A stretch of 64,000 nucleotides of DNA from Sulfolobales archaeon (GTDB taxonomy: Archaea; Thermoproteota; Thermoprotei_A; Sulfolobales; AG1): positions 192,001 through 256,000 of the forward strand of contig JAWBYA010000001.1 in NCBI GenBank assembly GCA_038867615.1. Direction: 5' to 3'. This document shows, one piece after another, positions 1-64,000 of the stretch (position 1 is the stretch's first letter; every line of letters begins with the position of its first letter). The translations under genes were made by a program, and so were the position numbers. Below the pieces are notes generated by a model. The model was not told where the DNA came from and did no database searches. It worked only from the letters and a program-made list of their open reading frames with translations.

Positions 1-352
1 AAAGTTAACAGACGGGGAAGGGGTAGACCTTATCGTCGAAACAGTTGGGGGTCCAACGCTGGAGCAGTCGCTGAGATCTGCTAAGAGGGGTGGCAGGATC
101 GTTGTTATAGGTAATGTTGATCCAAAACCGCAGGGAGTACTTCTAGGTCTAATTATATTGAGAGAGATACACATACACGGGGTGTTGAACTCAACACACA
201 CGGAGCTGAGAGAAGCAATAGACATGATCAAGAGGGGCCTTGTGAAACCCGTTATAAATACGATAGATCTCAGCGAGGAGAGTGTTAGGAAGAGTCACCA
301 AGATCTAGAGAGAGGAGGCTCTATAGGCAGGTATGTGATCACACCTAAATAG
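1..352 (+). CDS. Zn-dependent alcohol dehydrogenase / MDR family oxidoreductase, C-terminal part (runs off window start)
   Basis: Frame is open from position 2: KLTDGEGVDLIVETVGGPTLEQSLRSAKRGGRIVVIGNV...GRYVITPK, a typical MDR Rossmann C-terminus. Confidence 0.85.
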   Translation, partial: KLTDGEGVDLIVETVGGPTLEQSLRSAKRGGRIVVIGNVDPKPQGVLLGLIILREIHIHGVLNSTHTELREAIDMIKRGLVKPVINTIDLSEESVRKSHQDLERGGSIGRYVITPK

Positions 353-450
353 ATGTTTAGATGTAATTCATTTATCGCTCACAGCAAAGCCATGTCCTAC
401 TTATCTGGCAGTGGTAAAGCATATAGGCTGAAAACAATCTATATTTTGGA

Positions 451-550
<100 letters not shown>

Positions 551-654
551 CTATCAAAAACCCTATCTTTAGTTACATGGTATCCTCTCTAATCTAACCG
601 ATCAAATTGAAGTGCTACGAGTTATAAACCCTAGCTGTTATGTCTAGCCGTGTT

Positions 655-1716
655 TTAGGTAGAGGCGGTTCCAGGGTCTCTGGTGCCTGGTTTAAAGATC
701 TTCTCTCTTCCTTCTACAATGCCCATCCATCTCCATATGATCCTCACTACTATTGATGGTGGTTCTGGGGATCGTTTCTCGATATCATGTATCTTCATGT
801 TGAGGGGAACCCTGACTATGCCTCTTTTGCTGGGCTTCTCAACAGCTCTCCCAATCACTGTTCCTCTCCAGATTGCTACTATGTTTAGTTCTTTGGCCTC
901 AAAATCTCCTTTATTCTCGAACCCTACTAGTAGTTCCCGTCCTTCTTGTGATAGCTCTATATCTCCTATAATATATTCTGGGGATTTCTTGTTACTTGTA
1001 CCTATGAAAACCCACGGGATCTTTATCGTGCACTCGCTTTCAGGGCAGTTGCTTTCAAGCTCTAGCTCTTCTTTGCCATCGGCAATGGTTCCATATAGTC
1101 TTAGAGATAGCTCTGTGGGTGAGTTGAGGGAGAGTCTCCTCACAGTTTTGTTCATGGATAGGCTGAGTTTTATGTCAGCCCTTTTGCTGGGGATCACTAT
1201 ACCGCCTATCGTGAGATCGCCTCCGCTGAAGCTCCTAGCGTTCAGATAGATCCTTTCCCCTCCTCGGAGTAGGTAGGGGCCTATATACACCTTATTCTGG
1301 CTCTCAACATGTCCCGCATCCATGTTGGGGGGATATATTGTTATCAAAGATATCCCATCGATCAGTATGTCGAGGTCCCTTGATTCTATATCTATCTCGG
1401 CTCTATCCTGGAGCTTGCTCTTTATGGGTGTGAGATCATAAACGAATATTGAGTGAAATGTGTTTTGCAGCTGGAGCTCGTTAACAGGCCTGGCTATTCT
1501 CGATATGCTGAAACCATTTATAGCGATTTTAAGCCTGGAGTTATATATGCTTCTACTAGTCTTCATAGATACTAGAAGGATAGCCCCGACTATATCTCCC
1601 CCAACATCTCTCTCTACCTCCAGGGTTGTAGAAAAGGGTTTCGAGACTGTTACTCTCTCCTCTACATCGTGGTTGGATATAGAGCCAAACCCTGGCCCTA
1701 GATCTATCTCGGCCAA
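655..1716 (-). CDS. hypothetical protein (353 aa, beta-rich)
   Basis: Long ORF with a TTTA-rich promoter region upstream; no motif recognised. Confidence 0.7.
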   Translation of the reverse strand: MAEIDLGPGFGSISNHDVEERVTVSKPFSTTLEVERDVGGDIVGAILLVSMKTSRSIYNSRLKIAINGFSISRIARPVNELQLQNTFHSIFVYDLTPIKSKLQDRAEIDIESRDLDILIDGISLITIYPPNMDAGHVESQNKVYIGPYLLRGGERIYLNARSFSGGDLTIGGIVIPSKRADIKLSLSMNKTVRRLSLNSPTELSLRLYGTIADGKEELELESNCPESECTIKIPWVFIGTSNKKSPEYIIGDIELSQEGRELLVGFENKGDFEAKELNIVAIWRGTVIGRAVEKPSKRGIVRVPLNMKIHDIEKRSPEPPSIVVRIIWRWMGIVEGREKIFKPGTRDPGTAST

Positions 1717-2146
1717 TTGTGTGCACTTCCAATCACTAGTAGTTTAGCGCAATTTTTATTTAAGTGCTCTAGTAGACAGGATCTCTGTGGCGAGCTGTCT
1801 CGTTTCTAATAATCTTTCTAGTGATACCCTAGATATTATTATAATCTTTAGTGTTCATAACTATGATGCTCTTCATAGTCCTAGATGCTGGAGGGCCCGG
1901 GTTTCCTCATAACCAAGAGAGTGATTCGCGACTTTGATATCTTGGTGGTGAGTTTGTTTCTATACGATGTTGGATCTCGTGGGGATTTGCCCTAAACATT
2001 TCGAGGTTTATCTTAGCATCCTTAATTGATCCCTGTGCAGGTGAGGATACGATCCTCGGATATGGGTGAATACCAGTTACCTGGGTTTACGGAAATCCGG
2101 TAAGTTGTTACGACATCGATCTCTATGGTCTCCTAGATCATACCGT

Positions 2147-3115
2147 CTATTCCGTCACATCAGTTACTCCGGTTTCGGTTATCATGAAGATAGCCTCTCC
2201 CTCAGGTAGGTGGGGTGCATCTATGACTCTTGCTATCCTCTTATTCCCTCTACTCTTTCTAAGCTGAACCCTGACTCCGGGGGCGTGTCCAAGTATATGG
2301 CCTCCGACAGCTACTGTGGGGTCTCCGTAGAATACGTCTGGCCTAGCCATAACCTGGTTTGTGACGACAGCGGCTATGTTGAAGACCTCTGCCAGGTTTT
2401 GTAGCTGGTGTAGGTGTTTATTGAGCTTCTGCTGCCTCACAGCTAGGTTCTCTCTACCGGGGTATTCTGCTCTGAAATGCCCTGTTACTGAGTCGATTAT
2501 AACTAGCTTTATATTCTTCTCTGGTATGAGTTCTTTGAGTTCTTCGACTATGGCCATTTGGTGATCGCTGCTAACAGCCCTTATGAAGTAGATCTTATCC
2601 ATGACCTCGTCAGGGTCTAGACCTTTCCCTCTAGCCATAGCCTCGATCCTCTCCCACCTGAAAGTCCCCTCGGTATCTATATACACGGCCGTCCCTCCAA
2701 GACCGCCTTTCTCGACGGGGAGCTGGACGTTTACTGCTAGCTGGTGGCAGAGCTGTGTCTTCCCAGTACCGAACTCTCCGAAGAATTCTGTGATTGTTTT
2801 TGTCTCCACACCTCCTCCTAGGAGCTGGTCAAGGGCTTTACTCCCAGTGGTTATCCTACCTATATTCATTCTCTCTAGCTTGACCTCCTTGGCTGTTTTG
2901 AATCTTATATCCAGGGCCTCTCTAGCAGCGTTTATGATCTTCATCGCCGTTGGGAGGGGTATTCCTAGCGTTACACTAAGATCCTGAGCGCTGGCTGTCA
3001 CGAGAGATTCGAGGCTCGTGTAGCCGGAATCCTTGAGCTTAGCGACAATGCTTGGCGATATATCGAGATCATCGATGCTCTTTATCTTTTTACCAGCTTT
3101 CTCCTCACCCTGCAC
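2147..3115 (-). CDS. radA: DNA repair and recombination protein RadA
   Basis: N-terminal HhH domain, Walker [44 protein letters not shown]. Confidence 0.98.
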
Positions 3116-3258
3116 TCCTAATCCCCAAATAATATTTGGGAATACTAAATATTAACGTTAGCCGTGATGATTTTCCCAGGCTGGTGAGTAGGATTCGTGG
3201 TTCTCTAGATATTAGGTAGTAGCTAAATAGCTCTAAGCGTATATAGGAATGGATATCC

Positions 3259-3525
3259 ATGGATACATGGCTAGCAGCCCTTGTAATGGCTCTGGTTGGT
3301 ATATTATTAATAGGACTCGGGGTCTTCATAACCCTCTACCAGAGATCTAGATATGGTGCTCCCGAGAGCGAGGGTAGAGCGTATGGTGTTGTACTCATAG
3401 GACCTTTACCGATAATTATTAAGGGGAAGGGGTCTGCTGCGTGGTTCATGTTGGTGGTATTTCTAACTATAATCCTGGTCATGGTTATCGCTGTGCTGAT
3501 CAATATACTCGGTGTACTACGCTGA
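3259..3525 (+). CDS. DUF131 family small membrane protein
   Basis: Two hydrophobic segments flanking GVVLIGPLPII. Confidence 0.8.
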   Translation: MDTWLAALVMALVGILLIGLGVFITLYQRSRYGAPESEGRAYGVVLIGPLPIIIKGKGSAAWFMLVVFLTIILVMVIAVLINILGVLR

Positions 3526-3610
3526 TTAGCATGCAGCAATACTCATAATACTCAGCTCTAGAGGATATGGTTGTTTATTAATCCTGCTGTTAAGGCTTAT
3601 GTGAGGAGCT

Positions 3611-4444
3611 ATGGTTATAGGCTTCGCATACAGCGTTAACGATATAGCTGGAAGGGGTATTGCTGAGAAGCTCGTTGAGATCCTGGGTCTCAAATGCTCA
3701 GAGAATCTTCAGGGAAGGGCTAGAAGGGTTTGTGGGGAGCCTCTCAGAGTAGCAGGGTTTATAGATGATGTGATATATCTAGAATATCTCGACTCCTATT
3801 TTAATGGATACTCAGGGGTTGTTGTGCTCTCAAGACACAGAGCATCGTCAGGAACACCTAGTCTCACGGTACACCATACCGGGAACCCCGGGGATAGTGC
3901 TCTATATGGCGGCAGACCTTGGAAGCTTGGTGTCAGCTTCCCCAGCCTTGGATCCTCTCTCCTCTATATGGTAAACCTGGAGGCTGGTTCCAGAGGGTCT
4001 GGTTTCTTCAGCATATCTTACGAGGCTACGCATCACGGGCCCACGGATAACGCTATCCCGGTGGTTTTCGCCGAGATAGGATCTTCTGAGAAGGAGTGGG
4101 GTTTGGAGGAGGCGCACGAGACATGGGCTAGAGCAATTGCTAGGGTTCTTGATAGTAGGATTGGGTGCTCATCAATATCGATCGGTCTTGGAGGTAACCA
4201 CTACCCTGCGAGATTTACAGAGCTTACTCTGCGTAAGAACGTGTGTTTCGGTCACATAATACCAAGATATGCTCTTAAAAATCTGAGCGAGAATGCCGTG
4301 GGTAGCCTGGTTGAACAGGCTATTCTAGCCAGTGCTGAGAAGATTGAGAAGATATATATGGAGGAGAAAGCTGCCCAAGCAAGCAAGGTGAGGGTCATAG
4401 AGAGTGTTGCTGAGAAGCTCAACATAGATCTTGAGATCCTCTGA
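3611..4444 (+). CDS. dtdA: D-aminoacyl-tRNA deacylase (archaeal DTD2)
   Basis: SRH, LTVHHTGN, EATHHGPT, EIGS and GGNHY motifs. Confidence 0.93.
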   Translation: MVIGFAYSVNDIAGRGIAEKLVEILGLKCSENLQGRARRVCGEPLRVAGFIDDVIYLEYLDSYFNGYSGVVVLSRHRASSGTPSLTVHHTGNPGDSALYGGRPWKLGVSFPSLGSSLLYMVNLEAGSRGSGFFSISYEATHHGPTDNAIPVVFAEIGSSEKEWGLEEAHETWARAIARVLDSRIGCSSISIGLGGNHYPARFTELTLRKNVCFGHIIPRYALKNLSENAVGSLVEQAILASAEKIEKIYMEEKAAQASKVRVIESVAEKLNIDLEIL

Positions 4445-4459
4445 GGGTTTAGTAGCACT

Positions 4460-5215
4460 ATGTTGAAACTCTACTTCCTAGGGACAGGGGCTGGAGCGCC
4501 AACAACCAGGAGATGGGCTTCTTCAACAGCGCTCTCTGTCTCTTCGTCATACTATCTACTCGACTGCGGAGAGGGATGCCAGCTCAGGATGTCCTCGCTC
4601 GGTATCTCCCCTCTGAAGATAGCTGCTATATTTATTACCCACGCACACGGGGATCACGTGCTCGGCCTCGCCCCCTTGGTGGAGAGCATGTCACACCATG
4701 GAAGGAGGGATCCTCTATATTTAGTAGCACCACAAGGCGTGGATCGTTTGATTGAGGAGACAATAAGGATCACGGGTGGAGGTATGGATTTCGACCTTAT
4801 TGTTAAGAGCCCAAGTGATGGTTATGATGATAGAAATATCTCTGTGAAGGGCTATAGGGTGTGTCATAGCACTGATAGCTGGGGCTATAGGATGTCGATC
4901 AAGAAGAAGAAGCTTGATATATGCTATACGGGAGATACTATGGCGTGTGAGGAGGTTATTGAGGCTTGTAGGGGTGTGGATATACTGATCCACGAGGCCA
5001 CCTTTATCCAGGAGAACGAGGCTGAGGCGAGATCCTATATGCACTCAACAGCCAGAGATGCTGCTAGAGTAGCGTTAGAGGTTGGTGCTAGGTATCTCTA
5101 CCTAACACATATAAGCTCTCGTATCAAGGATCCAGAGGATCTTATTAGGGAGGCTAGAGAGGTTTTCAAAAACACGAGGGTTGCTAGCGATATGATGGTA
5201 ACATATATATTATAA
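4460..5215 (+). CDS. rnz: ribonuclease Z (metallo-beta-lactamase fold)
   Basis: FLGTGAG, DCGEG, THAHGDH, YTGDT, HEATF, HST and LTHIS motifs. Confidence 0.92.
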   Translation: MLKLYFLGTGAGAPTTRRWASSTALSVSSSYYLLDCGEGCQLRMSSLGISPLKIAAIFITHAHGDHVLGLAPLVESMSHHGRRDPLYLVAPQGVDRLIEETIRITGGGMDFDLIVKSPSDGYDDRNISVKGYRVCHSTDSWGYRMSIKKKKLDICYTGDTMACEEVIEACRGVDILIHEATFIQENEAEARSYMHSTARDAARVALEVGARYLYLTHISSRIKDPEDLIREAREVFKNTRVASDMMVTYIL

Positions 5216-5295
5216 CCTTCAAACCACTATACTTGATCCTTCATATAGGGTTTAATAGATTATATAGCTGATACTAGTTTACTCACTCTATCTTA

Positions 5296-5311
5296 TATAC
5301 ATATATGTATA
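5296..5311. promoter_or_regulatory. perfect 16-bp palindrome upstream of the cox-like operon (candidate operator)
   Basis: TATACATATATGTATA, just upstream of a CTTATATA TATA-like box at about 5322-5329. Confidence 0.4.
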
Positions 5312-5359
5312 AATACATATGCTTATATACCCCTTAATACATGAATACGGGGTGAGGCT

Positions 5360-5857
5360 TTGGAAGCCCTTGAGAGGGTTAGAATTACTGTTAAGGTTAA
5401 CGGCAAGATCTACACACACGATGTAGACCCCAGGCTCTTGCTAGTGCATTACATAAGAGACTATCTAGGGCTCACTGGAACACATGTCGGGTGCGACACG
5501 TCTAACTGCGGAGCATGCACCGTGATACTAAATGGCAAGGCTGTCAAATCATGCACGCTATACGCCTTCATGGCTGATGGTGGGGAGATATTAACGGTAG
5601 AGGGGTTGGAGAAGGATGGCAAGCTCCACCCGATCCAGGAGGCTTTCTGGGAGAACCATGCTCTCCAATGCGGCTTCTGCACTCCTGGGATGATAATGGC
5701 TCTCTATGACTTCCTCGGCAGGAACCCGAGGCCTACTGAGGAGGAGGTTAGAAGGGCTATTGAGGGTAACCTGTGCAGGTGCACAGGTTATCAAAACATA
5801 GTTAAGGCGGCTCTCTGGGCTGCCGAGAGGATGAGGGGTGGGGGTGGGGATGAGTGA
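5360..5857 (+). CDS. Mo-hydroxylase small (2Fe-2S) subunit, CoxS/CutC-like
   Basis: [18 protein letters not shown] and GNLCRCTGY motifs. Confidence 0.95.
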
Positions 5858-8223
5858 GTTTCATACATAGGGCTAGGGAAGCCCGTCATATCGGGAAGCC
5901 TGTTAAGAGGAAAGAGGATCCGAGGCTCATAACTGGTAGAGGATTATATGTTGATGATATAAAGCTTCCCGGCATGCTCTATGCAGCATTTGTGAGATCC
6001 CCGTATGCTCATGCAAAGATAAGAAGCATTGATGCTTCGAAGGCCCAGAAGATCCCTGGCGTTGTTGGTGTGTTCACGGGCAACGATCTTAGGGGGAAGA
6101 TCGGTCCTATACCTACGGGCTGGATGCTAACGGGAGCAGATCTCAAGGTTCCTGAATGGCCTGCTGTTGCGTATGATAGGGTTAGATTTGTTGGAGAAAT
6201 AGTTGCTGTGGTTGTTGCACAGGATCCATATGTTGCTAGAGACGCTGCAGACGCTGTAGAGGTTGATTACGAGCCTCTCCCTGCTGTTGTGAGATCCGAG
6301 GACGCTATAAAACCCGGTGCTCCGCAGCTCCACGAGGGTGTTCCTAACAACGTGGCTTTTAGGTGGAGGATGAGGGGTGGGGATGATTTCGACGAGGTTG
6401 CTAGAAAGGCTGGGAGGGTTATTAGGCGGAGGATGATCAATCAAAGGCTAATCCCATCCGCGATGGAGCCCAGGGGGGCTGTTGCTGAGTATAATAGATA
6501 TACTGGGGAGCTTACAATGTGGATCACTACCCAGAACCCCCATGTCCATAGGCTCTTCCTCTCAGGGATCCTAGGTATCCCTGAGAACAAGATCAGGGTT
6601 ATAGCACCGGATGTGGGCGGGGGTTTTGGGAGCAAGATCCCCGTATACCCCCTCGAGGCGATTGTTGGGAGAATGGCGATAGAGCTTGGGAGACCTGTTA
6701 AGTATGTCGAGACCAGGAGGGAGAACTTTGTGGGGACAATACATGGGAGAGATCATGTTGAGGATGTAGAGGTTGCGGTAGATGGTGAGGGGCATATCCA
6801 CGGAATCAGGGTCAAGACGCTGGCCAACATGGGGGCTTATCTAAGCACAGCTGCACCAGGGGTTCCGACAATACTGTTTGGAACAATGCTCTCTGGACCC
6901 TATAATATAAGATCTGTTGATGTCGATGTGATAGGCGTGTTTACAAACACAACACCTGTAGACGCCTATAGGGGTGCTGGGAGGCCTGAGGCAACATATA
7001 TCCTCGAGAGAGTCATGGATCTTGTGGCTAGGGAGCTTAAGCTAGACCCAGCCGAGGTTAGGAGAAGAAACATGATTCCTGAGGCACCCTATACAGCTGT
7101 GACAGGGCTTGTCTATGATAGTGGTAAGTATCTCGAGGTGTTTGAGAAAGCCCTCAAAATAGCTGACTACGAGGGTTGGAGGAGAAGACAGGAGGAGGCT
7201 AGAAGGGAGGGGAGGCTGATCGGGATAGGGATAGCATCATATATAGAGATGTGCGGCATCGCCCCCTCAAGAATAGCTAGAGCAACCGGGTTTGGTATGG
7301 GGCTGTGGGAAAGCGCTATAGTGAGGATACATCCAAGCGGTAAGGTTACAGTATTCACAGGTACAAGCCCTCACGGTCAGGGTGAGGATATAGCATTTGC
7401 ACAGATCGTTGCCGAGGAGCTCGGGATCTCTCCCGAAGATGTCGAGGTGGTGCATGGAGACACAGCCTCGGTTCAGTTCGGTCTAGGCACATATGGGAGC
7501 AGAACAACCCCTGTTGGCGGGGGTGCTATAGCGCTCGCGGCTAGGAGGGTTAGGGAGAAGGCGCGCAGGATAGCCGCAGCCCTTCTTGAGGCTAGGGAGG
7601 AGGATGTCATGGTTGAGGGTTCTAAGTTCTATGTCAAAGGCGCTCCCGAGAAGTTCGTCACACTACAGCAGGTTGCTCTTGAAGCATATACCGCTGATAA
7701 GCTACCACCAGGTGTTGAGCCCGGGCTTGAGGCTACAGTATTCTATGATCCTGAGAACTTCACCTTCCCCTATGGGACGCATATAGCTGTTGTCGAGGTT
7801 GATAGAGAAACCAAGGCTGTTAAGATCCTTAGGTATGTTGCTGTAGACGATGCTGGCGTGATCGTGAACCCAATGCTAGCAGAGGGACAGGTTATAGGAG
7901 GAGCTCTTCAGGGGATAGCTCAGGCTCTGTATGAGGAGGCTGTATATGATGATAGTGGTAACCTGCTAACAGCTGGTTTCAACGACTATCTAATACCAAC
8001 TGCTAAGGAGGCTCCCAAGATCGAGTCCTACTTCTACGAGACACCATCGCCCCACAACCCGCTTGGTGTGAAGGGTATTGGAGAGACAAGCACTATAGCG
8101 TCAACACCAGCAATAGTTAACGCTGTTCTTGACGCACTTGCTCATCTAGATATTAGGCATATAGATATGCCATTACTTCCAAGCAAGATATATTCAGCAT
8201 TGAGGGAGAAGGGGGTGGTGTGA
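5854..8223 (+). CDS. molybdopterin large subunit, form II CoxL / aldehyde oxidoreductase CutA-like
   Basis: VGGGFGSK, active-site loop AYRGAGRPE (form II), GQG, KGIGE. Confidence 0.95.
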
Positions 8224-9107
8224 CGATGTACCCGCCCAGGTTCTCACTCATAGTCCCCTCAACCCTCGACGAGGCTCTCGAGATCCTGAGCAAGTATGGG
8301 GAGAACGCAAAGGTTCTCGCCGGCGGGCATAGCCTAATACCGCTGATGAAGCTGAGGCTAGCATCGCCGAAGTATATAGTATATATTGGGAAGTTACAGG
8401 GGCTATCCTATATAAGGGAGGAGGCTGGGAGGATACATATAGGTGCTCTCACAACCCACGCGGCAATAGAATCCTCAGACCTTCTGGCAAAGAGAAACCC
8501 ACTCCTATCCGAGACAGCTTCGAAGATAGGGGATCTCCAGGTTAGGAACATGGGCACCATAGGTGGTAGCCTAGCCCATGCAGACCCGGCTGCAGACTAT
8601 CCAGCGGCTATGATAGCCCTCGATGCGGAGATCGTTGCTAAGAGCGTGCGGGGCGAGAGGGTTATCAAAGCAAGCGACTTCTTCAAGGGACCATTCACTA
8701 CAGCGCTAAGGAGTGACGAGCTATTAGTGGAGGTCAGGATACCTGTTCTCAATGGGTTCTTTGGAACAGCGTATGAGAAGCTGGTGTTCAGAGCAATGGA
8801 TTTCGCTATAGTGGGTGTTGCTGCTATGTTAGAGATAGATAAGACCGGAACCATTGTGAAGGCTGGTGTGGGGCTCACAGGTGTTGGGAGCACTGCTGTG
8901 AGGGCCAAGGGGGTTGAGGAGGAGCTTGTTGGAAAACCGGCTAGCATTGATACTATAGCCAAGGCCTCGGCAAGGGCTTCAGAGAATCTCAATCCGCCGA
9001 GCGATATAAGGGCCTCTTCGGAGTATAGGAGAGCGATGGCTGTTGTGATGGCCAAGAGGGCTCTCTCAAGAGCTCTCGAGGCTGCCAAGGCCAGGATGAA
9101 GGGTTAA
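8220..9107 (+). CDS. FAD-binding medium subunit, CoxM/CutB-like
   Basis: LAGGHSL, RNMGTIGGSLAHADPAAD and DIRASSEYR motifs. Confidence 0.95.
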   Translation: MTMYPPRFSLIVPSTLDEALEILSKYGENAKVLAGGHSLIPLMKLRLASPKYIVYIGKLQGLSYIREEAGRIHIGALTTHAAIESSDLLAKRNPLLSETASKIGDLQVRNMGTIGGSLAHADPAADYPAAMIALDAEIVAKSVRGERVIKASDFFKGPFTTALRSDELLVEVRIPVLNGFFGTAYEKLVFRAMDFAIVGVAAMLEIDKTGTIVKAGVGLTGVGSTAVRAKGVEEELVGKPASIDTIAKASARASENLNPPSDIRASSEYRRAMAVVMAKRALSRALEAAKARMKG

Positions 9108-9155
9108 GGATAACCTGACCTTTAGCACTTTTTAAACACCGAGTCTCTTCTTATT

Positions 9156-10061
9156 TTGGCGATATGTGGGTTGGGTATCGATCTGAATAGCATTACTGTT
9201 GAGGATGTTGCTAGGATCCTTTCGAGTGTTGGTTATGTTGCTGACAAGAGGATCGCTACTGCTGTTTTCCTGGCAATAAGGCTTGAAAAACCCCTACTAG
9301 TTGAGGGCGAGCCTGGCTGTGGTAAGACAGAGCTTGCTAAGGCGTTGGCAGAGGGGCTTGGGACAGAGCTTATAAGGCTCCAGTGCTATGAGGGGCTTGA
9401 CGCCTCTAAGGCTCTCTATGAGTGGGACTATCCGAGGCAGCTGATAGCTATAAGGCTTCTTGAGAGGTTTGCCAAGCCCGAGGAGATAGAGAGGGAGATC
9501 TATAGTGAGAAGTACCTACTTAAAAGACCCCTTCTAAGAGCAGCTACTAGTGATAGCGAAAAACCACCTGTTCTCTTGATAGACGAGGTTGATAGGGCTG
9601 ATGAGGAGTTCGAGGCGCTCTTGCTGGAATTCCTCTCAGAGTTCCAGATAACGGTGCCCGAGATAGGTACTATAAAGGCTTCTAAGAAACCCATAGTTAT
9701 ACTCACATCAAACAGGACTAGGGAGGTTGGCGACGGGCTTAGGAGGAGATGCCTCTACCTCTACCTATCATACCCAGAGAGGGAGAGGGAGCTCGAGATC
9801 CTGAGGAGAAAAGTCCCAGGGATCTCTGAGAAGCTTGCCAACGAGGTTGTCGATGCGGTGAGACTGATAAGATCTATAGATGGTGTGGTGAAGAAGCCAG
9901 GGATCTCTGAGACTATAGAGTGGGCTAGGGCTCTCAAGGAGATGGGCTTTACAGAACTCTCTATAGAGGCTGTGAGAAACACACTTTCTGTGGTTCTAAA
10001 GCTTCCAGAGGATATAGAGAAGGTTGATATAGAGGGCTTGGTTTCGAAGGTGAAGAGGTAG
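9156..10061 (+). CDS. MoxR-type AAA+ ATPase (CoxD-like)
   Basis: GEPGCGKT, RLQCYEG, LLIDEVDR and LRRRC motifs. Confidence 0.93.
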   Translation: MAICGLGIDLNSITVEDVARILSSVGYVADKRIATAVFLAIRLEKPLLVEGEPGCGKTELAKALAEGLGTELIRLQCYEGLDASKALYEWDYPRQLIAIRLLERFAKPEEIEREIYSEKYLLKRPLLRAATSDSEKPPVLLIDEVDRADEEFEALLLEFLSEFQITVPEIGTIKASKKPIVILTSNRTREVGDGLRRRCLYLYLSYPERERELEILRRKVPGISEKLANEVVDAVRLIRSIDGVVKKPGISETIEWARALKEMGFTELSIEAVRNTLSVVLKLPEDIEKVDIEGLVSKVKR

Positions 10062-10068
10062 CCCTCTT

Positions 10069-11172
10069 TTGAGGAGAGTTACCCTGGATAACCTGGTTGG
10101 CTTCGTAAGAATCCTTAGGGAGAGCGGGTTTAGGTTAGGCTTGTCAGAGGATATGGATGCTCTTAATGGTTTGATGGCGGCAGGCATGTTTGGCGAGCTA
10201 CCCCGTGATATGGATCTCTTTAGAGAGGTTCTGAGAGTATCTCTTGTTAAGGATCCAGAGCAGTATGGGGTGTTTGACAAGCTTTTCGAGAGCTACTGGG
10301 TATATGGGGAGGAGCGGGAGAAGATCGTGAGGAGGGTTGAGGTTAGGGTTTATAGCGAGGGGAACATGCCGGAGGCTGTGGCGAGGTTTATCTCGATCTA
10401 TAGTCCTCTGGATGTTAGGGGTAGGGTTCCGAGAGAGGCTAGGGCGGATCCTAGGGAGAGGATAACTATGAGGAGGATCTTCAAGCTGATCAGGAGAGCG
10501 GTTCCCACAGAGCCAGGGGTTAGGAGGAGGATCTCTCATAAAGGAGAGCTTGATTTCCCCAGAAGCTATAGAGATGCCTTATCAACGCTGGGCGATCTTG
10601 TGAGGCTTAGGAGGAGTGTGAGGAAGAGGGTGAGAACACATTTTGTAATAGCCATAGATGTTAGCGGATCTATGGAGGATAGCTGGGAATCGATCCTGAG
10701 GCTCATAAGATCCCTGAGGGGGTTTTCGACAAATAGATATGAGGTGTTTCTCTTCAGCACCGATATACTTAGGATCACAAATGCTATAGCCTATAGCGAT
10801 GAGAAGCTCAAGCAGCTTATCATCAAAAGCGGTTTATGGGGTAGCGGTACCAAGATAGGGGAGTCGCTCTATAGGCTTATAACCGATTATAAGGGGTATG
10901 TTAGAGATACCAGTGTTGTGATCATAATAAGCGATGGATGGGATCTAGGGGATCTGGGATTGCTTGAGAAGAGCCTTGCGTTGATGAGAAAAACCGTGAG
11001 GAAGATCCTGTGGTTATCGCCCCACGCCGGTAAAAGCGGGTTCTCACCAGAGACGGCATGCTTGAGGATAGCGACCAGATATGTTGATGCAATACTACCA
11101 CTAGAGATCCTCTATGATATGGGGGTGCTGCGGAAACATATTAGAATGAACAGGCGCGTGTTCTCGAGATAG
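10069..11172 (+). CDS. VWA domain protein (CoxE-like)
   Basis: MIDAS motif DVSGSM, GSGTKIG, IISDGWD; follows the MoxR gene. Confidence 0.9.
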   Translation: MRRVTLDNLVGFVRILRESGFRLGLSEDMDALNGLMAAGMFGELPRDMDLFREVLRVSLVKDPEQYGVFDKLFESYWVYGEEREKIVRRVEVRVYSEGNMPEAVARFISIYSPLDVRGRVPREARADPRERITMRRIFKLIRRAVPTEPGVRRRISHKGELDFPRSYRDALSTLGDLVRLRRSVRKRVRTHFVIAIDVSGSMEDSWESILRLIRSLRGFSTNRYEVFLFSTDILRITNAIAYSDEKLKQLIIKSGLWGSGTKIGESLYRLITDYKGYVRDTSVVIIISDGWDLGDLGLLEKSLALMRKTVRKILWLSPHAGKSGFSPETACLRIATRYVDAILPLEILYDMGVLRKHIRMNRRVFSR

Positions 11173-11292
11173 TGTGGAGAGTTATAGCTACTAACCACTA
11201 GAGGTGTTATTGCCATAATTATAACAATTATTGCCTATGACCATATATTGTTTATTAATACGCTATAGTTAAGTATTATTGGGTATTATCCG

Positions 11293-12261
11293 GTGGAGAC
11301 ATCGATTAGGAAGGTAATAAAGATTGGTGAGAAAAGCTATGGGATAACTATACCTAAGGAGTGGTTAGATAAACTCAAGATAAGAGTAGGCTCTACAGTA
11401 GAGACTGTAATGGTGGGTGATCATATAACGATAAGACCAGTAACACCAGGGGGTCTTGAGAGGATGATAATCCTTGATGAGGATGATGAGAGCATGCTTG
11501 CTAAGCTGGTTATAGCCTCTTACATCGAGGGGAAAGATCTGATAGCGCTGAGGGGCGATAGAGGCTCGGTGAGGAGGGCTTTTAATAGTATTAAGGATAA
11601 GCTCCCAGGGATGATCTTCGTTGAGAGGGGAGAGCTCCCGGAGATCAGGATAACAGCCGATGAGAGGATGGTTAACATTATAGAGATTATAAAAACCATG
11701 AAAGGGGCTGTTCAGGCCATGATAGATCAGATGGTTAAGTATCTAGATAACAAGGATCCAGGTCATTTGAAAGAGATCCTGATAATCGATGATGAGCTAG
11801 ACTCGCTATACTTCATAGGGCTTAGAAGCATTAAGAGGATGTCTGCCAAGATGCCTGAGGAGTCTATAGACCTAACAATAGTTGTAAAAGCCCTCGAGCA
11901 TATGGGCGACGCTCTGGATAGATCCTCTAACTATCTTATGAGCGCACAGATCTCTGAGAAGTGTGCTGATGCGTATAAGGAGATGATTCGCCTCGCCGCT
12001 GATTACTTCTCTGAGTCCTTCGAGGCATTCCTCTCAGGGAACTATAGGGTTTCTCTAGAGAACCTGAACCAGCGTCCCGTTAAGGTTAGCAATGTCTTCG
12101 ATATCTCGAAGAAGAGTGCCTGCTTCGAAGAGCTATCAGCATTAATACATGAGACGCTGATCTTGGTGGCATCATCAGCAGAGATCTCTGAGGCCTCGGT
12201 TAGCAGGTATATAAGAAATATCCAGCAACAAAAGGCTAGCACGATAGCTCAGAAAGAGTAG
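11293..12261 (+). CDS. AbrB-PhoU domain phosphate uptake regulator
   Basis: N-terminal AbrB motif RKVIKIGEKSYGITIPKEW; PhoU-like DDELDSLY and LEHMGD. Confidence 0.85.
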   Translation: METSIRKVIKIGEKSYGITIPKEWLDKLKIRVGSTVETVMVGDHITIRPVTPGGLERMIILDEDDESMLAKLVIASYIEGKDLIALRGDRGSVRRAFNSIKDKLPGMIFVERGELPEIRITADERMVNIIEIIKTMKGAVQAMIDQMVKYLDNKDPGHLKEILIIDDELDSLYFIGLRSIKRMSAKMPEESIDLTIVVKALEHMGDALDRSSNYLMSAQISEKCADAYKEMIRLAADYFSESFEAFLSGNYRVSLENLNQRPVKVSNVFDISKKSACFEELSALIHETLILVASSAEISEASVSRYIRNIQQQKASTIAQKE

Positions 12262-12355
12262 TAGGTTGAGGTTTAGAGAAGACACAGTGATAGTGGAACT
12301 CTTATGGAAAAGGCTTGAAAAGCAAGAGCGTAATAAACAACACATGGAATAAATC

Positions 12356-13054
12356 TTAGAAGAGCCTGTTTTTGTCAAATATTCTTGTAAGGGATAGTTT
12401 GGAGCTTATTATCTCGATCACCTCTCTCCTGAGGTTGGGATCCTCCTCGAAGGCTCCTCTAACAGCTCTGGTAACCATCTTGATGGGCTCTTTGACCCCT
12501 CTGTGGAGGGCGCAGAGATGCATAGCCTCTATAACTACCATGACTCCCTTAGCCTCTAGATAGCTTGATATGAAGTCGGCTATCTGGTTAGTGAGTCTCT
12601 CCTGGACTTGAAGCCTTCTTGAGAAGGCGTCAACTATTCTGGCGAATTTTGAGAAGCCCAGAACCTTATTACTCGGTATATATGCTATTGCTGCTGTCCC
12701 TACTATTGGTAAGAGGTGGTGCTCGCACATGCTTCTCACGGGTATGTCATATACTATCACGATGTTATTCCACATCTCTACAGTCTCTTCGCCATTGTCG
12801 CCCTCGTAGTTGAAGATCTTTACATGTTCGTCAGGGTTTATTAAATACCCCTTGGCTAGCTCGTCGAGCCACATTCTAGCGACTCTTTCGGGTGTTTCCC
12901 TCAAACCCTCCCTCTCAGGATCCTCGCCTATGATTTCTAGTAGCTTTCTAATGATCTCTGTTAGTTCCTTATATAGCTTCTCCCTAGATCTTGAGTTCGG
13001 ACTAGCTTCACCCTCTAGGGATACCATTAGAATCGCCTTTAAGACAAGCTCCAT
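12356..13054 (-). CDS. folE: GTP cyclohydrolase I (type IA)
   Basis: [35 protein letters not shown] and HLC motifs. Confidence 0.95.
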
Positions 13055-13113
13055 GTATTAGCTTAGCCTCAATGCTTAAAAGATTTATTGCGTAGCTCTT
13101 AATGGTCTGAGAC

Positions 13114-13494
13114 ATGCCTGTATACCAGGGGAACGATCTTAAGAAAATAACGGGCGGTAAAAAGAGAGCCTATAGAAAGCCCAGGAGGAGGGAGGTAGGC
13201 AGCTTTCCTACCGATACTATAGTTTCTGAGATTGAAGAGAGGGTTGTGTCGAGAGCCTATGGTGGGAATTCCAAGATCAGGGTTAGGAAGGCTCTTTACG
13301 CTAATGTCCAGATCCCTGGTGGTGAGAGTAAGAAGGCAAAGATCCTGAGGGTTGTTGAAGCCCCCATGAATCCTGACTATGTTAGGAGGGGGATCATTGT
13401 GAAGGGGGTTGTTATAGAGACAGAGCTTGGGAGGGCTGTAGTAACCTCGAGACCTGGGCAGGATGGTGTTGTCAACGCCATCTTGATCAAGTGA
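13114..13494 (+). CDS. rps8e: 30S ribosomal protein S8e
   Basis: KKITGG, RAYGGN and VTSRPGQDGVVNA motifs. Confidence 0.97.
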   Translation: MPVYQGNDLKKITGGKKRAYRKPRRREVGSFPTDTIVSEIEERVVSRAYGGNSKIRVRKALYANVQIPGGESKKAKILRVVEAPMNPDYVRRGIIVKGVVIETELGRAVVTSRPGQDGVVNAILIK

Positions 13495-13503
13495 CGTGGT
13501 AGG

Positions 13504-13782
13504 ATGGCAAGGAGGATCATTGTCTGGCTATCATATCTAGACCCAAGCATTCCCAGGAGACTTGGGAGGAGGATAGCAAGGAATCTGCTTCCTAGCAAGA
13601 TCACGCTAAACGATCTTTTAGAAGCCTGTAGATCCCTAGGCTTAAAATGCGAGGCTCTAGAGGATAAGAAATACCCCAGGACATGGTATATGGGTCACAA
13701 TGCTGTTGCGATAGAATATGAGGGGAAGAAGTCACAGCTATTGAGAGAAATAGCAAAGGCGCTTTCAAGCAGGGTTTCTTAA
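13504..13782 (+). CDS. srp19: signal recognition particle protein SRP19
   Basis: IVWLSYLD..RRLGRR and KKYPRTW; conserved linkage to rps8e. Confidence 0.9.
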   Translation: MARRIIVWLSYLDPSIPRRLGRRIARNLLPSKITLNDLLEACRSLGLKCEALEDKKYPRTWYMGHNAVAIEYEGKKSQLLREIAKALSSRVS

Positions 13783-13823
13783 GCACCTAACCTCTGCTCC
13801 ATATAAGCTTATATACGTATTAA

Positions 13824-13857
13824 CCCATATATACAGTTAGGAGGAAGTGTAAATATG
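13824..13857 (+). promoter_or_regulatory. 34-nt promoter/5'UTR motif shared with the sufB upstream region
   Basis: CCCATATATACAGTTAGGAGGAAGTGTAAATATG is 29/34 identical to 14623-14656 and lies downstream of a TTATATA box. Confidence 0.7.
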
Positions 13858-14598
13858 ACCTCTGAGGGTCTTGTGGTAAGAAATGTTAAAGCCGCTATTG
13901 AGGGGAAGGTTGTGCTAAGAGGAGTGAATCTTGTAGTAAAGCCTGGAGAGATCCACGCCCTTATGGGTCCTAATGGTAGCGGTAAGAGCAGTCTTGCGTA
14001 TGTAATAATGGGTCATCCGAAATACGAGATCCTAGAAGGAAGCATAGTTGTCGATGGAGAGGATATAGTATCTCTACCCCCTGAGGAGAGGGCTAAAAAG
14101 GGAGTGTTTCTAGCATTCCAAGCACCACCGGAGACTATGGTGAAGACTAGGAACCTCTTGATCCATATATCTAAGATCAGGGGTGTTCCTTTCTCTAGAG
14201 CTCTGGAGGCTATGAAGAGGGTTGGTTTGCAGCAAGATCTTCTCGATAGATATCTTAACAAAGGATTCTCTGGAGGCGAGATGAAGAGATCAGAAATAAT
14301 CCAACTCTACCTATCAAGCCCGAAATACCCCATATTGGATGAGCCTGATAGCGGTATGGATGTAGAGGGTCTTCTAGCAATCGGTAGCCTTGTTAAGGAG
14401 CTTAAACAGAATGGCTCAGGTATTCTTGTGATAACACATGTTGCCAGGCTTTTCAGAGATTTTAGCCCCGACTACGTGCATGTCATGATCGATGGAAGAA
14501 TCGTTCTCACGGGCGGGCATGAAATAGTGAAGCTTGTGGATGAGAAGGGCTACGAGTATATAAAAACTAACTATGCTCCCAAGGAGGATACGGGTTGA
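13855..14598 (+). CDS. sufC: Fe-S cluster assembly ATPase SufC
   Basis: MGPNGSGKS, GFSGGE and LDEPDSG motifs; adjacent to sufBD. Confidence 0.95.
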   Translation: MTSEGLVVRNVKAAIEGKVVLRGVNLVVKPGEIHALMGPNGSGKSSLAYVIMGHPKYEILEGSIVVDGEDIVSLPPEERAKKGVFLAFQAPPETMVKTRNLLIHISKIRGVPFSRALEAMKRVGLQQDLLDRYLNKGFSGGEMKRSEIIQLYLSSPKYPILDEPDSGMDVEGLLAIGSLVKELKQNGSGILVITHVARLFRDFSPDYVHVMIDGRIVLTGGHEIVKLVDEKGYEYIKTNYAPKEDTG

Positions 14599-14622
14599 GG
14601 GGTAAGTTTATAACCCTTGTAG

Positions 14623-14656
14623 CCCATATATACAGGTAAGAGGTGTTGTAAATATG
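14623..14656 (+). promoter_or_regulatory. second copy of the suf promoter/5'UTR motif
   Basis: CCCATATATACAGGTAAGAGGTGTTGTAAATATG following a TTTATAA box. Confidence 0.7.
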
Positions 14657-16075
14657 AGTTCAAAAGAGGTTCTTCTGAAGCACTTCTACAAAGATCCTGC
14701 TGAAGAGGCTTTGGGACATATAGAGGTTGGCGGTGCAGAGCTAGTACTTAAAGGGAGGATCTCGAGGGATCTCGTTGAGGAGATCTCGAGGATCAAGAAG
14801 GAGCCTGAGTGGATGAGGCTATGGAGGCTTAGAAATCTAGAGCTCTTTGAAAAGCTCCCATCGCCCAAATGGCTTCCAGGTGTTGAGGAGCTCGATCTTG
14901 ATGAGCTGAGCCACTATATAAAGCCAGACGTACCAAAAGCATCATCTTGGGAGGAGCTGCCTAAAGAGATTGTCGAGGCTTACGAGAGACTTGGGATAAA
15001 GCAGGCTGAGGTAAAATTCCTAGCCGGGTTGAACGCACAGCTCGACTCAGAGACCGTATTCCTCAGGGTTAAGGAGTACGTTGCTAAGAAAGGAGTTATA
15101 GTAACAGATCTAGATACTGCGGTGCAGAAATACCCAGATCTTGTTAAAAAGTACTTCATGAGGATCTTCCCGCCTGAGCATAAGTTCGCAGCACTGCACG
15201 GCGCCCTATGGAGTGGGGGCCTCTTCGTCTACGTACCACCGGGGGTTAGTATAGAGTACCCCATAGAGGCTTTCTTCCTAATTGGAAAAGCTGGTGAGGG
15301 TAATTTCGAACATAGTCTCATAATAGCCGATAAGAATAGCTATGCACACGTGATAGAGGGGTGTGCTGCTCCAAGGCTAAGCAAGGCGAGCTTCCACGAC
15401 GGTATGGTTGAGATCTATGTTCACGAGGGTGCGAGGCTTCACTTCACCACTCTGCAGAACTGGTCCTCCCAGGTGATCAACTTCAATAACAAGAGAGCTA
15501 TTGTTGAGAAGAACGGCTATATAGAGTGGATAGAGGGATCGATAGGGGCTAAAGTGAGCGCTGTGTATCCATCAGCCTTCCTGAAGGGTGAGGGAGCATC
15601 TATGGAGAGCTATGTTATAACATTCGCCAGGGATGGGCATATAAAGGACGGCGGTTCTAAGGCTTACCACCTAGCACCAAATACCAGGAGCAGGATTGTG
15701 TCTAAGAGCATATCGATGACAGGAGGGATTAATATATACAGGGGTCTCGTGAGGATCATGAAAGGAGCTAAGGGTTCGAAGAGCTATACATCGTGCGACT
15801 CACTGCTCCTCGACGAGAAGAGCAAAACATACACGTATCCACATATACAGAACGACGAGCCAACAGCAGTGATAGGGCATGAGGCTAGCGTTGGCAAGCT
15901 GAGCGACCAGCTCATGTTCTACCTAAGGAGCAGAGGGTTCAGGGAGAACGAGGCGCTCAGCCTAATAATAGGAGGCTTTCTGAGCGATGTCCTAGCAAGA
16001 CTCCCATTCGAGCAGGCGGCATTGGTGAAAGCAGCCCTAGATCTGGAGTTCTCGAAGATAGGTTCTGTTGGCTAG
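14654..16075 (+). CDS. sufB: Fe-S cluster assembly protein SufB
   Basis: ALWSGG, IEGCAAP, TLQNWS, YRGLV, CDSLL, HEA and YLRSRG motifs. Confidence 0.96.
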   Translation: MSSKEVLLKHFYKDPAEEALGHIEVGGAELVLKGRISRDLVEEISRIKKEPEWMRLWRLRNLELFEKLPSPKWLPGVEELDLDELSHYIKPDVPKASSWEELPKEIVEAYERLGIKQAEVKFLAGLNAQLDSETVFLRVKEYVAKKGVIVTDLDTAVQKYPDLVKKYFMRIFPPEHKFAALHGALWSGGLFVYVPPGVSIEYPIEAFFLIGKAGEGNFEHSLIIADKNSYAHVIEGCAAPRLSKASFHDGMVEIYVHEGARLHFTTLQNWSSQVINFNNKRAIVEKNGYIEWIEGSIGAKVSAVYPSAFLKGEGASMESYVITFARDGHIKDGGSKAYHLAPNTRSRIVSKSISMTGGINIYRGLVRIMKGAKGSKSYTSCDSLLLDEKSKTYTYPHIQNDEPTAVIGHEASVGKLSDQLMFYLRSRGFRENEALSLIIGGFLSDVLARLPFEQAALVKAALDLEFSKIGSVG

Positions 16076-16089
16076 AGAAGGGAGCCAGG

Positions 16090-17295
16090 TTGGTAGTGAG
16101 ATATTCAGAGATCCTAGGCAAGGCTTTAAAACTATATGGTGAGATACCATACCAATATATGGCCGATTCACCAACGATCAGGTTCTACACAGACTGGAGT
16201 GTTTTTGACAAATACAGGGTTTCCGAGGCTCAGTATCCGTGTGAGGATACTGCTGAGGGGGAATACGATCTAGTTATATCTGGCGGTTGTGTCAGATCTA
16301 GGGGGAGAAGCGGTGTTAGAGTTAAACCAGTTGTGAGAAGCGACCTAGATTCCCTGGATCCCGATTCTCCTCTCTTTAAACTCGTGAGAATCGAGGATTC
16401 AAAGATCTATGCTATGCATGTAGCAGGCTACTCAGCAGGAGCTATAGTATATGTAGACAAGGATCTCGACGAACCATTGAGAATAAGGATCGCCGGCGGC
16501 TCTCTCCATGGCCACTTAGCACAGCATGTATCCATAGTGGTTGGTGAGGGCGTATACGCAAAGATCCAGATTACCACGGAGCCTGCGGAGAATGCGTTGA
16601 GAACAACGGTCGAGGAGGTCACTCTAATGCCGGGAGCAAGGCTAGAGATATCCAACATACTGAGGAACTCACCAAGGGCTCCCAGCTTCCACGCATCCCA
16701 CTACCTATTGCTAGAAGGCTCTGAGGTTATGTCGGGATTATCAGCGATCGCTGGCAATATGTCGAGGATACAGCAGAGAGCAGTGGTTGAGGGAAGAGGT
16801 GCTAGGCACATGGCCTTCGGCGCTGCAATGGGTGGTGGCGAGAACAGGGTGCACTATATAGAGAACGCAGTAGTTAGGGGGAGGGATTCCAGGGCAGTGC
16901 TTAATGTGAGGGGTATTGCTGCAGATTCTGCTAGAACGGTTGTTCAGGCCTTCGCTATACAGGAGGAGGAGTCCTTCGGCTCTGGAACGAATGTCGAGGC
17001 AGCAACACTCACTATAGGTAGAGGAGCGCTTGCGGTAACCCTACCAATGCTTGAGGTAAGATGTGGCGATGTTGTTGAGGCTAGACATGCTGCTTCTCAG
17101 GCTATCCTGGATGTTGATGTTATGACCTATCTTAGATCCAGGGGTCTGTCTATCTATGAGGCTGTTAAGCTGATGACCTATGACTATATAGTCGAGCCGT
17201 TCCAAGACCTGCCTGAATGGATGGTACCGGATCTGGTGAACAATATCTATAACGAGCTTGATAAGATAGACTTCGAATCGCTGAAAATACTATAA
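16090..17295 (+). CDS. sufD: SufD family protein
   Basis: SufBD beta-helix with PMLEV, ARHAAS and YLRSRGL. Confidence 0.88.
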   Translation: MVVRYSEILGKALKLYGEIPYQYMADSPTIRFYTDWSVFDKYRVSEAQYPCEDTAEGEYDLVISGGCVRSRGRSGVRVKPVVRSDLDSLDPDSPLFKLVRIEDSKIYAMHVAGYSAGAIVYVDKDLDEPLRIRIAGGSLHGHLAQHVSIVVGEGVYAKIQITTEPAENALRTTVEEVTLMPGARLEISNILRNSPRAPSFHASHYLLLEGSEVMSGLSAIAGNMSRIQQRAVVEGRGARHMAFGAAMGGGENRVHYIENAVVRGRDSRAVLNVRGIAADSARTVVQAFAIQEEESFGSGTNVEAATLTIGRGALAVTLPMLEVRCGDVVEARHAASQAILDVDVMTYLRSRGLSIYEAVKLMTYDYIVEPFQDLPEWMVPDLVNNIYNELDKIDFESLKIL

Positions 17296-17339
17296 AAACA
17301 CCCAAAGAGATCTTTTAGACCGAGCTTTTACCTCAACAG

Positions 17340-18017
17340 TTACTCATATGTTATCAATGTCCCTACATCTCCCGTTTTAACGGCTCTCAGAATAGTATCC
17401 GGTTCTCTTCCATCAATCACTATAGTTCTAATCCTACTCCTCTCAAGGATCGAGAGTGCTAAGGGGTCTATGAGCTCATACCTCCCCGCAGCAACACTCT
17501 GACCGGATAGTATTTTCCTCAGCTCGCTTACAGATACTCTTTTCAGAAGCCTCGCACTGGGATCCTTAAGGGGGTCTTTATCATATATACCGCTAACCAC
17601 CGTGGCATAGATCAGCAGATCGGCTGATATGGTCTCCGCTATTATTGCTGAAACAGCCACTGTTGACTGACCCGGCTGGAAACCGCCGGCAGTGATTACA
17701 AGCCCCGTACCCCACGCTTGTAAGAGCTCGTCAACATTTCTAACAACCCTTCTATAAGCCCTATCGCCTAGCGATGTTATGAGGAGCATTGCATTAAGCC
17801 TCGAAGCCTCTATCCCAACAAGGTCACATATACTCTCATTACCCCCGAGGGCTCTGCAAGCACTTATATATCTCCTCGCGATATCGCCTCCACCGGTGAC
17901 AATAACCACCCTATGTCCTTCTTTAAGGAGACTATCTATCACGCTTGTTACTCTCGATATATATCCTGGATCCTCTGGCGAGACTAGCTTCCCGCTGATC
18001 TTCAAGACGATCTTCAT
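17340..18017 (-). CDS. pyrH: uridylate kinase
   Basis: KISG, VTGGG..AR.YI, GGFQPGQST and GIYDKDP motifs. Confidence 0.96.
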   Translation of the reverse strand: MKIVLKISGKLVSPEDPGYISRVTSVIDSLLKEGHRVVIVTGGGDIARRYISACRALGGNESICDLVGIEASRLNAMLLITSLGDRAYRRVVRNVDELLQAWGTGLVITAGGFQPGQSTVAVSAIIAETISADLLIYATVVSGIYDKDPLKDPSARLLKRVSVSELRKILSGQSVAAGRYELIDPLALSILERSRIRTIVIDGREPDTILRAVKTGDVGTLITYE

Positions 18018-18090
18018 TCACTCCACATCCAATAAATCTCAACAACGATGGGGAAATATATTTTGAAAGACCTTTAACTGGATGCTGAGG

Positions 18091-18191
18091 TGGGCCCGCG
18101 GGGATTTGAACCCCGGACCACGGGAGTTCTCGCCTGGGTCCCGAGTCGGGCTTTACGTGTCCCGCATCCTACCAAGCTAGACCACGGGCCC
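18091..18191 (-). tRNA. tRNA-Pro(CGG) with two introns (32/33 at 18145-18158; 37/38 at 18127-18139)
   Basis: Acceptor GGGCCCG/CGGGCCC-A and T arm CGGGG-TTCAAAT-CCCCG. Removing two BHB introns gives stem CGGGA/TCCCG with loop CT-CGG-GC and a 74-nt mature tRNA. Confidence 0.88.
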
Positions 18192-18242
18192 CGATATTTA
18201 AATAATAGTAAGAGGTTAATGAGGGTTTCTAGGAAGCCTTAG

Positions 18243-19301
18243 CTAGGTCGCAGGTCTTACTCTCAGTGTGAAGGGCTTATTCATGCTCCCCTCATACTCT
18301 ATAGAGACGCCGCTGACTAGTTTCTTCGAAATCTCTATTATTGTGTATGCGTGAAGGGTTAGGGAGGCGCAGGTAACCTCGCTGGGGCCTCTTGCTAGGA
18401 GGAGGTATGGTACTATCATATCCGACATATGGGTGTCTAGCGATGCTCCCGTCAATAGATCGTTGGCTAGTCTTGACGCAGCCTCGATCCCCACATCCTC
18501 AGCCCTCTTATCCCTAGCACCGATGCTGTCAGCACCAAGCCTTGTGTTCTGTGAATCCGCCCATATAGCTATCCCTGATCCCTGCCCTATATGTGGATCC
18601 CTATCTGGCGGGTAGCTCTCAATCTCAATCTCTATGGGGACATTTATCCCCAGGGTTGCTAACCTCTCCTTAGCAGCTCTAGCTTGTCTCTCGGCAACAT
18701 GGCGTGGGAGTCTCACGGCATGGCTGATACCCCTTATAGATACTATGCCTCCTCTCTCGCTTAGAGAGAGGGGTTTGAAACCCTTTGGGGGATCGTTTAT
18801 CCTGGCAATAACCTCTCCCCCTCCTCTCGGGTAATGTCCTCTCCTCACAAGCTCCAGCTCAACCTTGTAGCCTATTTTCGAGAGGTGGTATAGGAAGACG
18901 TTTTTGAAGTAATCATAGGTAGGGCTCCAGGGGACATCGGTACCCCCTCTGATCCTTAGCTCAACCTGCCTTTCAGAGAATGCTGCTACAAGCAATAGGC
19001 TTTGGAGAACCAGGGTTACAGATCCTGCTGTTCCTATGTCGAAGAAAAAGGATCCCCCTGTTACGCCTTGCGGCTCGAACTCCACTTCTGTGGATCCTAG
19101 GACAGCACCTCTAACCCTCGCCCTAGAGATCTCTGCAAGCGCCTTCACCACTGTTAAATGCTGTCTCTGGAGTCCTGGGTTCTCCCTCCTAGCCCTTATA
19201 TTGACAATCCTTACAGGCTTTCTAAGGACGGCTGCTAGTGCGAGGGTGTATCTCAGTATCTGGCCTCCGCCCTCCCCAAAGCTACCATCTATAAGGATCA
19301 T
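18243..19301 (-). CDS. rtcA: RNA 3'-terminal phosphate cyclase
   Basis: DGSFGEGGGQILR, PGLQRQH, GGTDVPWSP, GHYPRGGG and LTLHAYT motifs. Confidence 0.96.
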   Translation of the reverse strand: MILIDGSFGEGGGQILRYTLALAAVLRKPVRIVNIRARRENPGLQRQHLTVVKALAEISRARVRGAVLGSTEVEFEPQGVTGGSFFFDIGTAGSVTLVLQSLLLVAAFSERQVELRIRGGTDVPWSPTYDYFKNVFLYHLSKIGYKVELELVRRGHYPRGGGEVIARINDPPKGFKPLSLSERGGIVSIRGISHAVRLPRHVAERQARAAKERLATLGINVPIEIEIESYPPDRDPHIGQGSGIAIWADSQNTRLGADSIGARDKRAEDVGIEAASRLANDLLTGASLDTHMSDMIVPYLLLARGPSEVTCASLTLHAYTIIEISKKLVSGVSIEYEGSMNKPFTLRVRPAT

Positions 19302-19303
19302 GG

Positions 19304-19837
19304 TTAGTCACCGCCGAGGAGGCTTCTTATCCTCTCAACACCGTCTATAGAGTCTATTATCTCGGCAACTACGGGGGGTACGAGTTTCCTCCAATTCTCA
19401 TCACCGCTCATGATCATCTTCCTGATCTTGGTGGAGCTATAAACCCCCCTCTCGAAGGCAGGGGGTATGAGAACACCGAACCCTGCTTCCTTGAAGAGTC
19501 TCACCACCAGAGGGTTTCTAGAGACTCCTGCCTCGAAGGGTGGTGTGAATAGCTTTAGGTAGTGGGGCCAGACAGAGTTCATGAGAATATCTGGTACAGG
19601 TATTATATATATTTTCTCCATGTCCACCTTACCCCATCTTAGTGCCTCCTTTATCATCAAGATCCTCTCCCCCGCTGTGAAGGGATTCACTATGGTATGG
19701 CTCTCCTGGGCTGTGCCTATAACTATTATTAGCTCCTCAACGTGCTCCAAAGCCCACTTAACAACCTCTAGATGCCCGGTATGGAATGGCTGGAATCTCC
19801 CGGGGAACACTGCTCTCTTATAGTTCCTTATCGTCAT
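19304..19837 (-). CDS. nadM: nicotinamide-nucleotide adenylyltransferase
   Basis: [18 protein letters not shown] and SSTKIR motifs. Confidence 0.95.
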
Positions 19838-20664
19838 ACTATCGCCTCTATGGTTAGCTCATCACCCCTCTTAAGCCCTGTAAGCCTTGATAGAGACCCC
19901 ATGTAGACACCGACCTCGAGGAAACCAAGGCTGCCTCTATAGACAACCATCTCTCCTGGTCTTGCAAGGCTAAAGCTCTCCTTATATATAGCCCTATAGC
20001 TCTCGCCAGACCTAGCCCTTATAGTAACCCTAGACCCCATGGCAATTCCCGCTGCTTTCTCAAACTCCTCATAGGTGCAGCTGGTTATAAGGTTGCCGAA
20101 TCTATCCACATGTATAACCCTAGTCTTAACCCTCCCCTTATCCTTGATACATACAAACTCTATCGGTGATCCTACGAGCTCCTCAACACTGATCGGTGTT
20201 CCAAGCCTCTCTAGAGGAGTACCCCTCGCTATGTGTGCAGCTATGGGGGCGAATATATCTCTTCCATGGAAGGTACCCGATACTGGTTTTCTATAATAAT
20301 ACTCCTCCCTATCGAGGTTGACCACAAGCTCTATACCATCCCTCTTAGCTGCTGGTAGGAGAACCCCATTATCAGGTCCGACGAAGTAGTAGTTCCTCGT
20401 GGCTATTGCTATGGGTTTTCTTGAAGAACCAACGCCTGGGTCTACTACTGCTACGTGGACAGCACCTTCTGGGAATTCTTTGTAGGATGCTGCTAGTATA
20501 TAGGATGCTCCTGCTATGTCGAAAGGCTCTATCTCGTGAACAAGGTCGATAACTATTGCTGATGGGGCTATGGTGCTGATAACCCCTTTCAAGATCCCTA
20601 CATAGGGATCTCTAATTCCATAGTCTGTCGTTAGTGTTATATACCCACTAGGTTTCCTCACCAC
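19834..20664 (-). CDS. SAM hydroxide adenosyltransferase (DUF62, fluorinase/chlorinase family)
   Basis: [27 protein letters not shown] and DRFGN motifs. Confidence 0.92.
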
Positions 20665-21283
20665 CCCTCCCCTCGAGCCAGAGTTCTAGGTATGATTTAA
20701 CAATATGGTTCCCAGTGATCCCTATGAGGCTCTTAAACTTCTTAATCCTCTCGAGAAACTCTTCGGGGGAGCTTACACCCTCAACCTCGATCTCGACGAA
20801 CCTTCCTACGGCTTCAACATCGTCCAGGAAGATCTTGTACACGCCGAGCCTATAGATCTTTCTCCTCTTTCTAATAATATGGCTCTTGAACCCGAGTCTT
20901 CTAAAGATCTCGACAAGCCCTCTTGGATCCCTCACCTCGACTGTGATCTCATCCCTGGCCTTGAGATCCCTCCTGATCTTCGGGCCTTTATATGTTATCT
21001 CACCCCTCCTGCTCCTGCTACCCTCAGAGATCCTCACCCTCAGAGCCTCATCCCTCTCTCTAAGCTTGATACACGGATAGAGATCTATATAGTGATCCTC
21101 CTCAAATACCTCCTCCTCATAAACAGCGCCTAGTGATCTAAGAGCCCTCTCTATATCGCTGTGATCCTTGACCTCAAACTTAGCCTCATACTCCATAACC
21201 ATCTCTCCAGCCCCAGGATTCAATAGATAATCTAGAGTAATAACCAAAACACTGTATAAACATAACCAAAACTGTTCTGCCAC
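20648..21283 (-). CDS. cyaB: CYTH / class IV adenylate cyclase family protein (true start probably at MVMEYE)
   Basis: EYEAKF, LRVR, TYKGPK, KRRKIY, FVEIE and SYLEL motifs. Confidence 0.88.
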   Translation of the reverse strand: MAEQFWLCLYSVLVITLDYLLNPGAGEMVMEYEAKFEVKDHSDIERALRSLGAVYEEEVFEEDHYIDLYPCIKLRERDEALRVRISEGSRSRRGEITYKGPKIRRDLKARDEITVEVRDPRGLVEIFRRLGFKSHIIRKRRKIYRLGVYKIFLDDVEAVGRFVEIEVEGVSSPEEFLERIKKFKSLIGITGNHIVKSYLELWLEGRGGEET

Positions 21284-21450
21284 TATTTAGGATTTCACAT
21301 AGGTTTAAGGATTGATATTAGTTCTTAGGATCTAGCTCACTATATCGCGTGCTCTGAAATACAAGCTATAGGGATCGCCTATCCATAACATATTTCATAA
21401 AAACCCAAGCAGTCAGATCGAGAGCCGGGATTAGAAGGCTTCCTCATAGT

Positions 21451-21836
21451 GGGCTGTTTTCTTTTGATATATATAAGGAGGATTAGTAGGTTTTGGAAAT
21501 TTTCATGGATATAGGGGCAATGCCTGTGGGCTGCTTTCCTGCTAACACCCAGGGGTATTTATAGTCCTTGAAATGTATTGCCCCCAGTGTGGATCTTTCC
21601 CCACAAGCCCTAGATGGGAGCCGCGGCCGTTTGGCTCGACGGTCGCCCATGACCCCGCAGGATTAGAGATCCGAGATCCTGAGGGTGGAGGCGAAAACCC
21701 CTGGATGTGACCATGAATAAAATGAGTGGAATGAGCATCCGGGGACAAACGGTTATCATGAAGAGGTTGGTGTCCATGAAGCTAAGGACTGGATAGCTAG
21801 TATAGGTGATATCAATCTCTATGAGGTTCGAACCTC
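21451..21836 (+). mobile_element. non-autonomous composite element 'C' (family-B-type left end and TATA, omega-RNA-like body, family-A-like right end)
   Basis: GGGCTG(T/C)TTTC at 21451 and about 21528 matches the family B left end. Block 21609-21661 matches family B. The 3' end ATCAATCTCTATGAGGTTCGAACCTC resembles the family A right end. Confidence 0.6.
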
Positions 21837-21919
21837 GATACATAAGCCAGTTCCTCTGGTCATGCTTGGTTGCTGGAGATAAGCTCTTCAGCGCTTAGTA
21901 GTAGTGATAGTGGGTATAG

Positions 21920-22996
21920 ATGCATATCGAGGCTGTGGATGAGGATAAGGGGTATCTGAGGGTTAAGGTTGAGAGTGAGGATGATCTGTGGCTCTTATCC
22001 CTCTTGGTTGAGGAGGGGGATGTTGTAGCTTCGAGAACGTCGAGGGATGTTAGGATCGAGGGGTCGGAGAAGAGAAGGATCCCTATGACTCTTGCTGTGA
22101 GGGTTCAGGGTATAGAGTTCCAGCCATTCTCGGGAAGGCTTAGGATCAAGGGTGTCATTGTTGAGGGGCCCGAGGAGTATGGATTGAGGGGGTCTCACCA
22201 TACACTCTCTATAGATGTTGGCATGAGTGTGGATATTATTAAGAAGGAGGGGAGGGTGGATCTGAAGCTTGTTGAGAAGATCCTGAAGCTTTCTAGAAGG
22301 GGTAGGGGGTTGATAGTAGCGGTGGATCATGATGAGTATGCTGTCGCCCTTCTACAGAGCCAGGGGCTGAGATATATTAGGGAGGGCTATATGCAGCCTC
22401 CCAGTAAGAGGGATCCCAGGGCTTATGATGCGTATGAGAAGAGCTTATCAGAGCTTGTAGAAACTATCAAGAGGATCCTAGAGGAATACGGGGTATCGAT
22501 AGTAGCCATAGGATCCCCTGGCGCCATAGCGGAGGAGATAGCTAGGCTGATAAGAAACGCAATGCCGAGGGTTAAGGTTATCACCGACAGTGTGTCTATG
22601 GGGGGTAGGGCTGGTGTTGAGGAGATGCTTAGGAGGGGCACCATATCCAAGATCCTCAGTGAGCAAGCCGCTATAGAGGCTGAGGAGATCCTTAGAAACT
22701 ATATCGAGACCCTTAGCAGAGAGCCTGAGAGGGTTGTTGTTGGTTTGGAGATGATACACAAGGCTGCTGGAATGAATGCTGTTAAGAAAGCCGCTATACT
22801 TGAGAGCCTGTTAAAAGGGGATAGAGCTACGAGGGAGATTGTTAACGAGATCCTCGCACTCTCTATAGAGAAAGGCTATGACGTGATAATAGTCCCCACA
22901 GAGAGCCCGGCTGGGGAGAGGCTTAGAATGATGGGGGGTGCGATAGCTATTCTCAGATACAGCCTACCCTCATCATTTATAGAGAATAACAACTAA
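21920..22996 (+). CDS. pelA: mRNA surveillance protein pelota
   Basis: EDDLWLL, RLRIKG.I, HHTL and GGAIAILRY motifs. Confidence 0.95.
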   Translation: MHIEAVDEDKGYLRVKVESEDDLWLLSLLVEEGDVVASRTSRDVRIEGSEKRRIPMTLAVRVQGIEFQPFSGRLRIKGVIVEGPEEYGLRGSHHTLSIDVGMSVDIIKKEGRVDLKLVEKILKLSRRGRGLIVAVDHDEYAVALLQSQGLRYIREGYMQPPSKRDPRAYDAYEKSLSELVETIKRILEEYGVSIVAIGSPGAIAEEIARLIRNAMPRVKVITDSVSMGGRAGVEEMLRRGTISKILSEQAAIEAEEILRNYIETLSREPERVVVGLEMIHKAAGMNAVKKAAILESLLKGDRATREIVNEILALSIEKGYDVIIVPTESPAGERLRMMGGAIAILRYSLPSSFIENNN

Positions 22997-23246
22997 TCCT
23001 CTCTATATGCGATACTAATAGGCTTTGGTTTGGTTGTTGTTTACTTAAAAAAGATCCATAGATCCGGTCTTATAGCTATGGTTTGCACCACTTGAAAGGC
23101 TATAGGAAATCCACAGTCCTGCAATGATAAGGATCACGTGTTCCCCGACTTCGGTAAAAGCCCGCAAAACCCCCAAGATAGAGAAACTTAAAGAAAATTT
23201 GGGACAAACAGTAAAGGGTATAAGTCTTGGTAAAATACTTTAATGG

Positions 23247-24410
23247 TTGGACGAATTGTCGAAAATAGCCTTAGTCGGGATGGGTTATACCGGCTTTACA
23301 AGATCTAGCGAGCATCTATCCTTCAGGGAGATGGTTTACCAAGCGGCTGTTAAGGCTTACAACGACGCTGGAGGGATCGATCCCAGAAGGGATGTTGACG
23401 CATTCATATCATGCCAAGAGGACTTCTGGGAAGGGGTCTCGATCGCGGATGAATTCGCACCCGACCAGCTCGGAGGGGTTTTAAAACCCGTATATACCGT
23501 TACTGGAGACGGTCTCCACTGTGTGGCTAACGCTTACATGATGATAAGATCCGGGGTTGCTGATATAGTGGTTGTTGAATCCCATGGAAAGCCTAGCGAG
23601 ATAATAAGTATGAGCGATATAGTATGGTTCTCTACAGATCCCATCTATGTCAGACCACTCAAGATACCCAACCCCCACGCGCTCCAAGCCCTTGAGGCGA
23701 GGGTCTATATGAGGTCTAGGGGGCTTAGAAGGGAGGATCTAGGGTTATATGTTGTTCAAAGCCTTGGCAACGCGTTGCTAAGCGATAGGGCTCCTTATGC
23801 TGCTAAGCTGGATCTTGATGGGTATCTTGAAGCAGAATATGTGGTGGATCCTCTTACAGCATATGATATAGCTGGGTATAGCGATGCAGCCATAGTTGCT
23901 GTGGTGGCTAGCGAGGAGATTGCTAGGAAGCTCACAGACCAGCCGCTGTGGATCGATGGTGTTGGGTGGGCAACAGAGATCTCAACGATATCTATGAGAT
24001 CCATGGAGGAGGATATTGCAACAAAGCTCGCAGCAAGAATGGCTTATGACCAGGCTAATATTAAGGATCCCGGGAGGGAGTTCGACTTCGCAGAGGTTGA
24101 TGAGAGATATAGTTATAAAGCTATTCAGGCTATCGAGGCTCTAGGGCTGGCTAGGATGGATACAATCGCATCTGACCTCAGAGGCGGTTCTTTCTCAAGA
24201 TCTGGAAGCCTTCCAGTAAACCCATCAGGAGGAGCTCTAGGCGAGGGGGTTCCTCTAGAGGCACACGGTCTTGCGAGACTGTTATCGGCTTATGAACAGC
24301 TTAGGGGAAGAGCTGGGAGGGCACAGCTGAGCGGTGCTGAGAAAGCCGTTGTCCATGGATGGAGGGGTTTGGGGACGTCTAGCTCTATTGTTCTCGTCCT
24401 ATCGAGGTGA
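23247..24410 (+). CDS. thiolase-fold protein lacking the canonical nucleophilic Cys
   Basis: Thiolase fold with VNPSGG and EQLRGRAG..Q. Confidence 0.88.
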   Translation: MDELSKIALVGMGYTGFTRSSEHLSFREMVYQAAVKAYNDAGGIDPRRDVDAFISCQEDFWEGVSIADEFAPDQLGGVLKPVYTVTGDGLHCVANAYMMIRSGVADIVVVESHGKPSEIISMSDIVWFSTDPIYVRPLKIPNPHALQALEARVYMRSRGLRREDLGLYVVQSLGNALLSDRAPYAAKLDLDGYLEAEYVVDPLTAYDIAGYSDAAIVAVVASEEIARKLTDQPLWIDGVGWATEISTISMRSMEEDIATKLAARMAYDQANIKDPGREFDFAEVDERYSYKAIQAIEALGLARMDTIASDLRGGSFSRSGSLPVNPSGGALGEGVPLEAHGLARLLSAYEQLRGRAGRAQLSGAEKAVVHGWRGLGTSSSIVLVLSR

Positions 24411-25597
24411 TCGGGATGAAGACGAACGTGTATGTTAAGAAAAGAGTCGCAGTGGTTGGTGCAGGGCTAACCCTGTTTAGGAGGAGGATGCTCGAGACCC
24501 CGCAGGAGCTGGCATGGATAGCCGCTAAAAGAGCCCTTGACCAGGCTGGGCTAGAGCTAAAAGATATAGATTGCATTGTGAGCGGGAGTGCTCCAGACGC
24601 TTTCGATGGTGTGCATCTAAAGGGAGAGTATTACTCCGAAGGGGCTGGGGCTATTGGGAAGCCCCATCTCAGGGTCTATGTTGGCGGGGGAACCGGGGTT
24701 TTCGTACCAATAGCAGCTTGGTGGCATGTTGCTTCCGGTCTCTGTAGAAGGGTTCTTGTGGTTGCTGAGGAGAAGATGAGCAGTGCTGCAGATCCCCATC
24801 CACAGGCTGTTTTCAGACATATATGGGATCCTATTACTGAGAAGCCCCTTAACCCCAACCTCATCTGGATCTTCGCTTTAGAGATGCATAGGTATATGCA
24901 TAAATGCAGGGTCTCCAAGGAGGATATAGCCCTAGTATCTGTGAAGAATAAGAGAAACGCTCTCGACAACCCATACGCACAGGCGGCTGCTAACATAACT
25001 GTTGAGGATGTCCTTAAGAGCGAGCTCCTCGTATACCCCGTCAACAGGCTCGATATCTCCCCCGTAAGTGATGGTGCAGCCGCACTCGTAATGGTTTCCG
25101 AGGAGTGGGCTAGAAGGCTTACGGACACACCTATATGGGTTGATGGGATAGGCTATACGCTTGACACATCTTACTGGACAAATAGAGAGCTCTCCTTCCC
25201 TGTATATCTGAAGAACGCGGCTGAGATGGCGTATAAGATGGCTGGTATTGAGAGGCCTATGAAGGAGATAGATGTTGCAGAGCCCTACGATCCCTTCGAC
25301 TATAAGGAGCTCCACCACCTAGAAGGGCTCGGACTAGCCCCTAGATGTGGTGCTGCTGAAATGACCAGAGAGGGCGTTACACAGAGGGATGGGGATCTGC
25401 CTGTATGCCCGAGCGGTGGTCTCTTAGGTGTTGGGAACCCCATAGCTGCTGCAGGGCTTATGAAGACTGCTGAGATATTCTGGCAGCTGAGGGGCGAGGC
25501 TGGGAAGAGGCAGGTTAGGAAAGACGCTGTTACAGGATTAGCACAGGCTTGGGGTGATCTAATGCAGGTTGGTACCGTGGTTATAATGAGGAGGTGA
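24407..25597 (+). CDS. thiolase-fold protein, second paralog
   Basis: SPVSDGAAA, CPSGGLLGVGNPIAAAG and QLRGEAGKRQV motifs. Confidence 0.9.
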   Translation: MIGMKTNVYVKKRVAVVGAGLTLFRRRMLETPQELAWIAAKRALDQAGLELKDIDCIVSGSAPDAFDGVHLKGEYYSEGAGAIGKPHLRVYVGGGTGVFVPIAAWWHVASGLCRRVLVVAEEKMSSAADPHPQAVFRHIWDPITEKPLNPNLIWIFALEMHRYMHKCRVSKEDIALVSVKNKRNALDNPYAQAAANITVEDVLKSELLVYPVNRLDISPVSDGAAALVMVSEEWARRLTDTPIWVDGIGYTLDTSYWTNRELSFPVYLKNAAEMAYKMAGIERPMKEIDVAEPYDPFDYKELHHLEGLGLAPRCGAAEMTREGVTQRDGDLPVCPSGGLLGVGNPIAAAGLMKTAEIFWQLRGEAGKRQVRKDAVTGLAQAWGDLMQVGTVVIMRR

Positions 25598-26133
25598 TCA
25601 CCATGGGGGTCAGCATAAGGGGCGGGACACCGCTTAGAGATGAGGAGTTCAGGGCTGTGATAAAGGAGATAGACTCGCCGAGGGCTAGGTATAGCATGGC
25701 TGCTGGTATAGCATATAGCAGGTTTCTCGAGGGGCTTAAGAGGGGCGAGATCCTTGGGACATATTGTCCAAGCTGTAGGCTTGTCCACATACCCCCAAAG
25801 ATCTACTGTCCATATTGCTTCAAACACCTAACAAGATGGGTCAGGGCTAGTGATGAGGGTAGGGTTGTCACGGCAGTGGTCAGCTATCTCTCGGCCACGC
25901 TTGAGACTCTCGAGAAACCAGAGATCGTCGGGATCATTAGGCTCGATGTGCCTGGGCATAGGTTCTCAAGCTATAGGTTCCCGGGGATCCTTCACAGGAT
26001 CTGTGGGGCTAGTGAGGATGATGTTAAGACCCAGAGGATCTTTGATGCAAGGGTTAAGGCTAGATGGCTACCGGAGGATAAGAGGACAGGGTCTATGAAT
26101 GATATAGAGTGCTTCGAGGTGATCTGGGGTTGA
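25594..26133 (+). CDS. DUF35 Zn-ribbon/OB-fold protein
   Basis: CPSC..PPKIYCPYC and RTGSMNDI motifs. Confidence 0.9.
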   Translation: MITMGVSIRGGTPLRDEEFRAVIKEIDSPRARYSMAAGIAYSRFLEGLKRGEILGTYCPSCRLVHIPPKIYCPYCFKHLTRWVRASDEGRVVTAVVSYLSATLETLEKPEIVGIIRLDVPGHRFSSYRFPGILHRICGASEDDVKTQRIFDARVKARWLPEDKRTGSMNDIECFEVIWG

Positions 26134-26573
26134 GGGATGTGAAGCCACAGATTAGAGAGATAGAGATGGAGATAAAAGCTTACCACTACACACCAGGGCC
26201 TCTTGGGTTGAGATGGCTTGAGGGTCTTAAGAAGGGAATCATAATGGCTGCTAAGTGTAAGAAGTGTGGTTATGTATTTATACCCCCAAAGATCTATTGC
26301 CCCAAATGCTTCTCAGAAGTAGAGGATCTAGTCGAGCTTAGAGAAAAGCCGTATCTAGCAAGCTATACAATAATATATAGGGACTTTAACGGAGAGAGGC
26401 TAAGCACCCCAGTGATAGTCGGTCTGGTCAGGTTCAAAGGAGTTGATGGGGGATTGATACACTATATAGAAGGATCTGTGGAGAGGCTGGCTATAGGGGC
26501 TTCTTTAGAGCCTGTTTTCAGGAGTGAGAGGAGAGGCTCTATAACAGATATAGAGCATTTCAGACTCGTATAG
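26109..26573 (+). CDS. DUF35 Zn-ribbon/OB-fold protein, second paralog
   Basis: CKKCG..PPKIYCPKC and RRGSITDI motifs. Confidence 0.9.
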   Translation: MLRGDLGLRDVKPQIREIEMEIKAYHYTPGPLGLRWLEGLKKGIIMAAKCKKCGYVFIPPKIYCPKCFSEVEDLVELREKPYLASYTIIYRDFNGERLSTPVIVGLVRFKGVDGGLIHYIEGSVERLAIGASLEPVFRSERRGSITDIEHFRLV

Positions 26574-26841
26574 CTGTATAGCTAGGAGGGTCTTTTTGGC
26601 GTCTCAATTTGCTTCTCCATTATTGAGACTTTTTACATTAATAACTAGCCGCATTCCCTTCTGAAGAACCATTGTTGGATCGCGATTCTTTCTTGCTGTG
26701 ATGCGTGTTTGTAATCCTGTGGTGGAGAGGCCTTAATATTGGGTATAGAGTTGTATGCTGGATTCTTCATGCCCGGTAGGGGGTCTGAGTTCCGCTGTCT
26801 TGGGATTTAAGATTTAATGTACAGCGCTATAATGATCTCTC

Positions 26842-27633
26842 TCAGAGTGCCTGTATGGTTATTGCCAGGCCCATGATGATTGTGAAAATCCCCATGGCTA
26901 GTGTGAACATAGATCTGTATTTTGAGGCTAGCCTCAGAAGGATCCCTATGGATATATAGCCAACGAGTGCTGATACTGCGAGAGCCTGTATAACGCCTCC
27001 AGGCGAGATAATATTGATTGTTTCTCTATCGAGCACGGCTACAGTTGCGAGAGCCCCTAGACTAGCTGGGATTGATGCTATGAAGCTCAGTCTGAGGGCG
27101 TCGTCAACCCTGTATCCTAGATATAGTAGGGCTGTTATTGTGATTCCGGATCTACTTACGCCGGGTAGGCTTGCGATTCCTTGGAATACACCGAATATAA
27201 TGGAATCTCTGAGACCGATTTCGCTCGCCCTCTTACTAGTGTTGCTGATCTTGCTGGGTTTTCTTGATAGCAGGGCTTGTGCTATGAGGGCAAGCCCTAT
27301 GATCAGCATTGGTATCCCCGGATCTATAGATCCCTCAAGCAGCTTTCTAGCAGCGAGATAGAGGGGAACGCCTACGAGACCTGTAACTATGGTTGATATT
27401 AATAAGAACCTGAGAAGCCATTTATCTCTAAAAACCCTTACAAGAGATCTCCAGAAATACAGGGTTGACGATGCCACAGTACCGCCTTGGAGTGCTAAGC
27501 CTATATCATATGATGCTGCTAACGAGTATCCAAAAACATATGCTGATAGTAATAGAAGCACTGTCTTACTCGATATAGGAAGCCACTCGGTTATCCCCTG
27601 CACGATGCCTAGTAAGATATATTGAAGATCCAT
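26842..27633 (-). CDS. uppP: undecaprenyl-diphosphatase (BacA/UppP)
   Basis: GIVQGITEWLPISS and PGVSRSGIT motifs; start moved to MDLQY. Confidence 0.92.
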   Translation of the reverse strand: MDLQYILLGIVQGITEWLPISSKTVLLLLSAYVFGYSLAASYDIGLALQGGTVASSTLYFWRSLVRVFRDKWLLRFLLISTIVTGLVGVPLYLAARKLLEGSIDPGIPMLIIGLALIAQALLSRKPSKISNTSKRASEIGLRDSIIFGVFQGIASLPGVSRSGITITALLYLGYRVDDALRLSFIASIPASLGALATVAVLDRETINIISPGGVIQALAVSALVGYISIGILLRLASKYRSMFTLAMGIFTIIMGLAITIQAL

Positions 27634-28226
27634 TTGACAGCCACCTAATCCATGTATGCCTTGAGTAGATAGGAAGCCGGAATATATATGCAATAGACCG
27701 TCTAGGTAACTAATATCCAGCATAAATGCTATACTGGAGATCAACCTGGATAGGAGCAGGCTGGTACTATTCCAAAGAGCCTAGGAGCGATGAATGATGG
27801 TAATATAAGGGAAAAATAGAGAAGATGTATTATGACGGGTTTTTGCATAGGTGATGGTAATTCTAGGTGGTTTCAGAATAGATATATTTATAGGGTTTAT
27901 AACAGTTGATGGGAAGGTTATACTATGATGAGATAGTAATAGATAGGTATGGTGGGAAAAGCTACCCACAAAGAGTCCTAGCATGTGTTTAGCGGGGGAG
28001 ACCATAAACATTATCGCCCGAGATTGCGTAGCTGTTTGAAAGACCGGGCTATGACTCCATATAGCGGGAAGGGGTAGTGTGGTTCTCGATACTTCTTCAC
28101 AGTCTCTGCAGTTTTGCTAGGCTTTCGCGATATAGTGCTTAGTAGTAAGTAATATTGTGGTATTAAAGGTAGTATTTATAAGATTTGTGAAATTAGATGA
28201 TATAGTAGATGTAGAAATGCTAGGGG

Positions 28227-30305
28227 GTGTTAATGTTTCTCCGAACACTCAACCTGGATGGCTACATGCACCGGATCGAGGCCTATGAGATCTTCATCAG
28301 ATCCCTTGCACACATCCTGTTGGTAAAAGGGATTAAGGTGAATACAAACAATGTAAAGGCTCTCCTGAAGAGCCTCGGGATCGGGTTAGGAGGGGCGGCG
28401 TTAAGCCTGTTGGTATCGGATCTGAAGAACTATAACAAGGGATTCTCAAGGCGGGAGATAGAGGATCTACAATACCGGTTCCCGAGGCTCATGTACAGGG
28501 ATTATAGAAGGGTTACTGCATCATATTATTCATCGCCCCTAGCTGTTGAGCTTCTTGCTAGGCTGGCGAGGGACTATATAAGTTCTAGGGAGGGTAAAGT
28601 GGTTATAGCGGATCCTTTCATGGGCTCAGGAATCCTGCTAAGGGGTGTTGTAAAGAGGGTTGGTGTGGACAATATAGCTAGAATCTGGGGCATGGAGTTC
28701 GATCATGTTGCATGCGTCTTTGGCTATGCATCTCTATTGGATGCCGTGGGCGGCGATATAGATATTAGGATCATATGTGGAGACTCCTTCAAGATCCTCT
28801 GGAGATCTAGGGAACAAACCCCCGGGAATAAGGATGACTGGGAAACTGACGTCATACTAACCAACCCCCCGTTCACCAGATGGGAGAGTCTTGAGAAGAA
28901 CTATAGGAAATATCTTTTAAGGCTCATAAGAGCTTTAGGGTATTCAAAATACATCGTTAGAAACCAGGTTAATCTCCAGGCGATATCCCTCTTTCTTATA
29001 GACTCTATCCTCAGGGAGAGAGGTCTTCTTCTAAGCATCATCCCGGCATCAACGTTTTACACAATATATGGGCGTGGCGTTAAGGCTATGCTTAGAGAGA
29101 AATACAGGGTTCTCGGGCTCTTTAAAGGCTGGAAACCTTCATTCTCACTCGACAGTGGGTTTATGGAGCTAGTAATGGCAGCGATCAAGGGGGAGCGGGG
29201 GGAGGCGGCTTTTGTAACGCTGAGCGATAATTGTATCGAAAGCATAGGGTTCAGCGGGTCTATTGTTAAGGGGGAGTGCTCTTCTACCTACACGGATCTG
29301 GGGAGAGGATCCGGGGTTCTTGATATGAACTGGCTTCTCTATTTTGAGGAGTCTAGCCTTAGACCCCTGCTAAGAGTTATCGAGGATCTTTTGGAAAAAG
29401 ACATCCTATTATCAATGAGAGAGGCACATGGAAAGGATCTTATAATGAGGGGTGTCGAGATCTATGGTCCCAACTTCTTCACAATACCCAACAGATTCTG
29501 GAGGATCGTTAGTCGTGGTAGTGATGCTATCGCTATAGAGAAGATCGATTCTGGCGAGCAGCTCTCAATACCCAGGGATTACTTGGTCGAGGCTCTCAGA
29601 AGGCCGGGACTATATGTTGATAAGATCCTCGTTGAAGATCCAGAGCACTATATAGTATCGATACCGCCGAAAGATCCAAAGAAACTCCCCCAGGATGTTA
29701 GGAAATATATAGAGTGGGGCTCTAGATCTAGAGTTGCTACCACAGCTAGAAGGACTTTTGGGAGGAAGTGGTATAGCCATGTGCATAGGCAGATAGCGTC
29801 TAAAAACCCCTTTGGAAAACTCTTCCTCCCCGATAAAGTTGATGTTAGGCTGAAGGGTAGGGGTGTGTTTGCAATAGCATCAACAAGACCTATATCGGCT
29901 ACGAAGAACTTCTATATATTGGTGCTGAGCGACCGCATAGCACCTCTCCTAACTCTGTGGTTCAACAGCTCTGTTTTCCTAACACTGCTGATCCATGGGG
30001 GTAGAAGGATTAGTGAGACCTGGACAAGGCTTCTTATAGAGGACTATCTAGAGCTCCCAGTACCCAACCCCAAGATCTGTGAGGATCACTATGAAGAAGC
30101 TGAGGATCTTCTGAGAAGCATAGGTAGAAAACCCCTACCCCCGATCCCGAACCAGATAGGTGGGAAACAGCGTGTAAGTATAGATACACTGGTATTGGAA
30201 GCCCTGGGAGTAAAAGGCGGTGAAGAGCTTAGAAACCATATATATAATATCCTGAGCAGGTTTTTAGAGGCATCATCGGCAAACAAGCGTTACCATGGAG
30301 CCTAA
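28227..30305 (+). CDS. N6-adenine DNA methyltransferase with C-terminal TRD-like region (orphan)
   Basis: Motif I DPFMGSG precedes motif IV NPPF (gamma class); no nuclease partner nearby. Confidence 0.88.
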   Translation: MLMFLRTLNLDGYMHRIEAYEIFIRSLAHILLVKGIKVNTNNVKALLKSLGIGLGGAALSLLVSDLKNYNKGFSRREIEDLQYRFPRLMYRDYRRVTASYYSSPLAVELLARLARDYISSREGKVVIADPFMGSGILLRGVVKRVGVDNIARIWGMEFDHVACVFGYASLLDAVGGDIDIRIICGDSFKILWRSREQTPGNKDDWETDVILTNPPFTRWESLEKNYRKYLLRLIRALGYSKYIVRNQVNLQAISLFLIDSILRERGLLLSIIPASTFYTIYGRGVKAMLREKYRVLGLFKGWKPSFSLDSGFMELVMAAIKGERGEAAFVTLSDNCIESIGFSGSIVKGECSSTYTDLGRGSGVLDMNWLLYFEESSLRPLLRVIEDLLEKDILLSMREAHGKDLIMRGVEIYGPNFFTIPNRFWRIVSRGSDAIAIEKIDSGEQLSIPRDYLVEALRRPGLYVDKILVEDPEHYIVSIPPKDPKKLPQDVRKYIEWGSRSRVATTARRTFGRKWYSHVHRQIASKNPFGKLFLPDKVDVRLKGRGVFAIASTRPISATKNFYILVLSDRIAPLLTLWFNSSVFLTLLIHGGRRISETWTRLLIEDYLELPVPNPKICEDHYEEAEDLLRSIGRKPLPPIPNQIGGKQRVSIDTLVLEALGVKGGEELRNHIYNILSRFLEASSANKRYHGA

Positions 30306-30332
30306 GCAGTATCAAAGGGTGAGGCAGTGGAG

Positions 30333-30676
30333 CCGTAGCCAGCTGCTTCGAGTTTCATGATGGTTTATAGGGGTTGATATCGAATTTATCTCTGTGAAAC
30401 ATTATATAAGCTCTTATATTTCACTGGGATGCCCGCCCAACAATGAGGGTGGGATAGAGATCCAAGTGGGCGGGGTAAATGCAGAGAGATCCAGGATGTG
30501 GGGGTTTCCCCACAGCAATGAACCAGAGAAAATCTATGAGGGGGAGCTGTGGGTTGGGGTCACCTCGAACGGGTGGAGGCCAAGGATATGGGCTCCAATG
30601 AAAGGAGCCCTGAGGCCAATGAAGCCAAGGGCTGAGCGGTTGATATCAATATCAACCACAATGAAGCCCGAACCCC
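30333..30676 (+). mobile_element. family A non-autonomous element, copy A1 (IS607-like, omega-RNA-like cassette)
   Basis: Aligns end to end with 43505-43853 and 61905-62165 (reverse strand). CC at both ends, TATA at 30402-30409, hairpin GGTTGATAT-CA-ATATCAACC at 30638-30657. Confidence 0.85.
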
Positions 30677-31058
30677 GGGCTATTAGATCTTAAGCATGGA
30701 AAAACACTATAATCACGTCAGAGCGATATCTATACACTCCACCAACATGCTATGGTGTGGTTAAAGATCTCTCTATGGAAGATCTCCTAGCGTTGCTGGG
30801 ACCCTCGTGTAGCGAGTACTAATTAGTAAGAGGCATTCTGTGCAATGGTTCGTGGATATATTTTGAAACAGGGTTTGCATGGAAGCAAACTCATAGCCAG
30901 GTCGTATTAATAAAGCTCCTATAGATCTTTCTTCACAGCATTGGTGGAAAAACGATTCTCTCTAAGGCAATTCCACTCTATAGATAATTGCATTGATTTC
31001 TCATTCTTATTCAATATATTTATAAAGCCAGAGAAATTATTGTTCTGAGGCGACCTTT

Positions 31059-33734
31059 ATGGTGGGATTCGCGTATAGGTTGTTAATAATAGCTATGCTC
31101 GTGATAATTCTATCAACAGTGGCTGGGGCTCTAGGCATCTATGCCTATCCACAGGATAGCTATGGCTTGGGCTCTAAGGTAGATCCTGATGTTCTGAGAG
31201 AGCTCTCGAGATCGGGGAGTGCTAGGGTTCTCATAATGCTTGAGGATAGCTCTGCGCAGAGAATGATCTCTGACACGGGGATCAAAGGTCCAGGCCTTGT
31301 AAAAACGCTTATGGAGAGTGCATACGATTCCCAGAGAAGCATTATTGCTAGCATTGAGGCTTCGGGGGCTGTTATCGAGGATAGGCTATGGCTTGTCAAC
31401 GCGATAGTAGCTACTGTGGATCCCAACTCGCTGAGGATTATAGCTGGTCTCGATGGTGTTAAAGGTATTATCCTTGATAGGGTTTACAAGCTTGTAGATC
31501 CTGTGGAGAAGATCTATGACGTTATCTCTATAACGCCCCAGGATAGTGTGAGTAGACGTATAGTCCAGGCGGATCTCCTCGAATCTATGGGGATCACTGG
31601 CAGAGGGGTTAGGGTTGCGGTTATAGATACAGGGATCCAGGTTAACCACCCATGGCTGATCAGAAACGGAACCAGTGTTGTCACAGCAGAGTATGACGCC
31701 ACAAGAACAGGGGTTATTAATGTATGCACCTATCTAGGAATCCCAGCCGAGCATGGAACCCATGTTGCCGGGATAATAGCGAGCCAGGATACCACCCATA
31801 GGGGGGTTGCTCCCGGCGTTGATATATATAACGTGATCGTGTTCAGCAACATCACACAGTGCGAAGGAGCCTTTAGCTCGTGGATCATAAGGGGTATTGA
31901 GTGGTCCCTCCTAGGCCCTGATGGTAGGCCTGGTACAGGTGATGAGGCCAATATAATTAGCATGAGCCTCGGCGCCCTCGCGCCTCCGTGGTTTATGCAT
32001 TATGTTGCTAGATACGTTACTCTGCTAACAGCTATATCGAGAGCCGTTGATGCTGGTGCAACTGTTGTGATAGCCGCGGGGAATGACGGGCCTGGGGGGT
32101 ATACAATAAACTATCTATGCTATGCATCTGGGGTGATATGTGTTGGTGCCGTCGACTCCAGAGCTGGGAGTCTTTCGAGAACATCTGTGGCTATATTTAG
32201 TGCACGAGGCCCCATACCATTCGATATAGCAGCGCCCGATGTGGCTGCCCCTGGTGTTGGTATAATCTCATCCATACCTATAAACAGGACGGCTGCTTTT
32301 AGCGGAACCTCTATGGCTACACCCCATGTCTCTGGCGTAGCGGCTCTCTTAAAGCAGGCTCGCCCTGGATTGTCCCCCCTCGATATTAAGAGGGCTGTTG
32401 TTCAATCAGCCTCGCCAGCACCTCTATCAGATCTCTATGAATCTCCTAATCCGTTCGATCAGGGAACAGGTGTTGTTATGGCTTTAGACGCTCTTAATAA
32501 TCCTATTAGGCTCTCCTTCTCTGGCGGTGCTCTCCAGGGGCAGACCCAGACGCTGGTTATTCCGCCTGGGTCTAGTGCTTCTGCTGCTCTGCTTGTGAGT
32601 AATATTGGGAACACTACTGTTCCTCTCAATATATATCTAACGGATCTTGTGAGCTATATGGGGTCCGGTGTTCTGAGGAATAGCTCTGCTAGCATTTCCC
32701 AGCAATCCATATCATTATCACCTGGATCTAGCTCTCAGATCACGATCTCGATATCTGTCCCCTCTAGAACCCTTCCTGGAACCTATGCTGGGTATGTGAT
32801 CGCTTCTACAGGTACTCATGCTGCAAAACTACCAATAGTAGTTGTTGTCCCGGCAACCCTTAGGGAAGATGCTACGAGCTTCTCAGCCTCTATATCTACT
32901 ATAATAGGTGCTGGGCCTCCTGAGTGGGTTACTTTCAGGCTGTATGTCCCACAAGCTGTTGATGATCTTGTAAACATAGCGTCTTACTCCGACGGGCCTC
33001 TCCCACTAACGGTATACGCTATAACCCCGAGCAATAGGTTTGTAACCTCTGTTAGCGGTCTGCGTCTCCAAGAGAGGGGTGAATATATATTGATCCTAGA
33101 GATACCTGGGTTCTACGCCCTAGCAGGCCAGGCTATAATCACGCTCTCAGCACCAAAGGTCTTGCGAGGATTATCGCAGATAGAGACCCTAGCCTCCAAC
33201 GTCTCCTCACTTAGAAGTGGCTTAGAGAGTGTTAACGCATCACTCTCACAGAGATCACAGGCTCTTGAGTCGAGGCTCGAGAGCCTAGGATCTTCTGTTG
33301 AATCGATCAGATCTGCTGTACAAATACTCAACACAAGCCTTATCCTCTCACAGCAGCAGATAGATACCCTGGGCAAGAACCTAGCATCACTCGCACAGAC
33401 AGTAAGTGAAAACACAAGATCTATATCAAACCTAACAAGCTCCTTCCAAGGGTTCGTCAGCGATACCCAGAAAAGATTCTCAGACGTAGAGGGTAGATTA
33501 TCGAAGGCCGCAAGCGATATAGCAAGCCTTAGCGAGAGGTTCTCAAGCTTCCAGAACAGCGTGCAGCAAATGCTAGCAAGCCAGCAGAACTCCATAGCCG
33601 AGATAAGGAGTAACCTATCATCACTATCACAGAGCCTTGGAAACACAACAATAGTCTCAATAGCAGGTGTAGTGCTAGCCATAATCGGGATAGCGATAGG
33701 CGCGATAGCCTTCTCAAGAACTGGAAAGAAATAA
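31059..33734 (+). CDS. secreted S8 subtilisin-like protease with coiled-coil stalk and C-terminal membrane anchor
   Basis: Signal peptide, propeptide, triad VAVIDTG / HGTHVAG / GTSMATP, AAGN, a Ser/Gln-rich heptad region, then a TM helix and KK. Confidence 0.93.
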   Translation: MVGFAYRLLIIAMLVIILSTVAGALGIYAYPQDSYGLGSKVDPDVLRELSRSGSARVLIMLEDSSAQRMISDTGIKGPGLVKTLMESAYDSQRSIIASIEASGAVIEDRLWLVNAIVATVDPNSLRIIAGLDGVKGIILDRVYKLVDPVEKIYDVISITPQDSVSRRIVQADLLESMGITGRGVRVAVIDTGIQVNHPWLIRNGTSVVTAEYDATRTGVINVCTYLGIPAEHGTHVAGIIASQDTTHRGVAPGVDIYNVIVFSNITQCEGAFSSWIIRGIEWSLLGPDGRPGTGDEANIISMSLGALAPPWFMHYVARYVTLLTAISRAVDAGATVVIAAGNDGPGGYTINYLCYASGVICVGAVDSRAGSLSRTSVAIFSARGPIPFDIAAPDVAAPGVGIISSIPINRTAAFSGTSMATPHVSGVAALLKQARPGLSPLDIKRAVVQSASPAPLSDLYESPNPFDQGTGVVMALDALNNPIRLSFSGGALQGQTQTLVIPPGSSASAALLVSNIGNTTVPLNIYLTDLVSYMGSGVLRNSSASISQQSISLSPGSSSQITISISVPSRTLPGTYAGYVIASTGTHAAKLPIVVVVPATLREDATSFSASISTIIGAGPPEWVTFRLYVPQAVDDLVNIASYSDGPLPLTVYAITPSNRFVTSVSGLRLQERGEYILILEIPGFYALAGQAIITLSAPKVLRGLSQIETLASNVSSLRSGLESVNASLSQRSQALESRLESLGSSVESIRSAVQILNTSLILSQQQIDTLGKNLASLAQTVSENTRSISNLTSSFQGFVSDTQKRFSDVEGRLSKAASDIASLSERFSSFQNSVQQMLASQQNSIAEIRSNLSSLSQSLGNTTIVSIAGVVLAIIGIAIGAIAFSRTGKK

Positions 33735-33848
33735 ACGTAAGCAGCCATACCACATAGATCTCAGACCTCATAGATTTTTTCCCATAATCTCTAACCAAGA
33801 AAAACCTATACTTAAAACAAGCCTAATAGAACTATGATTAGAGAGCAG

Positions 33849-33926
33849 GGGCCCGTAGCTCAGCCAGGATAGAGCGTCGGCCTGCGGAGCCGGAGGTCCC
33901 GGGTTCAAATCCCGGCGGGCCCGCCA
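33849..33926 (+). tRNA. tRNA-Arg(GCG), CCA encoded
   Basis: Acceptor GGGCCCG/CGGGCCC-G-CCA, anticodon arm TCGGC-CTGCGGA-GCCGG, T-loop GGTTCAAATCC. Confidence 0.96.
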
Positions 33927-34028
33927 GGCTTCTCATCATAACCTGGTTAAAAGTTCTTGATATAATCTTAGGGATCTTATTCTTGATCCTCTAGGACTGT
34001 TTGTGTGATAGGTCGTCTTGGCGAGATT

Positions 34029-35537
34029 CTATAGGGTTTTTGTGATGTATTTCTTCTCTAGGTATGATAGGTAGCTCGTTGGATCTATATCGATTCCTAG
34101 TGATCTCTTTAGGAGTTCTTTTGGAGCGTATGTTGAGCCCCATCTATGGATCTTTATTCTAAGCCATTCTCTTATTGGGGCTAGGTTGGGGGTTGATATA
34201 TAGCTATACAGGCTGCCTAGATCCTTTTCCATCGCGTCTCTTATTTGCGCGGCGATTATTGTTCCCAGTGTGTATGTTGGGAAGTATCCGACGGATCCTT
34301 GGCTCCAGTGTATGTCTTGTAATACTCCTTCGGAGTGTTTCTTGGGCTTTATCCCTAGATATCTATCCATAAGATCGTTCCACATTTCGGGCATGTCGTT
34401 AACGTTGATCTCTCCCGAGACAGCTAGCCTTTCGATTTCGAATCTAACAGCTATGTGGAGGTTATATGTAACCTCGTCAGCATCGACTCTTATCAGGCTT
34501 GGCCTTACTATGTTGAAATATCTATAGAGATCCTCTGGATCCTGGGACCAGAGGTAGCCGTTAAGAACATTTCTATAGAGATTCTCTATGAATGGCCTGC
34601 TCTTACCTATCATTAGCTCCCAGAACCTTGACTGTGATTCGTGAATCCCGAGCGATGCTCCAGTGGCTAGGGGTGATGCTCTAAGCGACTCATCTATCTG
34701 GAGCTCGTAGAGAGCGTGACCATATTCGTGGATAACCGAGAGTATTGTTCTCCTGAAATCCTTCCCTTCGTATCTCGTTGTTATCCTTACATCCCATATC
34801 CCCATGGAGGATGTGAATGGGTGTGCAGACTCGTCCAGCCTTAATCTCTTGGGGTTATGACCGAGGATCTCTAGGATCTTTTTGTTAACGCTTCTCATAA
34901 TATTAACATCATAGGGCTCTTCCTCGAGTCTGTGGTATTGTGGAAAATACCCCTCGCTCATAATTCTATCTAGGATCGATTTTAATCCTGGGGCCAGTTT
35001 ATCCATGATGCTCTTAAACTCCCTTGTTGTCAAGCCCTCTTCGTAGAGGTCTAGGAGTGCGTCGTATGGGTGCTCCCTATATCCTAGATGGTCTGCTATC
35101 TCCCTCTCGAGACCGAAGATCCTGGCTAAGTAAGGCTTGAACAGATCATAGTCATTCTTAGCCTTAGCATTTCTCCAAACAACGCTTGCTTCCGATGTGA
35201 TTCTGCTGAGCTCCTCAACAATCCTCGGAGGGATCTTTGTATAGTAGTCAACAAGCCTTCTCAGAACCCTCACAACGCCTCTCTCATAGTCGTTGAGATC
35301 CTCAGCCTTCTCAGCCCTCTCCAGCTTCTCTATAAACTCTCTCCTCGTAATCATCTTCTGGATCATTAGGTTGATCCTGCTAATAGCAATAGACCTCTCA
35401 TAAACCCCGTCCTCAGGCATGTATGTCTCTATATCCCACCCCATGAGGGATAGTGCGTGTTGGAGCGACCATATATCTGTATACTCCTCAACAAGCTCTC
35501 TAACCTCCCTCCTAACAAAGACGTTCTCAGAACCCAA
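34029..35537 (-). CDS. thermostable carboxypeptidase, M32 family
   Basis: HPF, DVRITTRY, HEYGH, HESQS, IRVDADE and GYFPTY motifs. Start moved to a TTG downstream of a TTATAAA box. Confidence 0.95.
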   Translation of the reverse strand: MGSENVFVRREVRELVEEYTDIWSLQHALSLMGWDIETYMPEDGVYERSIAISRINLMIQKMITRREFIEKLERAEKAEDLNDYERGVVRVLRRLVDYYTKIPPRIVEELSRITSEASVVWRNAKAKNDYDLFKPYLARIFGLEREIADHLGYREHPYDALLDLYEEGLTTREFKSIMDKLAPGLKSILDRIMSEGYFPQYHRLEEEPYDVNIMRSVNKKILEILGHNPKRLRLDESAHPFTSSMGIWDVRITTRYEGKDFRRTILSVIHEYGHALYELQIDESLRASPLATGASLGIHESQSRFWELMIGKSRPFIENLYRNVLNGYLWSQDPEDLYRYFNIVRPSLIRVDADEVTYNLHIAVRFEIERLAVSGEINVNDMPEMWNDLMDRYLGIKPKKHSEGVLQDIHWSQGSVGYFPTYTLGTIIAAQIRDAMEKDLGSLYSYISTPNLAPIREWLRIKIHRWGSTYAPKELLKRSLGIDIDPTSYLSYLEKKYITKTL

Positions 35538-35572
35538 GCAGGGCACCAATTTTATAATGTATGGGGGTATAA

Positions 35573-35755
35573 GGGGTTTGGGTTTCATTGTTGCTGATAT
35601 TGCTTGATATCAACCGCTCTTCATAGATCCTCTCCTGCTCAGGCTGCTTTGGGATCTTCTCATCCTGGCTCTACCGTAAAATACATAGAACTTATATGAC
35701 GTTTTCGCAGAACCACGATTTGAACCCTCATGGAACTCGAAACGGTTAGCTATGA
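35573..35755 (-). mobile_element. family A element, short degenerate copy A4
   Basis: Both ends are recognisable (GGGGTTTGGGTTTCATTG...GATATCAACCGCTC and GCAGAACCACGA...CATGGAACTCGAAACGGTTAGCTAT) around a short unrelated interior. Confidence 0.7.
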
Positions 35756-35792
35756 GTGATAACATGCGGGTCGTTAAGTTTATAAGGGGGCG

Positions 35793-35812
35793 TATCTAGA
35801 TATATCTAGATA
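35793..35812. promoter_or_regulatory. perfect 20-bp palindrome, candidate PadR operator
   Basis: TATCTAGATA-TATCTAGATA between the TATA box (35779-35785) and the PadR start. Confidence 0.7.
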
Positions 35813-35816
35813 TATC

Positions 35817-36254
35817 TTGAGGAAGGGATTGACCAAGTTGTTGGTGCTCTACCTCCTGCTGAGAGACGGGGATCTTCATGGTTATGAGATTATGAAGAAG
35901 ATTAAGAAGGAGACTAAGGGTGCCATATCACCCAGCCCTGGGAATATATACCCAGCCCTCAGAGAGTTGGCGTCTAGGGGTTTTGTGAGTGTTAGGGTTG
36001 ATGATATGGGGAGGAAGATCTATAGCCTTACAGAGAGGGGAAGAGAGTTTATTATGGAGAAAAAGGGCTTCATAGAGGAGATGCTTAGAAGCAATCCCTC
36101 GGAGGTTATAGAGGTTCTGGAGGAGATACATGCTCTGATAGTGAGTATTATGAGTGCTTGGAGAAATATGGATGAGGCTTCTAAGAAGGCTTTTGTAGAG
36201 GATCTCAGGAGGCTTAGAAGATCCCTGGGGGTAGGGATCGGTGTGGGCGGTTGA
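35817..36254 (+). CDS. PadR family transcriptional regulator
   Basis: LHGYEIMK, SPGNIYPAL and RKIYSLTERG motifs. Confidence 0.93.
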   Translation: MRKGLTKLLVLYLLLRDGDLHGYEIMKKIKKETKGAISPSPGNIYPALRELASRGFVSVRVDDMGRKIYSLTERGREFIMEKKGFIEEMLRSNPSEVIEVLEEIHALIVSIMSAWRNMDEASKKAFVEDLRRLRRSLGVGIGVGG

Positions 36255-37230
36255 GGTAGAGGATCTGCATAAGATCTATCCTGGGGGTGTTAAAGCCCTT
36301 AGCGGTGTTTCTTTCAAAGTCTCTAAAGGGGAGGTTTACTCCCTCCTAGGACCTAACGGTGCTGGGAAAACAACTACTATGAAGATCATAGCGACACTGC
36401 TTAAACCAACCTCTGGGAGGGTTATGGTTATGGGTATAGATGTCGCCTCTAACCCCGATTCTGTTAGAAAGATCATTGGCTACGTACCCCAGGATCTCTC
36501 GGCGGACGATGAGCTGACAGGAATAGAGAACGTTGTTCTCCAGGCCAGGCTCTACGGAATCCCTAAGGATAAGGCTGTGAGGAGGGCTAGAGAGTTGCTA
36601 GAGATGGTTGGGCTTGGCGAGGCTGCTAACAGGCTTGTGAAGAGCTATAGCGGTGGTATGAGGAGAAGGCTCGAGCTGGCCATGGGGCTGGTTAACGAGC
36701 CCGAGCTATTAATCCTGGACGAACCCACACTAGGGCTTGATGTGCAGTCAAAACTATCGCTCTGGGAGCATATTGAAAGGCTTAGGAAGGAGAAGAAGGT
36801 CACCATATTGATGACAACACACTATATGGATGAGGCTGATAGGCTGAGCGATAGGATAGCGATAATAGATAGGGGAAAGATCGTTGCCGAGGGTTCTCCT
36901 CAGGAGCTTAAGGCGAAGGTGGGGGGCGATGTGATAATGATCAAGATCTCATCAGACCCCCTGAAGGTCGCTGAGAAGTTGAAAATGATCGATGGTGTTC
37001 GTGGTGTTGATGTTATTGAGGGTAATATCAGGATCAAGGTGAATGTTGCTGAGACAATGCTCCCAGAGATCCTTAAGGTTTTGGGCAGCGTTGATGGTAA
37101 GATCGAGAGTATATCGATCACGAGACCCACGCTGGACCAGGTTTTCATAGAATATACAGGAAGAATGTTTAGAGACGAGGAGCCTGGCGACTTTAGGAGG
37201 CAGATGATGATCTGGAGGAGGAAGAGATGA
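36241..37230 (+). CDS. ABC exporter ATP-binding protein (DrrA-like)
   Basis: GPNGAGKT, YSGGM, LDEPT and TTHYMDEA motifs. Confidence 0.93.
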   Translation: MWAVEVEDLHKIYPGGVKALSGVSFKVSKGEVYSLLGPNGAGKTTTMKIIATLLKPTSGRVMVMGIDVASNPDSVRKIIGYVPQDLSADDELTGIENVVLQARLYGIPKDKAVRRARELLEMVGLGEAANRLVKSYSGGMRRRLELAMGLVNEPELLILDEPTLGLDVQSKLSLWEHIERLRKEKKVTILMTTHYMDEADRLSDRIAIIDRGKIVAEGSPQELKAKVGGDVIMIKISSDPLKVAEKLKMIDGVRGVDVIEGNIRIKVNVAETMLPEILKVLGSVDGKIESISITRPTLDQVFIEYTGRMFRDEEPGDFRRQMMIWRRKR

Positions 37231-38075
37231 TGGGCGCACTATACACACTATACACGCTATATGAGAGGGAGATGAGGAAGTGGTTTAGGCAGAAGGTACA
37301 GCTAGTATTCATAGTAGTCATGCCCCTAATGTGGATGGGGCTTTTTGGGAAGAGCCTTAACTTCTCAGCACTACTCAGGATCCCAGATATACCTGGGGCT
37401 GAGCAGCTTAGAAACCAGATCCAGTTGCTAATAGAGGAGTACGTGATCAAGAGATACTTCGGTGGTTATGATTACTTCTCATTTTTCGTTATAGGGATGC
37501 TGAGCGTGTTCATACTATTCACAACGATGTGGAGCGGTATGAGCCTGGTTTTTGATAGAAGGCTTGGATATCTAAACAGATTCCTCGTAGCCCCTATACC
37601 GAGGTCGAGTATTGTTATGAGCAAGATCCTCTCCTCAGTAACAAGATCACTGATCCAGGTCACAGCACTACTCATAATAGCCCTAGCACTAGGACTAAGC
37701 CTAAAACCAGGCGTGGGTGTTATTGATATAGCGATCCTATATGGTGTTATAACACTGCTAGCACTCTCTTTTTCCTCAATATTCACAGCCATTGCTGTGA
37801 GGATAACAAGCCACGATCTAGTCATATCTATAGCAAACCTTGTCAACCTACCCCTAATGTTCACAAGCAACGCGATATTCCCAGTAGAGCAGATGCCCCA
37901 ATACCTACAAATAATAGCCAGAGCAAACCCCATAACACATGCTAATGTGATAACCAGGTATCACTTACTAGGGGTAGGGGATCCGGGATCTATGGTTACA
38001 TCCACAATATATATGGTTCTCTTCGCAACAGCATCTATAGCTATAGCGATCATAGCGTCGAGAAGGATCGAGTAG
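37227..38075 (+). CDS. ABC-2 type permease (DrrB-like)
   Basis: Six hydrophobic segments, DRRLG.L...LVAP and NPITH. Confidence 0.9.
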   Translation: MMGALYTLYTLYEREMRKWFRQKVQLVFIVVMPLMWMGLFGKSLNFSALLRIPDIPGAEQLRNQIQLLIEEYVIKRYFGGYDYFSFFVIGMLSVFILFTTMWSGMSLVFDRRLGYLNRFLVAPIPRSSIVMSKILSSVTRSLIQVTALLIIALALGLSLKPGVGVIDIAILYGVITLLALSFSSIFTAIAVRITSHDLVISIANLVNLPLMFTSNAIFPVEQMPQYLQIIARANPITHANVITRYHLLGVGDPGSMVTSTIYMVLFATASIAIAIIASRRIE

Positions 38076-38230
38076 CAACTCCATGTCATAGCCTGTATAG
38101 TAAGTTAAACACCTTTCAAAGATATAGCTAGCACTCAGAGATCTCCTAGTAAAGCTCCCCAGCAGAGAAACACGCTCTCTTAGTAAATAGTTAAAAAATC
38201 TTTATCGCGAGGCTATTAGCTTTTTCAGGA

Positions 38231-39439
38231 ATGGTTCTATGGCTTATAGCTCTAAGATCTGGGGCGTTATGGTTGGTGGAAAAGAGTGTTGTGATCGTTG
38301 CAAGCTGGCTTGGCTGGTTCTCGGTATTCCTAGTCAGGTTTGCACCAGCGCCGGTGCTTATATTGATAGAGAGGAGTTTTAACCTAACCCACGGAGAGGC
38401 GAGCCTGATCTTTACGAGCTATCTGCTAGCATATGCGGTGATGCAGATCCCTGCAGGGGTGTTGAGTGATAGGATAAACCCATCTAGAGTTATAGCTATA
38501 GGTCTCGCGATCATGACGGTTTCCGGCTTCGCTATGGGTTTAAGCCCGACCTTTGTAACAATGATCATTTTATCGTTTCTAACAGGCGTGGGTGCGGGGA
38601 CTTTCTATACATCGAGCACGTCTCTGCTCTCACTCTTATTCCCACCGCGTGAGAGGGAAAAGGTTCTCGGGATAGCATATTCAGGGATAGGTACAGGAAC
38701 CTCTGCAGCAATAGCTATCGGGGGGTTTCTTGGCAACCTGCTAGGGTGGAGGGGGATCTTCTTTGCACTAGCAATACCAGGTGCTGTGAGCGCGTTTCTC
38801 TTCACAAGGATAAAGATCCCTGCTCCCAATAAACCCCGTGGGAGTGGTTTCTCAAGCCTGGGGTTAGAGGTTCTCAGGATTAGGTCTATAGCGATCTGCA
38901 TAGTGATCCATGCATTGATACTGGTAACATATTTTGGTATCACGTCATTCACACCAACCTATATAGCGATATCGATAGGTAAGAGCCTGGTTGAGGCGGG
39001 CTTATTATTCCTAGTATTCCCCTTATCAGAGATCTTGGGCGGGCTTGTGGGGGGATATATGGCTAGCAGGATCGGTTCCAAAAGGGTTCTCATGATAAGC
39101 CTTCTATCGATCTCTATAGGAACTGCAGCGATCCCGTTCATGAGGTCAGAGATCTATGTAGTCCCTATTCTATCTATTATTGGCTTGATGTTTCGGGCAG
39201 CTGCCACAACCCTTCCACTGATCGTGGTTGAGAATACCCCAAGACATATACTTGGAGCTGTTCTTGGCTGGTATAACTCCACAGGCTTTGTGGGAGCTTC
39301 TATAGGGCCCTATATGTTTGGCTATATAGCAGATCTACACGGGTTTCTCCTATCCTATATAGCCCTCTCCTTCTTCCCACTCGTGTCTGTAATGCTGCTG
39401 CGTATGTTCAAAACGGGTTATGCAGCTAAAAACACATAG
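38231..39439 (+). CDS. MFS transporter
   Basis: About 12 TM segments; motif A GVLSDRINP. Confidence 0.9.
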   Translation: MVLWLIALRSGALWLVEKSVVIVASWLGWFSVFLVRFAPAPVLILIERSFNLTHGEASLIFTSYLLAYAVMQIPAGVLSDRINPSRVIAIGLAIMTVSGFAMGLSPTFVTMIILSFLTGVGAGTFYTSSTSLLSLLFPPREREKVLGIAYSGIGTGTSAAIAIGGFLGNLLGWRGIFFALAIPGAVSAFLFTRIKIPAPNKPRGSGFSSLGLEVLRIRSIAICIVIHALILVTYFGITSFTPTYIAISIGKSLVEAGLLFLVFPLSEILGGLVGGYMASRIGSKRVLMISLLSISIGTAAIPFMRSEIYVVPILSIIGLMFRAAATTLPLIVVENTPRHILGAVLGWYNSTGFVGASIGPYMFGYIADLHGFLLSYIALSFFPLVSVMLLRMFKTGYAAKNT

Positions 39440-39447
39440 CTAGGTCT

Positions 39448-40770
39448 CTACGCTTTTACCAGCTCTTCAACGGATTTTCTAGCCGATTCAACTCCTCTAA
39501 CATACCATATTAGCGATGCTATGAGTCCGAAGGCCCATATTATAGATGCGAGGGTTAGGAAGAGGTTTGCGGGTATATATGTTTCGAAATAGACCACCAC
39601 AGCATTGCTCAGTATTGTTATGAATGTTATGAACCCGATGGTTGAAGCCCTAACACCTGTTGGGAATAGCTCGCTCTCCAGCGTGCTTAGGGAGGCCCAG
39701 GCCCATTCGGAGAAGATCATGTTTATAAACACCACTGCTAAGTATGTCTCTAGCGTGAATAGCCCGTGGATCGCTGCTAGTGTGGCTGCCGTTATAGTAC
39801 CCCCTAGGTATGATAATAACGTGGAGATCCTCCTGCTCCTATCTATGAGGGGTATTAGGATGAAGGCTCCTATAGATGCTCCGAGATTAGCTATAGCTAT
39901 ATTAAGCTCGACAGCACCGCTATAAGCGAAGCCCGCGGCATATGGTGCGTAGTAGGCGATAACGCTATAGGTTATATACTGGGATGCTGTTATTATGAGC
40001 AGTATTGCTAGTCTAAAGCTATATCTCCTCATAGCCTCGGCTAGCCCGATAGCTCTTTCTACAGGCGCGACCTTTCCAAGATCTATGGCTGTTACTCCCG
40101 CACTGCCAGCGATCCTCGATACAATGGTTCTAGCCTGTTCATACCTACCCTTCTGGATAAGCCATCTAGGGGATTCTGGTAGGTGGAATCTCGCGATAGC
40201 AACGATCGCTGCTAGCGCGGCTGCTGTTGCGACTACAGAGTTTATCTGGACATTTATATCTGTATATATAGCTCTATAGTAGAGTGCAAGGCCTGCTATT
40301 ATAGCTGCACCCACGTTCCACATGTTTGTTGATAGCATCATCGCCTTACCCCTATGCCTTGCTGGAATGAGCTCTGCTATTGCTGAGTATGCAGCGCCAA
40401 TCTCACCCCCGATCCCGAAGTTTATAGCAGATGTTAGGATCAATAGCTCGGTGAAGCCTCCGTGAAACGGTATCAGGAGGATTGTTGCGATGGTATATAT
40501 CAGGATAGATGTTATGAGCAAAACCCTCCTCCCATAGAGATCCGCAAGCCTTCCTAGAGCTAGGGCGCCTAGCATAAAGAAGATGAGGTTGACTGCAAAG
40601 ATCTCTGTAGCTCTCTCAGGCTCAACCAGATACATTATAGCAGGGGCTACTGTGAATAGAACACCGTCTAGAAAAAATGTGAGGGAGACTATTATAAAGA
40701 GCTTCCAGTGCTCTCTACCCCACCTAGCACTATCCAGCACCTCCCAGAAAGAACTCAACCATATCACCAC
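39448..40770 (-). CDS. MFS transporter (sugar/aromatic acid-like)
   Basis: GRLADLYGRR, ELIPARHRG, PESPRWL and ELFPTGVR motifs. Confidence 0.9.
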   Translation of the reverse strand: MVIWLSSFWEVLDSARWGREHWKLFIIVSLTFFLDGVLFTVAPAIMYLVEPERATEIFAVNLIFFMLGALALGRLADLYGRRVLLITSILIYTIATILLIPFHGGFTELLILTSAINFGIGGEIGAAYSAIAELIPARHRGKAMMLSTNMWNVGAAIIAGLALYYRAIYTDINVQINSVVATAAALAAIVAIARFHLPESPRWLIQKGRYEQARTIVSRIAGSAGVTAIDLGKVAPVERAIGLAEAMRRYSFRLAILLIITASQYITYSVIAYYAPYAAGFAYSGAVELNIAIANLGASIGAFILIPLIDRSRRISTLLSYLGGTITAATLAAIHGLFTLETYLAVVFINMIFSEWAWASLSTLESELFPTGVRASTIGFITFITILSNAVVVYFETYIPANLFLTLASIIWAFGLIASLIWYVRGVESARKSVEELVKA

Positions 40771-40907
40771 AACTCTGACACTATACGTAATATATAAGAA
40801 TTGCTATAGAAAATCTATAACAATAAGGAAAAAATATTAACCCATAGTTATAATACAGCTGGGACTAAGTTGAGTCAGCAATATAGACCTGATCTCTACG
40901 TTGTTCT

Positions 40908-41123
40908 ATTTCAATTCTATAGTAGATCGACCCTGCGAAGTCATGGTTTGCTTTTAGCCTAACGACATTGGGGTTTCCATCTAGGTTCGAGAGATCATTC
41001 CCTGGGCGGCTTGAAGCTCTGCTCCCATCACCGTCCAGGGTCAGTATTGAGATCAACTCATCACCAGAAACAATTCCGATCAAAGCTTATAAATACCTCC
41101 CACGAGTATCAATAAGAAAACAG
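40908..41123 (-). repeat. family B unit B1: promoter, conserved body, single CRISPR-like repeat (40908-40931)
   Basis: Aligns with 47136-47355 and with the interrupted 43408-43970; ends in GTCGATCTACTATAGAATTGAAAT on the minus strand. Confidence 0.85.
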
Positions 41124-41146
41124 TTCTTCTCATAATTTTATAGTGT

Positions 41147-42151
41147 TTAGAGCTTCTCTTTCCTAAGATCTATCATGTCCTCTACATTCTCGCCAGTGCC
41201 TATGAGGGTTATTGGGACGCCTATCCTCTCCTCTAGATCTTCGATGAATCTGCGTGCTTCTTGGGGTAGTTTTCCCCATTCCCTAACCCCTCTAGCTTCT
41301 CTATACAGGGCGTCTAGCTTTGTTATAGCTACCTGGGTTGCTGAGTTGATTCTCACGGCTTTTCTGGCAAGTTCTATGTTGAAGGGTGCTACTCTTCTGA
41401 GCCTTCCTGTTACGGTTCCTCTTTCGATTAGGCCTAGTTTTTCAGCATCTTCGGGGCTTATCTCGCCCTCGAGAGGCCCTTCACCTACTCTTGTTACGAA
41501 TGATTTGAACACCACTATAACCTGGTCAACATGTTTTGGCCCAGCACCTATTTCTGACAAGATCCCTGCTGCTGATGTGTCTCTCGATGTTACGTAGGGG
41601 TAGGTTCCGTGGTAGAGGCTTAGAAAGAGTCCCTGTGTCCCTTCGACCAGGATCTCTTCTCCCCTCTCGATCATGTCGAGGATCTCTGGGGAGCTGTCGC
41701 AGATGAGATCCTCGATCTCTTTGAACTCCCATGCAAGCTTAAGCCTTCTAAGAACCCTCTCAGCCGTGGCAGCCCCTACCCCCTGGAACGTGGATCCTAT
41801 GCTTCTGAGCTTTTCATCAAGAGCCTCCATCTCGACGTGTCTCTTCTCTATAACGCCTGAGTATCTATCGACACATATCCTGCCCTGGGTTCTTGTCTCC
41901 TCGATCTCTTTTAAGAGGGTATCGATCCTTATGAGGGAGCCTCTGGCTATGAATAGCCTTATATCTTTATTTATGAATGTCGAGGGGACTAGCCTTAGCT
42001 TCCAAACCCTACCTCTATAGGTTAGAGTGTGTCCAGCATTAACACTCCCGGTCCTGATACTAGCACTATATCCTCCCCTGAGTCCTAGGTAGCCGGCTAC
42101 CTTACCCTTACCCTCGTCTCCGAAGAATCCTCCACATACTATTGTTATCAT
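41147..42151 (-). CDS. purA: adenylosuccinate synthetase (short archaeal type)
   Basis: GDEGKGK, NAGHT, EGTQG, YPYVTS, TRVG and GTVTGRLRR motifs. Confidence 0.97.
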   Translation of the reverse strand: MITIVCGGFFGDEGKGKVAGYLGLRGGYSASIRTGSVNAGHTLTYRGRVWKLRLVPSTFINKDIRLFIARGSLIRIDTLLKEIEETRTQGRICVDRYSGVIEKRHVEMEALDEKLRSIGSTFQGVGAATAERVLRRLKLAWEFKEIEDLICDSSPEILDMIERGEEILVEGTQGLFLSLYHGTYPYVTSRDTSAAGILSEIGAGPKHVDQVIVVFKSFVTRVGEGPLEGEISPEDAEKLGLIERGTVTGRLRRVAPFNIELARKAVRINSATQVAITKLDALYREARGVREWGKLPQEARRFIEDLEERIGVPITLIGTGENVEDMIDLRKEKL

Positions 42152-42152
42152 T

Positions 42153-43259
42153 CTACCCCAGCCTCACGCCGTGATCCCTATGATAGCTCTCTCTATGAGC
42201 CCCTGGTGCTAGGATAACAAACCTAGCCCTCTCCCACAGCTCCTCTATATTTCTAGCACCGACATATGAGAAGCCCGATCTCAGCCCGCTCACTATGTTT
42301 GAGACAACCTCGGCGACAACTCCTCTATATGGTACGAGCATCTCTATACCCTCTGCAGCATATGACGATAGATCCTCGGGATCCTGGTTATCTATAGATA
42401 CTCTCTGAAGGTATGAGGAATTACTAGCCATACCTCTATACAGCTTATACTTTCTACCATCGATCATAACGGGTTTTCCAGGAGCCTCCTCGGTTCCTGC
42501 TAATAGATAGCCTATCATCGCGCTCGAAGCCCCAGCCGCCAGTGCTTTAACAATATCGCCCGAGGATCTCATACCACCATCCGCTATGATCGGGACTCCG
42601 TAGGGTTTCGCAACGCTATATACATTCATGATCGCTGTGAGCTGGGGAACACCTACACCGGCAACGATTCTCGTGATACAGACATGCCCCGGACCTATAC
42701 CCACCTTGATCCCGTCTACATCTAGCTCGATAAGATCCCTTGCAGCCTCTCCTGTAGCTATGTTACCCACAACGATATCCACGGAATCGCTGATAACCTT
42801 CTTAATATTCCTCACAGCCTCGAAAACTGGTTTTGAATGAGCATGGGCGACATCAATCACTATAGCATCAACACCAGATCTATAGAGCCTCTCAGCCCTC
42901 TCCAGATAATCCCCCCTCACACCAACTGCAGCTGCTACGGCGAGCCTTCCATCAAGGCCTAGCGATTCGTTGCTCGATAATCCTACGGGTTGTTCTTTAA
43001 CCCTCTTCACCTCTTCCACCTGTCTATCGATCGGCATGAATCTATGTATAACACCTATCCCACCCATCCTGGCCATAGCTATAGCCATTCTCGATTCCGT
43101 CACACTATCCATTGCTGCACTTACTAACGGTATATTGATCCATATTCTTCTAGAGAACCTTGTTCTCAGCGACACCTCTGACCTTGAGTTAAGATCCGAG
43201 TAGCTAGGAACTAGAAGGACATCATCTAGGGAGAGACCATAGCCTATTACTTTGCCCAG
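42153..43259 (-). CDS. IMPDH/GMP reductase family enzyme without CBS domains, probably GMP reductase
   Basis: DDVLLVP (upstream of the listed ORF start), SAAMD, GIGPGHVCITR, ADGG and YRGMAS; no RY dyad in the flap. Confidence 0.85.
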   Translation of the reverse strand: MGKVIGYGLSLDDVLLVPSYSDLNSRSEVSLRTRFSRRIWINIPLVSAAMDSVTESRMAIAMARMGGIGVIHRFMPIDRQVEEVKRVKEQPVGLSSNESLGLDGRLAVAAAVGVRGDYLERAERLYRSGVDAIVIDVAHAHSKPVFEAVRNIKKVISDSVDIVVGNIATGEAARDLIELDVDGIKVGIGPGHVCITRIVAGVGVPQLTAIMNVYSVAKPYGVPIIADGGMRSSGDIVKALAAGASSAMIGYLLAGTEEAPGKPVMIDGRKYKLYRGMASNSSYLQRVSIDNQDPEDLSSYAAEGIEMLVPYRGVVAEVVSNIVSGLRSGFSYVGARNIEELWERARFVILAPGAHRESYHRDHGVRLG

Positions 43260-43407
43260 ATATCCCTAACAATCCTGTGTTTAAGGGGTATATAAATACT
43301 AGGCGAAAAAGATCTTTTTATTACCATGAAAAAGTAAAAACCTATCCCTTTCTATTAATAGCTACTTGGTATGCTATCTCAGCGGCTTTCTCGCCAGAGA
43401 GAAGCAT

Positions 43408-43970
43408 CTTTCAATTCTATAGTAGATCGACCCTGTGGGTTTGTTGATGACTGTTGAGCCCAGCTGCATAGGGCTTCTATCTATTGTGAGATCATTCCCT
43501 AGATGGGGTTCGGGCTTCATAGCGGTTGATTTTGCTTGATATCAACCGCTCAGCCCTTGGTTTCATAGGCCTCAGGGCCCCTTTCATTGGAGCCCTTATC
43601 ACTGGCCTCCACCCGTTCGGGGTGACCCCAACCCACAGCTTCCCTTCATTGCATTGCTCTGGTTCATTGCTGTGGGGAACCCCTGCATTTTGGATTTTAT
43701 TTAACCCGCCCCTCGGGTCTCTATCTCTATCCTCATTGTTGGGCGGCATCCCAGTGAAATATAAGAGCTTATATAAGGTTACATTACTGCAGAACTACGA
43801 GCTTAATATCAACCCCTATAAACCACCATGAAGCTCGAAGCAGCTGGCTACGGCTTGGAGCTATGCTCCCATCACCACCTAGAGTCAATATTGAGATCAA
43901 CTCATCACCAGAAACAATTTTAATCAGATATTATAAATCTTTACATAGGATATCAGTAAGAAAAACAGCC
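43408..43970 (-). repeat. family B unit B2, interrupted by element A2; repeat at 43408-43431
   Basis: Contains GTCGATCTACTATAGAATTGAAAG; the two halves rejoin at a GG when 43505-43853 is removed. Confidence 0.85.
43505..43853 (-). mobile_element. family A element, copy A2 (nested in B2)
   Basis: Full-length match to A1; GG at both ends and no longer target duplication. Confidence 0.88.
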
Positions 43971-44130
43971 TGTTATAATTATGTCGCCCTTCGAGTACTC
44001 CTTGATCATGTTGTGAAGGCTTCTGCGAAGATTCTCTTACTAGCTATGTCTTTCACTTCTAAGCCTTTCTTAGGGTATTTATAAGTATTCTATAGATAAT
44101 CTATTTATGGGTTCCTTTTTTAAAGCGGGA

Positions 44131-45384
44131 TCATACGGGTTTCATCAGGATCTTCTCTTCGTTGAGTAGGTAGGATGATGCTATGATCATTATTATTGAG
44201 AATACTGCTAGGGCTAGTAGGTGGGTCATAGATCCTGTTATATCTCCTAGGGAGAAGAGTCTTATGGCTAGCACTGAGTGTGTATATGGAAGGATCATCA
44301 TTGGTATGGATACGCTTGTGGGCAGCCTATCTATATCTACGAATAATGCTGAGAAGAAGATAGATGATGCTATAACCGTTATTATTGATGAGGCTATCTG
44401 GGCAGACCTTACAGTGGCGCTCCTAACTATGATTGGTAGTGAGAGTGCTAGTGTTGAGAGTATTGTTAGGTAGACTACGAAGGCGCTTAGAAGCACTAGC
44501 TGTGGATCGTAGACGCTTGTGCCAAGAGCTCCGTGGGCTAGGATCTGGAGGAAGATCACCACGGCTATGATCTCTATTGCTGCTGCGAATAACCCCACAA
44601 GAGAGCTTGAGAATGCTTTAGCTAGTATGAGATCCCGTCTCCTCAGCGGGGCCATTAGAAGCACCTCAAGGGTTCTCCTCTCCTTCTCACCAAGGATCGA
44701 GTCGACAACATATGTGGTTGCAGGTGTTGCTACAAATATTAGTGAGAATGCTAGTAGTCTTGCAACATAGATTCTCAAGGCTTGCTCGTATCCGATCTCC
44801 TCTCCAGTTGGTGTTATGTATGTTGTTAGAAGAACAACCACAGGATCCCTTATACTCTCGGGGTTAGCATTGATCTCTGCCCTCGATGCTAGGAGCCCGA
44901 TCTTGAGGTTTGATACGTGGGTTGAGAGTTCCTGTAGGACTGAATATAGATCTGAGAGAAGCCTGTCAGCCCTAGGAGACCCAGGGATCCTCTGGATCTC
45001 TACATATGCTCTATCAACTAGAGAGGATAGGTTTTTCGAGAACCCCTGGGGTATGATTAGCACAGCATCTATTGGGGAGCTAGTCTCACCAATATATACT
45101 GAGTAGCCCTTAGAAACCATGGATCTCGATATATATTCAGATATATCCGAAGACTCTATAGTGATATTCCCTATAGAGCCTGTCGAGCTATCCCTGTTAA
45201 CTATAAGCAGGGCTCCCTGCTCGAGGGATTGTAGATAGGTGCTCATAAAGCCTAGGAGGGGTAGCATGATGAGGGGCAGGGCTCCCAGGGCTGCTAGGGT
45301 TCTATAATCCCTCACAAGCTCTAGGAACTCCTTCCATATTAGGGGTCTCATGCCCATAGATCTATCCCCCAGATCTTGATACAA
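44131..45384 (-). CDS. ABC-2 permease (NatB-like)
   Basis: KEFLELVRD, extracellular loop, GEKERRTLEVLLMAP. Confidence 0.88.
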   Translation of the reverse strand: MYQDLGDRSMGMRPLIWKEFLELVRDYRTLAALGALPLIMLPLLGFMSTYLQSLEQGALLIVNRDSSTGSIGNITIESSDISEYISRSMVSKGYSVYIGETSSPIDAVLIIPQGFSKNLSSLVDRAYVEIQRIPGSPRADRLLSDLYSVLQELSTHVSNLKIGLLASRAEINANPESIRDPVVVLLTTYITPTGEEIGYEQALRIYVARLLAFSLIFVATPATTYVVDSILGEKERRTLEVLLMAPLRRRDLILAKAFSSSLVGLFAAAIEIIAVVIFLQILAHGALGTSVYDPQLVLLSAFVVYLTILSTLALSLPIIVRSATVRSAQIASSIITVIASSIFFSALFVDIDRLPTSVSIPMMILPYTHSVLAIRLFSLGDITGSMTHLLALAVFSIIMIIASSYLLNEEKILMKPV

Positions 45385-46108
45385 GGCTTACGAAAGACTC
45401 CTCGAGATTCTTAGCACCCGTGATCCTCTTTATCTCCTCCACACTACCCTCACCAACGATGACACCGTTGTTTATTAAGGCAACCCTATCGCATAGATAT
45501 TCCACTTCAAACATGTTATGGCTTGAAAGGATAACAGAGGATCCGGTGGGTTTTGAGTACTCTTTAATAGCCTCTCTAACCTGTAGCGATGAGAATACAT
45601 CAAGGCCTGATGTTGGCTCGTCTAGAATTGCTAGGCGTGGCTCTGACATGAATACCCTTGCTATTAGCAACCTCCTCCTCATCCCCTTACTATATGTTCC
45701 AGCCCTCCTCCTTAGGTCGTTTATAGAGAGTCCGGAGATCCTGATCCCTATATCTAGGGCCTTCTCAACATCGAGGCCATAGAGCTCTGCGAAGAATCTC
45801 AGATACTCTAGACCACTTAGCCTCGAATACACATCAGCCTCTTCCGGGAGATAGCTTATCCTTCTCCTAATACTCGGCAGATCCCTATTCTCCCTCAGAT
45901 CTACGCCCAAGATCCTCACACTACCCGAGGTGGGTTTAGCAAGGGTTGCCGCTATCCTTAGCGTTGTTGTCTTCCCAGCACCGTTAGGCCCTACGAGACA
46001 ATAGATCTCTCCAGGCGCTACCCTAAAGCTAATACCCCTCAGAACCTCCCTAGATCCATAGCTCTTCCTGACATCGATAAACTCAACCACATTCTCCACA
46101 ACAGGCAC
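45362..46108 (-). CDS. ABC ATP-binding protein (NatA-like)
   Basis: GPNGAGKT, YSKGM, LDEPTSGLD and SSHNM motifs. Confidence 0.93.
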   Translation of the reverse strand: MPVVENVVEFIDVRKSYGSREVLRGISFRVAPGEIYCLVGPNGAGKTTTLRIAATLAKPTSGSVRILGVDLRENRDLPSIRRRISYLPEEADVYSRLSGLEYLRFFAELYGLDVEKALDIGIRISGLSINDLRRRAGTYSKGMRRRLLIARVFMSEPRLAILDEPTSGLDVFSSLQVREAIKEYSKPTGSSVILSSHNMFEVEYLCDRVALINNGVIVGEGSVEEIKRITGAKNLEESFVSLVSRSGG

Positions 46109-46168
46109 TCATGATTAGTAATACATGCGATAATATATAGGGTTCCTCCATATAATATTGGTGATCCT

Positions 46169-46432
46169 TTGGGAGAGGTGGAGGAACCGCCTGAGGATCT
46201 CATAGAGGGTTTGAAGAGCATTATAAAGATAGTTAAGGAGTCTAGGAAGCATATTGGAGAGGATAGATGGAGCACGATCGAAGAGGATCTAGTGATGCTG
46301 ATATCAGATATACTCCACGCATGGATGGAGAAGAACAACATAGATCCCGACAAAGCCACCGTGAGAATCGAGGTTGAGGAGGAGGAAATAGAGGTAGAGA
46401 TCCCGAGAAGAATCACAAGGTTTAGAATGTAA
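46169..46432 (+). CDS. small acidic hypothetical protein
   Basis: 87-aa ORF with GGTGA SD-like site and TATA upstream; host-like codon usage. Confidence 0.65.
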   Translation: MGEVEEPPEDLIEGLKSIIKIVKESRKHIGEDRWSTIEEDLVMLISDILHAWMEKNNIDPDKATVRIEVEEEEIEVEIPRRITRFRM

Positions 46433-46465
46433 CAGCTAGTATACCAAGAATCGCGGGAGCCGTGG

Positions 46466-46969
46466 ATGGCGTGTCGATTACCTAGAGAGCCAGGTGTATA
46501 TATTATCATCATAAGAGTTGGCAGAGATACTAGTATAACTACACACGGTGGAAAGAGATTCACTATCCCATCTGGCGTGTACCTCTATATAGGGTCAGCA
46601 ATGGGTAAGGGAGGTATATATAGAAGGGTTGCAAGACATATAAACAAACCCAGATCTCTCTTCTGGCATATTGATTATCTATTGCATCAACAATCCACAG
46701 AAATCCTGGGGATCCTTTACAAGACGCATGAGGATCGAGAGGATTACGAGGCAAGACTAGCCCTAGCCTTTAAAGAGATCTTCACAGGAATCCCTGGTTT
46801 TGGGTGTAGCGACAAACCCGAGGACTATTCCCACCTATACCTATGCGGCTACTCCGAGGATGAATGTCTAGAGAGGATAAATGAGACGGGCATAGCTGAT
46901 CTAACTTATTGCCGTATAAACGATCTTGCAGGCGTCTCGAACATATCCCACAGATCCCGATCCCTATAG
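46466..46969 (+). CDS. GIY-YIG (Uri superfamily, DUF123) nuclease-like protein
   Basis: GVY..., YLYIGSA, RVARH, WHIDYL and GFGCSD motifs. Confidence 0.9.
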   Translation: MACRLPREPGVYIIIIRVGRDTSITTHGGKRFTIPSGVYLYIGSAMGKGGIYRRVARHINKPRSLFWHIDYLLHQQSTEILGILYKTHEDREDYEARLALAFKEIFTGIPGFGCSDKPEDYSHLYLCGYSEDECLERINETGIADLTYCRINDLAGVSNISHRSRSL

Positions 46970-47135
46970 ATCTGTGATGCAGAGACACGCCCAGACTTGA
47001 TATAAGGGAGCATAAAATAACAACAATCGATACCCAGAGACAAACCATATCGAGGAGCGGTTTGTCTAAAAACATCAGATCCTTTTGGATATTGCTATAC
47101 CAACCCAGCTTGCTACTAGTCCAAACAATAATCCC

Positions 47136-47355
47136 TTTTCAATTCTATAGTAGATCGATCCCATGGGTTTATGGGCTGCCGTCGAGCCAAACAGCACTTG
47201 ACTCCCATCTAGGTTTAAGGGATCATCCCCCGGATGGCTCGGAGCATTGCTCCCATCACCACCCAGAATCAACATGGAGATCAACTCATCACCAAAAACA
47301 ATTCCAACCATAAGATTATAAATCTTTCCCACGAATATTAAAAAGAAAACAGCCC
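47136..47355 (-). repeat. family B unit B3; repeat at 47136-47159
   Basis: ATCGATCTACTATAGAATTGAAAA; body aligns with B1, B2 and 21609-21661. Confidence 0.85.
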
Positions 47356-47483
47356 AGAGCCTATCCCAAGAAAAGCTCCTATACCGCCGGCTAATCCTGT
47401 TAATACTCTGTCTCGGGTGCTTCTCACAAGCTCCTTGGATGCGATAGCACGCTACCCCTGCTTTAAGTCTTTTAGGTATATTT

Positions 47484-48641
47484 TTATAGTAACCATTTGG
47501 CTCCGTGTCTCAGTAGGTGTTTTGATATAACTAGCTTCAGGATCTCGTTTGTCCCCTCGCCTATTTCGAGGAGTTTTGAGTCTCTATAGATCCTCTCGAC
47601 GTTGCTTTCCTTACTATACCCATAGCCCCCCATGAGTCTTACAGCCTCGTTAGCAACCCTCACACTGGCTTGGGATGAGTGGAGCTTTGTGACGGCAGCC
47701 ATTACTGGGAAGTCCTCTGATCCTTTTCTATAGAGCTCTGCAGCCCTGTATACAAGGGATCTTGAGCTCTCTATAAGTGTATAGAGATCTGCTAGTGTGA
47801 ACTGGATCGCCTGGAACTCTATAACAGGCTTTTCGAAAGCTATCCTCTGTGTTAGGAATGAGTATGCCTCCTCATAGGCAGCCTCGGCTAACCCTACTCC
47901 TAGAGCGCTTATTGCAACCCTGCCCACGTTGAGAGCATCCATAGCTACTTTAAAGCCTTCCCGGGGAGGTGCTATGATATCGTCATCTCCTGCTCTGCAC
48001 TCATCTATAACAACCTCAGCTGTTCCCGTACCTCTAAAGCCCATAACCTCTATGGGGTTTGTCTTTATACAGCTGCTTCTCTTTAGCAGAACCGCGGCTA
48101 TATTCCTATGCCTCTCACTCCTAGGCCCGGTTCTCCCGAACACTATGAAGTAGTCAGCATAAAGCCCCTGGGTTATCCAGGTTTTTGTACCCTTGACAAC
48201 CCACTCTCCCCCCTGTCTCTCTATGCTTGTCTCTATGTTGGCGGCATCGCTCCCACAGCAAGGCTCGCTGAGGGCGAAGGATCCTATAGCATCGCCGGAA
48301 GCTAGTTTTGGGATAACCTCCTCAGCAACCCTCTTGGAAGCATTGCTGACAAGGATATGGGTTACAAGTGTTCCCTGAACCTCAGATATAAGGGCAACAG
48401 AGCCGCTGAACCTAGCAAGCTCTTCCAAGACCACAGAGACTCCTAGGAGGTCTAGACCAGCTCCCCCAAGATCTTCTGGGACGTTTGGCGCCAGTATCCC
48501 CATCCTACCCATCTCCCTGACAAGCTCCCTCGGGTACCAGTTCTCGGCATCTATCTTTCTAGCGAGTGGGACGACATGTTTTGAGGCAAACTCTCTAACG
48601 CTCTTCCTAAGAATCAATAGATCTTCCTCCACGCAATCCAC
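47484..48641 (-). CDS. acyl-CoA dehydrogenase
   Basis: FALSEPCCGSD, GTKTWITQG, MGGYGY and IGEGTNEI motifs. Confidence 0.95.
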   Translation of the reverse strand: MDCVEEDLLILRKSVREFASKHVVPLARKIDAENWYPRELVREMGRMGILAPNVPEDLGGAGLDLLGVSVVLEELARFSGSVALISEVQGTLVTHILVSNASKRVAEEVIPKLASGDAIGSFALSEPCCGSDAANIETSIERQGGEWVVKGTKTWITQGLYADYFIVFGRTGPRSERHRNIAAVLLKRSSCIKTNPIEVMGFRGTGTAEVVIDECRAGDDDIIAPPREGFKVAMDALNVGRVAISALGVGLAEAAYEEAYSFLTQRIAFEKPVIEFQAIQFTLADLYTLIESSRSLVYRAAELYRKGSEDFPVMAAVTKLHSSQASVRVANEAVRLMGGYGYSKESNVERIYRDSKLLEIGEGTNEILKLVISKHLLRHGAKWLL

Positions 48642-48828
48642 CCATGTCTAGTACGTTAGGGAGGCTATATGATTCCTTTAACACGTTTCGATCGATATTT
48701 TGGCTTTATAATGCTAGCATGACTAGCTCTTATCATACAAGCCAGCGATCGGATCTCCGACCAATATAGAATCTTTAGAGTGTTGCTTATTAGTTCGCAC
48801 TGTAAATTATCTAGCAGAGCGTGTCCTC

Positions 48829-49338
48829 ATGCCGAGGATCAGGGTTGTGAGGCTCCATGTGCAGGGAGGTAAGGCGTCGCCAGCACCGCCGCTCGGGCCT
48901 ACTCTGCAACAGCTAGGGTTAGATCCCGCGAAGGTTGTTGATGATATTAACAAAGCTACAAAGCCCTATGAGGGGTATGAGGTGAGGGTCGACGTGATCG
49001 TTGATCTTGATACTCTTCACTACGATCTCAGGGTTAAGCTACCAACCACTACGAGCTTGCTCTTAAAAGCTGTTGGTGCGGAAGCACCGTCGGGGGATCC
49101 TGCTCATAAGAAGATCGGGGATCTGAGTCTCGAGAAGATCGTGGAGATAGCTATTATTAAGAAACCGGAGCTCAATGCCAAGAGTCTGAAAGCCGCTGTG
49201 AAAACGATTCTTGGGAGTGCTAAGAGCATTGGGATCACTGTTGAGGGGAAAGACCCTAAGGAGGTTCAGGCAGAGATAGATAGAGGTCTTCACGATTCAT
49301 TATTGCTTAAATATGAGGATAGGTGGAGATCTCAGTAG
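48829..49338 (+). CDS. rpl11: 50S ribosomal protein L11
   Basis: [12 protein letters not shown] and GSAKSIGI motifs. Confidence 0.97.
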
Positions 49339-50000
49339 GAGGGGTAGTGCTTATGCTGTCAAAAGAGATCCTTGTGCAGAGAATAGCTGAGGCGATCAAG
49401 ATAGGCTCTGGAAGGAGGTTTAAACAAAGCGTTGAGCTGGTTGTTGTTTTCAAAGGAATCGATCCCAAATCCCCTAAGGCGAGGTTCAGAGACGCGGTGT
49501 ATCTACCCAAGGGGCTTGGGAAGAGCTCGTATATATGTGTAGTAGCAGATGGTGACACCCTTATAAGGGCTAGGAATGCTGGTGTAGATCTCGCGATCTC
49601 TAGGGAGGAGCTCCAGAAGCTCAGCAAGAAGCAGGCTAAGGCTATAGCCTCTAAGTGTGACTGGATCCTTGTGAGAACGGACCTCATGGGTCTTGCCGGA
49701 AGGATCCTGGGACCAGCCCTCGGACCTAGGGGGAAGGCGCCGACGCCTCTTGATGTGAACGCAGATATAGCTTCTCTGGTCAAGTACTATAGATCAGTTA
49801 CAAGGCTTAGGAACAAAGAGCAGCCCTTCGTCTCAGGGATTATAGGGAGAGAGGATATGAATCCCGAGGATCTTGCTGAGAACGCCCTCGCAGTGCTCGG
49901 CTTTATAGAGAATAAGCTGGAAGAGCCTTTATCGGTTGCTGTTAAGAAGATTATTGTTAAAACAACCATGGGTGTACCGGTAGAGGTGCCTGTTCAATGA
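49323..50000 (+). CDS. rpl1: 50S ribosomal protein L1 (start probably at MLSKE)
   Basis: [17 protein letters not shown] and KTTMG motifs. Confidence 0.96.
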
Positions 50001-51064
50001 GGGGTAGGACTAGGAGGCTTTATGAGAAAGCCCTTAAAGATATGAAAAGGGCTAGAGAGGAGCGTGTTAGGAAGTCTATTGAGGCTAAAGCCGCCCTTGC
50101 CGAAGAGATCAAGAAGATCCTTAGGGGCTCTAGGAGCTTTGTCGTGATCTCAGCAACGAGGCTGCCGGGATCACAGTTCCTAGAGATCAAGAGGAAGCTT
50201 GAGGCCAAGGGGCTTAGGGTAAACATGATCAAGGGGAAGGTTTTCCTCAAAGCAGCAGCAGATCTAGGGCTGAAGGGCGTTGAGAAGATGGAGCCAATGG
50301 TGACTAACCCAAGCATATTCATATTCTCATCAGATCATAACGTGTTCGAGCTAGGAGAGATTGTGAGGAGCATAAAGGCATATAGAAAGGCTAAGCCTGG
50401 TGATAAAACTGACGCGGAGATCGTGATCCCAGCCGGGCCTACCGGTATACCTCCAGGGCCTATGATAAGCGTCTTCGGCAGGCTAAAGATCCCTGTACAG
50501 CCGAGGGGCTCAGAGATCCATGTGATCAGGGATACGGTTGTGGCAAAACCAGGGCAGGAGATAAGCCCTGAGCTAGCCTCACTGCTAAACAAGCTTGGCA
50601 TAACACCGTTCATAGTTAAACCCAACCTTGTGTTCGGCTATGAGGATGGCTTAGTAATACCTGGGGAGAACCTGGTTCTCGACATAGAGGGGACTAGGAA
50701 GACGCTTATAGACGCTATATCGAGGGGCTATGCACTGGCAACAGAGCTCGTGATCCCAGATAAGATCGTTATGGAGATGGTGATTAGAAAAGCCTATATG
50801 AGAGCCCTCTCGATCTCGACGGAAATCGGGCTGGTTACTCCGGAGAGCGCTCCAGAGATTATTAGGAGAGCATATGCTAAAGCTCTAGCCCTAGCCCAAG
50901 CCCTCCAGGGATCCGTGGATCTAGGGTTAAAGGTAGTGGCAGAGACCAAGGCTCAGGAGCAGGCTAAGAAGGAGGAGAAGAAAGAGCCAGCAGAGGAGGA
51001 GAAGGAGAAGAAAGAGGTTAGTGAGGAAGAGTTAGAACAGGGTCTCTCAGCGCTCTTCGGCTAG
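49997..51064 (+). CDS. rpl10: 50S ribosomal protein L10 (P0)
   Basis: AKPGD, GPTGIPPGP and an acidic tail ending GLSALFG. Confidence 0.96.
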   Translation: MRGRTRRLYEKALKDMKRAREERVRKSIEAKAALAEEIKKILRGSRSFVVISATRLPGSQFLEIKRKLEAKGLRVNMIKGKVFLKAAADLGLKGVEKMEPMVTNPSIFIFSSDHNVFELGEIVRSIKAYRKAKPGDKTDAEIVIPAGPTGIPPGPMISVFGRLKIPVQPRGSEIHVIRDTVVAKPGQEISPELASLLNKLGITPFIVKPNLVFGYEDGLVIPGENLVLDIEGTRKTLIDAISRGYALATELVIPDKIVMEMVIRKAYMRALSISTEIGLVTPESAPEIIRRAYAKALALAQALQGSVDLGLKVVAETKAQEQAKKEEKKEPAEEEKEKKEVSEEELEQGLSALFG

Positions 51065-51075
51065 CCCGCTCAAAA

Positions 51076-51903
51076 CTAGCTTGTTTTAGGCGTTCTTGAG
51101 AGTATCTTCTTAGCTATCCTGTAGTGGACAACATCTATCATCTCACTACCAAGCCTTGCAGCGCCCCTACCGCTTTTAGATGCTTCTTCAAAGACCTCTA
51201 TCACCTTCAAGGCCCACTCTATCTCCTGCTTAGATGGTGTGAATACCTCGTTAGCTATATCGATCTGTTTAGGATGGATCAGGGTTTTCCCCACATATCC
51301 TAGCTTCTTAGCCTCGAGAGCGTCTCTCCTAAAACCCTCTAGATCGTCTATGTTGAAGTAAACCTTATCTATAGCATCAACGCCGTAGGATGATGCAACC
51401 ATAGCTACTAGGGCTCTTATAAATTGGTTATTCTCATAGGCCTCTGGGCTTCCACCAACGCTCAGGGCTAGATCTGCGGGGCCCCATGTTATCGCCACCA
51501 CACCCTCTGATCTAGCTATATCCTCTATCCTTAGAAAACCCCTTGCAGTCTCGATCAGGGGGAAGATGTTTTTACCACTAGCCCTATATATAAAGCTTAG
51601 ATCATTCTCAGCCTTCGGGATCATTATACATGACGCATTATCCCATCTAGCGACATATGCTAGATCCTCTATCCCTTCCCGAGTATAGATAGGGTTGATC
51701 CTAACGCAAACCTCTCTACCGCCCCAGCTTAGCTCCTTTAGAAGACTTCCCAAGAGCTCTCTAGCCCTTTCCTTCTCACCAGCCGGTACTGAATCCTCGA
51801 GATCTAGGATCACCGAGTCTGAGTTAAGATCGCATGATTTCCTTATCTTTCTCTCATCGTTTCCCGGTACAAAGAGCATGCTCCTCCTCGGCATCAAGCC
51901 CAC
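51076..51903 (-). CDS. CitE/HpcH family CoA-ester lyase
   Basis: RSMLFVPG, LDLEDSV, LIETARG, GPADL and GKTLIHPKQ motifs. Confidence 0.92.
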   Translation of the reverse strand: MGLMPRRSMLFVPGNDERKIRKSCDLNSDSVILDLEDSVPAGEKERARELLGSLLKELSWGGREVCVRINPIYTREGIEDLAYVARWDNASCIMIPKAENDLSFIYRASGKNIFPLIETARGFLRIEDIARSEGVVAITWGPADLALSVGGSPEAYENNQFIRALVAMVASSYGVDAIDKVYFNIDDLEGFRRDALEAKKLGYVGKTLIHPKQIDIANEVFTPSKQEIEWALKVIEVFEEASKSGRGAARLGSEMIDVVHYRIAKKILSRTPKTS

Positions 51904-52394
51904 CTATGGTCTCTCTTAGGAACCATTATGGTTCTATCACATTCTAGCAAGAGATCGTTGTTCTGGTTATAAGCCCTTATCCTCAGCCTAACGATCCCGA
52001 ATCCTGGTCTGCTCTTCGACTCCCTAGCCTCGATAACCTCTGCCTCAGCATATATAGTGTCTCCTGAGAACACGGGTTTGTGGAACTTAACATTCTCTAT
52101 CCCTAGCATAAAGCCTCTAGACGATAGGTGGGTTGTGAGCCCTATTGCTATTGATAGGGTTAGCAGTCCATTAACCACTAATCTACCCTTGAAAGGCTCG
52201 CCTGGATAGTTCTTCTCGGTATAGCCCTTATCAAAGTGGATTGGGTTAACATTGCTTGTGAGGAGTGTAAACCATATGTTATCTACATCAGTAACGGTCC
52301 TCCCAAGGGGGTTTCTATATCTAAGCCCGGGCTTTAGATCCTCGAAATAAGGACCTGAGAGAGCCCGTTCAACTAGGGATCCGTAGTCCTCCAA
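51894..52394 (-). CDS. MaoC family dehydratase
   Basis: GPYFED, RTVTDVD, NPIHFD and PVFSGDT motifs. Confidence 0.92.
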   Translation of the reverse strand: MEDYGSLVERALSGPYFEDLKPGLRYRNPLGRTVTDVDNIWFTLLTSNVNPIHFDKGYTEKNYPGEPFKGRLVVNGLLTLSIAIGLTTHLSSRGFMLGIENVKFHKPVFSGDTIYAEAEVIEARESKSRPGFGIVRLRIRAYNQNNDLLLECDRTIMVPKRDHRWA

Positions 52395-52467
52395 TCTGTT
52401 CCCTATATCTGTTGCCTTCTTATAAATATATTGTTTCTATGTGGATAGAGAGGTTTATTGATAGTTT

Positions 52468-53358
52468 CTAGCTCTTCTCGCTTGGAGGTCTCCTCACAGG
52501 TACTAGCTGTTCCAGAAGCCTGGTTGCTCCTAGGAGTAGTTCCATCGGTATCACGATCTTTGTTGATGGCGTGCTTGAGATCGATTTAAGGGCTTCTAGG
52601 TATTGCAGGTAGAGAGTGTTATAATCAACCCTAGATGCTGCTGAGTTTATAAGCTCAAGCGCCCTCGATACCCCTTCAGCCCTCAGGATCTCTGCCTGCT
52701 TATCTCCCTCAGCTTTTCTGATCTGTGATTCTTTATACCCCTCTGCCTCTAGTATTGCTGCCTGCTTCTTACCCTCTGCCTCTAGGATCATGGCTCTCCT
52801 TGTTCTCTCAGCCGACATTTGTCTAATCATTGCCTCCTGCACATCCCTAGGAGGCTTGATCTCTCTTATCTCAACAGAGGTCACCTTGATCCCCCACCTA
52901 TCCGTGACCTCGTCAAGCTTAGCTCTCAGCGTGCTATTAATATACTCCCTCTTTGCAAGGACATCGTCTAGCATGAGATCCCCAACCACAGCCCTTAGCG
53001 TGGTTACAGCCATACCGGTGGAGGCTGTTACATAGTTACTCACAGCTGTCACGGACTTCACGGGATCGAATACCTTGAGATAGACCAATAGATCTATATC
53101 AACCGGGGCGTTATCCTTAGTTATACAGGTCTGGGGCGGTATGTCTATAACAAACTCCCTAAGATCAACCCTCTGGGCAGTATCTATTATCGGAACCAAG
53201 AAGATCAGCCCGGGACCCCTCACACCTATCATCCTACCCAGTCTAAAGACAACTAGCCTCTCATACTCAGGCACGATCCTTATAGATCTTGCGAGGATTG
53301 CTAGGAGGATTATTAGAACAAGAATTATTAGAATTAGAGATACTGGATCTAGAGGCAT
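52468..53358 (-). CDS. SPFH / band 7 (stomatin-like) protein
   Basis: N-terminal TM, VVFRLG, ITKDN, WGIKV and AER.RRA.ILEAEG. Confidence 0.95.
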   Translation of the reverse strand: MPLDPVSLILIILVLIILLAILARSIRIVPEYERLVVFRLGRMIGVRGPGLIFLVPIIDTAQRVDLREFVIDIPPQTCITKDNAPVDIDLLVYLKVFDPVKSVTAVSNYVTASTGMAVTTLRAVVGDLMLDDVLAKREYINSTLRAKLDEVTDRWGIKVTSVEIREIKPPRDVQEAMIRQMSAERTRRAMILEAEGKKQAAILEAEGYKESQIRKAEGDKQAEILRAEGVSRALELINSAASRVDYNTLYLQYLEALKSISSTPSTKIVIPMELLLGATRLLEQLVPVRRPPSEKS

Positions 53359-53568
53359 TAAACAACCCGTAAAATACTCTATTCAAAGACTTATAAACCT
53401 TGAGCTGTTGGAAGGCCCGTGAGACTCTGGATATTTCCCATAGATCTATGCTGTCATTAAGATCCTAGCCAGAAGCACTGCCCAGGCTCCTTAGCGTCTC
53501 GCCAACCTTGTATTTGATACACCTAATGAGTATAGCTCGTTGTTATGAGCTTCTCTATTTTAGGACTA

Positions 53569-54570
53569 TTAGCTATGGTGATCCAGATATAATGGGATCT
53601 CTTTCACAAGATCTTTTGCTAAAGGTCTATCTATTACTAGTCTTAGGGTGTAGGTGTTCTCTCTATAGCCTATGAAGATCGTGTTTTCCTCTCCAAGGAT
53701 GCTCTTAATCTCTTTGGCTATATCCTCCATGTCGAGTGTTTTTTCGTGTGTTATTATGATGAGAGGTCTGCATATTGGTAGCTCGGTTTCGAAGGATCCT
53801 GATCTTCCTGAGTAGATCTTGAGTGGGGCTTTTCCGATAAAGCTTCCACGGATCTCTTCTCCAGCTCCTATCTCGACTCTATATGATCTTGCTCGTTTTA
53901 TCATTAGGGGTGCTATGCGTCCAATAACTCTGCATCCTATGAATTCTAGTCTGTAGAAGCATAGCTCTCCATCACCCTCAACCTTCTCATTAACAACCTT
54001 ATTGCTGGTAATCCTGGGTGTTATTGGTATGATGATTATATCTCTATACCTACCCCCAGAGATCTTCAGGATCTTTCCATCAAAAAACCCCTCATTGGTT
54101 GGGAAAATAGCCAGGATATTGCTAACCCCCAGCTCCTTCAAATCATACCCTGTAGAAACCTCAGAGATCTTCTCAAAAATCTTGGTAGTAATATACCTAG
54201 TCGTGGTGTCATGAGCCTCACCACCGATAGAGATCGATATAATATTTCTGCTAATCTCGCCCTTAATGGTGGCTCTATAGAGCTCTAACAGCTCTCCCGA
54301 GGGTAGAGTGAGCCTGGAGATCTTCAATTTATCGGAGAACTCTCTTAGAGCTTCATTCCTCTCTGCTGTGAGCAGTATCCATTTAATAAGCAGTAGAAGC
54401 CCGGCTCCCCATATAAGTATAGCTATATAGGTTACTAGAGGGTTGCTGATTATCCGTAATACTACAACTGTGGTAATTATCAATATAACTATAGAGAGAA
54501 TACTACAGAATAAAGGCATCACAAGATCTTTCTCAACAGTGATTACGAGAGGATCACGATCGCTGGTCAA
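53569..54570 (-). CDS. hypothetical protein with two N-terminal TM helices
   Basis: 333-aa Ile-rich ORF with a beta-rich C-terminal region ending LRLVIDRPLAKD. Confidence 0.7.
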   Translation of the reverse strand: MTSDRDPLVITVEKDLVMPLFCSILSIVILIITTVVVLRIISNPLVTYIAILIWGAGLLLLIKWILLTAERNEALREFSDKLKISRLTLPSGELLELYRATIKGEISRNIISISIGGEAHDTTTRYITTKIFEKISEVSTGYDLKELGVSNILAIFPTNEGFFDGKILKISGGRYRDIIIIPITPRITSNKVVNEKVEGDGELCFYRLEFIGCRVIGRIAPLMIKRARSYRVEIGAGEEIRGSFIGKAPLKIYSGRSGSFETELPICRPLIIITHEKTLDMEDIAKEIKSILGEENTIFIGYRENTYTLRLVIDRPLAKDLVKEIPLYLDHHS

Positions 54571-54744
54571 GGCTGCTAAATGCTATTAAAGAAAAGCCCT
54601 TAAAAATCTTCGAGAGGTCATATTCATAAACTGTTTGCTATCTCTGATACCCTTGATGTTTATCGATATTGTTTCGTTATCCGAGATCTTAACACTGAGA
54701 TGGGATAGGTTGTAAGACTTCAGCCTCTTAATGGTTGTAGTATT

Positions 54745-55995
54745 CTAGCCGTTCTCGGCTTTCTTTACTTTTAAAATGATCCCCTCCATCGATACTACGA
54801 CTACCTTCGATCCTGACGGTATCTTGCCACTGACAGAATATGCTGTCCATTCCTCGCCTGCTACGTAGACCACACCGGGGGTGTTTTCGTCTATATCTGT
54901 CTTTGCAAGACCTATCTTTCCAACAATAAGCTCTTCCGGCTTGTATCTCTTCATCCTCACAGCCTGCCCTGCTTTATATGCTATGAAGCCTACGAGCCCG
55001 CCAAATCCTAGTATGAGGGCTGCTACCCCTGCTAGTTCTAGGCTTAGGGTTCCCGGGGGTCTCTGGAGTATTAGCATTGATATCCCTGCTGCTATCAGGA
55101 CTATGCCTGCTATTCCGAAGGCGCCGAAGCCTGGTGTTGTGACCTCTATTAGTGTTAGCACTACTCCTGAGAGTAGGAGGGTTATTACCAAGAGGTCTGG
55201 GGGTACGAGGCTCATGCCATAGAGGGCTAGCAGGATTAGGAGGGCGCCTGCTATCGCGTATCCCTGAAAACCTGTGGTGAAGATCTCTGCTAGTATTAGG
55301 TAGACTCCTATTGTTAGTATGAGCGAATATATCAGTGGATCAGATAGTAGAGAGACTATTCCCTCAAAGAAATCCTTACTATATCTAGACCCAATCACGA
55401 GACCCTCTTTATCGAGCACCTCCTCAAGACTTGAGGCTGGAGATGCTATGCCTATCGAGACAGCTTCCCTCTCAGTCAGTGTTAGGCTCTCCTTAACAAA
55501 TCTCTCAGCGATCTCCACCTTAGCCGGGTCGTCAAAGGCTCTTTGAGCCAAAGCCCTGAATCTCGAGGCAACATAGCTCACAGTCTTCTCATCAGAGGGT
55601 ATAGGTTTGGCAGCCCCTATACTGCTCCCAGGCCCCATATAGATCTTTCCACACGCTATCGCAACCATAGATGCTGCCGAGGCAGCCTTCCCACCCGGGG
55701 GTATGTATGCAACACACCTAGCACCTGAGCCAACCAATATCTCGGCTATCCTGTCAGCAGATGCTACATAGCCTCCATAGCTATCTATGATGAGTGTAAT
55801 CGACATGCTATTATCAAGAGCGCTCTTCACAGCCCTCTCTACCAGGGAGACCATCCCGCCGTCGATGTTACCAATAACATCGACTACTATGGTGGACTGC
55901 TTAGAGGCGCTTTGGGCTAATACAGCTATATGGATTGATGTGGTGAGAATGAATAACACCGTGACTAGCGTTATTAAAGCACTATATCCCCTCAT
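54745..55995 (-). CDS. nfeD: NfeD family membrane-bound protease (ClpP-like domain, TM domain, OB domain)
   Basis: IDSYGG, AASAA, GSSIGAA.P and GVVYVAGEEWTA motifs. Confidence 0.92.
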   Translation of the reverse strand: MRGYSALITLVTVLFILTTSIHIAVLAQSASKQSTIVVDVIGNIDGGMVSLVERAVKSALDNSMSITLIIDSYGGYVASADRIAEILVGSGARCVAYIPPGGKAASAASMVAIACGKIYMGPGSSIGAAKPIPSDEKTVSYVASRFRALAQRAFDDPAKVEIAERFVKESLTLTEREAVSIGIASPASSLEEVLDKEGLVIGSRYSKDFFEGIVSLLSDPLIYSLILTIGVYLILAEIFTTGFQGYAIAGALLILLALYGMSLVPPDLLVITLLLSGVVLTLIEVTTPGFGAFGIAGIVLIAAGISMLILQRPPGTLSLELAGVAALILGFGGLVGFIAYKAGQAVRMKRYKPEELIVGKIGLAKTDIDENTPGVVYVAGEEWTAYSVSGKIPSGSKVVVVSMEGIILKVKKAENG

Positions 55996-56024
55996 AAGAG
56001 TGTCCAGTAGTAATAAGTAAGGGG

Positions 56025-56981
56025 ATGTATAAAACCATAATTGTGGGGATCAGTATGATCTGTTCTAAGGCTCCTGGGAAGATAATCCTGTTTGGAGAGC
56101 ACTTTGTAGTGAAAGGGGTTCCGGGTATTGGCATGGCTGTCAGCTCCTATGCAAAGGCATGTGTTGAGGAAAGCGATAAGAACACGGTTTTATCGAAACA
56201 GCTGGGCCTGGTTTATGACGAGGCTGAGGGGGTAGGTTTTGGGGGTGGCTTTGAAGTTATATTCAAGCTCATCGCCTCTATGGGTTGCTCTAAGAGGGTG
56301 AGGGCTTATATAGATTCCTCTATATTTATGGGCTCTGGGATGGGTTCTTCAGCAGCATCCTCGGTTGCTCTGATCCATGCTCTCATGAGGCTCTGCGGTT
56401 TAGACCCCTCTAAGGAGGTTGTGTCTAGGATAGCCTTTGAGGCTGAGAAGGCTGTCCACGGAAAACCTAGCGGTATTGATAATACCCTAGCAACCTATGG
56501 GGGGCTACTTTACTACAGATCCGGGGTTTTTGAGAGGATAGATATCAAATGGCCCGAGGAGTATTCGTTGCTTGTTGTGAACACAGGGATCCATAGAGAG
56601 ACAGGGGTTGTGGTTAAAGACGTTCTAAACCTCTATGAGAGGAGGAGAGGGGTTTTAGAACATATATACAAGGCTGCGGAAGAGCTTGTAAACCAAGCCC
56701 TAGCAATGCTGAAGAAAGGGGATTTCGAGAACCTGGGGGAGTTGATGAATATAAACCAAGGATTACTATATACTGTGAATGTTTCATGCCCGAAATGTGA
56801 GGAGATAATCTGGCTCCTCAGGAGAAACAAAGCCCTAGGGGTCAAGCTAAGCGGTGCTGGGAGGGGAGGGATCATAATAGCCCTATATAGAAAGAAAGAT
56901 CTAGAGGGTGTGAGGCAGCTACTAAAAGAAGAGAGCCTAGTAGTAAGCCTCGACGAGCAAGGGGTTCTTTCAATTTCGTAG
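56025..56981 (+). CDS. mvk: mevalonate kinase
   Basis: APGKIILFGEH, GMGSSAA, HGKPSGID and KLSGAGRGG motifs. Confidence 0.95.
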   Translation: MYKTIIVGISMICSKAPGKIILFGEHFVVKGVPGIGMAVSSYAKACVEESDKNTVLSKQLGLVYDEAEGVGFGGGFEVIFKLIASMGCSKRVRAYIDSSIFMGSGMGSSAASSVALIHALMRLCGLDPSKEVVSRIAFEAEKAVHGKPSGIDNTLATYGGLLYYRSGVFERIDIKWPEEYSLLVVNTGIHRETGVVVKDVLNLYERRRGVLEHIYKAAEELVNQALAMLKKGDFENLGELMNINQGLLYTVNVSCPKCEEIIWLLRRNKALGVKLSGAGRGGIIIALYRKKDLEGVRQLLKEESLVVSLDEQGVLSIS

Positions 56982-56990
56982 TAAATCGGC
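56967..56990 (-). repeat. degenerate CRISPR-like repeat overlapping the mvk stop codon
   Basis: GCCGATTTACTACGAAATTGAAAG (minus strand) is 19/24 identical to the B2 repeat. Confidence 0.65.
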
Positions 56991-57163
56991 GAAACAGTCC
57001 TCGGTGTATAAATAATCGGCTGGGTTTGGGACTTATAAAAACAAAAGATCCCTTGGGTCGTTTTAGAAGATTCTGTGGAAGAAGAGATAAAGATACTAAG
57101 GCTATTGGGTTTTGCCATCATTAAAACTAAGGATCAAATACGAAGTTCCGCATAATATAGTAG

Positions 57164-60145
57164 TTAAGTCGATCTACTAAAGAATTGGGAGAGATCGCGG
57201 TAGAGCTCTACAAGCATCTCCTCCACATCCTCTCTCCTCAAGCTCGGTTGCAGGGCTTTTAACACCATGGTATCTAGCTCGATCCTTTTTTCCTGGGGCG
57301 GGAAGTATTGTTCCGGCAGTCTTTTTAGCTCGGAGTGTTTGAACATATCGAAGATCTCTGAGAGAGTGTTGATCTTACCTTCTGGAAGTGATGTGATATC
57401 AAGGACTGGGAGGAGTTTCCAGTGGGTTATTTTAAGACTGCTCCACGCACCCTCGGTCTCCTCCCTGTGGGCTATGATGCTCATAATCCCCCATGTGGTG
57501 TTAAGCCATAGGCATAGCGCTTTGAGCTTTCTATCATCGTTGCCTGTTTTGAGTCTAACGGCATAGAATATGTTTGAGAGTACAGGTTTTGTAACATAGA
57601 TCGCTGTTACATGGGCTGTGTTGAGCCTTATTCTCTCTGGGACGAGGAGGCTGCTTGCAAACCTCTCAAATATTCTTCTCGCTTTCCCATCCTTCGGAAG
57701 GATCCGGGCGTTAGGATCGGTCTGTAACCGGGTTCTCAACTCTTCTCCCCCACCATATAGGGCTGGCAGAGATCCTGGCGCCTCTGCAGCTCTTCTAAAG
57801 CTATCGTGGAATTGATGCCTGTCAATCCCGATCACCGCTATCTCTCCAAGCCTCTTAACCGGGATCCTTATCTCTCTAGCTCCAAGCCTTATACTACCCT
57901 CTAGCAGCTCTAACACATAGTTTGAGAGCCGCGGGTTTGTGAATGCTAATAGCTTTCCCCAGTTATCCAGGTGCTTTAGAAGCAATCGCCTCGGGATCGT
58001 ATATACAATGCCACAAGATCTTCCAGCCTCTACATTGCTGCCTAGGCTGCTGCTCCCTAGCGTTATATCTATCTCAGCGGCTTTCCCACACCTATCTATG
58101 ATTTCATGTGCCAGCCATACTCCCTCAAGTGCTGTTTTAGGTTTTCTGACCAGGTTTGCTATGCATGTTCTCTCATCCTCAACATGCTTATCAACCCTCC
58201 TTGCGATCACGAGGCACTCGCTCAGGTCTGTAGATTCGCTAAAACCATAGCCTTCTTCGGGATCGTTGCTAACAATAACATATTCTAGGTGGAATCTCGA
58301 TGCTAAGAACGATCGTGCGAGGAACCAGCTTATCCCTGACAAGAGATTCCTGGGTAGAACAAACGCTATCCTACCCCCCTCTTTTACCAGCTCCCCAGCA
58401 ATGTATAGGAAGAGGAGCCCTTCACCAGCCTGTCCAATCTCTAGGAAGGTTTTTACACCTTCCCCGCTGAGTGAGGTTTCTAGTTCTTTCAGGAAAGCCT
58501 TTCCCTCGCTAGTCTCGGATAACATGTATCTCACATATTCTCTAAGTCTCTTGTAGGATCTGAGGAGCTTCTCCCTAGCATGCTTATCCACTATAAAGCC
58601 GAAGAGCCCTGATTCTTTCCTGCCGCCTCTTCCAGTTGCTCTGGTGAAGGGAGGGTTCATTATGATTAGGTCAAACCTTTCTGGAAGATCTATTATTTCT
58701 TCCTTCCTAGAGGCAGAGATCCTGATTATACCTCTGCTCCTCGGAGGGTTTGCAAGAATCCTCTGCACTAGATCCAGGCTTCCCATAGATACAGATCCGT
58801 TAGGGCCTATTCCAAGCGGTGCTGTGTAGATATTCATGCTTTGTGGAGAAGCTTCGGGATTATGGAGGGCAAGGATCGTGGTTGTTATATATGTTGCGAA
58901 TCTAAGGGAATCCAACCCCCAGAGGGTTTTCTCCAAAACAGTCCTGTGGAAGCCCTCAACATCGACTTCCAACCCTTCTTTCAAGCGATCTCTGGTATAG
59001 AGGTATAGAAGACCATCGTAAGAGGCTGAGAGAAGAGTTCCCGAGCCGCATGCTAGATCGGCTATTCTGAAATTATCAAGAGAGCTGAGGCTCTGCCACG
59101 CCTGGTTTGGGGTTGTAAGGGCTAGTCTGGCAAGCAGGTACGATGAAGGTATGCTTGTAAAATATGTTGCTAGGTTCTTCCTAACAGCCCAGCTCCCTAC
59201 TATTGTATGGTATATCTTGCCCGCGAAATCGCGTCTCAACAAGGTCTTGTTGCTTGCTATGCTGCTTGCAAAGCCGATCAGATCCATGATCGCTTGTTGA
59301 GCGTCTATAGGGAGTTTTTCAACGATCTCCTTGGCAATGCTGAAGATCGGTTGGTTGTTTATTTTAACAATACTATCGAAGGCTTTCTCAAGGGCTGGTA
59401 GGCCGTTTCTCCCTCCTACCAGGCTTTCCAGGGGTTTGAGGCCGTGTTTGGCTCTTATACTCTCATAGAGTATGGCGCTTAGGAGGATAGCTAGGGCTGC
59501 TTTACCATAGATCATTTCCTTGATATCCTCTACCTCTCCTATGGAGATGCCGTAGAGTTTATGGAAAACATTGTAGAGCTCTCTACATATAGATAGATCT
59601 CTATCCACAGAGCCTAGGGTTTTGATTAGCCGGTTGATAAGCTTCTCTATCTCCTCCTCGGCTTTTCTAATCATTTCCTCCAAAACCAGGTGCTGGATCG
59701 CTTGGTCTATGCTATCCCTTAGAAGGGGTACATCGACCCTAAGCCACCCTTGCGTGAGCAGCTCTCGCGGAGATTCCTTAGATCTCTTCTCCAAGAAGCG
59801 CGATAGATTTCTCGTCACATCTTCTCCGGGTATGAAGAACCTAGCCCTCAATACAGATCTTTCCAAGATCTCCTCGATCTCATCCTCCGCAACTTCCTCA
59901 GGAAAAGCCTGTCTATCATACCAGATAGCTACGGCTATGTCGCAAAGCCCGCTCTCAAGCCTCTCTATCGCATTTCTTTCAGCAACACGAGCTTCGTAGG
60001 ATCCTTCGAGGGCTATTCTGAAACCCTTATACAGAAGAACTATGCCTGTAGAACCATCTATATATATCTCAACCCTCTCTTTAAAACCATGCCTCCCAAG
60101 CAGCCGGGCTAAGGTCCTGCTAACCCTACCTTCATCGATACCCAA
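57164..60145 (-). CDS. type IIG-like fused restriction-modification protein / large N6-adenine methylase
   Basis: DLACGSG, NPPFTR, C-terminal TRD-like region and an N-terminal segment with IALEGS. Confidence 0.85.
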   Translation of the reverse strand: MGIDEGRVSRTLARLLGRHGFKERVEIYIDGSTGIVLLYKGFRIALEGSYEARVAERNAIERLESGLCDIAVAIWYDRQAFPEEVAEDEIEEILERSVLRARFFIPGEDVTRNLSRFLEKRSKESPRELLTQGWLRVDVPLLRDSIDQAIQHLVLEEMIRKAEEEIEKLINRLIKTLGSVDRDLSICRELYNVFHKLYGISIGEVEDIKEMIYGKAALAILLSAILYESIRAKHGLKPLESLVGGRNGLPALEKAFDSIVKINNQPIFSIAKEIVEKLPIDAQQAIMDLIGFASSIASNKTLLRRDFAGKIYHTIVGSWAVRKNLATYFTSIPSSYLLARLALTTPNQAWQSLSSLDNFRIADLACGSGTLLSASYDGLLYLYTRDRLKEGLEVDVEGFHRTVLEKTLWGLDSLRFATYITTTILALHNPEASPQSMNIYTAPLGIGPNGSVSMGSLDLVQRILANPPRSRGIIRISASRKEEIIDLPERFDLIIMNPPFTRATGRGGRKESGLFGFIVDKHAREKLLRSYKRLREYVRYMLSETSEGKAFLKELETSLSGEGVKTFLEIGQAGEGLLFLYIAGELVKEGGRIAFVLPRNLLSGISWFLARSFLASRFHLEYVIVSNDPEEGYGFSESTDLSECLVIARRVDKHVEDERTCIANLVRKPKTALEGVWLAHEIIDRCGKAAEIDITLGSSSLGSNVEAGRSCGIVYTIPRRLLLKHLDNWGKLLAFTNPRLSNYVLELLEGSIRLGAREIRIPVKRLGEIAVIGIDRHQFHDSFRRAAEAPGSLPALYGGGEELRTRLQTDPNARILPKDGKARRIFERFASSLLVPERIRLNTAHVTAIYVTKPVLSNIFYAVRLKTGNDDRKLKALCLWLNTTWGIMSIIAHREETEGAWSSLKITHWKLLPVLDITSLPEGKINTLSEIFDMFKHSELKRLPEQYFPPQEKRIELDTMVLKALQPSLRREDVEEMLVELYRDLSQFFSRST
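57168..57191 (+). repeat. degenerate CRISPR-like repeat overlapping the last codons of the methylase gene
   Basis: GTCGATCTACTAAAGAATTGGGAG; its first 20 nt are 19/20 identical to the B repeat. Confidence 0.7.
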
Positions 60146-60387
60146 TCCGTATCCCCAACCACATTTATCCGGTATCCTGTTACATGGATGACGCGCTCTG
60201 CCTAATTAAAATAGATATTCGAGGCTTCTTAGCTATTATAGGTAGCAAGAGAAATCTATATAAATAGCATAGCTATCAGAGTTGGTGCAGATAGCGAAAC
60301 AGGTGAGATGCTTAGGTGATGGTATTCGATTAGACCCTAACGATCTCGTGGCTTAAATCTCTAAGGACGCTTTAGCGATAAACAAGA

Positions 60388-61845
60388 GTGATCGAACTAT
60401 GGCTAGGTATTTATCATGTATTTTTATATTTTTCTGCTAACTACCGGTTGGTGTTCTTGTTGAGCCCGAACTATGATGAGATCTCTAGAAAAGCTGTTCG
60501 GTATATTGAGGATAACTATAACAGGTATATAGATCTTCTTGGAAGCCTTATTGAGTATAAAACAGTGGCTGCCTGGGGAGGAGACGATATGGCTAGGTGT
60601 GCAGATTACCTTGCATCAATTCTCAGGGAGAGGGGTTTCAAGACCCAGATTAAAAGTGGTGGTGGGCATCCAGTGGTTCTAGCCGAGGTTGGTTCAGGCT
60701 CTAGGAGCGTGCTTATATATAACCACTATGACGTCCAGCCCCCCGATCCTGTTGAGCTCTGGGAGAGTGATCCTTTTAAGCTGTCTAGGAGGGGGGATTA
60801 TCTGTTCGCGAGGGGTGTTGCTGATAATAAGGGTAATATTGCTGCTAGGATCGGCGCGATCGACGCGATCATTGATAGCATCGATAAGCTCGACCTCAAG
60901 ATCAAGTTCTTTATAGAGGGCGAGGAGGAGATCGGATCACCAACCCTTGGGAGGGTTATTCAGGATAATAAGGAGTGGATAAGATCTGATGGGGGGATAT
61001 GGGAGACGGGATATATTAGAAGAGATGATAGGCTCGGCATAAGCCTTGGCTTCAAGGGCATGCTATATATAGAGATTATTCTCAAAGGGGCTTCGAGGGA
61101 TGTTCACAGCGGTAATGCCCCCCTGGTTCCCAACCCTGTGTGGAGGATGGTTAGGCTGCTCTCTCTCCTCAAGGATGAGCATGGCAGGATCTATGTTCCA
61201 GGCTTCTACGACGACATAGATCCCGAGTTCGTGAGGGCTGGTGAAGAGCTTGTGAAGAAAATGGATACAGCAGAGCTTGAGGAGATGATGAAGGATCTAG
61301 GGCTTAAGAGCTTCGTCGGGGGTGTAAGCGGTTACGAGGCTCTCAGGAAACTCCACCTAGAACCATCGCTAAACGTCTCAGGCCTCTACTCCGGCTATAC
61401 TGGTAAGGGTTCAAAAACAATAGTACCCTCGATAGCTGGGGCTAAGATCGATATAAGACCAGTCCCAGGCCAAGACCCAGAGAAGATCCTCGGCAATCTC
61501 AAGAAATATCTGAAGGAGAACGGCTTTGAAGACGCCCAGATCGTTGTGCACAGCATGTATAGATCTGGATATACAAAGCCCGGAGAGGCAATAGTGAGGG
61601 CTACGGTTAACGCAGCTATAAAAGCCTATGGGAAAGAGCCGTCTGTATCTCCTCTCTCCGGAGGCTCAGGCCCTATGTATTACTTCACCAACATTGCTGG
61701 AACCCCAATGAGCGGGGCTGGTGTAGGGTATTACGGCTCGAAAGCCCATGCACCTAACGAGAACATAAGGGTTAGGGATTTCGTTAACGGGATGAAACAC
61801 TTCGCCCTAACCCTTATAGAGTTCTCAGCCCTAGCTAGGAAGTAG
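60388..61845 (+). CDS. M20 family metallopeptidase/deacylase (true start probably near 60460)
   Basis: YNHYDVQP, ARGVADNKG, EGEEEIGS, DVHSG and AHAPNE motifs. Confidence 0.93.
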   Translation: MIELWLGIYHVFLYFSANYRLVFLLSPNYDEISRKAVRYIEDNYNRYIDLLGSLIEYKTVAAWGGDDMARCADYLASILRERGFKTQIKSGGGHPVVLAEVGSGSRSVLIYNHYDVQPPDPVELWESDPFKLSRRGDYLFARGVADNKGNIAARIGAIDAIIDSIDKLDLKIKFFIEGEEEIGSPTLGRVIQDNKEWIRSDGGIWETGYIRRDDRLGISLGFKGMLYIEIILKGASRDVHSGNAPLVPNPVWRMVRLLSLLKDEHGRIYVPGFYDDIDPEFVRAGEELVKKMDTAELEEMMKDLGLKSFVGGVSGYEALRKLHLEPSLNVSGLYSGYTGKGSKTIVPSIAGAKIDIRPVPGQDPEKILGNLKKYLKENGFEDAQIVVHSMYRSGYTKPGEAIVRATVNAAIKAYGKEPSVSPLSGGSGPMYYFTNIAGTPMSGAGVGYYGSKAHAPNENIRVRDFVNGMKHFALTLIEFSALARK

Positions 61846-61904
61846 AGTCTCCACCGGATCCTAGTTTTTCCCAGCAAGGTTTTTGGTAAGCCGTGATCCT
61901 ATGT

Positions 61905-62165
61905 GGGGTTCGGGCTTCATTGCGGTTGATATTGATATCAACCGCTCTTCCCTTGGCTTCATAGGCCTCAGGGCTCCTTTCATTGGGGCCCATATCCTGG
62001 ATCTCTCTGTATTTACCCCGCCCACTCGGGTCTTTATTTTTTACCCTCATTGTTGGGCAGCATCCCATAGAATAACAGGGCTTATATAATGTTCATTACT
62101 GCAGAACTACGGGTTTAATATCAACCCCTATAAACCACCATGAAACCTGAAACAGCCGGCTATGG
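61905..62165 (-). mobile_element. family A element, internally deleted copy A3
   Basis: Both ends match A1 and A2; about 85 nt is missing between two AGGAT(G/A)TGGG motifs. Confidence 0.85.
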
Positions 62166-62174
62166 CGGTGACAA

Positions 62175-63029
62175 CTATATAGCCATTAGGAAGACTCCTG
62201 TGAATGCTACTACCGCTGCTATGTAACCCCGCAGCCCGGGGTTCTCGGCTGTTCTGCTATAGAAAACCCTTGTCAGTGTTGTTGCAACAACGGGTCTTAT
62301 GTTCTGTAGAGGGGTTACTATGCTTGCTCCTAGCTGGACTAGCGCGACATATCTAGCCACCTGCCCCAGCGATGCTAGAACCCCTGCTAGGTATACTGCT
62401 GTGTTGTTTCTGCTAAAGATACCGCGGATCTCTGTGTTTCTCAGTAGGAATGCCTCGAAGGCTATGCTGGAGGTATATGCTATCAAGGCTCCTGCGAACG
62501 GGTCTCCGCCATTTATATTTCCAAGCCTGCTTAGAAAGATGGCTAGCGCTAGCCCGAAAGAGGCTATAAGCCCGGCAATTATCCCTCTTGGATCCTTTTT
62601 GATCTCGCCCCTCCATGCCACCATGATGGCTGCTATAAGTATTAAAAGAGCTCCTAGTGCCTGGGTTGGTGATACTCTTTCTCCCACACCAGTACCTAGA
62701 GCTATACCGATCACTATGCTTAGGGTGAGCATTATACTTGCTCCGCTAGCACCTATAGTCCTTATAGCCACATAGAGAGAGGCTCTCCCAACGTTGAAGT
62801 TCACCAGCCCGGCTATTATGTATAGTATAATAGACTCGATGCTAATTGCACTAAAACCCCAGAAAACCAGTGAGAAGAGAAACACGACAGGATAGCCCGA
62901 GATGAGAGATGCAAGCAACATATGGCGGGAATCCATATTAGAGCGGGAACCCCTGATCACAACATCGTGCATACCGAAGAAAACACCAACGCTAGTCCCT
63001 ACAGCATATAAAACCAGGGGATCGAGCAA
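62175..63029 (-). CDS. DMT/EamA family transporter
   Basis: About 10 TM segments in two repeats; GERVS motif. Confidence 0.85.
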   Translation of the reverse strand: MLDPLVLYAVGTSVGVFFGMHDVVIRGSRSNMDSRHMLLASLISGYPVVFLFSLVFWGFSAISIESIILYIIAGLVNFNVGRASLYVAIRTIGASGASIMLTLSIVIGIALGTGVGERVSPTQALGALLILIAAIMVAWRGEIKKDPRGIIAGLIASFGLALAIFLSRLGNINGGDPFAGALIAYTSSIAFEAFLLRNTEIRGIFSRNNTAVYLAGVLASLGQVARYVALVQLGASIVTPLQNIRPVVATTLTRVFYSRTAENPGLRGYIAAVVAFTGVFLMAI

Positions 63030-63298
63030 TCGAGATTCACCAATGTATGCTCAATTATAGGTTTCTGTTACCAGCCTAAATACTGCGAACCACTCCTAGC
63101 AGATCTGAAATACATCAACCACATCGAGGAAAGATCCTAGCGAGCCTGATTGGCTGAATAGCCCCAGAATCGCGGGGCCAAGTTTTCGAGGGTCTTGTAT
63201 CTGCAAACAGCTTCAGGCTTTATTAAACCTGGTCTAGGTTTAACTCTAGAGGCTTATCATTTAATCGAAATGGATCTATGCTCGGCTCGTTTGGTTTG

Positions 63299-64000
63299 CT
63301 AGTATACCGGTGTAACCCATTCTCTATACTTCGGAACTTTGTTGAGCACTATTTCCTTGTAATAGTTAGAGATCTTTTGTGTCGCAGGCCCTGGGGATCC
63401 TGATCCTATGGTTTTTCCATCCACCTCGATCACTGGTGTAACCTCGGCTGCTGTACCTACCATGAAGATCTCGTCTGCTACATAGAGTTCTTCCCTCGTT
63501 ATGTCTCTCTCTTCAACCTTGTAGCCTAGGTCTTCTGCGATCCTGAAGACGGTGTCTCTTGTAATCCCCTCGAGTATAGATGCATATACAGGTGGTGTGT
63601 ATATAACGCCCCTCCTGACTATGAATAGATTCTCCCCAGACCCCTCGGCTATATAGCCCCTCCAGTCGAGCAACACGGCTTCGTCATAGCCTGATGATAT
63701 CGCCTCCGAGAGGGCTATGACTGAGTTTAGATAGATCCCAGATGCTTTAGCCATAACAGGCATTGAGAAGCCTGGAACTCTTCTCCAGCTCACGACCTTC
63801 ACTTTAACCCCCTTTGGTTTGAGGTAGTGTCCGAAGGGGATGGCTGCTATGGATACCCTTGTGGGTACTTTGGATATATCTAGCGAGATGCTTCCCTCAC
63901 CGGCGAAGGCTATGGGTCTTATGTATATATTCTCCTGGAACTCGTTAACCCTCACGGTCTTCACCGTAGCGTCGATCAGATCTTCAAGTCCGTATCCCAG
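63299..64000 (-). CDS. ilvE: branched-chain amino acid aminotransferase (N-terminus beyond window end)
   Basis: YIRP, AKASGIY, EGSGENLF, ILEGITR and GTAAEVTP motifs. Confidence 0.95.
   Translation of the reverse strand: MGYGLEDLIDATVKTVRVNEFQENIYIRPIAFAGEGSISLDISKVPTRVSIAAIPFGHYLKPKGVKVKVVSWRRVPGFSMPVMAKASGIYLNSVIALSEAISSGYDEAVLLDWRGYIAEGSGENLFIVRRGVIYTPPVYASILEGITRDTVFRIAEDLGYKVEERDITREELYVADEIFMVGTAAEVTPVIEVDGKTIGSGSPGPATQKISNYYKEIVLNKVPKYREWVTPVY

Follow-up and report, generated by a model that had tools for sequence, protein, structure and literature searches.

Miniature transposons of a Sulfolobales archaeon in which part of an omega-RNA scaffold is joined to a host CRISPR repeat

The genome of the hot-spring archaeon analysed here carries a family of miniature elements (family B) that is a real mobile chimera of a TnpB-derived element of type C and a CRISPR repeat of the host, the repeat forming the right end of the element. 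Family B is a sister lineage of C and stems from a single ancestral fusion, while element C is of an already known, ordinary kind and amounts to a stand-alone omega-RNA gene. Taken jointly, the best explanation of the observations is that C is an insertion sequence deprived of tnpB, that B goes back to one fusion event and that B employs the repeat as its working right end, a combined reading that we regard as probable. The comparisons presented below document the ancestry, architecture and boundaries of the elements, their insertion polymorphism and their conservation at the family level. To our knowledge, a protein can be equipped with a programmable guide in two known ways, by TnpB omega RNAs and by CRISPR repeats, which have been considered linked only by deep evolution, i.e. 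through the descent of Cas12 from TnpB. Among the papers returned by the literature searches, none describes an omega-RNA/CRISPR-repeat chimeric transposon.

Genomes and searches

The window, i.e. the whole stretch of 64,000 nucleotides under analysis, corresponds to positions 192001-256000 of contig C1 in G000, an archaeal genome of 2.2 Mb (46% GC, 94% complete). Two sister genomes, G002 and G003, were used for the comparison of filled and empty sites. Relatives of the TnpB proteins were collected as 97 stretches across Desulfurococcales-like genomes, and the best protein matches (85-95% identity) belong to records named Desulfurococcaceae archaeon AG1 and to a Sulfolobales MAG. TATA-like boxes and promoters were read by eye. 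The omega-RNA scaffold set results from a profile search of G000 and of the tnpB loci of the relatives, which gave 77 full-length matches; these comprise 75 distinct sequences, 24 from G000 and 51 from relatives.

A search of the whole window with Rfam yields two tRNAs as sole matches at gathering score, and element C and unit B1 give nothing but sub-threshold noise. The tRNA model match at window 451-550 extends over 100 nt against 71 model positions, and therefore probably represents an intron-containing tRNA.

Extent and target site of element C

The features of the window that belong to element C and to family B are listed in Table 1. In the earlier note, element C was thought to continue for about 175 nt beyond the GCAGG motif, up to position 21836, and to finish in a right end like that of a second family of miniature elements (family A). 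Neither is borne out. The alignment of 21 full-length C copies has a common 3' end, ...GGGACAAACGG, which corresponds to window position 21752 and lies 91 nt past GCAGG; the scaffold tail of the copy in the window ends ...ACAAACGG. Both ends are sharp and common to all 21 full-length C-type copies. G003 lacks exactly the nucleotides 21454-21752, and its empty site reads ...ATAGTGGG, directly followed by the right flank. The sequence of 21753-21772 follows TGGG in this empty site, save for two single-base indels. The junctions read at element C against G003 possess neither terminal inverted repeats nor a target duplication. The empty sites of both families (in G003 for C and in G000 for B) show that the elements insert 3' of a short motif and duplicate no target sequence. 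Of the copies caught by the left-end pattern, 11 of 13 in the C type and 9 of 11 in family B have GGG in front of the left end.

The left-end motif, GGG followed by CTG(T/C)TTTC, is present twice in element C, at 21451/21454 as GGG+CTGTTTTC and at 21528/21531 as GGG+CTGCTTTCC; the second copy is directly followed by GGTATTTATA, as in B1. The earlier note had read this doubled family B left end correctly. Helix P1 of the scaffold is absent from the window copy, visible as a gap in the copy alignment. BLASTN with window 21401-21900 results in 42 non-self matches on 8 contigs, and nhmmer with element C on G000 in 49 matches, which represent 41 loci, 21 of them full length.

In G002 (C45:7870-7876), 7 nt stand in place of about 570 nt of the window (21270-21841), comprising element C together with flanks of 185 and 90 nt. 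Deletions beginning at the right end of such elements, or close to it, are found repeatedly, e.g. in G003 at the C1:143599 site. Another C-type miniature element (C1:282819-283165) ends 83 nt before a Cas6 gene (C1:283248-284219), a position that may be due to chance.

Table 1. Positions, strands and bases of the element C and family B features in the window
Feature	Position	Strand	Basis
GGG of the target site (transposon-adjacent motif ~NGGG), outside element C	21451-21453	+	kept in G003 empty site
Element C, 299 nt, non-autonomous: left end of a TnpB insertion sequence and omega-RNA right end	21454-21752	+	copy alignment, G003 empty site
Left-end part of element C: terminal motif, second copy of this motif at 21531, TATA-like TTTATA 21558-21563, short stem region	21454-21608	+	
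Omega-RNA scaffold remnant of C: P2, long-range P3, P4, P5, conserved tail	21609-21752	+	
Putative guide: flank directly 3' of the C scaffold	21753-21772	+	role inferred from TnpB biology
B1: left end, TATA 41088-41093, 5' half of omega scaffold, CRISPR repeat 40908-40931	40908-41123	-	
B2: repeat 43408-43431, split by family-A miniature element 43505-43851	43408-43968	-	
B3: complete B unit, repeat 47136-47159, TATA 47317-47322	47136-47352	-	

Ancestry of element C

G000 possesses two full-size copies of about 1.5 kb (C1:780-2284 and C2:203162-204658), in which the left and right ends of C lie about 1.2 kb apart. The ORFs enclosed by these copies match the TnpB zinc-ribbon domain PF07282 (463-aa ORF, E=5.6e-11; split ORF, E=2.3e-12). 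Since the same left and right ends surround tnpB in both copies, element C is a tnpB-deleted miniature and stems from an IS1341-like insertion sequence of the IS200/IS605 kind that encodes TnpB only. The two copies also bear out the suggestion of the earlier note that block 21609-21661 represents a tnpB 3' end and thereby omega-RNA scaffold. In the intact full-size copy (L001), the right half of C overlaps the tnpB ORF region over its final ~190 nt. Upstream of the ORF, the left end is arranged as in C, its TATA-like box being located about 25 nt before the start. With this left end and its putative tnpB promoter joined directly to the omega-scaffold right end, the promoter would drive the scaffold directly in element C. 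The element inserts just 3' of NGGG.

Element C resembles the non-autonomous derivatives of IS200/IS605 (PATE or IS1341-like miniatures) in having its ends in common with a tnpB-bearing element, in lacking inverted terminal repeats and a target duplication, in its insertion 3' of a short motif, and in a right end formed by the omega-RNA scaffold, behind which the flank would provide the guide. Unlike in PATE-type elements, no match to the Y1 (TnpA) transposase (PF01797) is found in G000, G002 and G003, the three genomes holding B, and this is a point against the best explanation. Within the family, Y1 transposases occur in three of 14 genomes (a strong match in G004, at C18:15560-15916, a fragment in G005, and G007). 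Family B differs from the PATE type also in that nearly all of the right end is gone and a CRISPR repeat stands at its terminus instead. An IS607-type serine transposase was considered as mobiliser and rejected: the sole ORF with a resolvase domain (C23) scores as an invertase-like recombinase of generic type and is unconnected with the elements.

TnpB is found at five places in G000. G003 contains a full-size tnpB element of 1.5 kb with ends of the C family (C4:120396-121889), where G000 has 113 nt (window ~38750-38862).

Family A consists of miniature elements of ~350 nt and is present in the window at 43505-43851, 30331-30677 and 61896-62171, with a partial copy at 35568-35619. It is a larger family, with 96 nhmmer matches in G000. 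In one half of its length, family A matches the three remaining tnpB genes at their 3' ends (C1:12505-12711, C1:51549-51745 and C6:25093-25290) and thus represents a second omega-RNA-derived family. Neither the 3' part of C nor its flank has significant similarity to the ~350-nt family, which we take to be the family A of the earlier note (best E=0.19).

The omega-RNA scaffold

The omega scaffold is a conserved structured RNA supported by covariation. RNAalifold and pair counts over the 75 sequences give the helices P1/P1b, P2, the long-range P3, part of P4, and P5 near the right end, with compensatory pairs in P1, P2, P3 and P5; for example, one P5 pair is AU in 47 and CG in 19 sequences, and one P1 pair is CG in 36 and GC in 28 (n=75). 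The scaffold overlaps the tnpB 3' end and stops at the transposon boundary. Its best-conserved block is an 11-nt tail with an identity of 0.80 among the G000 copies and 0.94 among the relatives. Immediately 3' of this tail, identity drops to 0.26-0.27, as expected for a guide. CCGUU in a loop and AACGG in the tail are complementary in 65-72 of the 75 sequences; because they are invariant, this pseudoknot is a candidate pairing.

According to PMC10097598, the 5' part of the ISDra2 omega RNA is dispensable, and its 3' 116 nt, with a guide-adjacent pseudoknot, form the scaffold. The C-type scaffold is likewise structured, overlaps the tnpB 3' end, has a candidate loop-tail pseudoknot and takes its putative guide from the transposon boundary. 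Compared with ISDra2 (PMC10097598), family B keeps the dispensable 5' half of the scaffold and loses the guide-proximal half, which is needed in ISDra2; by analogy, it would have lost the part that binds TnpB.

Architecture of family B

G000 has 186 repeat-like sites, 41 of them solitary, and 12 of these 41 possess the architecture of family B. In these units, a short left end with a TATA-like box, identical in kind to the left end of C, is followed by P1, P1b, P2 and the 5' strand of P4, up to ...GCAGG, and then by a CRISPR repeat that is complete (24 nt) and oriented as in a crRNA. P5 is missing altogether, P3 and P4 lack their 3' strands, and the 11-nt tail remains in some copies only. About 90-95 nt of guide-proximal scaffold are thus replaced in B by one host CRISPR repeat. 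The junction between GCAGG and the repeat is identical in all B copies. The proposal of the earlier note that B is an omega-RNA cassette whose 3' part was replaced by a CRISPR repeat is supported; B1 indeed switches to the repeat after GCAGG (40908-40931, minus strand), where C goes on as scaffold.

Sequence similarity between the families is significant. Element C and B3 are 81.6% identical over 49 nt of the block 21609-21661 (BLASTN, E=4e-5 genome-wide; nhmmer, E=5e-4), and B3 matches the nearest C-type copy (C2:148734-148922 of G000) with 85% identity over 193 nt (E=3.7e-56), the match stopping 3 nt before the repeat. The similarity of this block to B units had been noted before, and at the level of the families the relationship is much stronger.

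The B repeat is of the host's class 1, Cas6/type I-A kind. It is identical (24/24) to the repeat of a small array with two repeats (C1:487.9 kb) and agrees in 21/24 positions with the main array. Most B copies have their right terminus at the final base of the repeat, and unique flank starts right after it. The original 11-nt tail is kept behind the repeat in the C5:93962 group and in L119, and approximately so in L117, C4:201441 and C1:114579. Since the tail persists behind the repeat in these copies, the ancestral event was an internal replacement of ~90-95 nt.

Copies extending from the left end through the repeat are confined to G000, G002 and G003 among the 41 genomes searched. In more distant genomes the match comprises the scaffold alone and corresponds to their tnpB 3' ends. 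A pattern scan of metagenomes for B yields 11 exact-pattern matches on 10 contigs, several of them at new loci. In B1 and B3, 156-157 nt separate the repeat from the TATA-like box upstream. Units B1-B3 have housekeeping genes as neighbours, and B units are dispersed and not situated beside tnpB. A second repeat within 155 nt downstream is present in none of the 12 units. No anti-repeat pairing is predicted in the B RNA, the fold of which consists of P1 and a repeat pairing with itself only.

Solitary repeat-like units without an omega part form a second class of dispersed repeats. They are found at window 57168-57191 (+) and in G000 at C1:485791, 606100, 450530, 387802 and 578647, each preceded by a TATA-like box at a distance of about 25-35 nt.

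Mobility and conservation of family B

Family B is insertion-polymorphic and has moved recently. G002 and G003 both lack B1 and B2, and G003 lacks B3 as well. At the B1 site, G002 and G003 hold ~600 nt of other sequence. The B2 site is occupied in both by an intact ORF, thiazole-synthase-like by reading of its sequence. B3 has a copy of 98% identity in G002, with 320 nt of coding-like sequence in its place in G003. The junctions of B1, B2 and B3 coincide within one base with the left-end terminus on the left and the repeat end on the right. At these three sites, the sister genomes hold 320-620 nt that G000 lacks; the B unit accordingly replaces target DNA there, and this is another point against the best explanation. 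A clean insertion is present at a single site among those examined: a 219-nt B unit (metagenome contig L137, 5536-5754), also present in G002, stands against 6 nt in G000 (C2:377912-377917), with the left junction after ...GGAG / ...AGGG and the right junction exactly at the repeat end. At C1:143599, the B unit of G000 and a C-type element of G003 have their left junction in common, and both are missing from G002. Other B loci are common to several genomes.

The thiazole-synthase-like gene at window ~43330-44060 is decayed in G000: its start codon is changed, a gap of 37 nt is present, and its interior is replaced by B2 and a family-A element.

Among 14 independent loci, the mean pairwise identity amounts to 0.86 in the repeat, the best-conserved block, and to 0.55-0.76 in the scaffold parts. 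Within the repeat, conservation is lowest at the final base of the tag. Orthologous loci differ in 2/24, 4/24, 7/24 and 8/24 positions of the repeat, against 31/132, 12/131, 37/134 and 35/134 of the scaffold. The repeat thus decays about as fast as the scaffold at orthologous loci, and purifying selection at the level of the locus is therefore absent, a further point against the best explanation. Conservation in the family combined with decay at the locus points to a sequence that is needed at propagation, rather than to loci of benefit to the host. Diversification of the scaffold by gene conversion from the many C-type copies could be another source of the contrast in conservation. Orthologous B copies (L104 vs L113; L108 vs L116 and L121) differ by 9-28%, with flanks that are 92-95% identical. 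This faster divergence of the copies suggests gene conversion between copies or repeated re-insertion at the same site.

CRISPR-Cas context and transcription

The main array of the host (C1:626880-634739, ~8 kb) is adjoined by type I-A cas genes, and Cas1 is present. The host has two Cas6 genes (Pfam Cas6_N and CRISPR_Cas6), at C1:283248-284219 and C11:23289-24329; TIGR01877 gives weak matches only for Cas6. None of the 139 host spacers, searched against the genome, is directed against these elements or tnpB, and a single off-array match of 18 nt was obtained (E=8e-4). A search of GenBank phages with the 8.1-kb array gives no protospacer match.

Over 19.9 kb, the metatranscriptomes X3, X4 and X5 contribute 0, 0 and 135 reads; B bins are covered ~0.1-0.9x, a depth too low for B. 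Reads of X5 join repeats through a spacer of the main array on C1, and the array of this organism or of a near strain is therefore transcribed in the sample. Read 'joints' at B repeats were considered as B expression and rejected, the reads coming from the true array.

Discussion

Family B uses the left end and the target motif of C. In the proposed mechanism, the repeat would be retained because B needs it in order to propagate, as the sequence defining the working right end of the element. From the left-end promoter, scaffold, repeat and flank would be transcribed, and Cas6 would cut the RNA 8 nt before the repeat end.

The last two steps lead to readings in which the repeat acts through the CRISPR-Cas machinery of the host. 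That B is a guide cassette hijacking this machinery, with Cas6-cut crRNAs, the flank as spacer, and homing by class 1 effectors or Cas1-Cas2, seems unlikely to us; if true, effectors or Cas1-Cas2 at the repeat border would act on B's own vacant or neighbouring sites, which could explain target replacements beginning exactly at the repeat end. We hold a low opinion of the odds for its form as a guide swap, in which Cas6 makes a crRNA of 8-nt tag and right flank and type I-A/III complexes recognise the vacant site, resulting in retention or homing of the element. Flank beginning right after the end of the 8-nt tag in most B copies, the TATA-like box upstream of the repeat in B1 and B3, the Cas6, type I-A and Cas1 genes of the host, the transcription of the main array in X5, and conservation of the family rather than the locus, which fits selection on the element, are all consistent with it. 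However, GGG would precede the protospacer in the vacant site, whereas crenarchaeal type I-A systems have been reported to use CCN/TCN motifs, and the last base of the tag is the very position of the repeat that varies most. An improbable alternative is an RNA decoy, i.e. a transposon-borne solitary repeat that ties up Cas6 and Cas7 in aberrant complexes in the manner of Racrs, phage- and plasmid-borne RNA anti-CRISPRs, which are described in PMC10651486 as solitary repeat units on mobile elements, often just 3' of a promoter. In B, too, a mobile element carries a solitary repeat behind a promoter-like box, but ~156 nt separate the box from the repeat, the copies stand in the chromosome and undergo decay at orthologous loci, and, with no host spacer (139) targeting the elements or tnpB, no benefit of a decoy is evident. 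The repeat may alternatively be a site on the DNA, a putative binding site of Cbp2, a relative of Cbp1 that binds the DNA of CRISPR repeats and would modulate transcription or excision of the element. According to PMC10883916, Cbp1 binds repeat-like motifs in or beside ISC1229 in Sulfolobales, some of them more strongly than CRISPR repeats, and the 6-bp core of the Cbp site corresponds to the repeat's 3' end, a core that the repeats of Desulfurococcales, where Cbp2 is encoded, have conserved. ISC1229, though, belongs to another transposon family (IS110), and such a site alone does not account for the coincidence of repeat end and element terminus, so that this analogy has little chance of being the explanation.

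Two further readings deny the repeat any present role or assign it a past one. If B were an inert relic, i.e. one accidental chimera in decay, the insertion polymorphism would reflect deletions in other genomes. Decay at orthologous loci and the messy, replacement-type sites agree with this, yet intact ORFs stand in G003 and G002 where G000 has B2 and B3, a clean empty site exists in G000 for the L137/G002 copy, and diverse copies all possess near-consensus repeats; we consider a relic very unlikely. The idea that B marks an evolutionary step from TnpB and its omega RNA to Cas12, or a transposon-derived leader that seeds arrays, had been raised in the earlier note, which took B units for chimeras of omega RNA and CRISPR repeat. 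The order of scaffold, repeat and variable sequence superficially resembles a fused tracrRNA/crRNA. The repeat, however, is of the class 1 Cas6 type, the scaffold part lost is the one needed in ISDra2, no anti-repeat pairing is predicted, and B units are dispersed among housekeeping genes and not beside tnpB, all of which speaks against an intermediate towards Cas12. As for a leader, a second repeat within 155 nt occurs in 0/12 units, and true array leaders look unlike B. Both variants are largely refuted and exceedingly improbable. The repeat as working right end of a mobile chimera remains our preferred reading.

Known systems resemble family B in part. A CRISPR array with leader needs at least two repeats and spacers, which B does not possess, and the guide module of type V (Cas12) systems comprises a type V repeat, anti-repeat pairing and an adjacent effector, none of which is found in B. 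Racrs (PMC10651486) and B have in common that a mobile element carries one host-like CRISPR repeat behind a promoter (putative in B), away from cas genes. In contrast to Racrs, B is carried by a chromosomal miniature transposon, in which the repeat is fused to an omega fragment and forms the transposon terminus. Cbp1 sites of ISC1229 are, like the B repeat, repeat-like motifs inside or in the 3' flank of crenarchaeal transposons (PMC10883916); the former are partial motifs in a different transposon family, against the full 24/24 repeat of B. Stand-alone repeat-like sequences that give rise to crRNA-like regulatory RNAs, including mini-arrays, are the subject of 10.1101/2023.03.03.530964; they are located in or beside cas loci and usually consist of two degenerate repeats, whereas B repeats are dispersed, single and mobile.

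Significance

In family B, a living transposon lineage physically fuses an omega-RNA fragment, a host class 1 repeat and the flank, with the end of the repeat as the end of the transposon. Should the repeat be a surrogate DNA end only, B shows that transposons can recruit a CRISPR repeat as their terminus. Should it undergo processing, B would be the first transposon to borrow the class 1 CRISPR machinery of its host by means of a guide cassette. Either way, family B provides a concrete and testable system in a lineage of cultivable type.

Follow-up and report, generated by a model that had tools for sequence, protein, structure and literature searches.

The window analysed here, a 64,000-nt stretch of an archaeal contig, contains four short gene-less repeats, and the question they raise is whether such repeats are the debris of a transposon family or small genes for guide RNAs that a TnpB protein could use in trans. 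An initial annotation assigned them to one family (Family A) and regarded each copy as a stand-alone guide cassette. The overall explanation that we favor, with a probability of about 0.55, is that Family A arose by internal deletion from an archaeal insertion sequence of the IS607 family and that the complete copies carry guides that would be used in trans. All four copies are present at the coordinates first proposed and can be aligned with one another. Their features are as follows.

30333 to 30676, + strand: A1, complete non-autonomous element of 344 nt, with its first or last CC shared with the target; missing at the orthologous site of genome G003
30332 to 30334, + strand: left-flank G and core CC of A1, forming GCC, the candidate target and TAM according to the flank logo and empty sites
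30364 to 30371, + strand: TATA-like box in the left end of A1, of putative function, at the position of the tnpA promoter in full IS607 relatives
30402 to 30409, + strand: TTATATAA box of A1, within a 13-mer common to the region upstream of the parent tnpB
near 30431, + strand: predicted transcription start of A1, 22-25 nt downstream of the TTATATAA box
30432 to 30474, + strand: 5' hairpin of A1 (CCCGCCCA...TGGGCGGG), corresponding by homology to the stretch of tnpB that encodes the zinc ribbon
30487 to 30676, + strand: omega-RNA-like scaffold of A1, with homology to the final ~190 nt of the tnpB frame plus the right end
30578 to 30617, + strand: covarying outer and inner helix of A1 with a box C/D-like, putatively kink-turn-like internal loop
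30636 to 30659, + strand: right-end hairpin of A1, with two-sided changes in 5 of its 11 pairs
30677 to 30696, + strand: putative guide of A1 (right flank), positioned by analogy with TnpB systems
35573 to 35755, - strand: A2, remnant of 183 nt with left end and terminus, TCATATAA at 35699-35692 and an imperfect hairpin at the right end
35553 to 35572, - strand: right flank of A2 (would-be guide)
43505 to 43853, - strand: A3, complete copy of 349 nt
43776 to 43769, - strand: TATA box of A3
43746 to 43705, - strand: 5' hairpin of A3
43697 to 43505, - strand: scaffold of A3
43549 to 43522, - strand: right-end hairpin of A3
43485 to 43504, - strand: putative guide of A3
61905 to 62165, - strand: A4, deletion class of 261 nt with a clean empty site in G003; it retains the left end, TATA box (62089-62082), 5' hairpin and last ~95 nt; its first three helices are missing, as is the 5' strand of the outer one
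61885 to 61904, - strand: right flank of A4 (would-be guide)

Copies, ends and target sites

The 2.2-Mb assembly contains ~40-50 Family A ends. A blastn search with A1 as query gave 50 left-end and 48 right-end matches genome-wide, a search of the same assembly with the short ends gave 39 left and 44 right ends, and full-length copies of A1 elsewhere in the genome were matched at E values of 1e-95 to 1e-132. The copies have diverged by 10-25% (75-90% identity); judged from sequence they are old, and given this divergence the family may be extinct in this genome. The window holds three deletion classes. A1 and A3 are complete; A4 lacks ~90 nt of the body, the gap lying between two AGGAT repeats, and the body of A2 is reduced to roughly the last 60 nt. 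The omega-RNA-like body attributed to every copy is whole only in A1 and A3, and the idea of a stand-alone guide cassette fails for A4 and A2, in which most of the scaffold is gone. The site of A2 is occupied by a 339-nt copy in genome G002 and by 12 nt in G003. The scaffold-reduced classes have also multiplied (at least five copies of one and three of another), so the elements did not require the RNA in order to spread. Additionally, one subfamily, of 255 nt, has no second TATA box.

A promoter-like box had been noted near the left end of each copy, and it is present in all four, ~70 nt in (TTATATAA; TCATATAA in A2). Transcription from archaeal promoters starts ~22-25 nt downstream of the box, which is the basis of the start predicted for A1. 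The TATA core is invariant in 33 of 33 aligned copies; because all copies stem from one master, this conservation is weak evidence of function. Relative to neighboring genes, 19 copies are co-directional and 16 convergent, 8 lie inside called genes and 1 at a contig end. Promoter donation to adjacent genes was rejected, as an orientation bias is absent. An antisense 101-aa frame in A3 (43526 to 43831, +) has no counterpart in A1 and was considered spurious. The frame next to A2 (34029-35588) is called from an ATG within that element. Contigs assembled from four DNA runs break within the repeat, with loose ends at 30332, and depth over the element is the sum over copies.

These properties bring in a reading of Family A as passive relics, namely plain IS607 fragments that make no guide RNA and whose structured right part was kept only because the transposase requires its subterminal motifs and its hairpin, or through descent from one master. 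We consider this possible but doubtful. It is consistent with the multiplication of scaffold-deleted classes, the age of the copies and the unbiased orientation toward neighboring genes. It also fits the excess of the short motif WATGAR, with 4.4 sense-strand occurrences per copy compared with 0.53 in shuffled sequences, as IS607 elements carry multiple subterminal transposase-binding motifs. The evidence on the other side comes from the flanks and from the structure of the body.

The base at position -1 of the left flank is G in 29 of 31 copies (10 of 11 in G003), and G is found at position -2 in none of the 31. The last four bases of the right end are CCCC, and the sharp right boundary described for the family falls directly after them in 38 of 38 filtered right ends, with the terminal hairpin 17 nt before it. 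The proposed G|CC start was confirmed for A1 and A3, and also for A4; A2 begins with c|TC, and its full orthologous copy in G002 with G|TC. Read in the tnpB sense, the core is CC, which is complementary to the usual GG. With G in the left flank and CCCC at the right end, position -3 differs between the empty (HGCC) and the occupied (CCCC) site, as in a tested IS607 element. This agrees with the suggestion that the left-flank GCC may reflect the TAM, and the parallel with the tested TnpB discrimination rule argues against passive relics. The flank G could also be a transposase preference alone.

Empty sites were compared for 20 loci of G003 against the present genome (G000), with L045 and L051 left out. 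In four cases (L035, L037, L038 and L043) the alignment is end to end at 96-100%, which means that G000 has the same copy, and two loci (L039 and L046) match on one flank only. Of 11 G003 loci inspected at the junction, 3 are clean empty sites, 4 are also occupied in G000, and 4 have unalignable stretches of 29 (L050), 25 (L042), 197 (L040) and 40 (L049) bases. The three G003 copies missing in G000 leave joints of CA, CT and an irregular CGAT; A1 and A4, which are missing in G003, leave CC at both sites. Target duplication was found at none of the five clean empty sites, where only a dinucleotide is shared and where the joint is exactly CC in two of five. This agrees with the initial annotation, which noted no longer target duplication. 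The site of A3 could not be aligned in G002 or G003, and A4 is missing from G002 by BLAST. The ends of Family A are not inverted repeats. With neither terminal inverted repeats nor target-site duplication found, a classical MITE was rejected, and Family A resembles MITEs only in its short, gene-less and multicopy elements.

The probable IS607 parent and its TnpB

The genome encodes a tnpB-only element, L002, that has both ends in common with Family A and whose gene (874 to 2247) specifies a protein of 457 aa; one intact copy is present (G000:C1:11133-12700). L002 aligns with A1 and A3 in the left end, the 13-mer TATA region, the zinc-ribbon hairpin and the last ~190 nt. Among eight neighboring frames picked from the loci of 11 relatives, the frame directly upstream of tnpB in L008-L011 encodes a protein of 200-209 aa with a MerR-HTH and a Resolvase domain (PF00239, E 2e-25 to 3e-23). 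Full elements closest to these occur in four other genera and have a MerR-HTH serine transposase gene that overlaps tnpB. Two full relatives inspected at both ends have a left end of G|CC...TTTCAT..GTTTATAAGG and a right end of hairpin..CTATGAAACCCRAACCCC, the same as Family A. Remnants of the 5' end of the serine transposase gene, tnpA(S), lie behind the left ends of tnpB-only elements, clearly in L081 and weakly in L002. An IS607-type serine transposase was not found in this 94%-complete assembly apart from a frameshifted relic, and the one resolvase present (contig C23) has the domain order opposite to that of IS607 transposases, whose MerR-like HTH is N-terminal and whose catalytic domain is C-terminal. 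Contigs C1, C9, C13, C21 and C22 terminate in Family A repeats, and a tnpA-bearing copy may lie at such breaks. Full elements with the same ends exist in other genera; no autonomous one was found in this assembly. The IS607 ancestry proposed at the outset is supported by these elements and by the resident tnpB-only parent, and Family A is very probably an IS607-derived non-autonomous element. The element family is known only from hot-spring Thermoproteota MAGs.

Derivation from IS200/IS605 elements (PATEs), in which a Y1 HUH transposase would have moved single strands, is in our view very improbable. The perfect hairpin 17 nt from the right end, the lack of inverted terminal repeats and of duplication, and the tnpB-only parents typical of the IS1341 group would fit this origin. 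It is contradicted by the absence of matches to the Y1 transposase (PF01797) in the genome, in a search whose control was positive in 6 of 14 genomes, and by the serine transposase of the closest full elements. The dinucleotide common to the joints, the single conserved left-flank base as opposed to a 4-5-nt target, and the tnpA(S) remnants likewise argue against it.

The parent protein matches Pfam PF07282 at 52 bits (cut-off 26.3), and its NCBIfam guided_TnpB score of 63.9 is under the cut-off of 100. The predicted structure matches Cas12f, Fanzor2 and TnpB structures over its full length (E 9e-13 to 1.5e-5), and by sequence only C-terminal matches to solved structures were obtained (E ~2e-4). 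The model thus points to a TnpB fold with a zinc ribbon; residues 379-457, the tail that overlaps the scaffold, are modeled with pLDDT <50. The dN/dS of TnpB relative to the G002 and G003 copies is 0.13, and the protein is under purifying selection, in line with the favored reading. Asp207 and Glu287 are invariant in 121 family members. The canonical third RuvC position is Gln in 112 of these (Gln365 in the intact TnpB), His in 9 and Asp in none, and with this replacement DNA cleavage by the protein is not assured.

The RNAs could accordingly be made and loaded by a TnpB that only binds or nicks DNA, acting as a roadblock, a regulator or a recombination aid. We regard this as unlikely. It has in its favor the Asp-Glu-Gln/His residues kept under selection, and the behavior of Cas12m2, which has a non-canonical triad and binds without cutting (PMC10442227, as far as available to us). 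Also in its favor, the accessible part of a census describes branches with altered RuvC-III, some archaeal and linked to serine recombinases, with activity untested (PMC10691335). Against a non-cutting protein, the authors of that census regard many such variants as active, and a nearby conserved residue, Glu361 or Asp363, could replace the missing carboxylate. Moreover, the family stayed mobile, with tnpB-only copies occupying different loci in G000, G002 and G003, and the linkage to the transposase persists in other genera, as expected for a working homing system. The guides point both ways: 9 of 38 have a second genomic site with at most one mismatch in 16 nt, compared with ~2 expected, but none of these sites is preceded by GCC. 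A role of the guides as regulators of other loci was rejected on the same figures.

A covarying RNA-like scaffold

In the right ~190 nt, 91.8% of the cells are paired across 35 sequences, including those from other genera, compared with 40-50% when the structure is slid along the alignment. Changes on both sides occur in 65 cells, compared with 21.8 +/- 3.9 in shuffles (0 of 500 as high), and 16 of 34 pairs have changed in this way. RNAalifold on the whole element with close copies gave a covariation term of only -1.19, and the signal needed more distant sequences. The first two alternative helices of the scaffold are indistinguishable. There is overlap between the scaffold and the 3' end of tnpB, and the scaffold extends to the right end. 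In the 5' hairpin six outer pairs are kept, and substitutions mostly lead to G-U. Compared with the parent, 79 nt between this hairpin and the scaffold have been deleted and the hairpin retained. A pseudoknot of GGGUUGGGG with the 3' CCCGAACCCC was dropped; two of its U positions vary freely and their partners do not. Rfam searches of the whole window at gathering thresholds and of A1 at E-value thresholds returned two tRNAs and chance-level matches only.

This pattern speaks against passive relics. The DNA bound by serine recombinases is double-stranded, so an RNA-level explanation is the better one for two-sided changes that preserve four separate helices across 190 nt. The mostly G-U outcome of one-sided changes in the 5' hairpin, and the retention of that hairpin despite the adjacent deletion, point in the same direction. 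On balance we lean toward the complete copies acting as omega-RNA genes.

Proposed working and comparison with known systems

The favored reading, that of internal-deletion derivatives with guides used in trans, would work as follows. A tnpA(S)-tnpB element would have lost tnpA to give the tnpB-only element, and further internal deletions would have produced elements of 180-360 nt that retain the left end, TATA box, zinc-ribbon-derived 5' hairpin, last ~190 nt of tnpB and right end. A serine transposase presumably moved these in trans at the two-base core (CC in the tnpB sense, GG on the opposite strand) without target duplication. In the complete copies (A1 and A3) the TATA box would direct synthesis of a ~250-nt RNA that continues past the right end, so that the guide would be its 3' tail, copied from the right flank. 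The guide starts given for the four copies agree with the sequence. Such RNAs would be loaded in trans by the TnpB of the genome. After excision TnpB would recognize the rejoined target, in which the guide match comes after flank-HGCC, and not the occupied site, where CCCC stands before that match. Of this scheme, the family membership, ends, core, flank bias, RNA-like structure and selection on TnpB are observed; transcription, loading in trans, the role of GCC as TAM and the outcome, cleavage or binding, are inferred.

TnpB homing has been demonstrated in bacteria, for IS605 and for a single IS607 element. In the literature searched, to the extent that its texts were available, we found neither a case of homing by an archaeal IS607 element nor a natural IS607 derivative that lacks genes for proteins but retains one for a guide RNA. 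If the complete copies are expressed, they would allow the use of omega RNA in trans to be examined in nature at high temperature, and would add GCC as a C-rich candidate TAM and a compact, thermophilic TnpB whose active site is unusual and whose activity matters for a whole archaeal clade; if not, this is an ordinary decaying transposon family. A further-reaching and rather improbable view is that one selected Asp-Glu-Gln TnpB and dozens of promoter-bearing guide-RNA mini-transposons form a distributed library in trans, in which a box C/D-like kink-turn of the scaffold could recruit the archaeal protein L7Ae and the effector may bind or nick rather than cut. Each mini-transposon would then be aimed at its own empty site, and the whole would stand, as a natural system, between selfish homing and RNA-guided DNA binding that a host could use.

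Several known elements resemble Family A. Archaeal 'IS200/605' MITEs without inverted or direct repeats are also gene-less (340-570 nt, 2-17 copies); they come from halophiles and methanogens and, in the part of that source available, are not linked to a serine transposase, promoter or guide RNA (PMC3852290). The PATEs of IS200/IS605 (Haloquadratum, Geobacillus) are likewise gene-less derivatives that retain the transposon ends, and those of Geobacillus 'often encode' omega RNAs that need TnpB in trans (Meers et al., PMC10055086, from the sections available). PATEs are moved by Y1 as single strands beside a 4-5-nt motif, whereas Family A descends from serine-transposase elements and has a dinucleotide core. 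IS607, IS1535 and ISC1926, as described in the accessible text, share with Family A the lack of terminal inverted repeats and target duplication, several short subterminal motifs and, less uniformly in Family A, a dinucleotide common to termini and target (PMC6188088); their DNA sequences are unrelated to it.

The closest comparison is with CboIStron, the IS607 element of C. botulinum, as far as its preprint was available (bioRxiv 10.1101/2023.11.20.567912). Its target and TAM are both TGGG and its right end reads TCGG, with self told apart from non-self at position -3. Mismatches in the dinucleotide are tolerated. Family A differs in its archaeal host, its CC core on the tnpB-sense strand, its candidate TAM of HGCC instead of TGGG, the lack of a group I intron, natural gene-less copies with their own TATA box, and Gln at the third RuvC position of its TnpB. 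In CboIStron a gene-less mini-element was mobilized in trans and the omega RNA is active in trans, as proposed for Family A, which is known from sequence alone. Both systems, Family A through its full relatives, combine a serine transposase with TnpB, and both have no duplication and a two-base core common to ends and target, exact in Family A at two of the five joints. In both, the TAM (a candidate in Family A) is the target motif including the core, the right end deviates from it at -3, and the omega RNA stops at the right end with the right flank as its guide, for Family A by analogy.

Copies, ends and IS607 origin

The four copies of Family A in the window can be aligned with one another over their whole lengths.

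30333-30676 (+): A1, complete copy
35573-35755 (-): A2, retaining little beyond both ends
43505-43853 (-): A3, complete copy
61905-62165 (-): A4, deletion class

When A1 was searched against the 2.22-Mb, 28-contig assembly (G000), more full copies (77-90% identity, E 1e-72 to 1e-132) and numerous partial copies were recovered. Chained A1 matches gave 50 left-end and 48 right-end matches genome-wide, and a stricter short-end search gave 39 left and 44 right ends. Several contigs break off inside these repeats (ends of C21, C9 and C13), which makes the counts minimum values and leaves room for an unassembled copy with tnpA.

An origin of Family A from IS607 and not from IS605 is well supported for both descent and transposition chemistry. 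Five clean empty sites were recovered and none has a longer target duplication, as the initial annotation had claimed. In the related genome G003 the empty site of A4 reads exactly as flank G, CC and right flank, and that of A1 has CC at the joint, preceded by A in place of G and followed by two substitutions; for three copies that G003 has and G000 lacks, the joints are CA, CT and the 4-nt CGAT. The genome-wide flank logo was built from those left ends that begin [CT]C[AG]T[AG]G (31 of 39) and those right ends that end A[AG]CC[CT]C (38 of 44). G stands at position -1 in 29/31 left ends and at -2 in 0/31, A stands at -3 in 16/31, the elements end in CCCC, and T is found at +1 in 20/38. From these base counts, the empty site is HGCC followed by the flank; at an occupied site, the same flank is preceded by CCCC at the right junction.

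The A2 site exists in three states (L023 and L024 compared): a 339-nt copy in G002, the 183-nt remnant in G000 and 12 nt (GCTTTTCAACCC) in G003, with the flanks intact. The 12 nt may have been left behind by excision or repair.

No Y1 transposase was matched with PF01797 in G000, which is 94% complete; the control was positive in 6/14 genomes. The TnpA(S) query (IS607-type serine transposase) likewise gave no match in G000 and matched all five same-genus genomes, the closest being fragments of 69-83% identity in G005. The only IS607-type transposase trace in G000 is a frameshifted relic found by tblastn at C7:65739-65976 (-), with 42-44% identity over residues 28-111 (E 5e-4). The sole resolvase-domain gene of G000, on C23, was rejected as an IS607 transposase because its catalytic domain comes first and its HTH last, which is not the IS607 architecture.

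Homologues of P0001, the TnpB of a parent element in G000, were found in 29 of 41 related genomes. Eight neighbouring frames were picked from the loci of 11 relatives and scanned, and four of these, from four other genera, encode MerR-HTH plus Resolvase proteins of 200-209 aa directly upstream of and overlapping tnpB genes that are 60-63% identical; the remaining four are unrelated (a CBS-domain protein, a HEPN-domain protein and two without a Pfam match). L009 and L010, the two full elements read at both ends, both have the Family A architecture, with G|CC, TTTCAT and a TATA-like GTTTATAAGG at the left end and a hairpin followed by CTATGAAACCCRAACCCC at the right end. The full tnpA(S)-tnpB element with the same ends that the initial annotation had looked to is thus present in other genera.

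The tnpB-only parent and its effector

A parent with the same ends was also found in G000 itself. L002 (G000:C1:11133-12700) encloses one 457-aa frame, P0001, between Family A left and right ends, and a second copy of this parent, in L001, is broken.

G000:C1:11373-12743 (L002 874-2247), outside the window: tnpB (P0001)

P0001 scores 52 bits against Pfam PF07282 (cut-off 26.3) and 63.9 against NCBIfam guided_TnpB, under the cut-off of 100. Its AlphaFold model (mean pLDDT 73) gave full-length matches to Cas12f, Fanzor2, ISFba1 TnpB and ISDra2 TnpB with E values of 9e-13 to 1.5e-5. The frame continues past the right end into the flank, and residues 379-457, the stretch overlapping what the parent has in common with Family A, have pLDDT < 50. 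A second tnpB-only element, the IS607 relic L081 (G000:C6:23300-25600), has a 462-aa frame whose protein is 43% identical to P0001. Its right terminus is of the same type, and behind its left end lies what is left of the 5' end of tnpA, interrupted by stops; in L002 the tnpA remnant is weak.

Alignment of the short elements to the parent revealed five retained parts: the left end (~55 nt), a 13-mer containing TTATATAA that the parent also has upstream of its tnpB, a hairpin with homology to the stretch of tnpB that codes for the zinc ribbon, the final ~190 nt of tnpB, and the right end.

P0001 and its counterparts in G002 and G003 occupy different loci, and the dN/dS of 0.13 over codons 1-375 against these shows that the protein is under selection. 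Among 121 family members the RuvC residues Asp207 and Glu287 are invariant, and the canonical third Asp position is Gln in 112 and His in nine. A TnpB census (PMC10691335) describes six large branches in which RuvC-III is altered, some of them archaeal or serine-recombinase-linked, and treats many as probably active; work on Cas12m2 (PMC10442227) describes how a non-canonical triad can abolish cutting with binding kept. The named relatives of P0001 are from MAGs of Zestosphaera, Ignisphaera, Desulfurococcaceae and Sulfolobales, and the public DNA runs containing the region are mostly hot-spring metagenomes.

RNA-like body, putative guides and insertion sites

Family A matched no Rfam family. 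MITE copies, tnpB-only parents and full elements of other genera were aligned as 35 scaffold sequences, and in the resulting six-helix structure 91.8% of cells are paired versus 40-50% with slid partners, a control that flatters the structure because it was drawn from these same sequences. Independent of that, both-sided changes occur in 16 of 34 pairs, mostly in the outer helix, the inner hairpin and the right-end hairpin; 65 cells are changed on both sides versus 21.8 +/- 3.9 in shuffles, with 0/500 shuffles as high. GA and CUGA are invariant in the internal loop between the outer and inner helices. At A1 30578-30617, and in the same columns of all 35 scaffolds, a covarying GGCC/GGCC stem, a 3-nt bulge, GA opposite CUGA and a covarying 7-bp hairpin follow one another. 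We take this loop to resemble a box C/D kink-turn, a candidate to which L7Ae could bind.

An average of 4.4 WATGAR motifs per copy was counted on the sense strand, versus 0.53 in shuffles; in the parent the motif lies in two reading frames. It may be part of the RNA or a subterminal transposase-binding motif of the kind described as typical of IS607 ends (eLife 2018, PMC6188088).

The initial annotation regarded every copy as a stand-alone guide cassette. This description would suit A1 and A3, whose guide-RNA function is likely, as for complete copies in general, but not A2 or A4. In A4 the segment between two AGGAT repeats is missing, and with it the first three helices and one outer-helix strand. 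This deletion is common to at least three genomic copies. A further class of 260 nt has at least five copies, and a 255-nt subfamily has the same ends without the second TATA box (C3:251059-251313, C9:25415-25650 and the ends of C21, C9 and C13). The spread of scaffold-deleted classes shows that the scaffold is not needed for transposition.

Of 38 would-be guides (right flanks, including those at window positions 30677, 35572, 43504 and 61904), nine match a second place in the genome over 16 nt with no more than one mismatch, versus ~2 expected. Similarity stops after 16-20 nt, none of the second sites of these nine is preceded by GCC, and one guide pair is a match to the reverse complement of another copy's flank.

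Insertions are mostly intergenic, since long open frames make up 87% of the genome yet contain the right flank, taken 5-45 nt out, of 10 of 38 copies. No bias of element orientation relative to neighbouring genes was found among the genome-wide copies. The genome is archaeal. One copy lies beside what we take from translations to be genes for an archaeal proteasome subunit and an archaeal ribosomal S7-like protein. A 519-aa frame at 34029-35588 (-) has its first start codon within A2, at the ATGAA motif of the right end; the gene probably begins further in, or else the insertion altered its 5' end. Elsewhere in the window, a tRNA match at 451-550 spans 100 nt for a model of 71 positions, a length that points to an archaeal tRNA gene with an intron.

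Comparison with known systems

In the literature searched, neither an IS607-derived mini-element with promoter and omega RNA nor a study of an archaeal IS607 TnpB was found. IS605-type PATEs are described as gene-less derivatives that retain omega RNAs for use in trans (PMC10055086), and gene-less 'IS200/605' elements of archaea, lacking repeats and duplications, have been listed (BMC Genomics 2013, PMC3852290). The only IS607 element known to have been dissected so far is CboIStron of Clostridium botulinum (bioRxiv 10.1101/2023.11.20.567912). According to that report, TGGG is specified by the transposase and by TnpB alike, the right end is TCGG, self/non-self discrimination rests on position -3, and integration products include non-matching dinucleotides. 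The pattern of target and right end in Family A is a close parallel to that described for CboIStron and differs from it in the core, which is CC on the tnpB-sense strand.

Follow-up and report, generated by a model that had tools for sequence, protein, structure and literature searches.

The three repeat-ended units in the window, i.e. the whole 64,000-nucleotide stretch of Sulfolobales archaeon DNA that was analysed, are best explained, with moderate confidence, as MITEs of a tnpB-only insertion sequence (IS) whose right end has been swapped for a CRISPR repeat and whose RNA could be usable by the host CRISPR system. MITEs and solitary repeats are each known kinds of element; in our judgement, these units combine both. 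Judged from its sequence, a transposon guide-RNA gene ending in a single CRISPR repeat, through which the host machinery might read the adjacent chromosomal DNA as a guide, is an unusual arrangement.

Repeat-ended units in the window

The exact 19-mer ATCTACTATAGAATTGAAA is found at window positions 40909-40927, 43409-43427 and 47137-47155, all on the minus strand, and a fourth site with three mismatches lies at 57172-57190 on the plus strand. Only 0.04 matches of this type are expected by chance, and none of 100 shuffles contained four or more. A 24-nt repeat was confirmed at all three minus-strand sites, as the initial annotation had proposed. Its claim that homology stops abruptly at the repeat also holds: the homology begins at (GG)CTGTTTT and ends at most one base from the repeat end. 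A TATA box is located ~190 nt upstream in all three units.

Unit 1 (40908-41123, minus strand, 216 bp) runs from the IS left end at CTGTTTTC to the repeat end and is repeat-ended without the IS tip. It was matched by nhmmer at C1:233132-232902 (profile positions 6-233). Its TATA box TTTATAA (41087-41093, minus strand) originates from the IS left end and is a putative promoter element, followed by an omega-RNA-homologous segment (approximately 40932-41040, minus strand), whose counterpart is the region 3' of tnpB in the full IS, and by the solitary CRISPR repeat GTCGATCTACTATAGAATTGAAAT (40908-40931, minus strand). Unit 3 (47136-47352, minus strand, 217 bp; nhmmer match C1:239362-239131, profile positions 5-232) has the same layout, with TTTATAA at 47316-47322, the omega-RNA-homologous segment at approximately 47160-47267, identified by the profile match and by BLAST to IS copies, and the repeat ATCGATCTACTATAGAATTGAAAA at 47136-47159, all on the minus strand. 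Its orthologue in the relative G002 is identical at 192 of 197 body positions and at all 24 repeat positions. Units 1 and 3 are 76.0% identical over 217 nt in a pairwise alignment.

Unit 2 (43408-43968, minus strand) is split in two, with halves at C1:235972-235850 (profile positions 11-132) and C1:235506-235406 (profile positions 129-229). The 5' half shares 80.8% identity with unit 3 over 120 nt and 79.8% with unit 1 over 114 nt; for the 3' half, the values are 74.0% over 96 nt to unit 1 and 71.3% over 101 nt to unit 3. The TATA box TTTATAA lies at 43931-43937 and the repeat GTCGATCTACTATAGAATTGAAAG at 43408-43431, both on the minus strand. The interruption had been recognized before, but the interrupter has to be corrected to a separate MITE of ~345 bp from a second tnpB lineage (43507-43849, minus strand, ends approximate). 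Elsewhere in the genome, this MITE has another 14 copies of nearly full length (81-89% identity), and its 3' half follows tnpB matches at C1:12309 and C1:51361.

Probable origin from a tnpB-only insertion sequence

The left end, promoter and omega-RNA region of the units are homologous to a tnpB-only IS of the IS200/IS605 type that is present in full in the genome, as two copies which are 89% identical to each other over 1.5 kb. Over 21-24 nt, the beginning of the unit agrees with that of both 1.5-kb copies (87-95% identity), indicating a shared left terminus, and TTTATAA also precedes the tnpB frame in the full copies. When unit copies were aligned to the two IS copies by BLAST, the identity was 72-92% over 39-111 nt. 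Profile positions ~98-205 sit directly behind tnpB Zn-ribbon matches; five such matches were found in the genome, two of them directly upstream of a unit-homologous segment. The TnpB protein of the IS was identified by TIGR01766 (66.7 bits, cut-off 32) and PF07282 (47.3 bits), while no match to the Y1 transposase TnpA (PF01797) was found in the genome, which is 94.4% complete. The ‘conserved RNA’, for which a role as leader in mobile leader-repeat units had been one of the options, is the left end and omega-RNA region of a TnpB IS.

The family comprises 77 nhmmer matches in the genome, with dispersed units of ~216 bp without coding capacity. Based on their 3' ends, 34 of the matches carry the hairpin right end, 2 a repeat plus the IS tip, and 12 a repeat without the tip (including one row for the second half of unit 2 and one for a mini-array), with 15 others and 14 truncated. 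In 13 copies in the genome, the CRISPR repeat replaces the final ~80 nt of the IS right end, i.e. two hairpins and the tip ...GGGACAAACGG. None of the three window units has the IS right-end terminus ...ATCCAGGGACAAACGG; they carry the CRISPR repeat at that end. The complete omega-RNA scaffold is thus absent from the units, as profile positions ~98-205 are kept and the terminal hairpins and tip are missing. Sister copies with an 11-nt tip after the repeat were found in this genome (C5:93961) and in G002 (L017, L050, L052 and L055), and further repeat-ended copies in two congeners and in metagenome contigs.

Presence/absence differences between strains point to mobility of the family: an empty site in a relative was found for one hairpin-type copy, two repeat-plus-tip copies and one tip-less copy. 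The copies diverge from one another by 20-35%, as expected for elements that are old and in part dead. TTTATAA (at most one mismatch) is kept in six of the eight tip-less and one of the two tip-bearing full-length copies. At the RNA level, a hairpin with some two-sided changes is conserved in 18 copies, and the unit RNA folds modestly better than shuffled sequences (z = -1.91).

Compared to known IS200/IS605 tnpB elements with a right-end guide RNA (omega-RNA or reRNA, e.g. of ISDra2 or of SisTnpB1 of S. islandicus) and their non-autonomous derivatives, the units share the left end, the promoter and the RNA region behind tnpB, and hairpin-type relatives insert without target duplication. As in an omega-RNA, the DNA next to the right end would supply the variable part of a unit RNA. 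However, the units lack tnpB, no Y1 transposase was found in the genome, and the final ~80 nt, which link scaffold and guide, are replaced by a CRISPR repeat of the class 1, Cas6-cleaved type.

The terminal CRISPR repeat

Among ten full-length copies in the genome, the mean pairwise identity is 0.854 for the 24-nt repeat and 0.643 for the body, compared to ~0.23-0.25 for both flanks. Of the 176 24-nt windows in the body, the best has an identity of 0.802 and none is as conserved as the repeat, bearing out the earlier impression that the unit terminus is better conserved than the body. The terminal 24 nt match the repeat of the main array of this genome (122 repeats, 121 spacers) at 21 of 24 positions. 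Moreover, the exact unit variant occurs in a two-repeat mini-array with its own leader in this genome (C1:487880-487965) and also builds a long array in the congener G003, from which 96 spacers were extracted. The terminus was thus rightly assigned to the CRISPR repeat of this lineage. Each unit contains one repeat, and no second repeat was found within 50-85 bp.

The absence of an array and of cas genes, as noted at first, is true of the window and does not extend to the genome, which elsewhere encodes two cas6 genes, cas1, cas7 and the 122-repeat array. A genome with no cas6 or array using this repeat, which had been named as evidence against a CRISPR role, is hence not what was found.

Junctions with host DNA

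At all three window sites, the relatives have an intact gene instead, encoding a TrmB-like regulator, Thi4 and a PspC-domain protein, respectively. In each window unit, the repeat end abuts host DNA which in relatives is placed 0.3-0.7 kb further on; therefore, the three genes are truncated. In place of the unit, the relatives have this 0.3-0.7 kb of host DNA rather than an empty site. The location of each unit just downstream of a gene, as initially described, is incidental, as each unit lies where part of a gene was lost.

The 40 nt following the repeat of unit 1 (40868-40907, minus strand) are host DNA from the start of the truncated TrmB-like gene, which is on the opposite strand, and align to G003 sequence ~600 bp from the left junction there. 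In an RNA cut by Cas6, these 40 nt would serve as the guide. At unit 2, the repeat is followed by a 3' remnant of the gene for Thi4 (thiazole synthase; approximately 43330-43407, minus strand), and the 5' remnant lies at ~43969-44075. Between the corresponding junctions, both G003 and G002 have an intact Thi4 gene of ~700 bp, and the G003 protein scores 230 bits against TIGR00292 (cut-off 148). Unit 3 is flanked by the 3' remnant (approximately 47075-47135, minus strand) and the 5' remnant (approximately 47353-47450) of a gene for a small PspC-domain membrane protein; in G003, an open reading frame of 321 bp (PF04024, 38.4 bits) lies between the junctions.

Deletions anchored at the repeat end range from 0.07 to 5.9 kb. 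At 8 of 11 junctions examined, the ancestral trinucleotide before the repeat-touching DNA is CCN, TCN or CTN, which, at the sequence level, resembles a type I-A PAM.

Proposed function and alternative explanations

In the explanation that we favour, the unit has kept the IS left end, the TATA-box promoter and ~110 nt of the omega-RNA region, and the final ~80 nt would have given way to one 24-nt repeat. The IS promoter would drive a transcript through scaffold, repeat and flank, which Cas6 might cleave 8 nt upstream of the end of the repeat. The resulting RNA, consisting of a crRNA 5' tag and flanking chromosomal sequence, could then be loaded onto type I-A or type III complexes. In this way, the transposon would trade its TnpB-specific guide-RNA end for a host CRISPR handle. 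The Sulfolobales TnpB guide RNA has been described as deriving from the IS right end. In S. solfataricus, a single repeat-like motif in ncRNA60, a non-CRISPR transcript, is enough for cutting by Cas6-3, the RNA being found in the CSM (type III) complex (PMC4041471). The tag of crRNAs is 8 nt long. Cutting and loading as for ncRNA60 is the mechanism proposed here for the units, although ncRNA60 is a single locus beside cas6 with a degenerate repeat, whereas the repeat of the units is exact and is dispersed with a transposon family. A flank guide would be sense to the flank, and its sole match is its own locus, where the repeat is in the PAM/tag-mismatch position. The genome thus offers no evident target.

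Against a use by CRISPR proteins, the conservation of the repeat could also result from a role as the right end of the element. Accordingly, the units might be an inert chimeric MITE subfamily, which is possible but which we consider rather unlikely. Here, one recombination between an IS-derived MITE and a CRISPR locus would have placed a repeat at the right end, and the copies would have been spread by the machinery of the family and would now be decaying, with the repeat serving as right-end hairpin or cleavage site for transposition and not for Cas proteins. Two repeat-plus-tip copies and one tip-less copy are indeed simple insertions when compared to an empty site in a relative. In the TC variant, the repeat hairpin is 2 bp longer (alifold), so that 3-4 nt remain up to the end of the element, much as in the normal right end. 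In addition, many copies are interrupted, truncated or without a good TATA box (unit 2 and the G002 counterpart at C2:202559 being among the decayed or interrupted ones), and the tree of copies is compatible with a single origin of the repeat-ended type. However, an inert element leaves the CCN, TCN or CTN at 8 of 11 junctions unexplained, as the left-end targets of the family are purine-rich (GGG, AGG and GAG), and it does not explain why the repeat stays identical to a real array repeat instead of drifting.

A more doubtful reading of the same junctions is that a class 1 effector acts as a homing nuclease for the transposon, or that PAM-linked junctions are made by Cas4-Cas1-Cas2, either way leaving a CRISPR footprint. 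In the homing version, the host class 1 CRISPR effector would take the place of TnpB. A tip-less unit would give a crRNA whose guide is the DNA beside the repeat; in the ancestral allele this DNA would be preceded by a functional type I-A PAM (CCN, TCN or CTN), and in the unit allele the repeat would occupy the PAM position. Unit-bearing cells or chromosome copies would then cleave the ancestral allele, which recombination would convert. This would act as a gene drive during chromosomal DNA exchange, which is typical of Sulfolobales. Alternatively, the adaptation machinery (Cas4-Cas1-Cas2) might attach a chromosomal end, trimmed at its PAM, to the solitary repeat on the side where a spacer would follow. 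If either version is true, CRISPR proteins acting at repeats carried by the transposon would have left the 0.07-5.9 kb deletions as their mark on the host chromosome.

It is quite improbable that the units are RNA decoys like the RNA anti-CRISPRs of viruses and plasmids, with repeats binding Cas6 or Cas7 to weaken CRISPR defence directed at the IS family or its carriers. The arrangement described in PMC10651486 is similar, i.e. a promoter (in the units predicted from the TATA box alone) and one solitary repeat of the host CRISPR type on a mobile element away from cas genes, and 13 copies are present in this genome. However, relative to the elements described there, the units lie on a chromosomal multi-copy MITE and are fused to a guide-RNA scaffold of ~150 nt, and the repeat-ended pattern had no matches on viral contigs. 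No array spacer matches this genome or the compared loci, so that targeting of the IS family was not seen, and a decoy would need neither the upstream scaffold nor a defined flank junction.

The alternative in which the units represent mobile leader-repeat units, or what is left of ordinary arrays, is very hard to sustain. Mobility, or at least polymorphism between strains, was borne out; the leader was not. Orphan leader-plus-repeat remnants do exist in the genome (C1:429134, C1:487756, C1:606099 and C7:43773), and such remnants and mini-arrays use the same repeat (as in the mini-array above). However, comparison of the unit body with the leaders of the C1, C11, C27 and mini-array loci gave no similarity, BLAST of the units against the genome matched array repeats and no array leader, and the homologues of the body are the IS left end and the region behind tnpB, with one repeat per unit. 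A C/D-box guide RNA gene as unit body, suggested by UGAUGA- and CUGA-like motifs and an Rfam sR14 match (window 47237-47296, 17.4 bits, E = 0.34), can practically be dismissed, as this match is far below the gathering threshold of 38, no match passes the gathering cut-offs and the motifs lie inside transposon-derived sequence.

Elements of a transposon guide RNA and of a CRISPR repeat are also combined in TnpB-to-type V CRISPR intermediates and in repeat-like regulatory RNAs beside cas genes, which involve class 2 effectors or cas loci. In contrast, the units carry a class 1 repeat grafted on a TnpB-type RNA, far from cas genes.

Solitary repeat units in the window and their relation to CRISPR arrays

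Three minus-strand units of ~216 bp (units 1, 2 and 3) were read directly and aligned. All start with (GG)CTGTTTT, followed ~30 nt further on by TTTATAA, and run through ~150 nt of alignable body to a terminal (G/A)TCGATCTACTATAGAATTGAAA(G/A/T), a 24-nt CRISPR repeat, beyond which the alignment shows no shared sequence. Identity is 76% between units 1 and 3 and 71-81% between these and the two halves of unit 2. With three exact matches to the 19-nt repeat core in the window against 0.04 expected, the units described in the initial annotation are real. Unit 2 is interrupted by a ~345-bp element (window 43507-43849, minus strand) with 14 further near-full-length copies in the genome, a non-autonomous derivative (MITE) of a second tnpB lineage with parent elements near C1:11133-12704 and C1:50262-51744. 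An orthologous repeat-ended unit in the congeneric genome G002 (C2:202559) is interrupted at a nearby body position by a full 1.56-kb IS of the same lineage, so the unit body may be a preferred target of this element.

The absence of arrays and cas genes, as first reported, holds for the window and not for the genome (G000; 2.22 Mb, 28 contigs). In a 122-repeat array (121 spacers; C1:626880-634757), the final 21 of the 24 repeat nt are those of the units. C11 carries a 17-repeat array of a different type, and a 2-repeat mini-array with its own leader (C1:487880-487965) carries the exact 24-mer of the units. In a second congeneric genome, G003, a long array (96 spacers extracted) is built from this 24-mer too. 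The unit-type array has ~97 repeats in G003 (C15:251884-258132) versus 2 repeats plus leader in G000 (C1:487600-487965), where the leader contains two degenerate repeat copies. By manual count, the 24-mer agrees with the S. solfataricus CD repeat (PMC4041471) at 19 positions of 24, the last 14 among them. Outside the window, G000 encodes cas1 (C1:638737), cas7/csa2 (C1:615983 and C11:18109) and two cas6 genes (C1:283809 and C11:23733). The latter were found with PF10040; PF01881 gave no match to Cas6 and also misses the S. acidocaldarius control, and the TIGR01877 match is under its cut-off.

Transposon origin of the unit body

A profile built from seven copies matched 77 places in G000. The majority of these are not repeat-ended and continue for ~80 nt through two hairpins to ...ATCCAGGGACAAACGG. 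By their 3' ends, 34 matches are of this hairpin type, two have the repeat followed by an 11-nt IS tip and 12 have the repeat without the tip (one being the second half of unit 2 and one the mini-array), while 15 end otherwise and 14 are truncated. Repeat-ended units in G000 number 13, two partial copies included. Two of the five tnpB Zn-ribbon matches lie directly upstream of a segment homologous to unit positions ~98-205. Two 1.5-kb IS elements, 89% identical to each other, start with the first bases of the unit, and their reading frame is TnpB (TIGR01766, 66.7 bits; PF07282, 47.3 bits). Based on this tnpB-adjacent homology and the shared first bases, the unit is an IS left end (with the TATA box preceding tnpB) joined to the RNA region behind tnpB. 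According to the literature, this region encodes the guide RNA in the IS200/IS605-type tnpB family. One of the initial alternatives, that of mobile leader-repeat units, would make the body a CRISPR leader; it is dismissed by this homology and by the lack of similarity to any of the array leaders. The proposed solitary repeat cassette is supported in part, the RNA upstream of the repeat being a transposon guide-RNA scaffold.

One hairpin of the unit RNA is conserved among 18 copies with some two-sided changes; the fold as a whole is unremarkable (z = -1.91). Rfam at gathering thresholds returned nothing but two tRNAs, and between 40800 and 47500 only two matches, both sub-threshold and at chance level. 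One tRNA match (window 451-550, plus strand; 64.2 bits) covers 100 nt against a 71-position model, so an intron is probable.

In the full IS copies of G000 (C1:781-2282 and C2:203162-204655), the tnpB frame stays open through the whole right end into flanking DNA; the TnpB C-terminus would therefore depend on the insertion site. At a normal IS right end (e.g., C1:537431-537450), CCA precedes the tip GGGACAAACGG. All hairpin-type right ends would therefore have an 11-nt seed, beside CCN, in common with a crRNA made from such a copy with repeat plus tip.

Insertion and gene loss

Empty sites, which the initial annotation suggested looking for, were seen for copies with all three kinds of end. 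The hairpin-type copy at C1:537431-537784 is a clean insertion relative to G003 without target duplication (empty site GAGAGGG^GTTC), and two repeat-plus-tip copies of G002 (L050 and L052) and a tip-less copy (L068) are simple insertions relative to G000. A putative decayed unit at C2:377850-377918 of G000 was rejected, being the undisturbed host flank of an empty site.

For the window units, alignments with G003 stop precisely where each unit starts and finishes; in place of each, G003 has host sequence: 321 bp of an open gene for a PspC-domain membrane protein (unit 3), 707 bp of one for thiazole synthase (Thi4; unit 2) and 603 bp of one for a TrmB-like winged-helix protein (unit 1). G002 has unit 3, and its unit 1 and unit 2 sites are intact. 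The Thi4 gene (window 43330-44075) is destroyed in G000 and intact in both relatives. The left junctions are purine-rich (GGG^, AGG^, GAA^), like normal targets of the family, and the repeat end is joined to DNA formerly further downstream. The same holds at C1:535916, at L021 of G003 (5.9 kb) and at the loci L067/L072 (864 bp), L073 and L049. At each of three loci, copies agree in left junction and differ in right flank between strains, namely L068 versus L016 (68 bp), L075 versus G000 (~330 bp) and C1:143.6k in G000 versus G003, so the deletions are anchored at the right end. As read from these genome comparisons, the window units are the traces of insertions combined with deletions in genes. 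Loci L015, L017 and L057 and the left side of L021 were excluded as too rearranged (nested MITEs, large indels) for clean junctions.

The segment C1:274565-283161 of G000, between two inverted hairpin-type MITEs, has the opposite orientation in G003, which points to MITE-mediated recombination. The distance from one of these MITEs to a cas6 gene is 650 bp.

A PAM-like rule at the repeat junctions

At 11 junctions, the three ancestral bases preceding the DNA that now touches the repeat were read, with registers set by eye. These are CCT (unit 3), TCT or TTC (unit 1), GCA (unit 2), CTG or CTC (C1:535916), CCG or CCC (L021), CCA (L067), TCT (L073), CCT or CTA (L016), CCG (L068), CTA or TAT (L075) and CCA or TCC (L049). 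According to a review, type I-A interference in S. islandicus is permitted by CCN, TCN and CTN and not by GGN, GAN or TTN, and type I-A subfamilies of the Sulfolobales use CCN and TCN as adaptation motifs. Eight of the 11 junctions carry CCN, TCN or CTN however they are read; for two the outcome varies with the register, and one falls outside the set. Genome-wide, the set occurs at a rate of 0.214, which rises to 0.325 when a match in either of two registers is counted, giving P = 3.9e-4 and 7.4e-3, respectively, for at least eight of 11. Among the seven junctions read after the idea arose, six are in the set (P = 5.5e-4 and 5.9e-3); these statistics come from a small sample in which L016 and L068 are one locus and ancestry is taken from single relatives.

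The two long arrays gave no match to a phage collection (megablast, blastn), and 233 spacers (121 + 96 + 16) gave no protospacer in G000 and all fetched loci. The set was therefore borrowed from other Sulfolobales as given in that review, and may differ from G000's own PAM. At C1:143.6k, the copy in G003 is of the hairpin type and has its left junction in common with the repeat-type copy of G000. The right end of the G003 copy abuts DNA ~190 bp further on in G000, preceded by AGT or AAG, outside the PAM-like set. Deletions anchored at the right end may therefore be a general feature of the transposon family, which, on this one comparison, would speak against CRISPR involvement.

Distribution

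In a search of 30 relatives with unit 3, copies reaching into the repeat were found only in G002 and G003 among the matches listed. A search of 185,579 species genomes for an exact two-motif pattern gave three stretches in two records, a 'Desulfurococcaceae archaeon' record (L061) and a 'Sulfolobales archaeon' MAG (L062-L063). The pattern also matched 14 metagenome contigs, many identical to G000, and gave no hit in viral contigs. A poorly resolved tree of 54 copies (200 columns) needs nine changes for the repeat-ended type versus 16.4 in shuffles, compatible with one origin. The unit 3 orthologue is more conserved than its flanks, which is weak evidence because 50-nt flank windows range from 0.72 to 0.98.

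Proposed working and implications

TnpB guide RNAs and CRISPR RNAs are not known to be linked other than through class 2 (Cas12) evolution. In these units, a guide-RNA gene of TnpB type on a multi-copy mobile element is grafted to a class 1, Cas6-type repeat and persists in several strains. The anatomy, origin, copy family and polymorphism of the units are established, and genes for Cas6 and effector proteins are present. In the working proposed for them, the IS promoter would transcribe scaffold, repeat and flank, and Cas6 would cleave 8 nt before the repeat end. The resulting RNA, with the crRNA tag ahead of the flank, might be loaded like ncRNA60, an S. solfataricus RNA with a single repeat-like motif. 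The element would in this way exchange the 3' part of its guide RNA, which is specific to TnpB, for the host CRISPR handle. Bacterial TnpB guide RNAs are reported to direct the cutting of vacant sites, by which the transposon is kept. The boldest reading consistent with the junction rule is that the units would obtain such cutting from the host type I-A complex.

The leading alternative has the repeat serve only as a stand-in right end for a MITE in decay; in its favour, the TC variant lengthens the repeat hairpin in the alifold prediction. Three metatranscriptome runs and one contig run gave 0, 0 and 27 RNA reads; those at repeats join repeat to repeat across ~39-40 other nt and therefore come from real arrays, so they speak for neither side.

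If processed as proposed, the units would be natural single-repeat guide cassettes aiming host type I-A/III complexes at chromosomal sequence. They would offer a transposon a direct route to borrow host immunity for its own retention, and would also give rise to self-directed crRNAs, gene loss and chromosome rearrangement. This working can be tested through the PAM-like junction rule. The literature searches listed no paper on a MITE or transposon guide RNA with a Cas6-type repeat at its end, although lists of repeat units, such as that of PMC10651486, could include such cases. Even if the units are inert, transposons can spread solitary CRISPR repeats around a chromosome, which matters for array prediction and for the reading of orphan repeats.

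The remaining solitary repeats in G000 are orphan leader remnants. At 56967-57191 of the window, a ~225-bp segment has at either end a degenerate repeat-like 21-mer, the two facing outward and differing from the CRISPR repeat by 3-4 mismatches. The segment is conserved in G003 (L058), is unrelated to the transposon body and is probably the other family of the initial annotation.

Follow-up and report, generated by a model that had tools for sequence, protein, structure and literature searches.

The genome studied here (G000) carries, within the window (the whole 64-kb stretch of DNA that was analyzed), a mevalonate kinase gene (mvk, 56025..56981, plus strand, 318 aa) facing an N6-adenine DNA methylase-like gene (57164..60145, minus strand, 993 aa) that encodes an NPPF motif. 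The kinase is recognized from its open reading frame, its GHMP kinase domains and a match to TIGR00549 (244 bits; cut-off 163), and orthologues occur in all 31 genomes searched, this one included. The methylase belongs to a family of proteins of about 1000 aa with a patchy distribution (300 homologues); its Pfam match to N6_Mtase is weak, as is its assignment by PADLOC (MTase_I / mad2 / type IIG). At the end of each gene lies a sequence resembling a CRISPR repeat: a left site on the minus strand (56967..56990), which overlaps the last 15 nt of the kinase gene including the stop codon, and a right site on the plus strand (57168..57191). The interval between them measures 177 nt (36% GC) and comprises 42 nt without a detectable relative (56991..57032; by alignment, and by BLAST against the genome without a significant match), a TATA-like CTTATAAAAAC recognized on the plus strand by reading the sequence (57033..57044), and a stretch that local alignment relates to the distal part of CRISPR leaders (57042..57167, plus strand). 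On the minus strand the TATA-like sequence reads TTTTTATAAG (57044-57035) and begins the 44 nt that lead to the left site. An earlier, sequence-only reading of this DNA had located both 24-mers, with matches of 19/24 on the left and 19 of the first 20 nt on the right, and had the left site supply the final residues LSIS and the TAG stop of the kinase and the right site the residues QFFSRS of the methylase; all of these facts were confirmed, and the open reading frames agree. Tandem and direct repeat scans found no CRISPR array in the window, and Rfam at gathering score returned two tRNAs and no other family over the whole window; at E ≤ 1 there was no meaningful Rfam match on the kinase-methylase locus.

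Repeat matches were scored against the consensus of the solitary repeats of the genome, the 24-mer GTCGATCTACTATAGAATTGAAAG, which differs at two positions from the unit of the 122-repeat array. The right site agrees with this consensus at 21/24 positions (19/20 over the first 20 nt), and its unit matches the repeat of the same genome's arrays. Because the window holds four matches with at most three mismatches and 100 shuffles hold none, the right site is a real repeat and no chance match. Two sister species have the repeat at this very position, G003 with 23/24 matches (one mismatch) and G002 with 21/24 (three mismatches), and since their changes fall at other positions than the three in G000, the ancestral repeat was perfect or nearly so. 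In all three species its reverse complement forms the last eight codons of the methylase gene. Identity between species is 75-88% for the repeat, 82-89% for the adjoining coding sequence and 61-89% for the leader-related sequence. The 8-nt crRNA handle, ATTGAAAG, is intact in G002 and mutated in G000 (GGGAG) and G003 (GATAG). This first repeat is also the only one: the 390 nt examined contain no second plus-strand repeat at up to seven mismatches, and the site thus lacks the two or more repeats and the spacer that make an array.

Over the approximately 135 nt to the left of the right repeat (57033-57167), the plus strand, but not the minus strand, shows homology to distal leaders of arrays in this genome, and the repeat lies downstream of the leader sequence as it does in arrays. 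Live arrays of the same repeat family comprise 122 repeats at C1:626879-634761, 17 at C11:15505-16574 and three at C1:487753-487965, and the cas genes lie at C1:635101-641251, about 378 kb from the kinase-methylase locus. With the first two of these arrays the locus shares the repeat and the distal-leader blocks (AAAAGATCC motifs, ATCATCAAAAAC..GGATCAA); those arrays have spacers and adjoining cas genes, whereas the single repeat here stands without a spacer, a nearby cas gene or a proximal TATA box. The blocks that can be recognized are a AAAAGATCC motif, a ATCATTAAAAC..AAGGATCAA block and an AT-rich stretch ahead of the repeat. In local alignment to the main-array leader the G000 sequence reaches 65, where the null is 30 ± 5; none of 500 shuffles and 5 of 1000 GC-matched genome segments did as well. 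The corresponding sequences of G003 and G002 score 67 and 73 (nulls of 30-34 ± 5-6, maxima of 51-57), and against the C11 array leader the scores are 52 (G000), 47 (G003) and 62 (G002). The minus strand of the interior scores 20-30 against the leaders, inside the null. The suggestion of the sequence-only reading that the right unit is a leader and repeat joined to chromosomal DNA is therefore upheld by the plus-strand leader homology and by the end of methylase family homology at the repeat, and its suggestion that TTTTTATAAG makes the interior leader-like with respect to the left repeat is not borne out, the leader homology being confined to the plus strand.

The upstream CTTATAAAAAC aligns with TTTATAAAC, which lies between the main-array leader and the divergent cas gene (C1:635100-635040). 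The proximal TATA box, which is GCTTATAAGC in live leaders (36 nt ahead of the first repeat in the C11 array), has fared less well: the block is lost in G000 and G003 and altered in G002, which retains ATCTATCTTATGA, a changed TATA with changed spacing, and lacks about 13 nt further on, such that none of the three species has an intact leader promoter. A contig from metagenome run X9 that covers the methylase side of the junction has a full TATA box, GCTTATAAGCTAGATAAGAATA, immediately left of 57154. An X9 contig over 57157-57431 differs at 47 of 275 positions. When 56900-57260 was compared with the genome by BLAST, the interior had no further copy and, besides the self-match, the 24-nt repeat alone gave hits at E ≤ 0.01. 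A search of genome and metagenome collections with a degenerate junction pattern found only the three known lineages.

The right repeat coincides with the point at which the methylase departs from its family. Homology to the wider family holds to ...ELYRDL and ends at the repeat boundary. Other members continue into a conserved tail, ...A(F/L)KxW(I/T)G, with the Trp present in 22 of the 23 aligned; in the three members of this genus the tail is replaced by repeat-encoded residues, which read SQFFSRST, YQFYSRST and FQFHGGST from the repeat boundary. Upstream of the tail the methylase is intact and 83-91% identical in G002 and G003. It had been proposed at the outset that terminal codons shared with relatives lacking the repeat would speak against a fusion; for the methylase, relatives without the repeat carry other terminal codons, which favors the fusion. 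Among 64 related methylase loci from archaea and bacteria, a repeat-like site (≤6 mismatches) is present only in those of G003 and G002, no CRISPR array was found beside any of them (up to 2.5 kb on each side), and methylase-CRISPR linkage in other lineages stands at 0/62 loci. The fusion of repeat and methylase is lineage-specific.

The gcvPA (glycine cleavage) gene directly follows the kinase in four of six sister-genus genomes and in G000 lies 138 kb from it, and synteny is therefore broken at the kinase-methylase locus. A repeat beside gcvPA was considered as a rearrangement partner and rejected, as the roughly 700 nt read upstream contain none and the closest repeat-like site is 3.8 kb off. 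Contigs of four metagenome runs compared over 56300-58000 contained no joints, no spacer-bearing allele and no empty site; the sole informative item among them was a loose end with a leader-type TATA. Of the sequencing runs listed as containing 56600-57600, none is recorded as RNA.

We infer that 57033-57191 is probably the remnant of a CRISPR leader and first repeat, fused to the 3' end of an acquired methylase gene and since decayed to a scar. This reading builds on direct observations: a conserved repeat, a homologue of array leaders beside it, and a methylase whose family resemblance ends at the repeat boundary. The lost array would have run rightward, and all of its spacers and other repeats would be gone. 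A single deletion or illegitimate recombination, breaking within a repeat and within the 3' end of the methylase gene, would have removed the native last ~8 codons of this N6-adenine methylase gene, which was horizontally acquired and lies on the opposite strand, and joined it directly to the one remaining repeat. The frame now crosses the reverse complement of the repeat, where it meets no stop, and ends at a TAA in the leader. The fusion would predate the divergence of the three species of the genus, and later drift would have taken the TATA box from G000 and G003, shortened the spacing between promoter and repeat in G002 through another deletion, and mutated the handle in G000. Most likely, the relic now does nothing beyond providing a tolerated C-terminal tail.

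Several observations weigh against such a decayed scar. The arrangement has lasted through three species and one metagenomic lineage, longer than would be expected of junk, and between G000 and G002 the repeat, which lies within coding sequence, has diverged somewhat less than the leader relic (75% versus 61% identity). Moreover, the intact handle and TATA-like box of G002 and the full TATA box of X9 might permit a transcribed solitary repeat in some lineages, and as neither an empty-site nor a spacer-bearing allele was found, the deletion is reconstructed rather than seen.

The alternative that survives best takes both sites as real. Sulfolobales have arrays that face outward around adaptation cas genes, with their leaders inward, and the locus could derive from two such arrays with a shared centre, the cas genes and the left leader having been deleted and the terminal repeats fused to the 3' ends of the neighboring genes. 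We regard this as possible but unlikely. In its favor, the left site matches the consensus at 19/24 positions and its 3' 8 nt, the handle part, match perfectly. When 626 kb of contig C1 was shuffled 40 times with dinucleotides preserved, matches with at most five mismatches averaged 0.075 per shuffle and matches with at most four averaged 0, and a given site is expected to have 7e-5 matches with at most five mismatches in the ±300 nt around it; a left site so near the right one is improbable, and stays unaccounted for if only the right unit is a relic. Also consistent with two arrays, the TATA facing the divergent cas gene in the main locus has its counterpart in TTTTTATAAG on the minus strand, a perfect repeat in the left position would stop the kinase frame at the repeat's own TAG, in the same position as now, and other outward pairs exist at C1:485790(-)/487753(+) and C1:606099(-)/607854(+).

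The relatives and the flanks of the left site argue against two arrays. The site has six mismatches in G003 and is absent at up to seven from G002, leaving no species near the consensus; in G002, unrelated sequence stands in place of 56991-57032 and of most of the left site, with identity of 46-50% across the site and 31-38% over 56991-57032. Four of the five mismatches fall in the core, where other solitary copies are mostly conserved. The perfect 8-mer lies inside kinase coding sequence, and kinases of the sister genus end in ...GVSQI*, similar but not identical to ...GVLSIS* here, sharing some of the codons and lacking the repeat. The 78 nt around the left site resemble no leader, scoring 26 in local alignment to the whole leader plus first repeat against a null of 22 ± 3.5 (87 of 500 shuffles are as high), and comparison of the left flank of each species with leaders, on either strand, gave nothing significant. 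Upstream of the C7:43773 leader, a region gave a 35-nt gapped match to this flank (z 5.5 among 20 comparisons), which was set aside as too weak. The left half of the earlier proposal, a second leader-repeat unit, is not supported, since the minus strand resembles no leader (scores of 22-30, in the null) and the site is missing in G002. In the shuffled-genome comparison that had been suggested as a test, matches like the right site did not arise and matches like the left one were rare; the left match is without support from relatives or flank. We consider it either a match by chance or a repeat scar that is much older and further decayed, with the balance tipped slightly toward chance, and in neither case does it belong to the leader-repeat relic.

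Repeat-like sequences are not confined to this locus. The 2.2-Mb genome has 29 repeat-like sites outside arrays, of which some lie exactly at synteny breaks and some on a repeated RNA element with a promoter. Structured, promoter-bearing repeat elements number dozens in the genus, and those of one subfamily terminate in a perfect CRISPR repeat. The repeated elements had no meaningful Rfam match at E ≤ 1. For the family B repeat, RNase P RNA, C/D-box sRNA, a TnpB omega-RNA-bearing element and a group II intron were considered, by eye only; a 661-aa open reading frame that starts inside one copy had no Pfam match, and no transposase recurred beside the 14 copies checked.

Two further readings would give the repeat a function. 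In the broader one, which we consider improbable, CRISPR repeats across the genus would be dispersed on promoter-bearing units (leader plus repeat, or a structured mobile RNA element of ~215 nt with a perfect repeat end) and used as Cas6 or Cascade decoys or handle tags, like host-resident RNA anti-CRISPRs, and/or as recombination homology; the unit at the methylase 3' end would then be one retained case giving antisense, handle-tagged RNA against a gene of restriction-modification type. Cas6 itself was sought with PF01881, without a match, and with TIGR01877, which gave two 21-bit matches below the cut-off, a weak indication of a Cas6 gene. In the narrower one, which we hold to be very improbable, the leader and repeat would be kept for use at this locus, with transcription running into the 3' end of the methylase gene and yielding a Cas6-cut, handle-tagged RNA antisense to the methylase mRNA that might tune the methylase or decoy Cas proteins. 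Its appeal lies in the retention of the arrangement in three species and in a metagenomic lineage with an intact leader TATA, in the intact ATTGAAAG of G002, and in the existence elsewhere of solitary repeats with regulatory or anti-CRISPR roles, as described in two studies (PMC10120712; PMC10651486). Against it, drift is about that of the flanking sequence, in G003 as in G000 both the TATA box is deleted and the handle mutated, and the interference modules found are type I-A, with two Csa2/Cas7 genes, and DNA-targeting; this 94%-complete genome had no Cmr2 match, and Csm1 only as a 22-bit fragment. A self-regulatory crRNA, as raised by the sequence-only reading, is disfavored: G000 and G003 have lost the TATA box, G000 has a mutated handle, and no type III effector was found.

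The remaining reading, also raised at the outset, of a ~225-bp non-autonomous mobile element inserted between the genes with CRISPR repeats as its terminal inverted repeats, is suggested by two inverted repeat-like ends 177 nt apart in a genome rich in short repeated elements, one subfamily of them ending in a CRISPR repeat, but is already close to refuted: the interior has no second genomic copy, is a one-directional leader homologue rather than an element body and is unrelated to the repeated element families found, the flanks on reading show no target-site duplication or direct repeat, and G002 has the right arm and interior without the left arm.

A decayed leader and repeat can be compared with several known systems. 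Shmakov et al. (2023; PMC10120712) describe standalone repeat-like sequences and degraded mini-arrays in or beside CRISPR-cas loci, often with a spacer matching a cas or toxin promoter, and report that repeat-like sequences are depleted in intergenic regions elsewhere in genomes. Like those elements, the relic is a single, partly degraded, non-array copy of the genome's own array repeat, kept in close relatives; unlike them, and unlike the regulatory mini-arrays described there, it lies ~378 kb from cas genes, is spacerless, has a recognizable leader and is fused to coding sequence. Nor does it have the features of a regulatory cr-like mini-array of the CreA or Shmakov type, having a single repeat, with no other on the same strand, no spacer and a position outside the cas locus. 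Orphan arrays, as reviewed by Mojica and colleagues (PMC8616872), comprise at least two repeats and a spacer, CRISPR parts away from cas genes that are read as degeneration; the relic similarly has CRISPR components far from cas genes, but consists of a leader and one repeat only, the repeat inside an open reading frame. Solitary repeat units (SRUs; PMC8616872) and RNA anti-CRISPRs (Racrs; Camara-Wilpert et al., 2023; PMC10651486) are located on viruses or mobile elements and expressed. The relic resembles both in having one spacerless repeat behind a promoter-like region, and differs in being chromosomal, with a decayed promoter; SRUs and Racrs resemble the promoter-bearing repeat elements of the genus more closely than they do the relic.

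Collectively, these data point to an ordinary scar at the locus, neither a new mobile element nor a shown regulator. As such it is a tidy case of how a CRISPR array dies and what remains: the leader survives with a single repeat, which has turned into the C-terminal codons of a neighboring defense-type gene, and the two have outlasted the divergence of three species. For annotation, it indicates that solitary repeats in coding ends need not be the arms of mobile elements or guide RNAs. The genome-wide pattern of non-array repeats may matter more than the relic itself; a survey reported such sequences to be generally depleted outside cas loci (PMC10120712).

The genome studied (G000) carries a main CRISPR array of 122 repeats (C1:626879-634761) adjoining Csa1, Cas1, Cas4, Csx1 and an APE2256-family gene, an array on contig C11 with 17 repeats built on a related unit and adjoining a Csa2/Cas7 gene, and a cluster of three repeats at C1:487753-487965; there is no CRISPR array in the 64-kb window, which spans C1:192001-256000. 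A genome-wide scan allowing up to five mismatches to the 24-nt consensus returned 171 repeat sites, 142 in these three clusters and 29 outside. Two of the 29 lie at the convergent 3' ends of the mevalonate kinase gene (56025-56981, plus strand) and a methylase-like ORF of 993 aa (57164-60145, minus strand), and both are as the sequence-only reading described them. The right site (57168-57191, plus strand) matches at 21 of 24 positions, 19 of them among the first 20, and codes on its complement for residues SQFFSRS(T) of the ORF; the left site (56967-56990, minus strand) matches at 19 of 24 and spans the last kinase codons and the TAG stop. The interior between them is 177 nt long with 36% GC, and on the minus strand TTTTTATAAG is located upstream of the left site, at a distance of 44 nt.

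The right site is a genuine repeat and an old one. Sites with three or fewer mismatches number four in the window versus none in 100 shuffles. While a kinase orthologue is present in all 31 genomes searched (G000 included), the kinase-methylase arrangement is common, among these genomes, only to the two sister species G003 (kinase protein 96% identical) and G002 (93-94%); three other genomes of the genus have kinase matches of only 31-32%. The repeat sits at an equal offset from the kinase stop in G003 (one mismatch) and G002 (three mismatches), at positions other than the three altered in G000, indicating that the common ancestor had a perfect or near-perfect copy. The methylase frame of each of these three species runs through the repeat complement, and the residues read are SQFFSRST, YQFYSRST and FQFHGGST. 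Between-species identity is 75-88% for the repeat, 82-89% for the adjoining methylase coding sequence and 61-89% for the leader relic. Judged from sequence, change across the repeat and relic is drift and not strong conservation.

Comparison of the interior with array leaders, a check proposed in the sequence-only reading, gave a clear one-way result: when it was aligned with the ~200 nt preceding the leader box of the main array, its plus strand scored 65 and its minus strand 22. Shuffled interiors scored 30 ± 5, with none of 500 reaching 65, and five of 1000 GC-matched genome segments reached that score, the highest (134) presumably being another leader copy. The corresponding scores were 67 for G003 and 73 for G002, and alignment with the leader of the C11 array gave 52, 47 and 62 (G000, G003 and G002). 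These alignments identify the interior as a CRISPR leader that is oriented one way only. The leader blocks are, in order, TTATAAA, which faces the divergent cas gene in the main locus; AAAAGATCC motifs; ATCATCAAAAAC..GGATCAA; and an AT-rich stretch immediately before the repeat.

The C11 array has GCTTATAAGC 36 nt ahead of its first repeat, and at seven other places a TATA-type box (six intact, as TTATAAG or TCATAAG, and one degenerate) is followed at ~25-30 nt by a repeat box, in some cases a degenerate one. At the right site exactly this TATA block is missing from G000 and G003; G002 retains ATCTATCTTATGA, although ~13 nt that separated it from the repeat are gone. In the metagenome run X9, one contig covers 57157-57431 at 83% identity (47 differences in 275), and a contig whose match ends at 57154, which may be the same one, continues leftward with GCTTATAAGCTAGATAAGAATA, the leader TATA block. 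Leader homology and the differing TATA states together show a complete ancestral leader promoter and repeat that decayed differently by lineage.

The left site is a different matter: we consider a chance match to the repeat somewhat more likely than a real scar. In G003 it has six mismatches; it is absent from G002, whose sequence becomes unrelated (31-50% identity) near the site's tenth base and stays so as far as 57041. Four of its five mismatches fall in a core mostly kept by the other solitary copies, its perfect 8-mer is kinase coding sequence, and sister-genus kinases, ending ...GVSQI*, use partly the same codons without a repeat. Moreover, in all three species both strands of the 78 nt around the site are unlike any leader. 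In favor of a real repeat scar, matches of this grade (up to five mismatches) are rare: shuffles give 0.075 per 626 kb, and 7e-5 would be expected in the ±300 nt around any one site. The 8-nt handle part is also perfect, and a perfect repeat there would stop the kinase frame with its own TAG at the position of the present one. The status of the left site leaves the reading of the right-hand unit as a leader with its repeat unchanged.

The methylase is one of a family of N6-adenine methylase-like proteins that are ~1000 aa long and distributed patchily over archaea and bacteria (300 matches; 64 loci), and its matches to Pfam and PADLOC are weak. When 26 members, 23 of them from outside the genus, were aligned and their C-termini compared, as the sequence-only reading had advised, homology extended to ...ELYxDL and stopped at the repeat boundary. 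The tryptophan of the A(F/L)KxW(I/T)G tail is present in 22 of the 23 outside relatives, and the three genus members have repeat-encoded residues instead. Among the 64 related loci, a repeat-like site (up to six mismatches) occurs only in G003 and G002, so the methylase-CRISPR link is lineage-specific; none of the 64 has an array beside the methylase gene in the DNA up to 2.5 kb on each side. Since the methylase is intact in the sister species (83-91% identical), the new C-terminal tail is tolerated.

Downstream of the kinase lies gcvPA in four of six sister-genus genomes, a gene found 138 kb away in G000; the kinase's downstream neighbor thus differs between genera, marking the locus as a synteny break. 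The simplest history that we infer is that an array would have been placed with its leader beside the kinase, that a methylase gene would have come to lie downstream of the array in convergent orientation, and that a single deletion would then have extended from a repeat into the last methylase codons. The methylase frame, which terminates at a TAA within the leader, stayed open because the repeat complement has no stop in that frame.

The idea that the relic yields a crRNA requires a promoter, a handle (the 8-nt 3' part of the repeat expected on crRNA) and an RNA-targeting effector. In G000 the proximal TATA is gone, the handle is ATTGGGAG instead of the expected ATTGAAAG, and in the 94%-complete assembly Cmr2 was not found and Csm1 appears as a 22-bit fragment only, all of which makes a present-day function in G000 very improbable; the genome has two type I-A Cas7 (Csa2) genes. 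No sequencing run found to contain the stretch is an RNA run. Function would be less unlikely where a lineage has kept the TATA box and the handle.

Other solitary repeats have a separate context, as ten of the 29 terminate a repeated element of ~215 nt composed of a TATA box (ATTTATAAGC), a conserved, hairpin-rich stretch of ~165 nt and, in its last 24 nt, a CRISPR repeat that is perfect or nearly so. A long hairpin in the conserved stretch is supported (43 predicted pairs, nine with compensatory changes). Copies lie in the window at 40908-41146, 43408-43964 and 47136-47374 (all minus strand), and at C1:114557, C1:143598, C1:485433, C1:535916, C2:202754, C4:201440, C5:93961 (with an orthologue in G003) and C7:66523; about half are upstream of a same-strand gene and about half face a convergent gene. 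In the eleventh copy, at window 43408, a nested insertion breaks the element, and the body is only partly shared by two more divergent copies. A second repeated family, ~350 nt long and yielding more than 50 genomic BLAST matches (window 43505-43855, 61905-62166 and about 30329-30676; reference copy C2:148359-148712), has one copy nested in the element at 43408. Elsewhere in the window, a tRNA match at 451-550 spans 100 nt against a 71-position model, which makes it a probable tRNA gene with an intron.

The parent of the repeat-ending element is family B, a promoter-bearing structured repeat of ~280 nt ending ...ATCCAGGGACAAACGG, which may be a mobile element, a guide-RNA-like gene or something else. 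Its copies in G000 include C2:148730-149010, C1:10854, C1:74254, C2:203252, C4:194551, C5:32341, C6:15312 and C7:67470, several sit at contig ends, and relatives include loci L111-L120. Scored matches number at least 26 in each of G000, G002, G003 and G005 and 18-21 in G001 and G004, all of the same genus; outside it, one to two were scored in five genomes spread over three genera, of which three are among the six of the sister genus and the remaining two come from two further genera, one from each. Family B stems co-vary between genera, and neither family B nor the repeat-ending element has an Rfam match. In the repeat-ending subfamily the CRISPR repeat replaces ~80 nt of family B, and the family B GAGACAAACGG tail still follows the repeat in at least one copy, as it does in the G003 orthologue of that copy.

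Upstream of a DUF72 gene, G002 (L124) has a family B copy, and the same spot in G000 (C1:450529-450552) and G003 (L123) has a leader-type TATA, a CRISPR repeat and the family B ACAAACG tail, as though an array leader and a repeat borne on an element had undergone exchange. Upstream of hutH, G000 (C1:429078-429157) and G002 (L127) carry a leader and a repeat, then a truncated repeat after a 32-nt spacer; G003 (L128) is unrelated from the exact truncation point outward, placing a synteny break inside a CRISPR repeat. CRISPR debris also clusters at C1:485433-487965 around protoglobin and MarR-family genes, with a repeat-ending element (C1:485433, minus), a TATA with perfect repeat (C1:485790, minus) and a leader with three-repeat mini-array (C1:487753-487965, plus). 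At C27:5474-5694, the end of a 5.7-kb contig, a near-copy of the main-array leader is followed by one repeat and unique coding-looking sequence, either a further leader-plus-single-repeat locus or an assembly join. Available sequence suggests that element-borne and array repeats may recombine, reshaping the G000 chromosome.

A review (PMC8616872) deals with orphan arrays and with the solitary repeat units of viruses, and another report (PMC10651486) with RNA anti-CRISPRs built on solitary repeats. A limited phrase search, which is no proof of absence from the literature, found no published account of mobile elements ending in CRISPR repeats or of such a fusion of repeat and coding end. Shmakov et al. 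(2023; PMC10120712) describe degraded mini-arrays and standalone repeat-like sequences that are enriched inside cas loci, and report a depletion of repeat-like sequences from intergenic regions elsewhere, whereas the right-site unit lies far from cas genes. The kinase-methylase locus adds to the known cases of CRISPR degeneration and is unusual in its distance from cas genes and in its fusion into a coding end.
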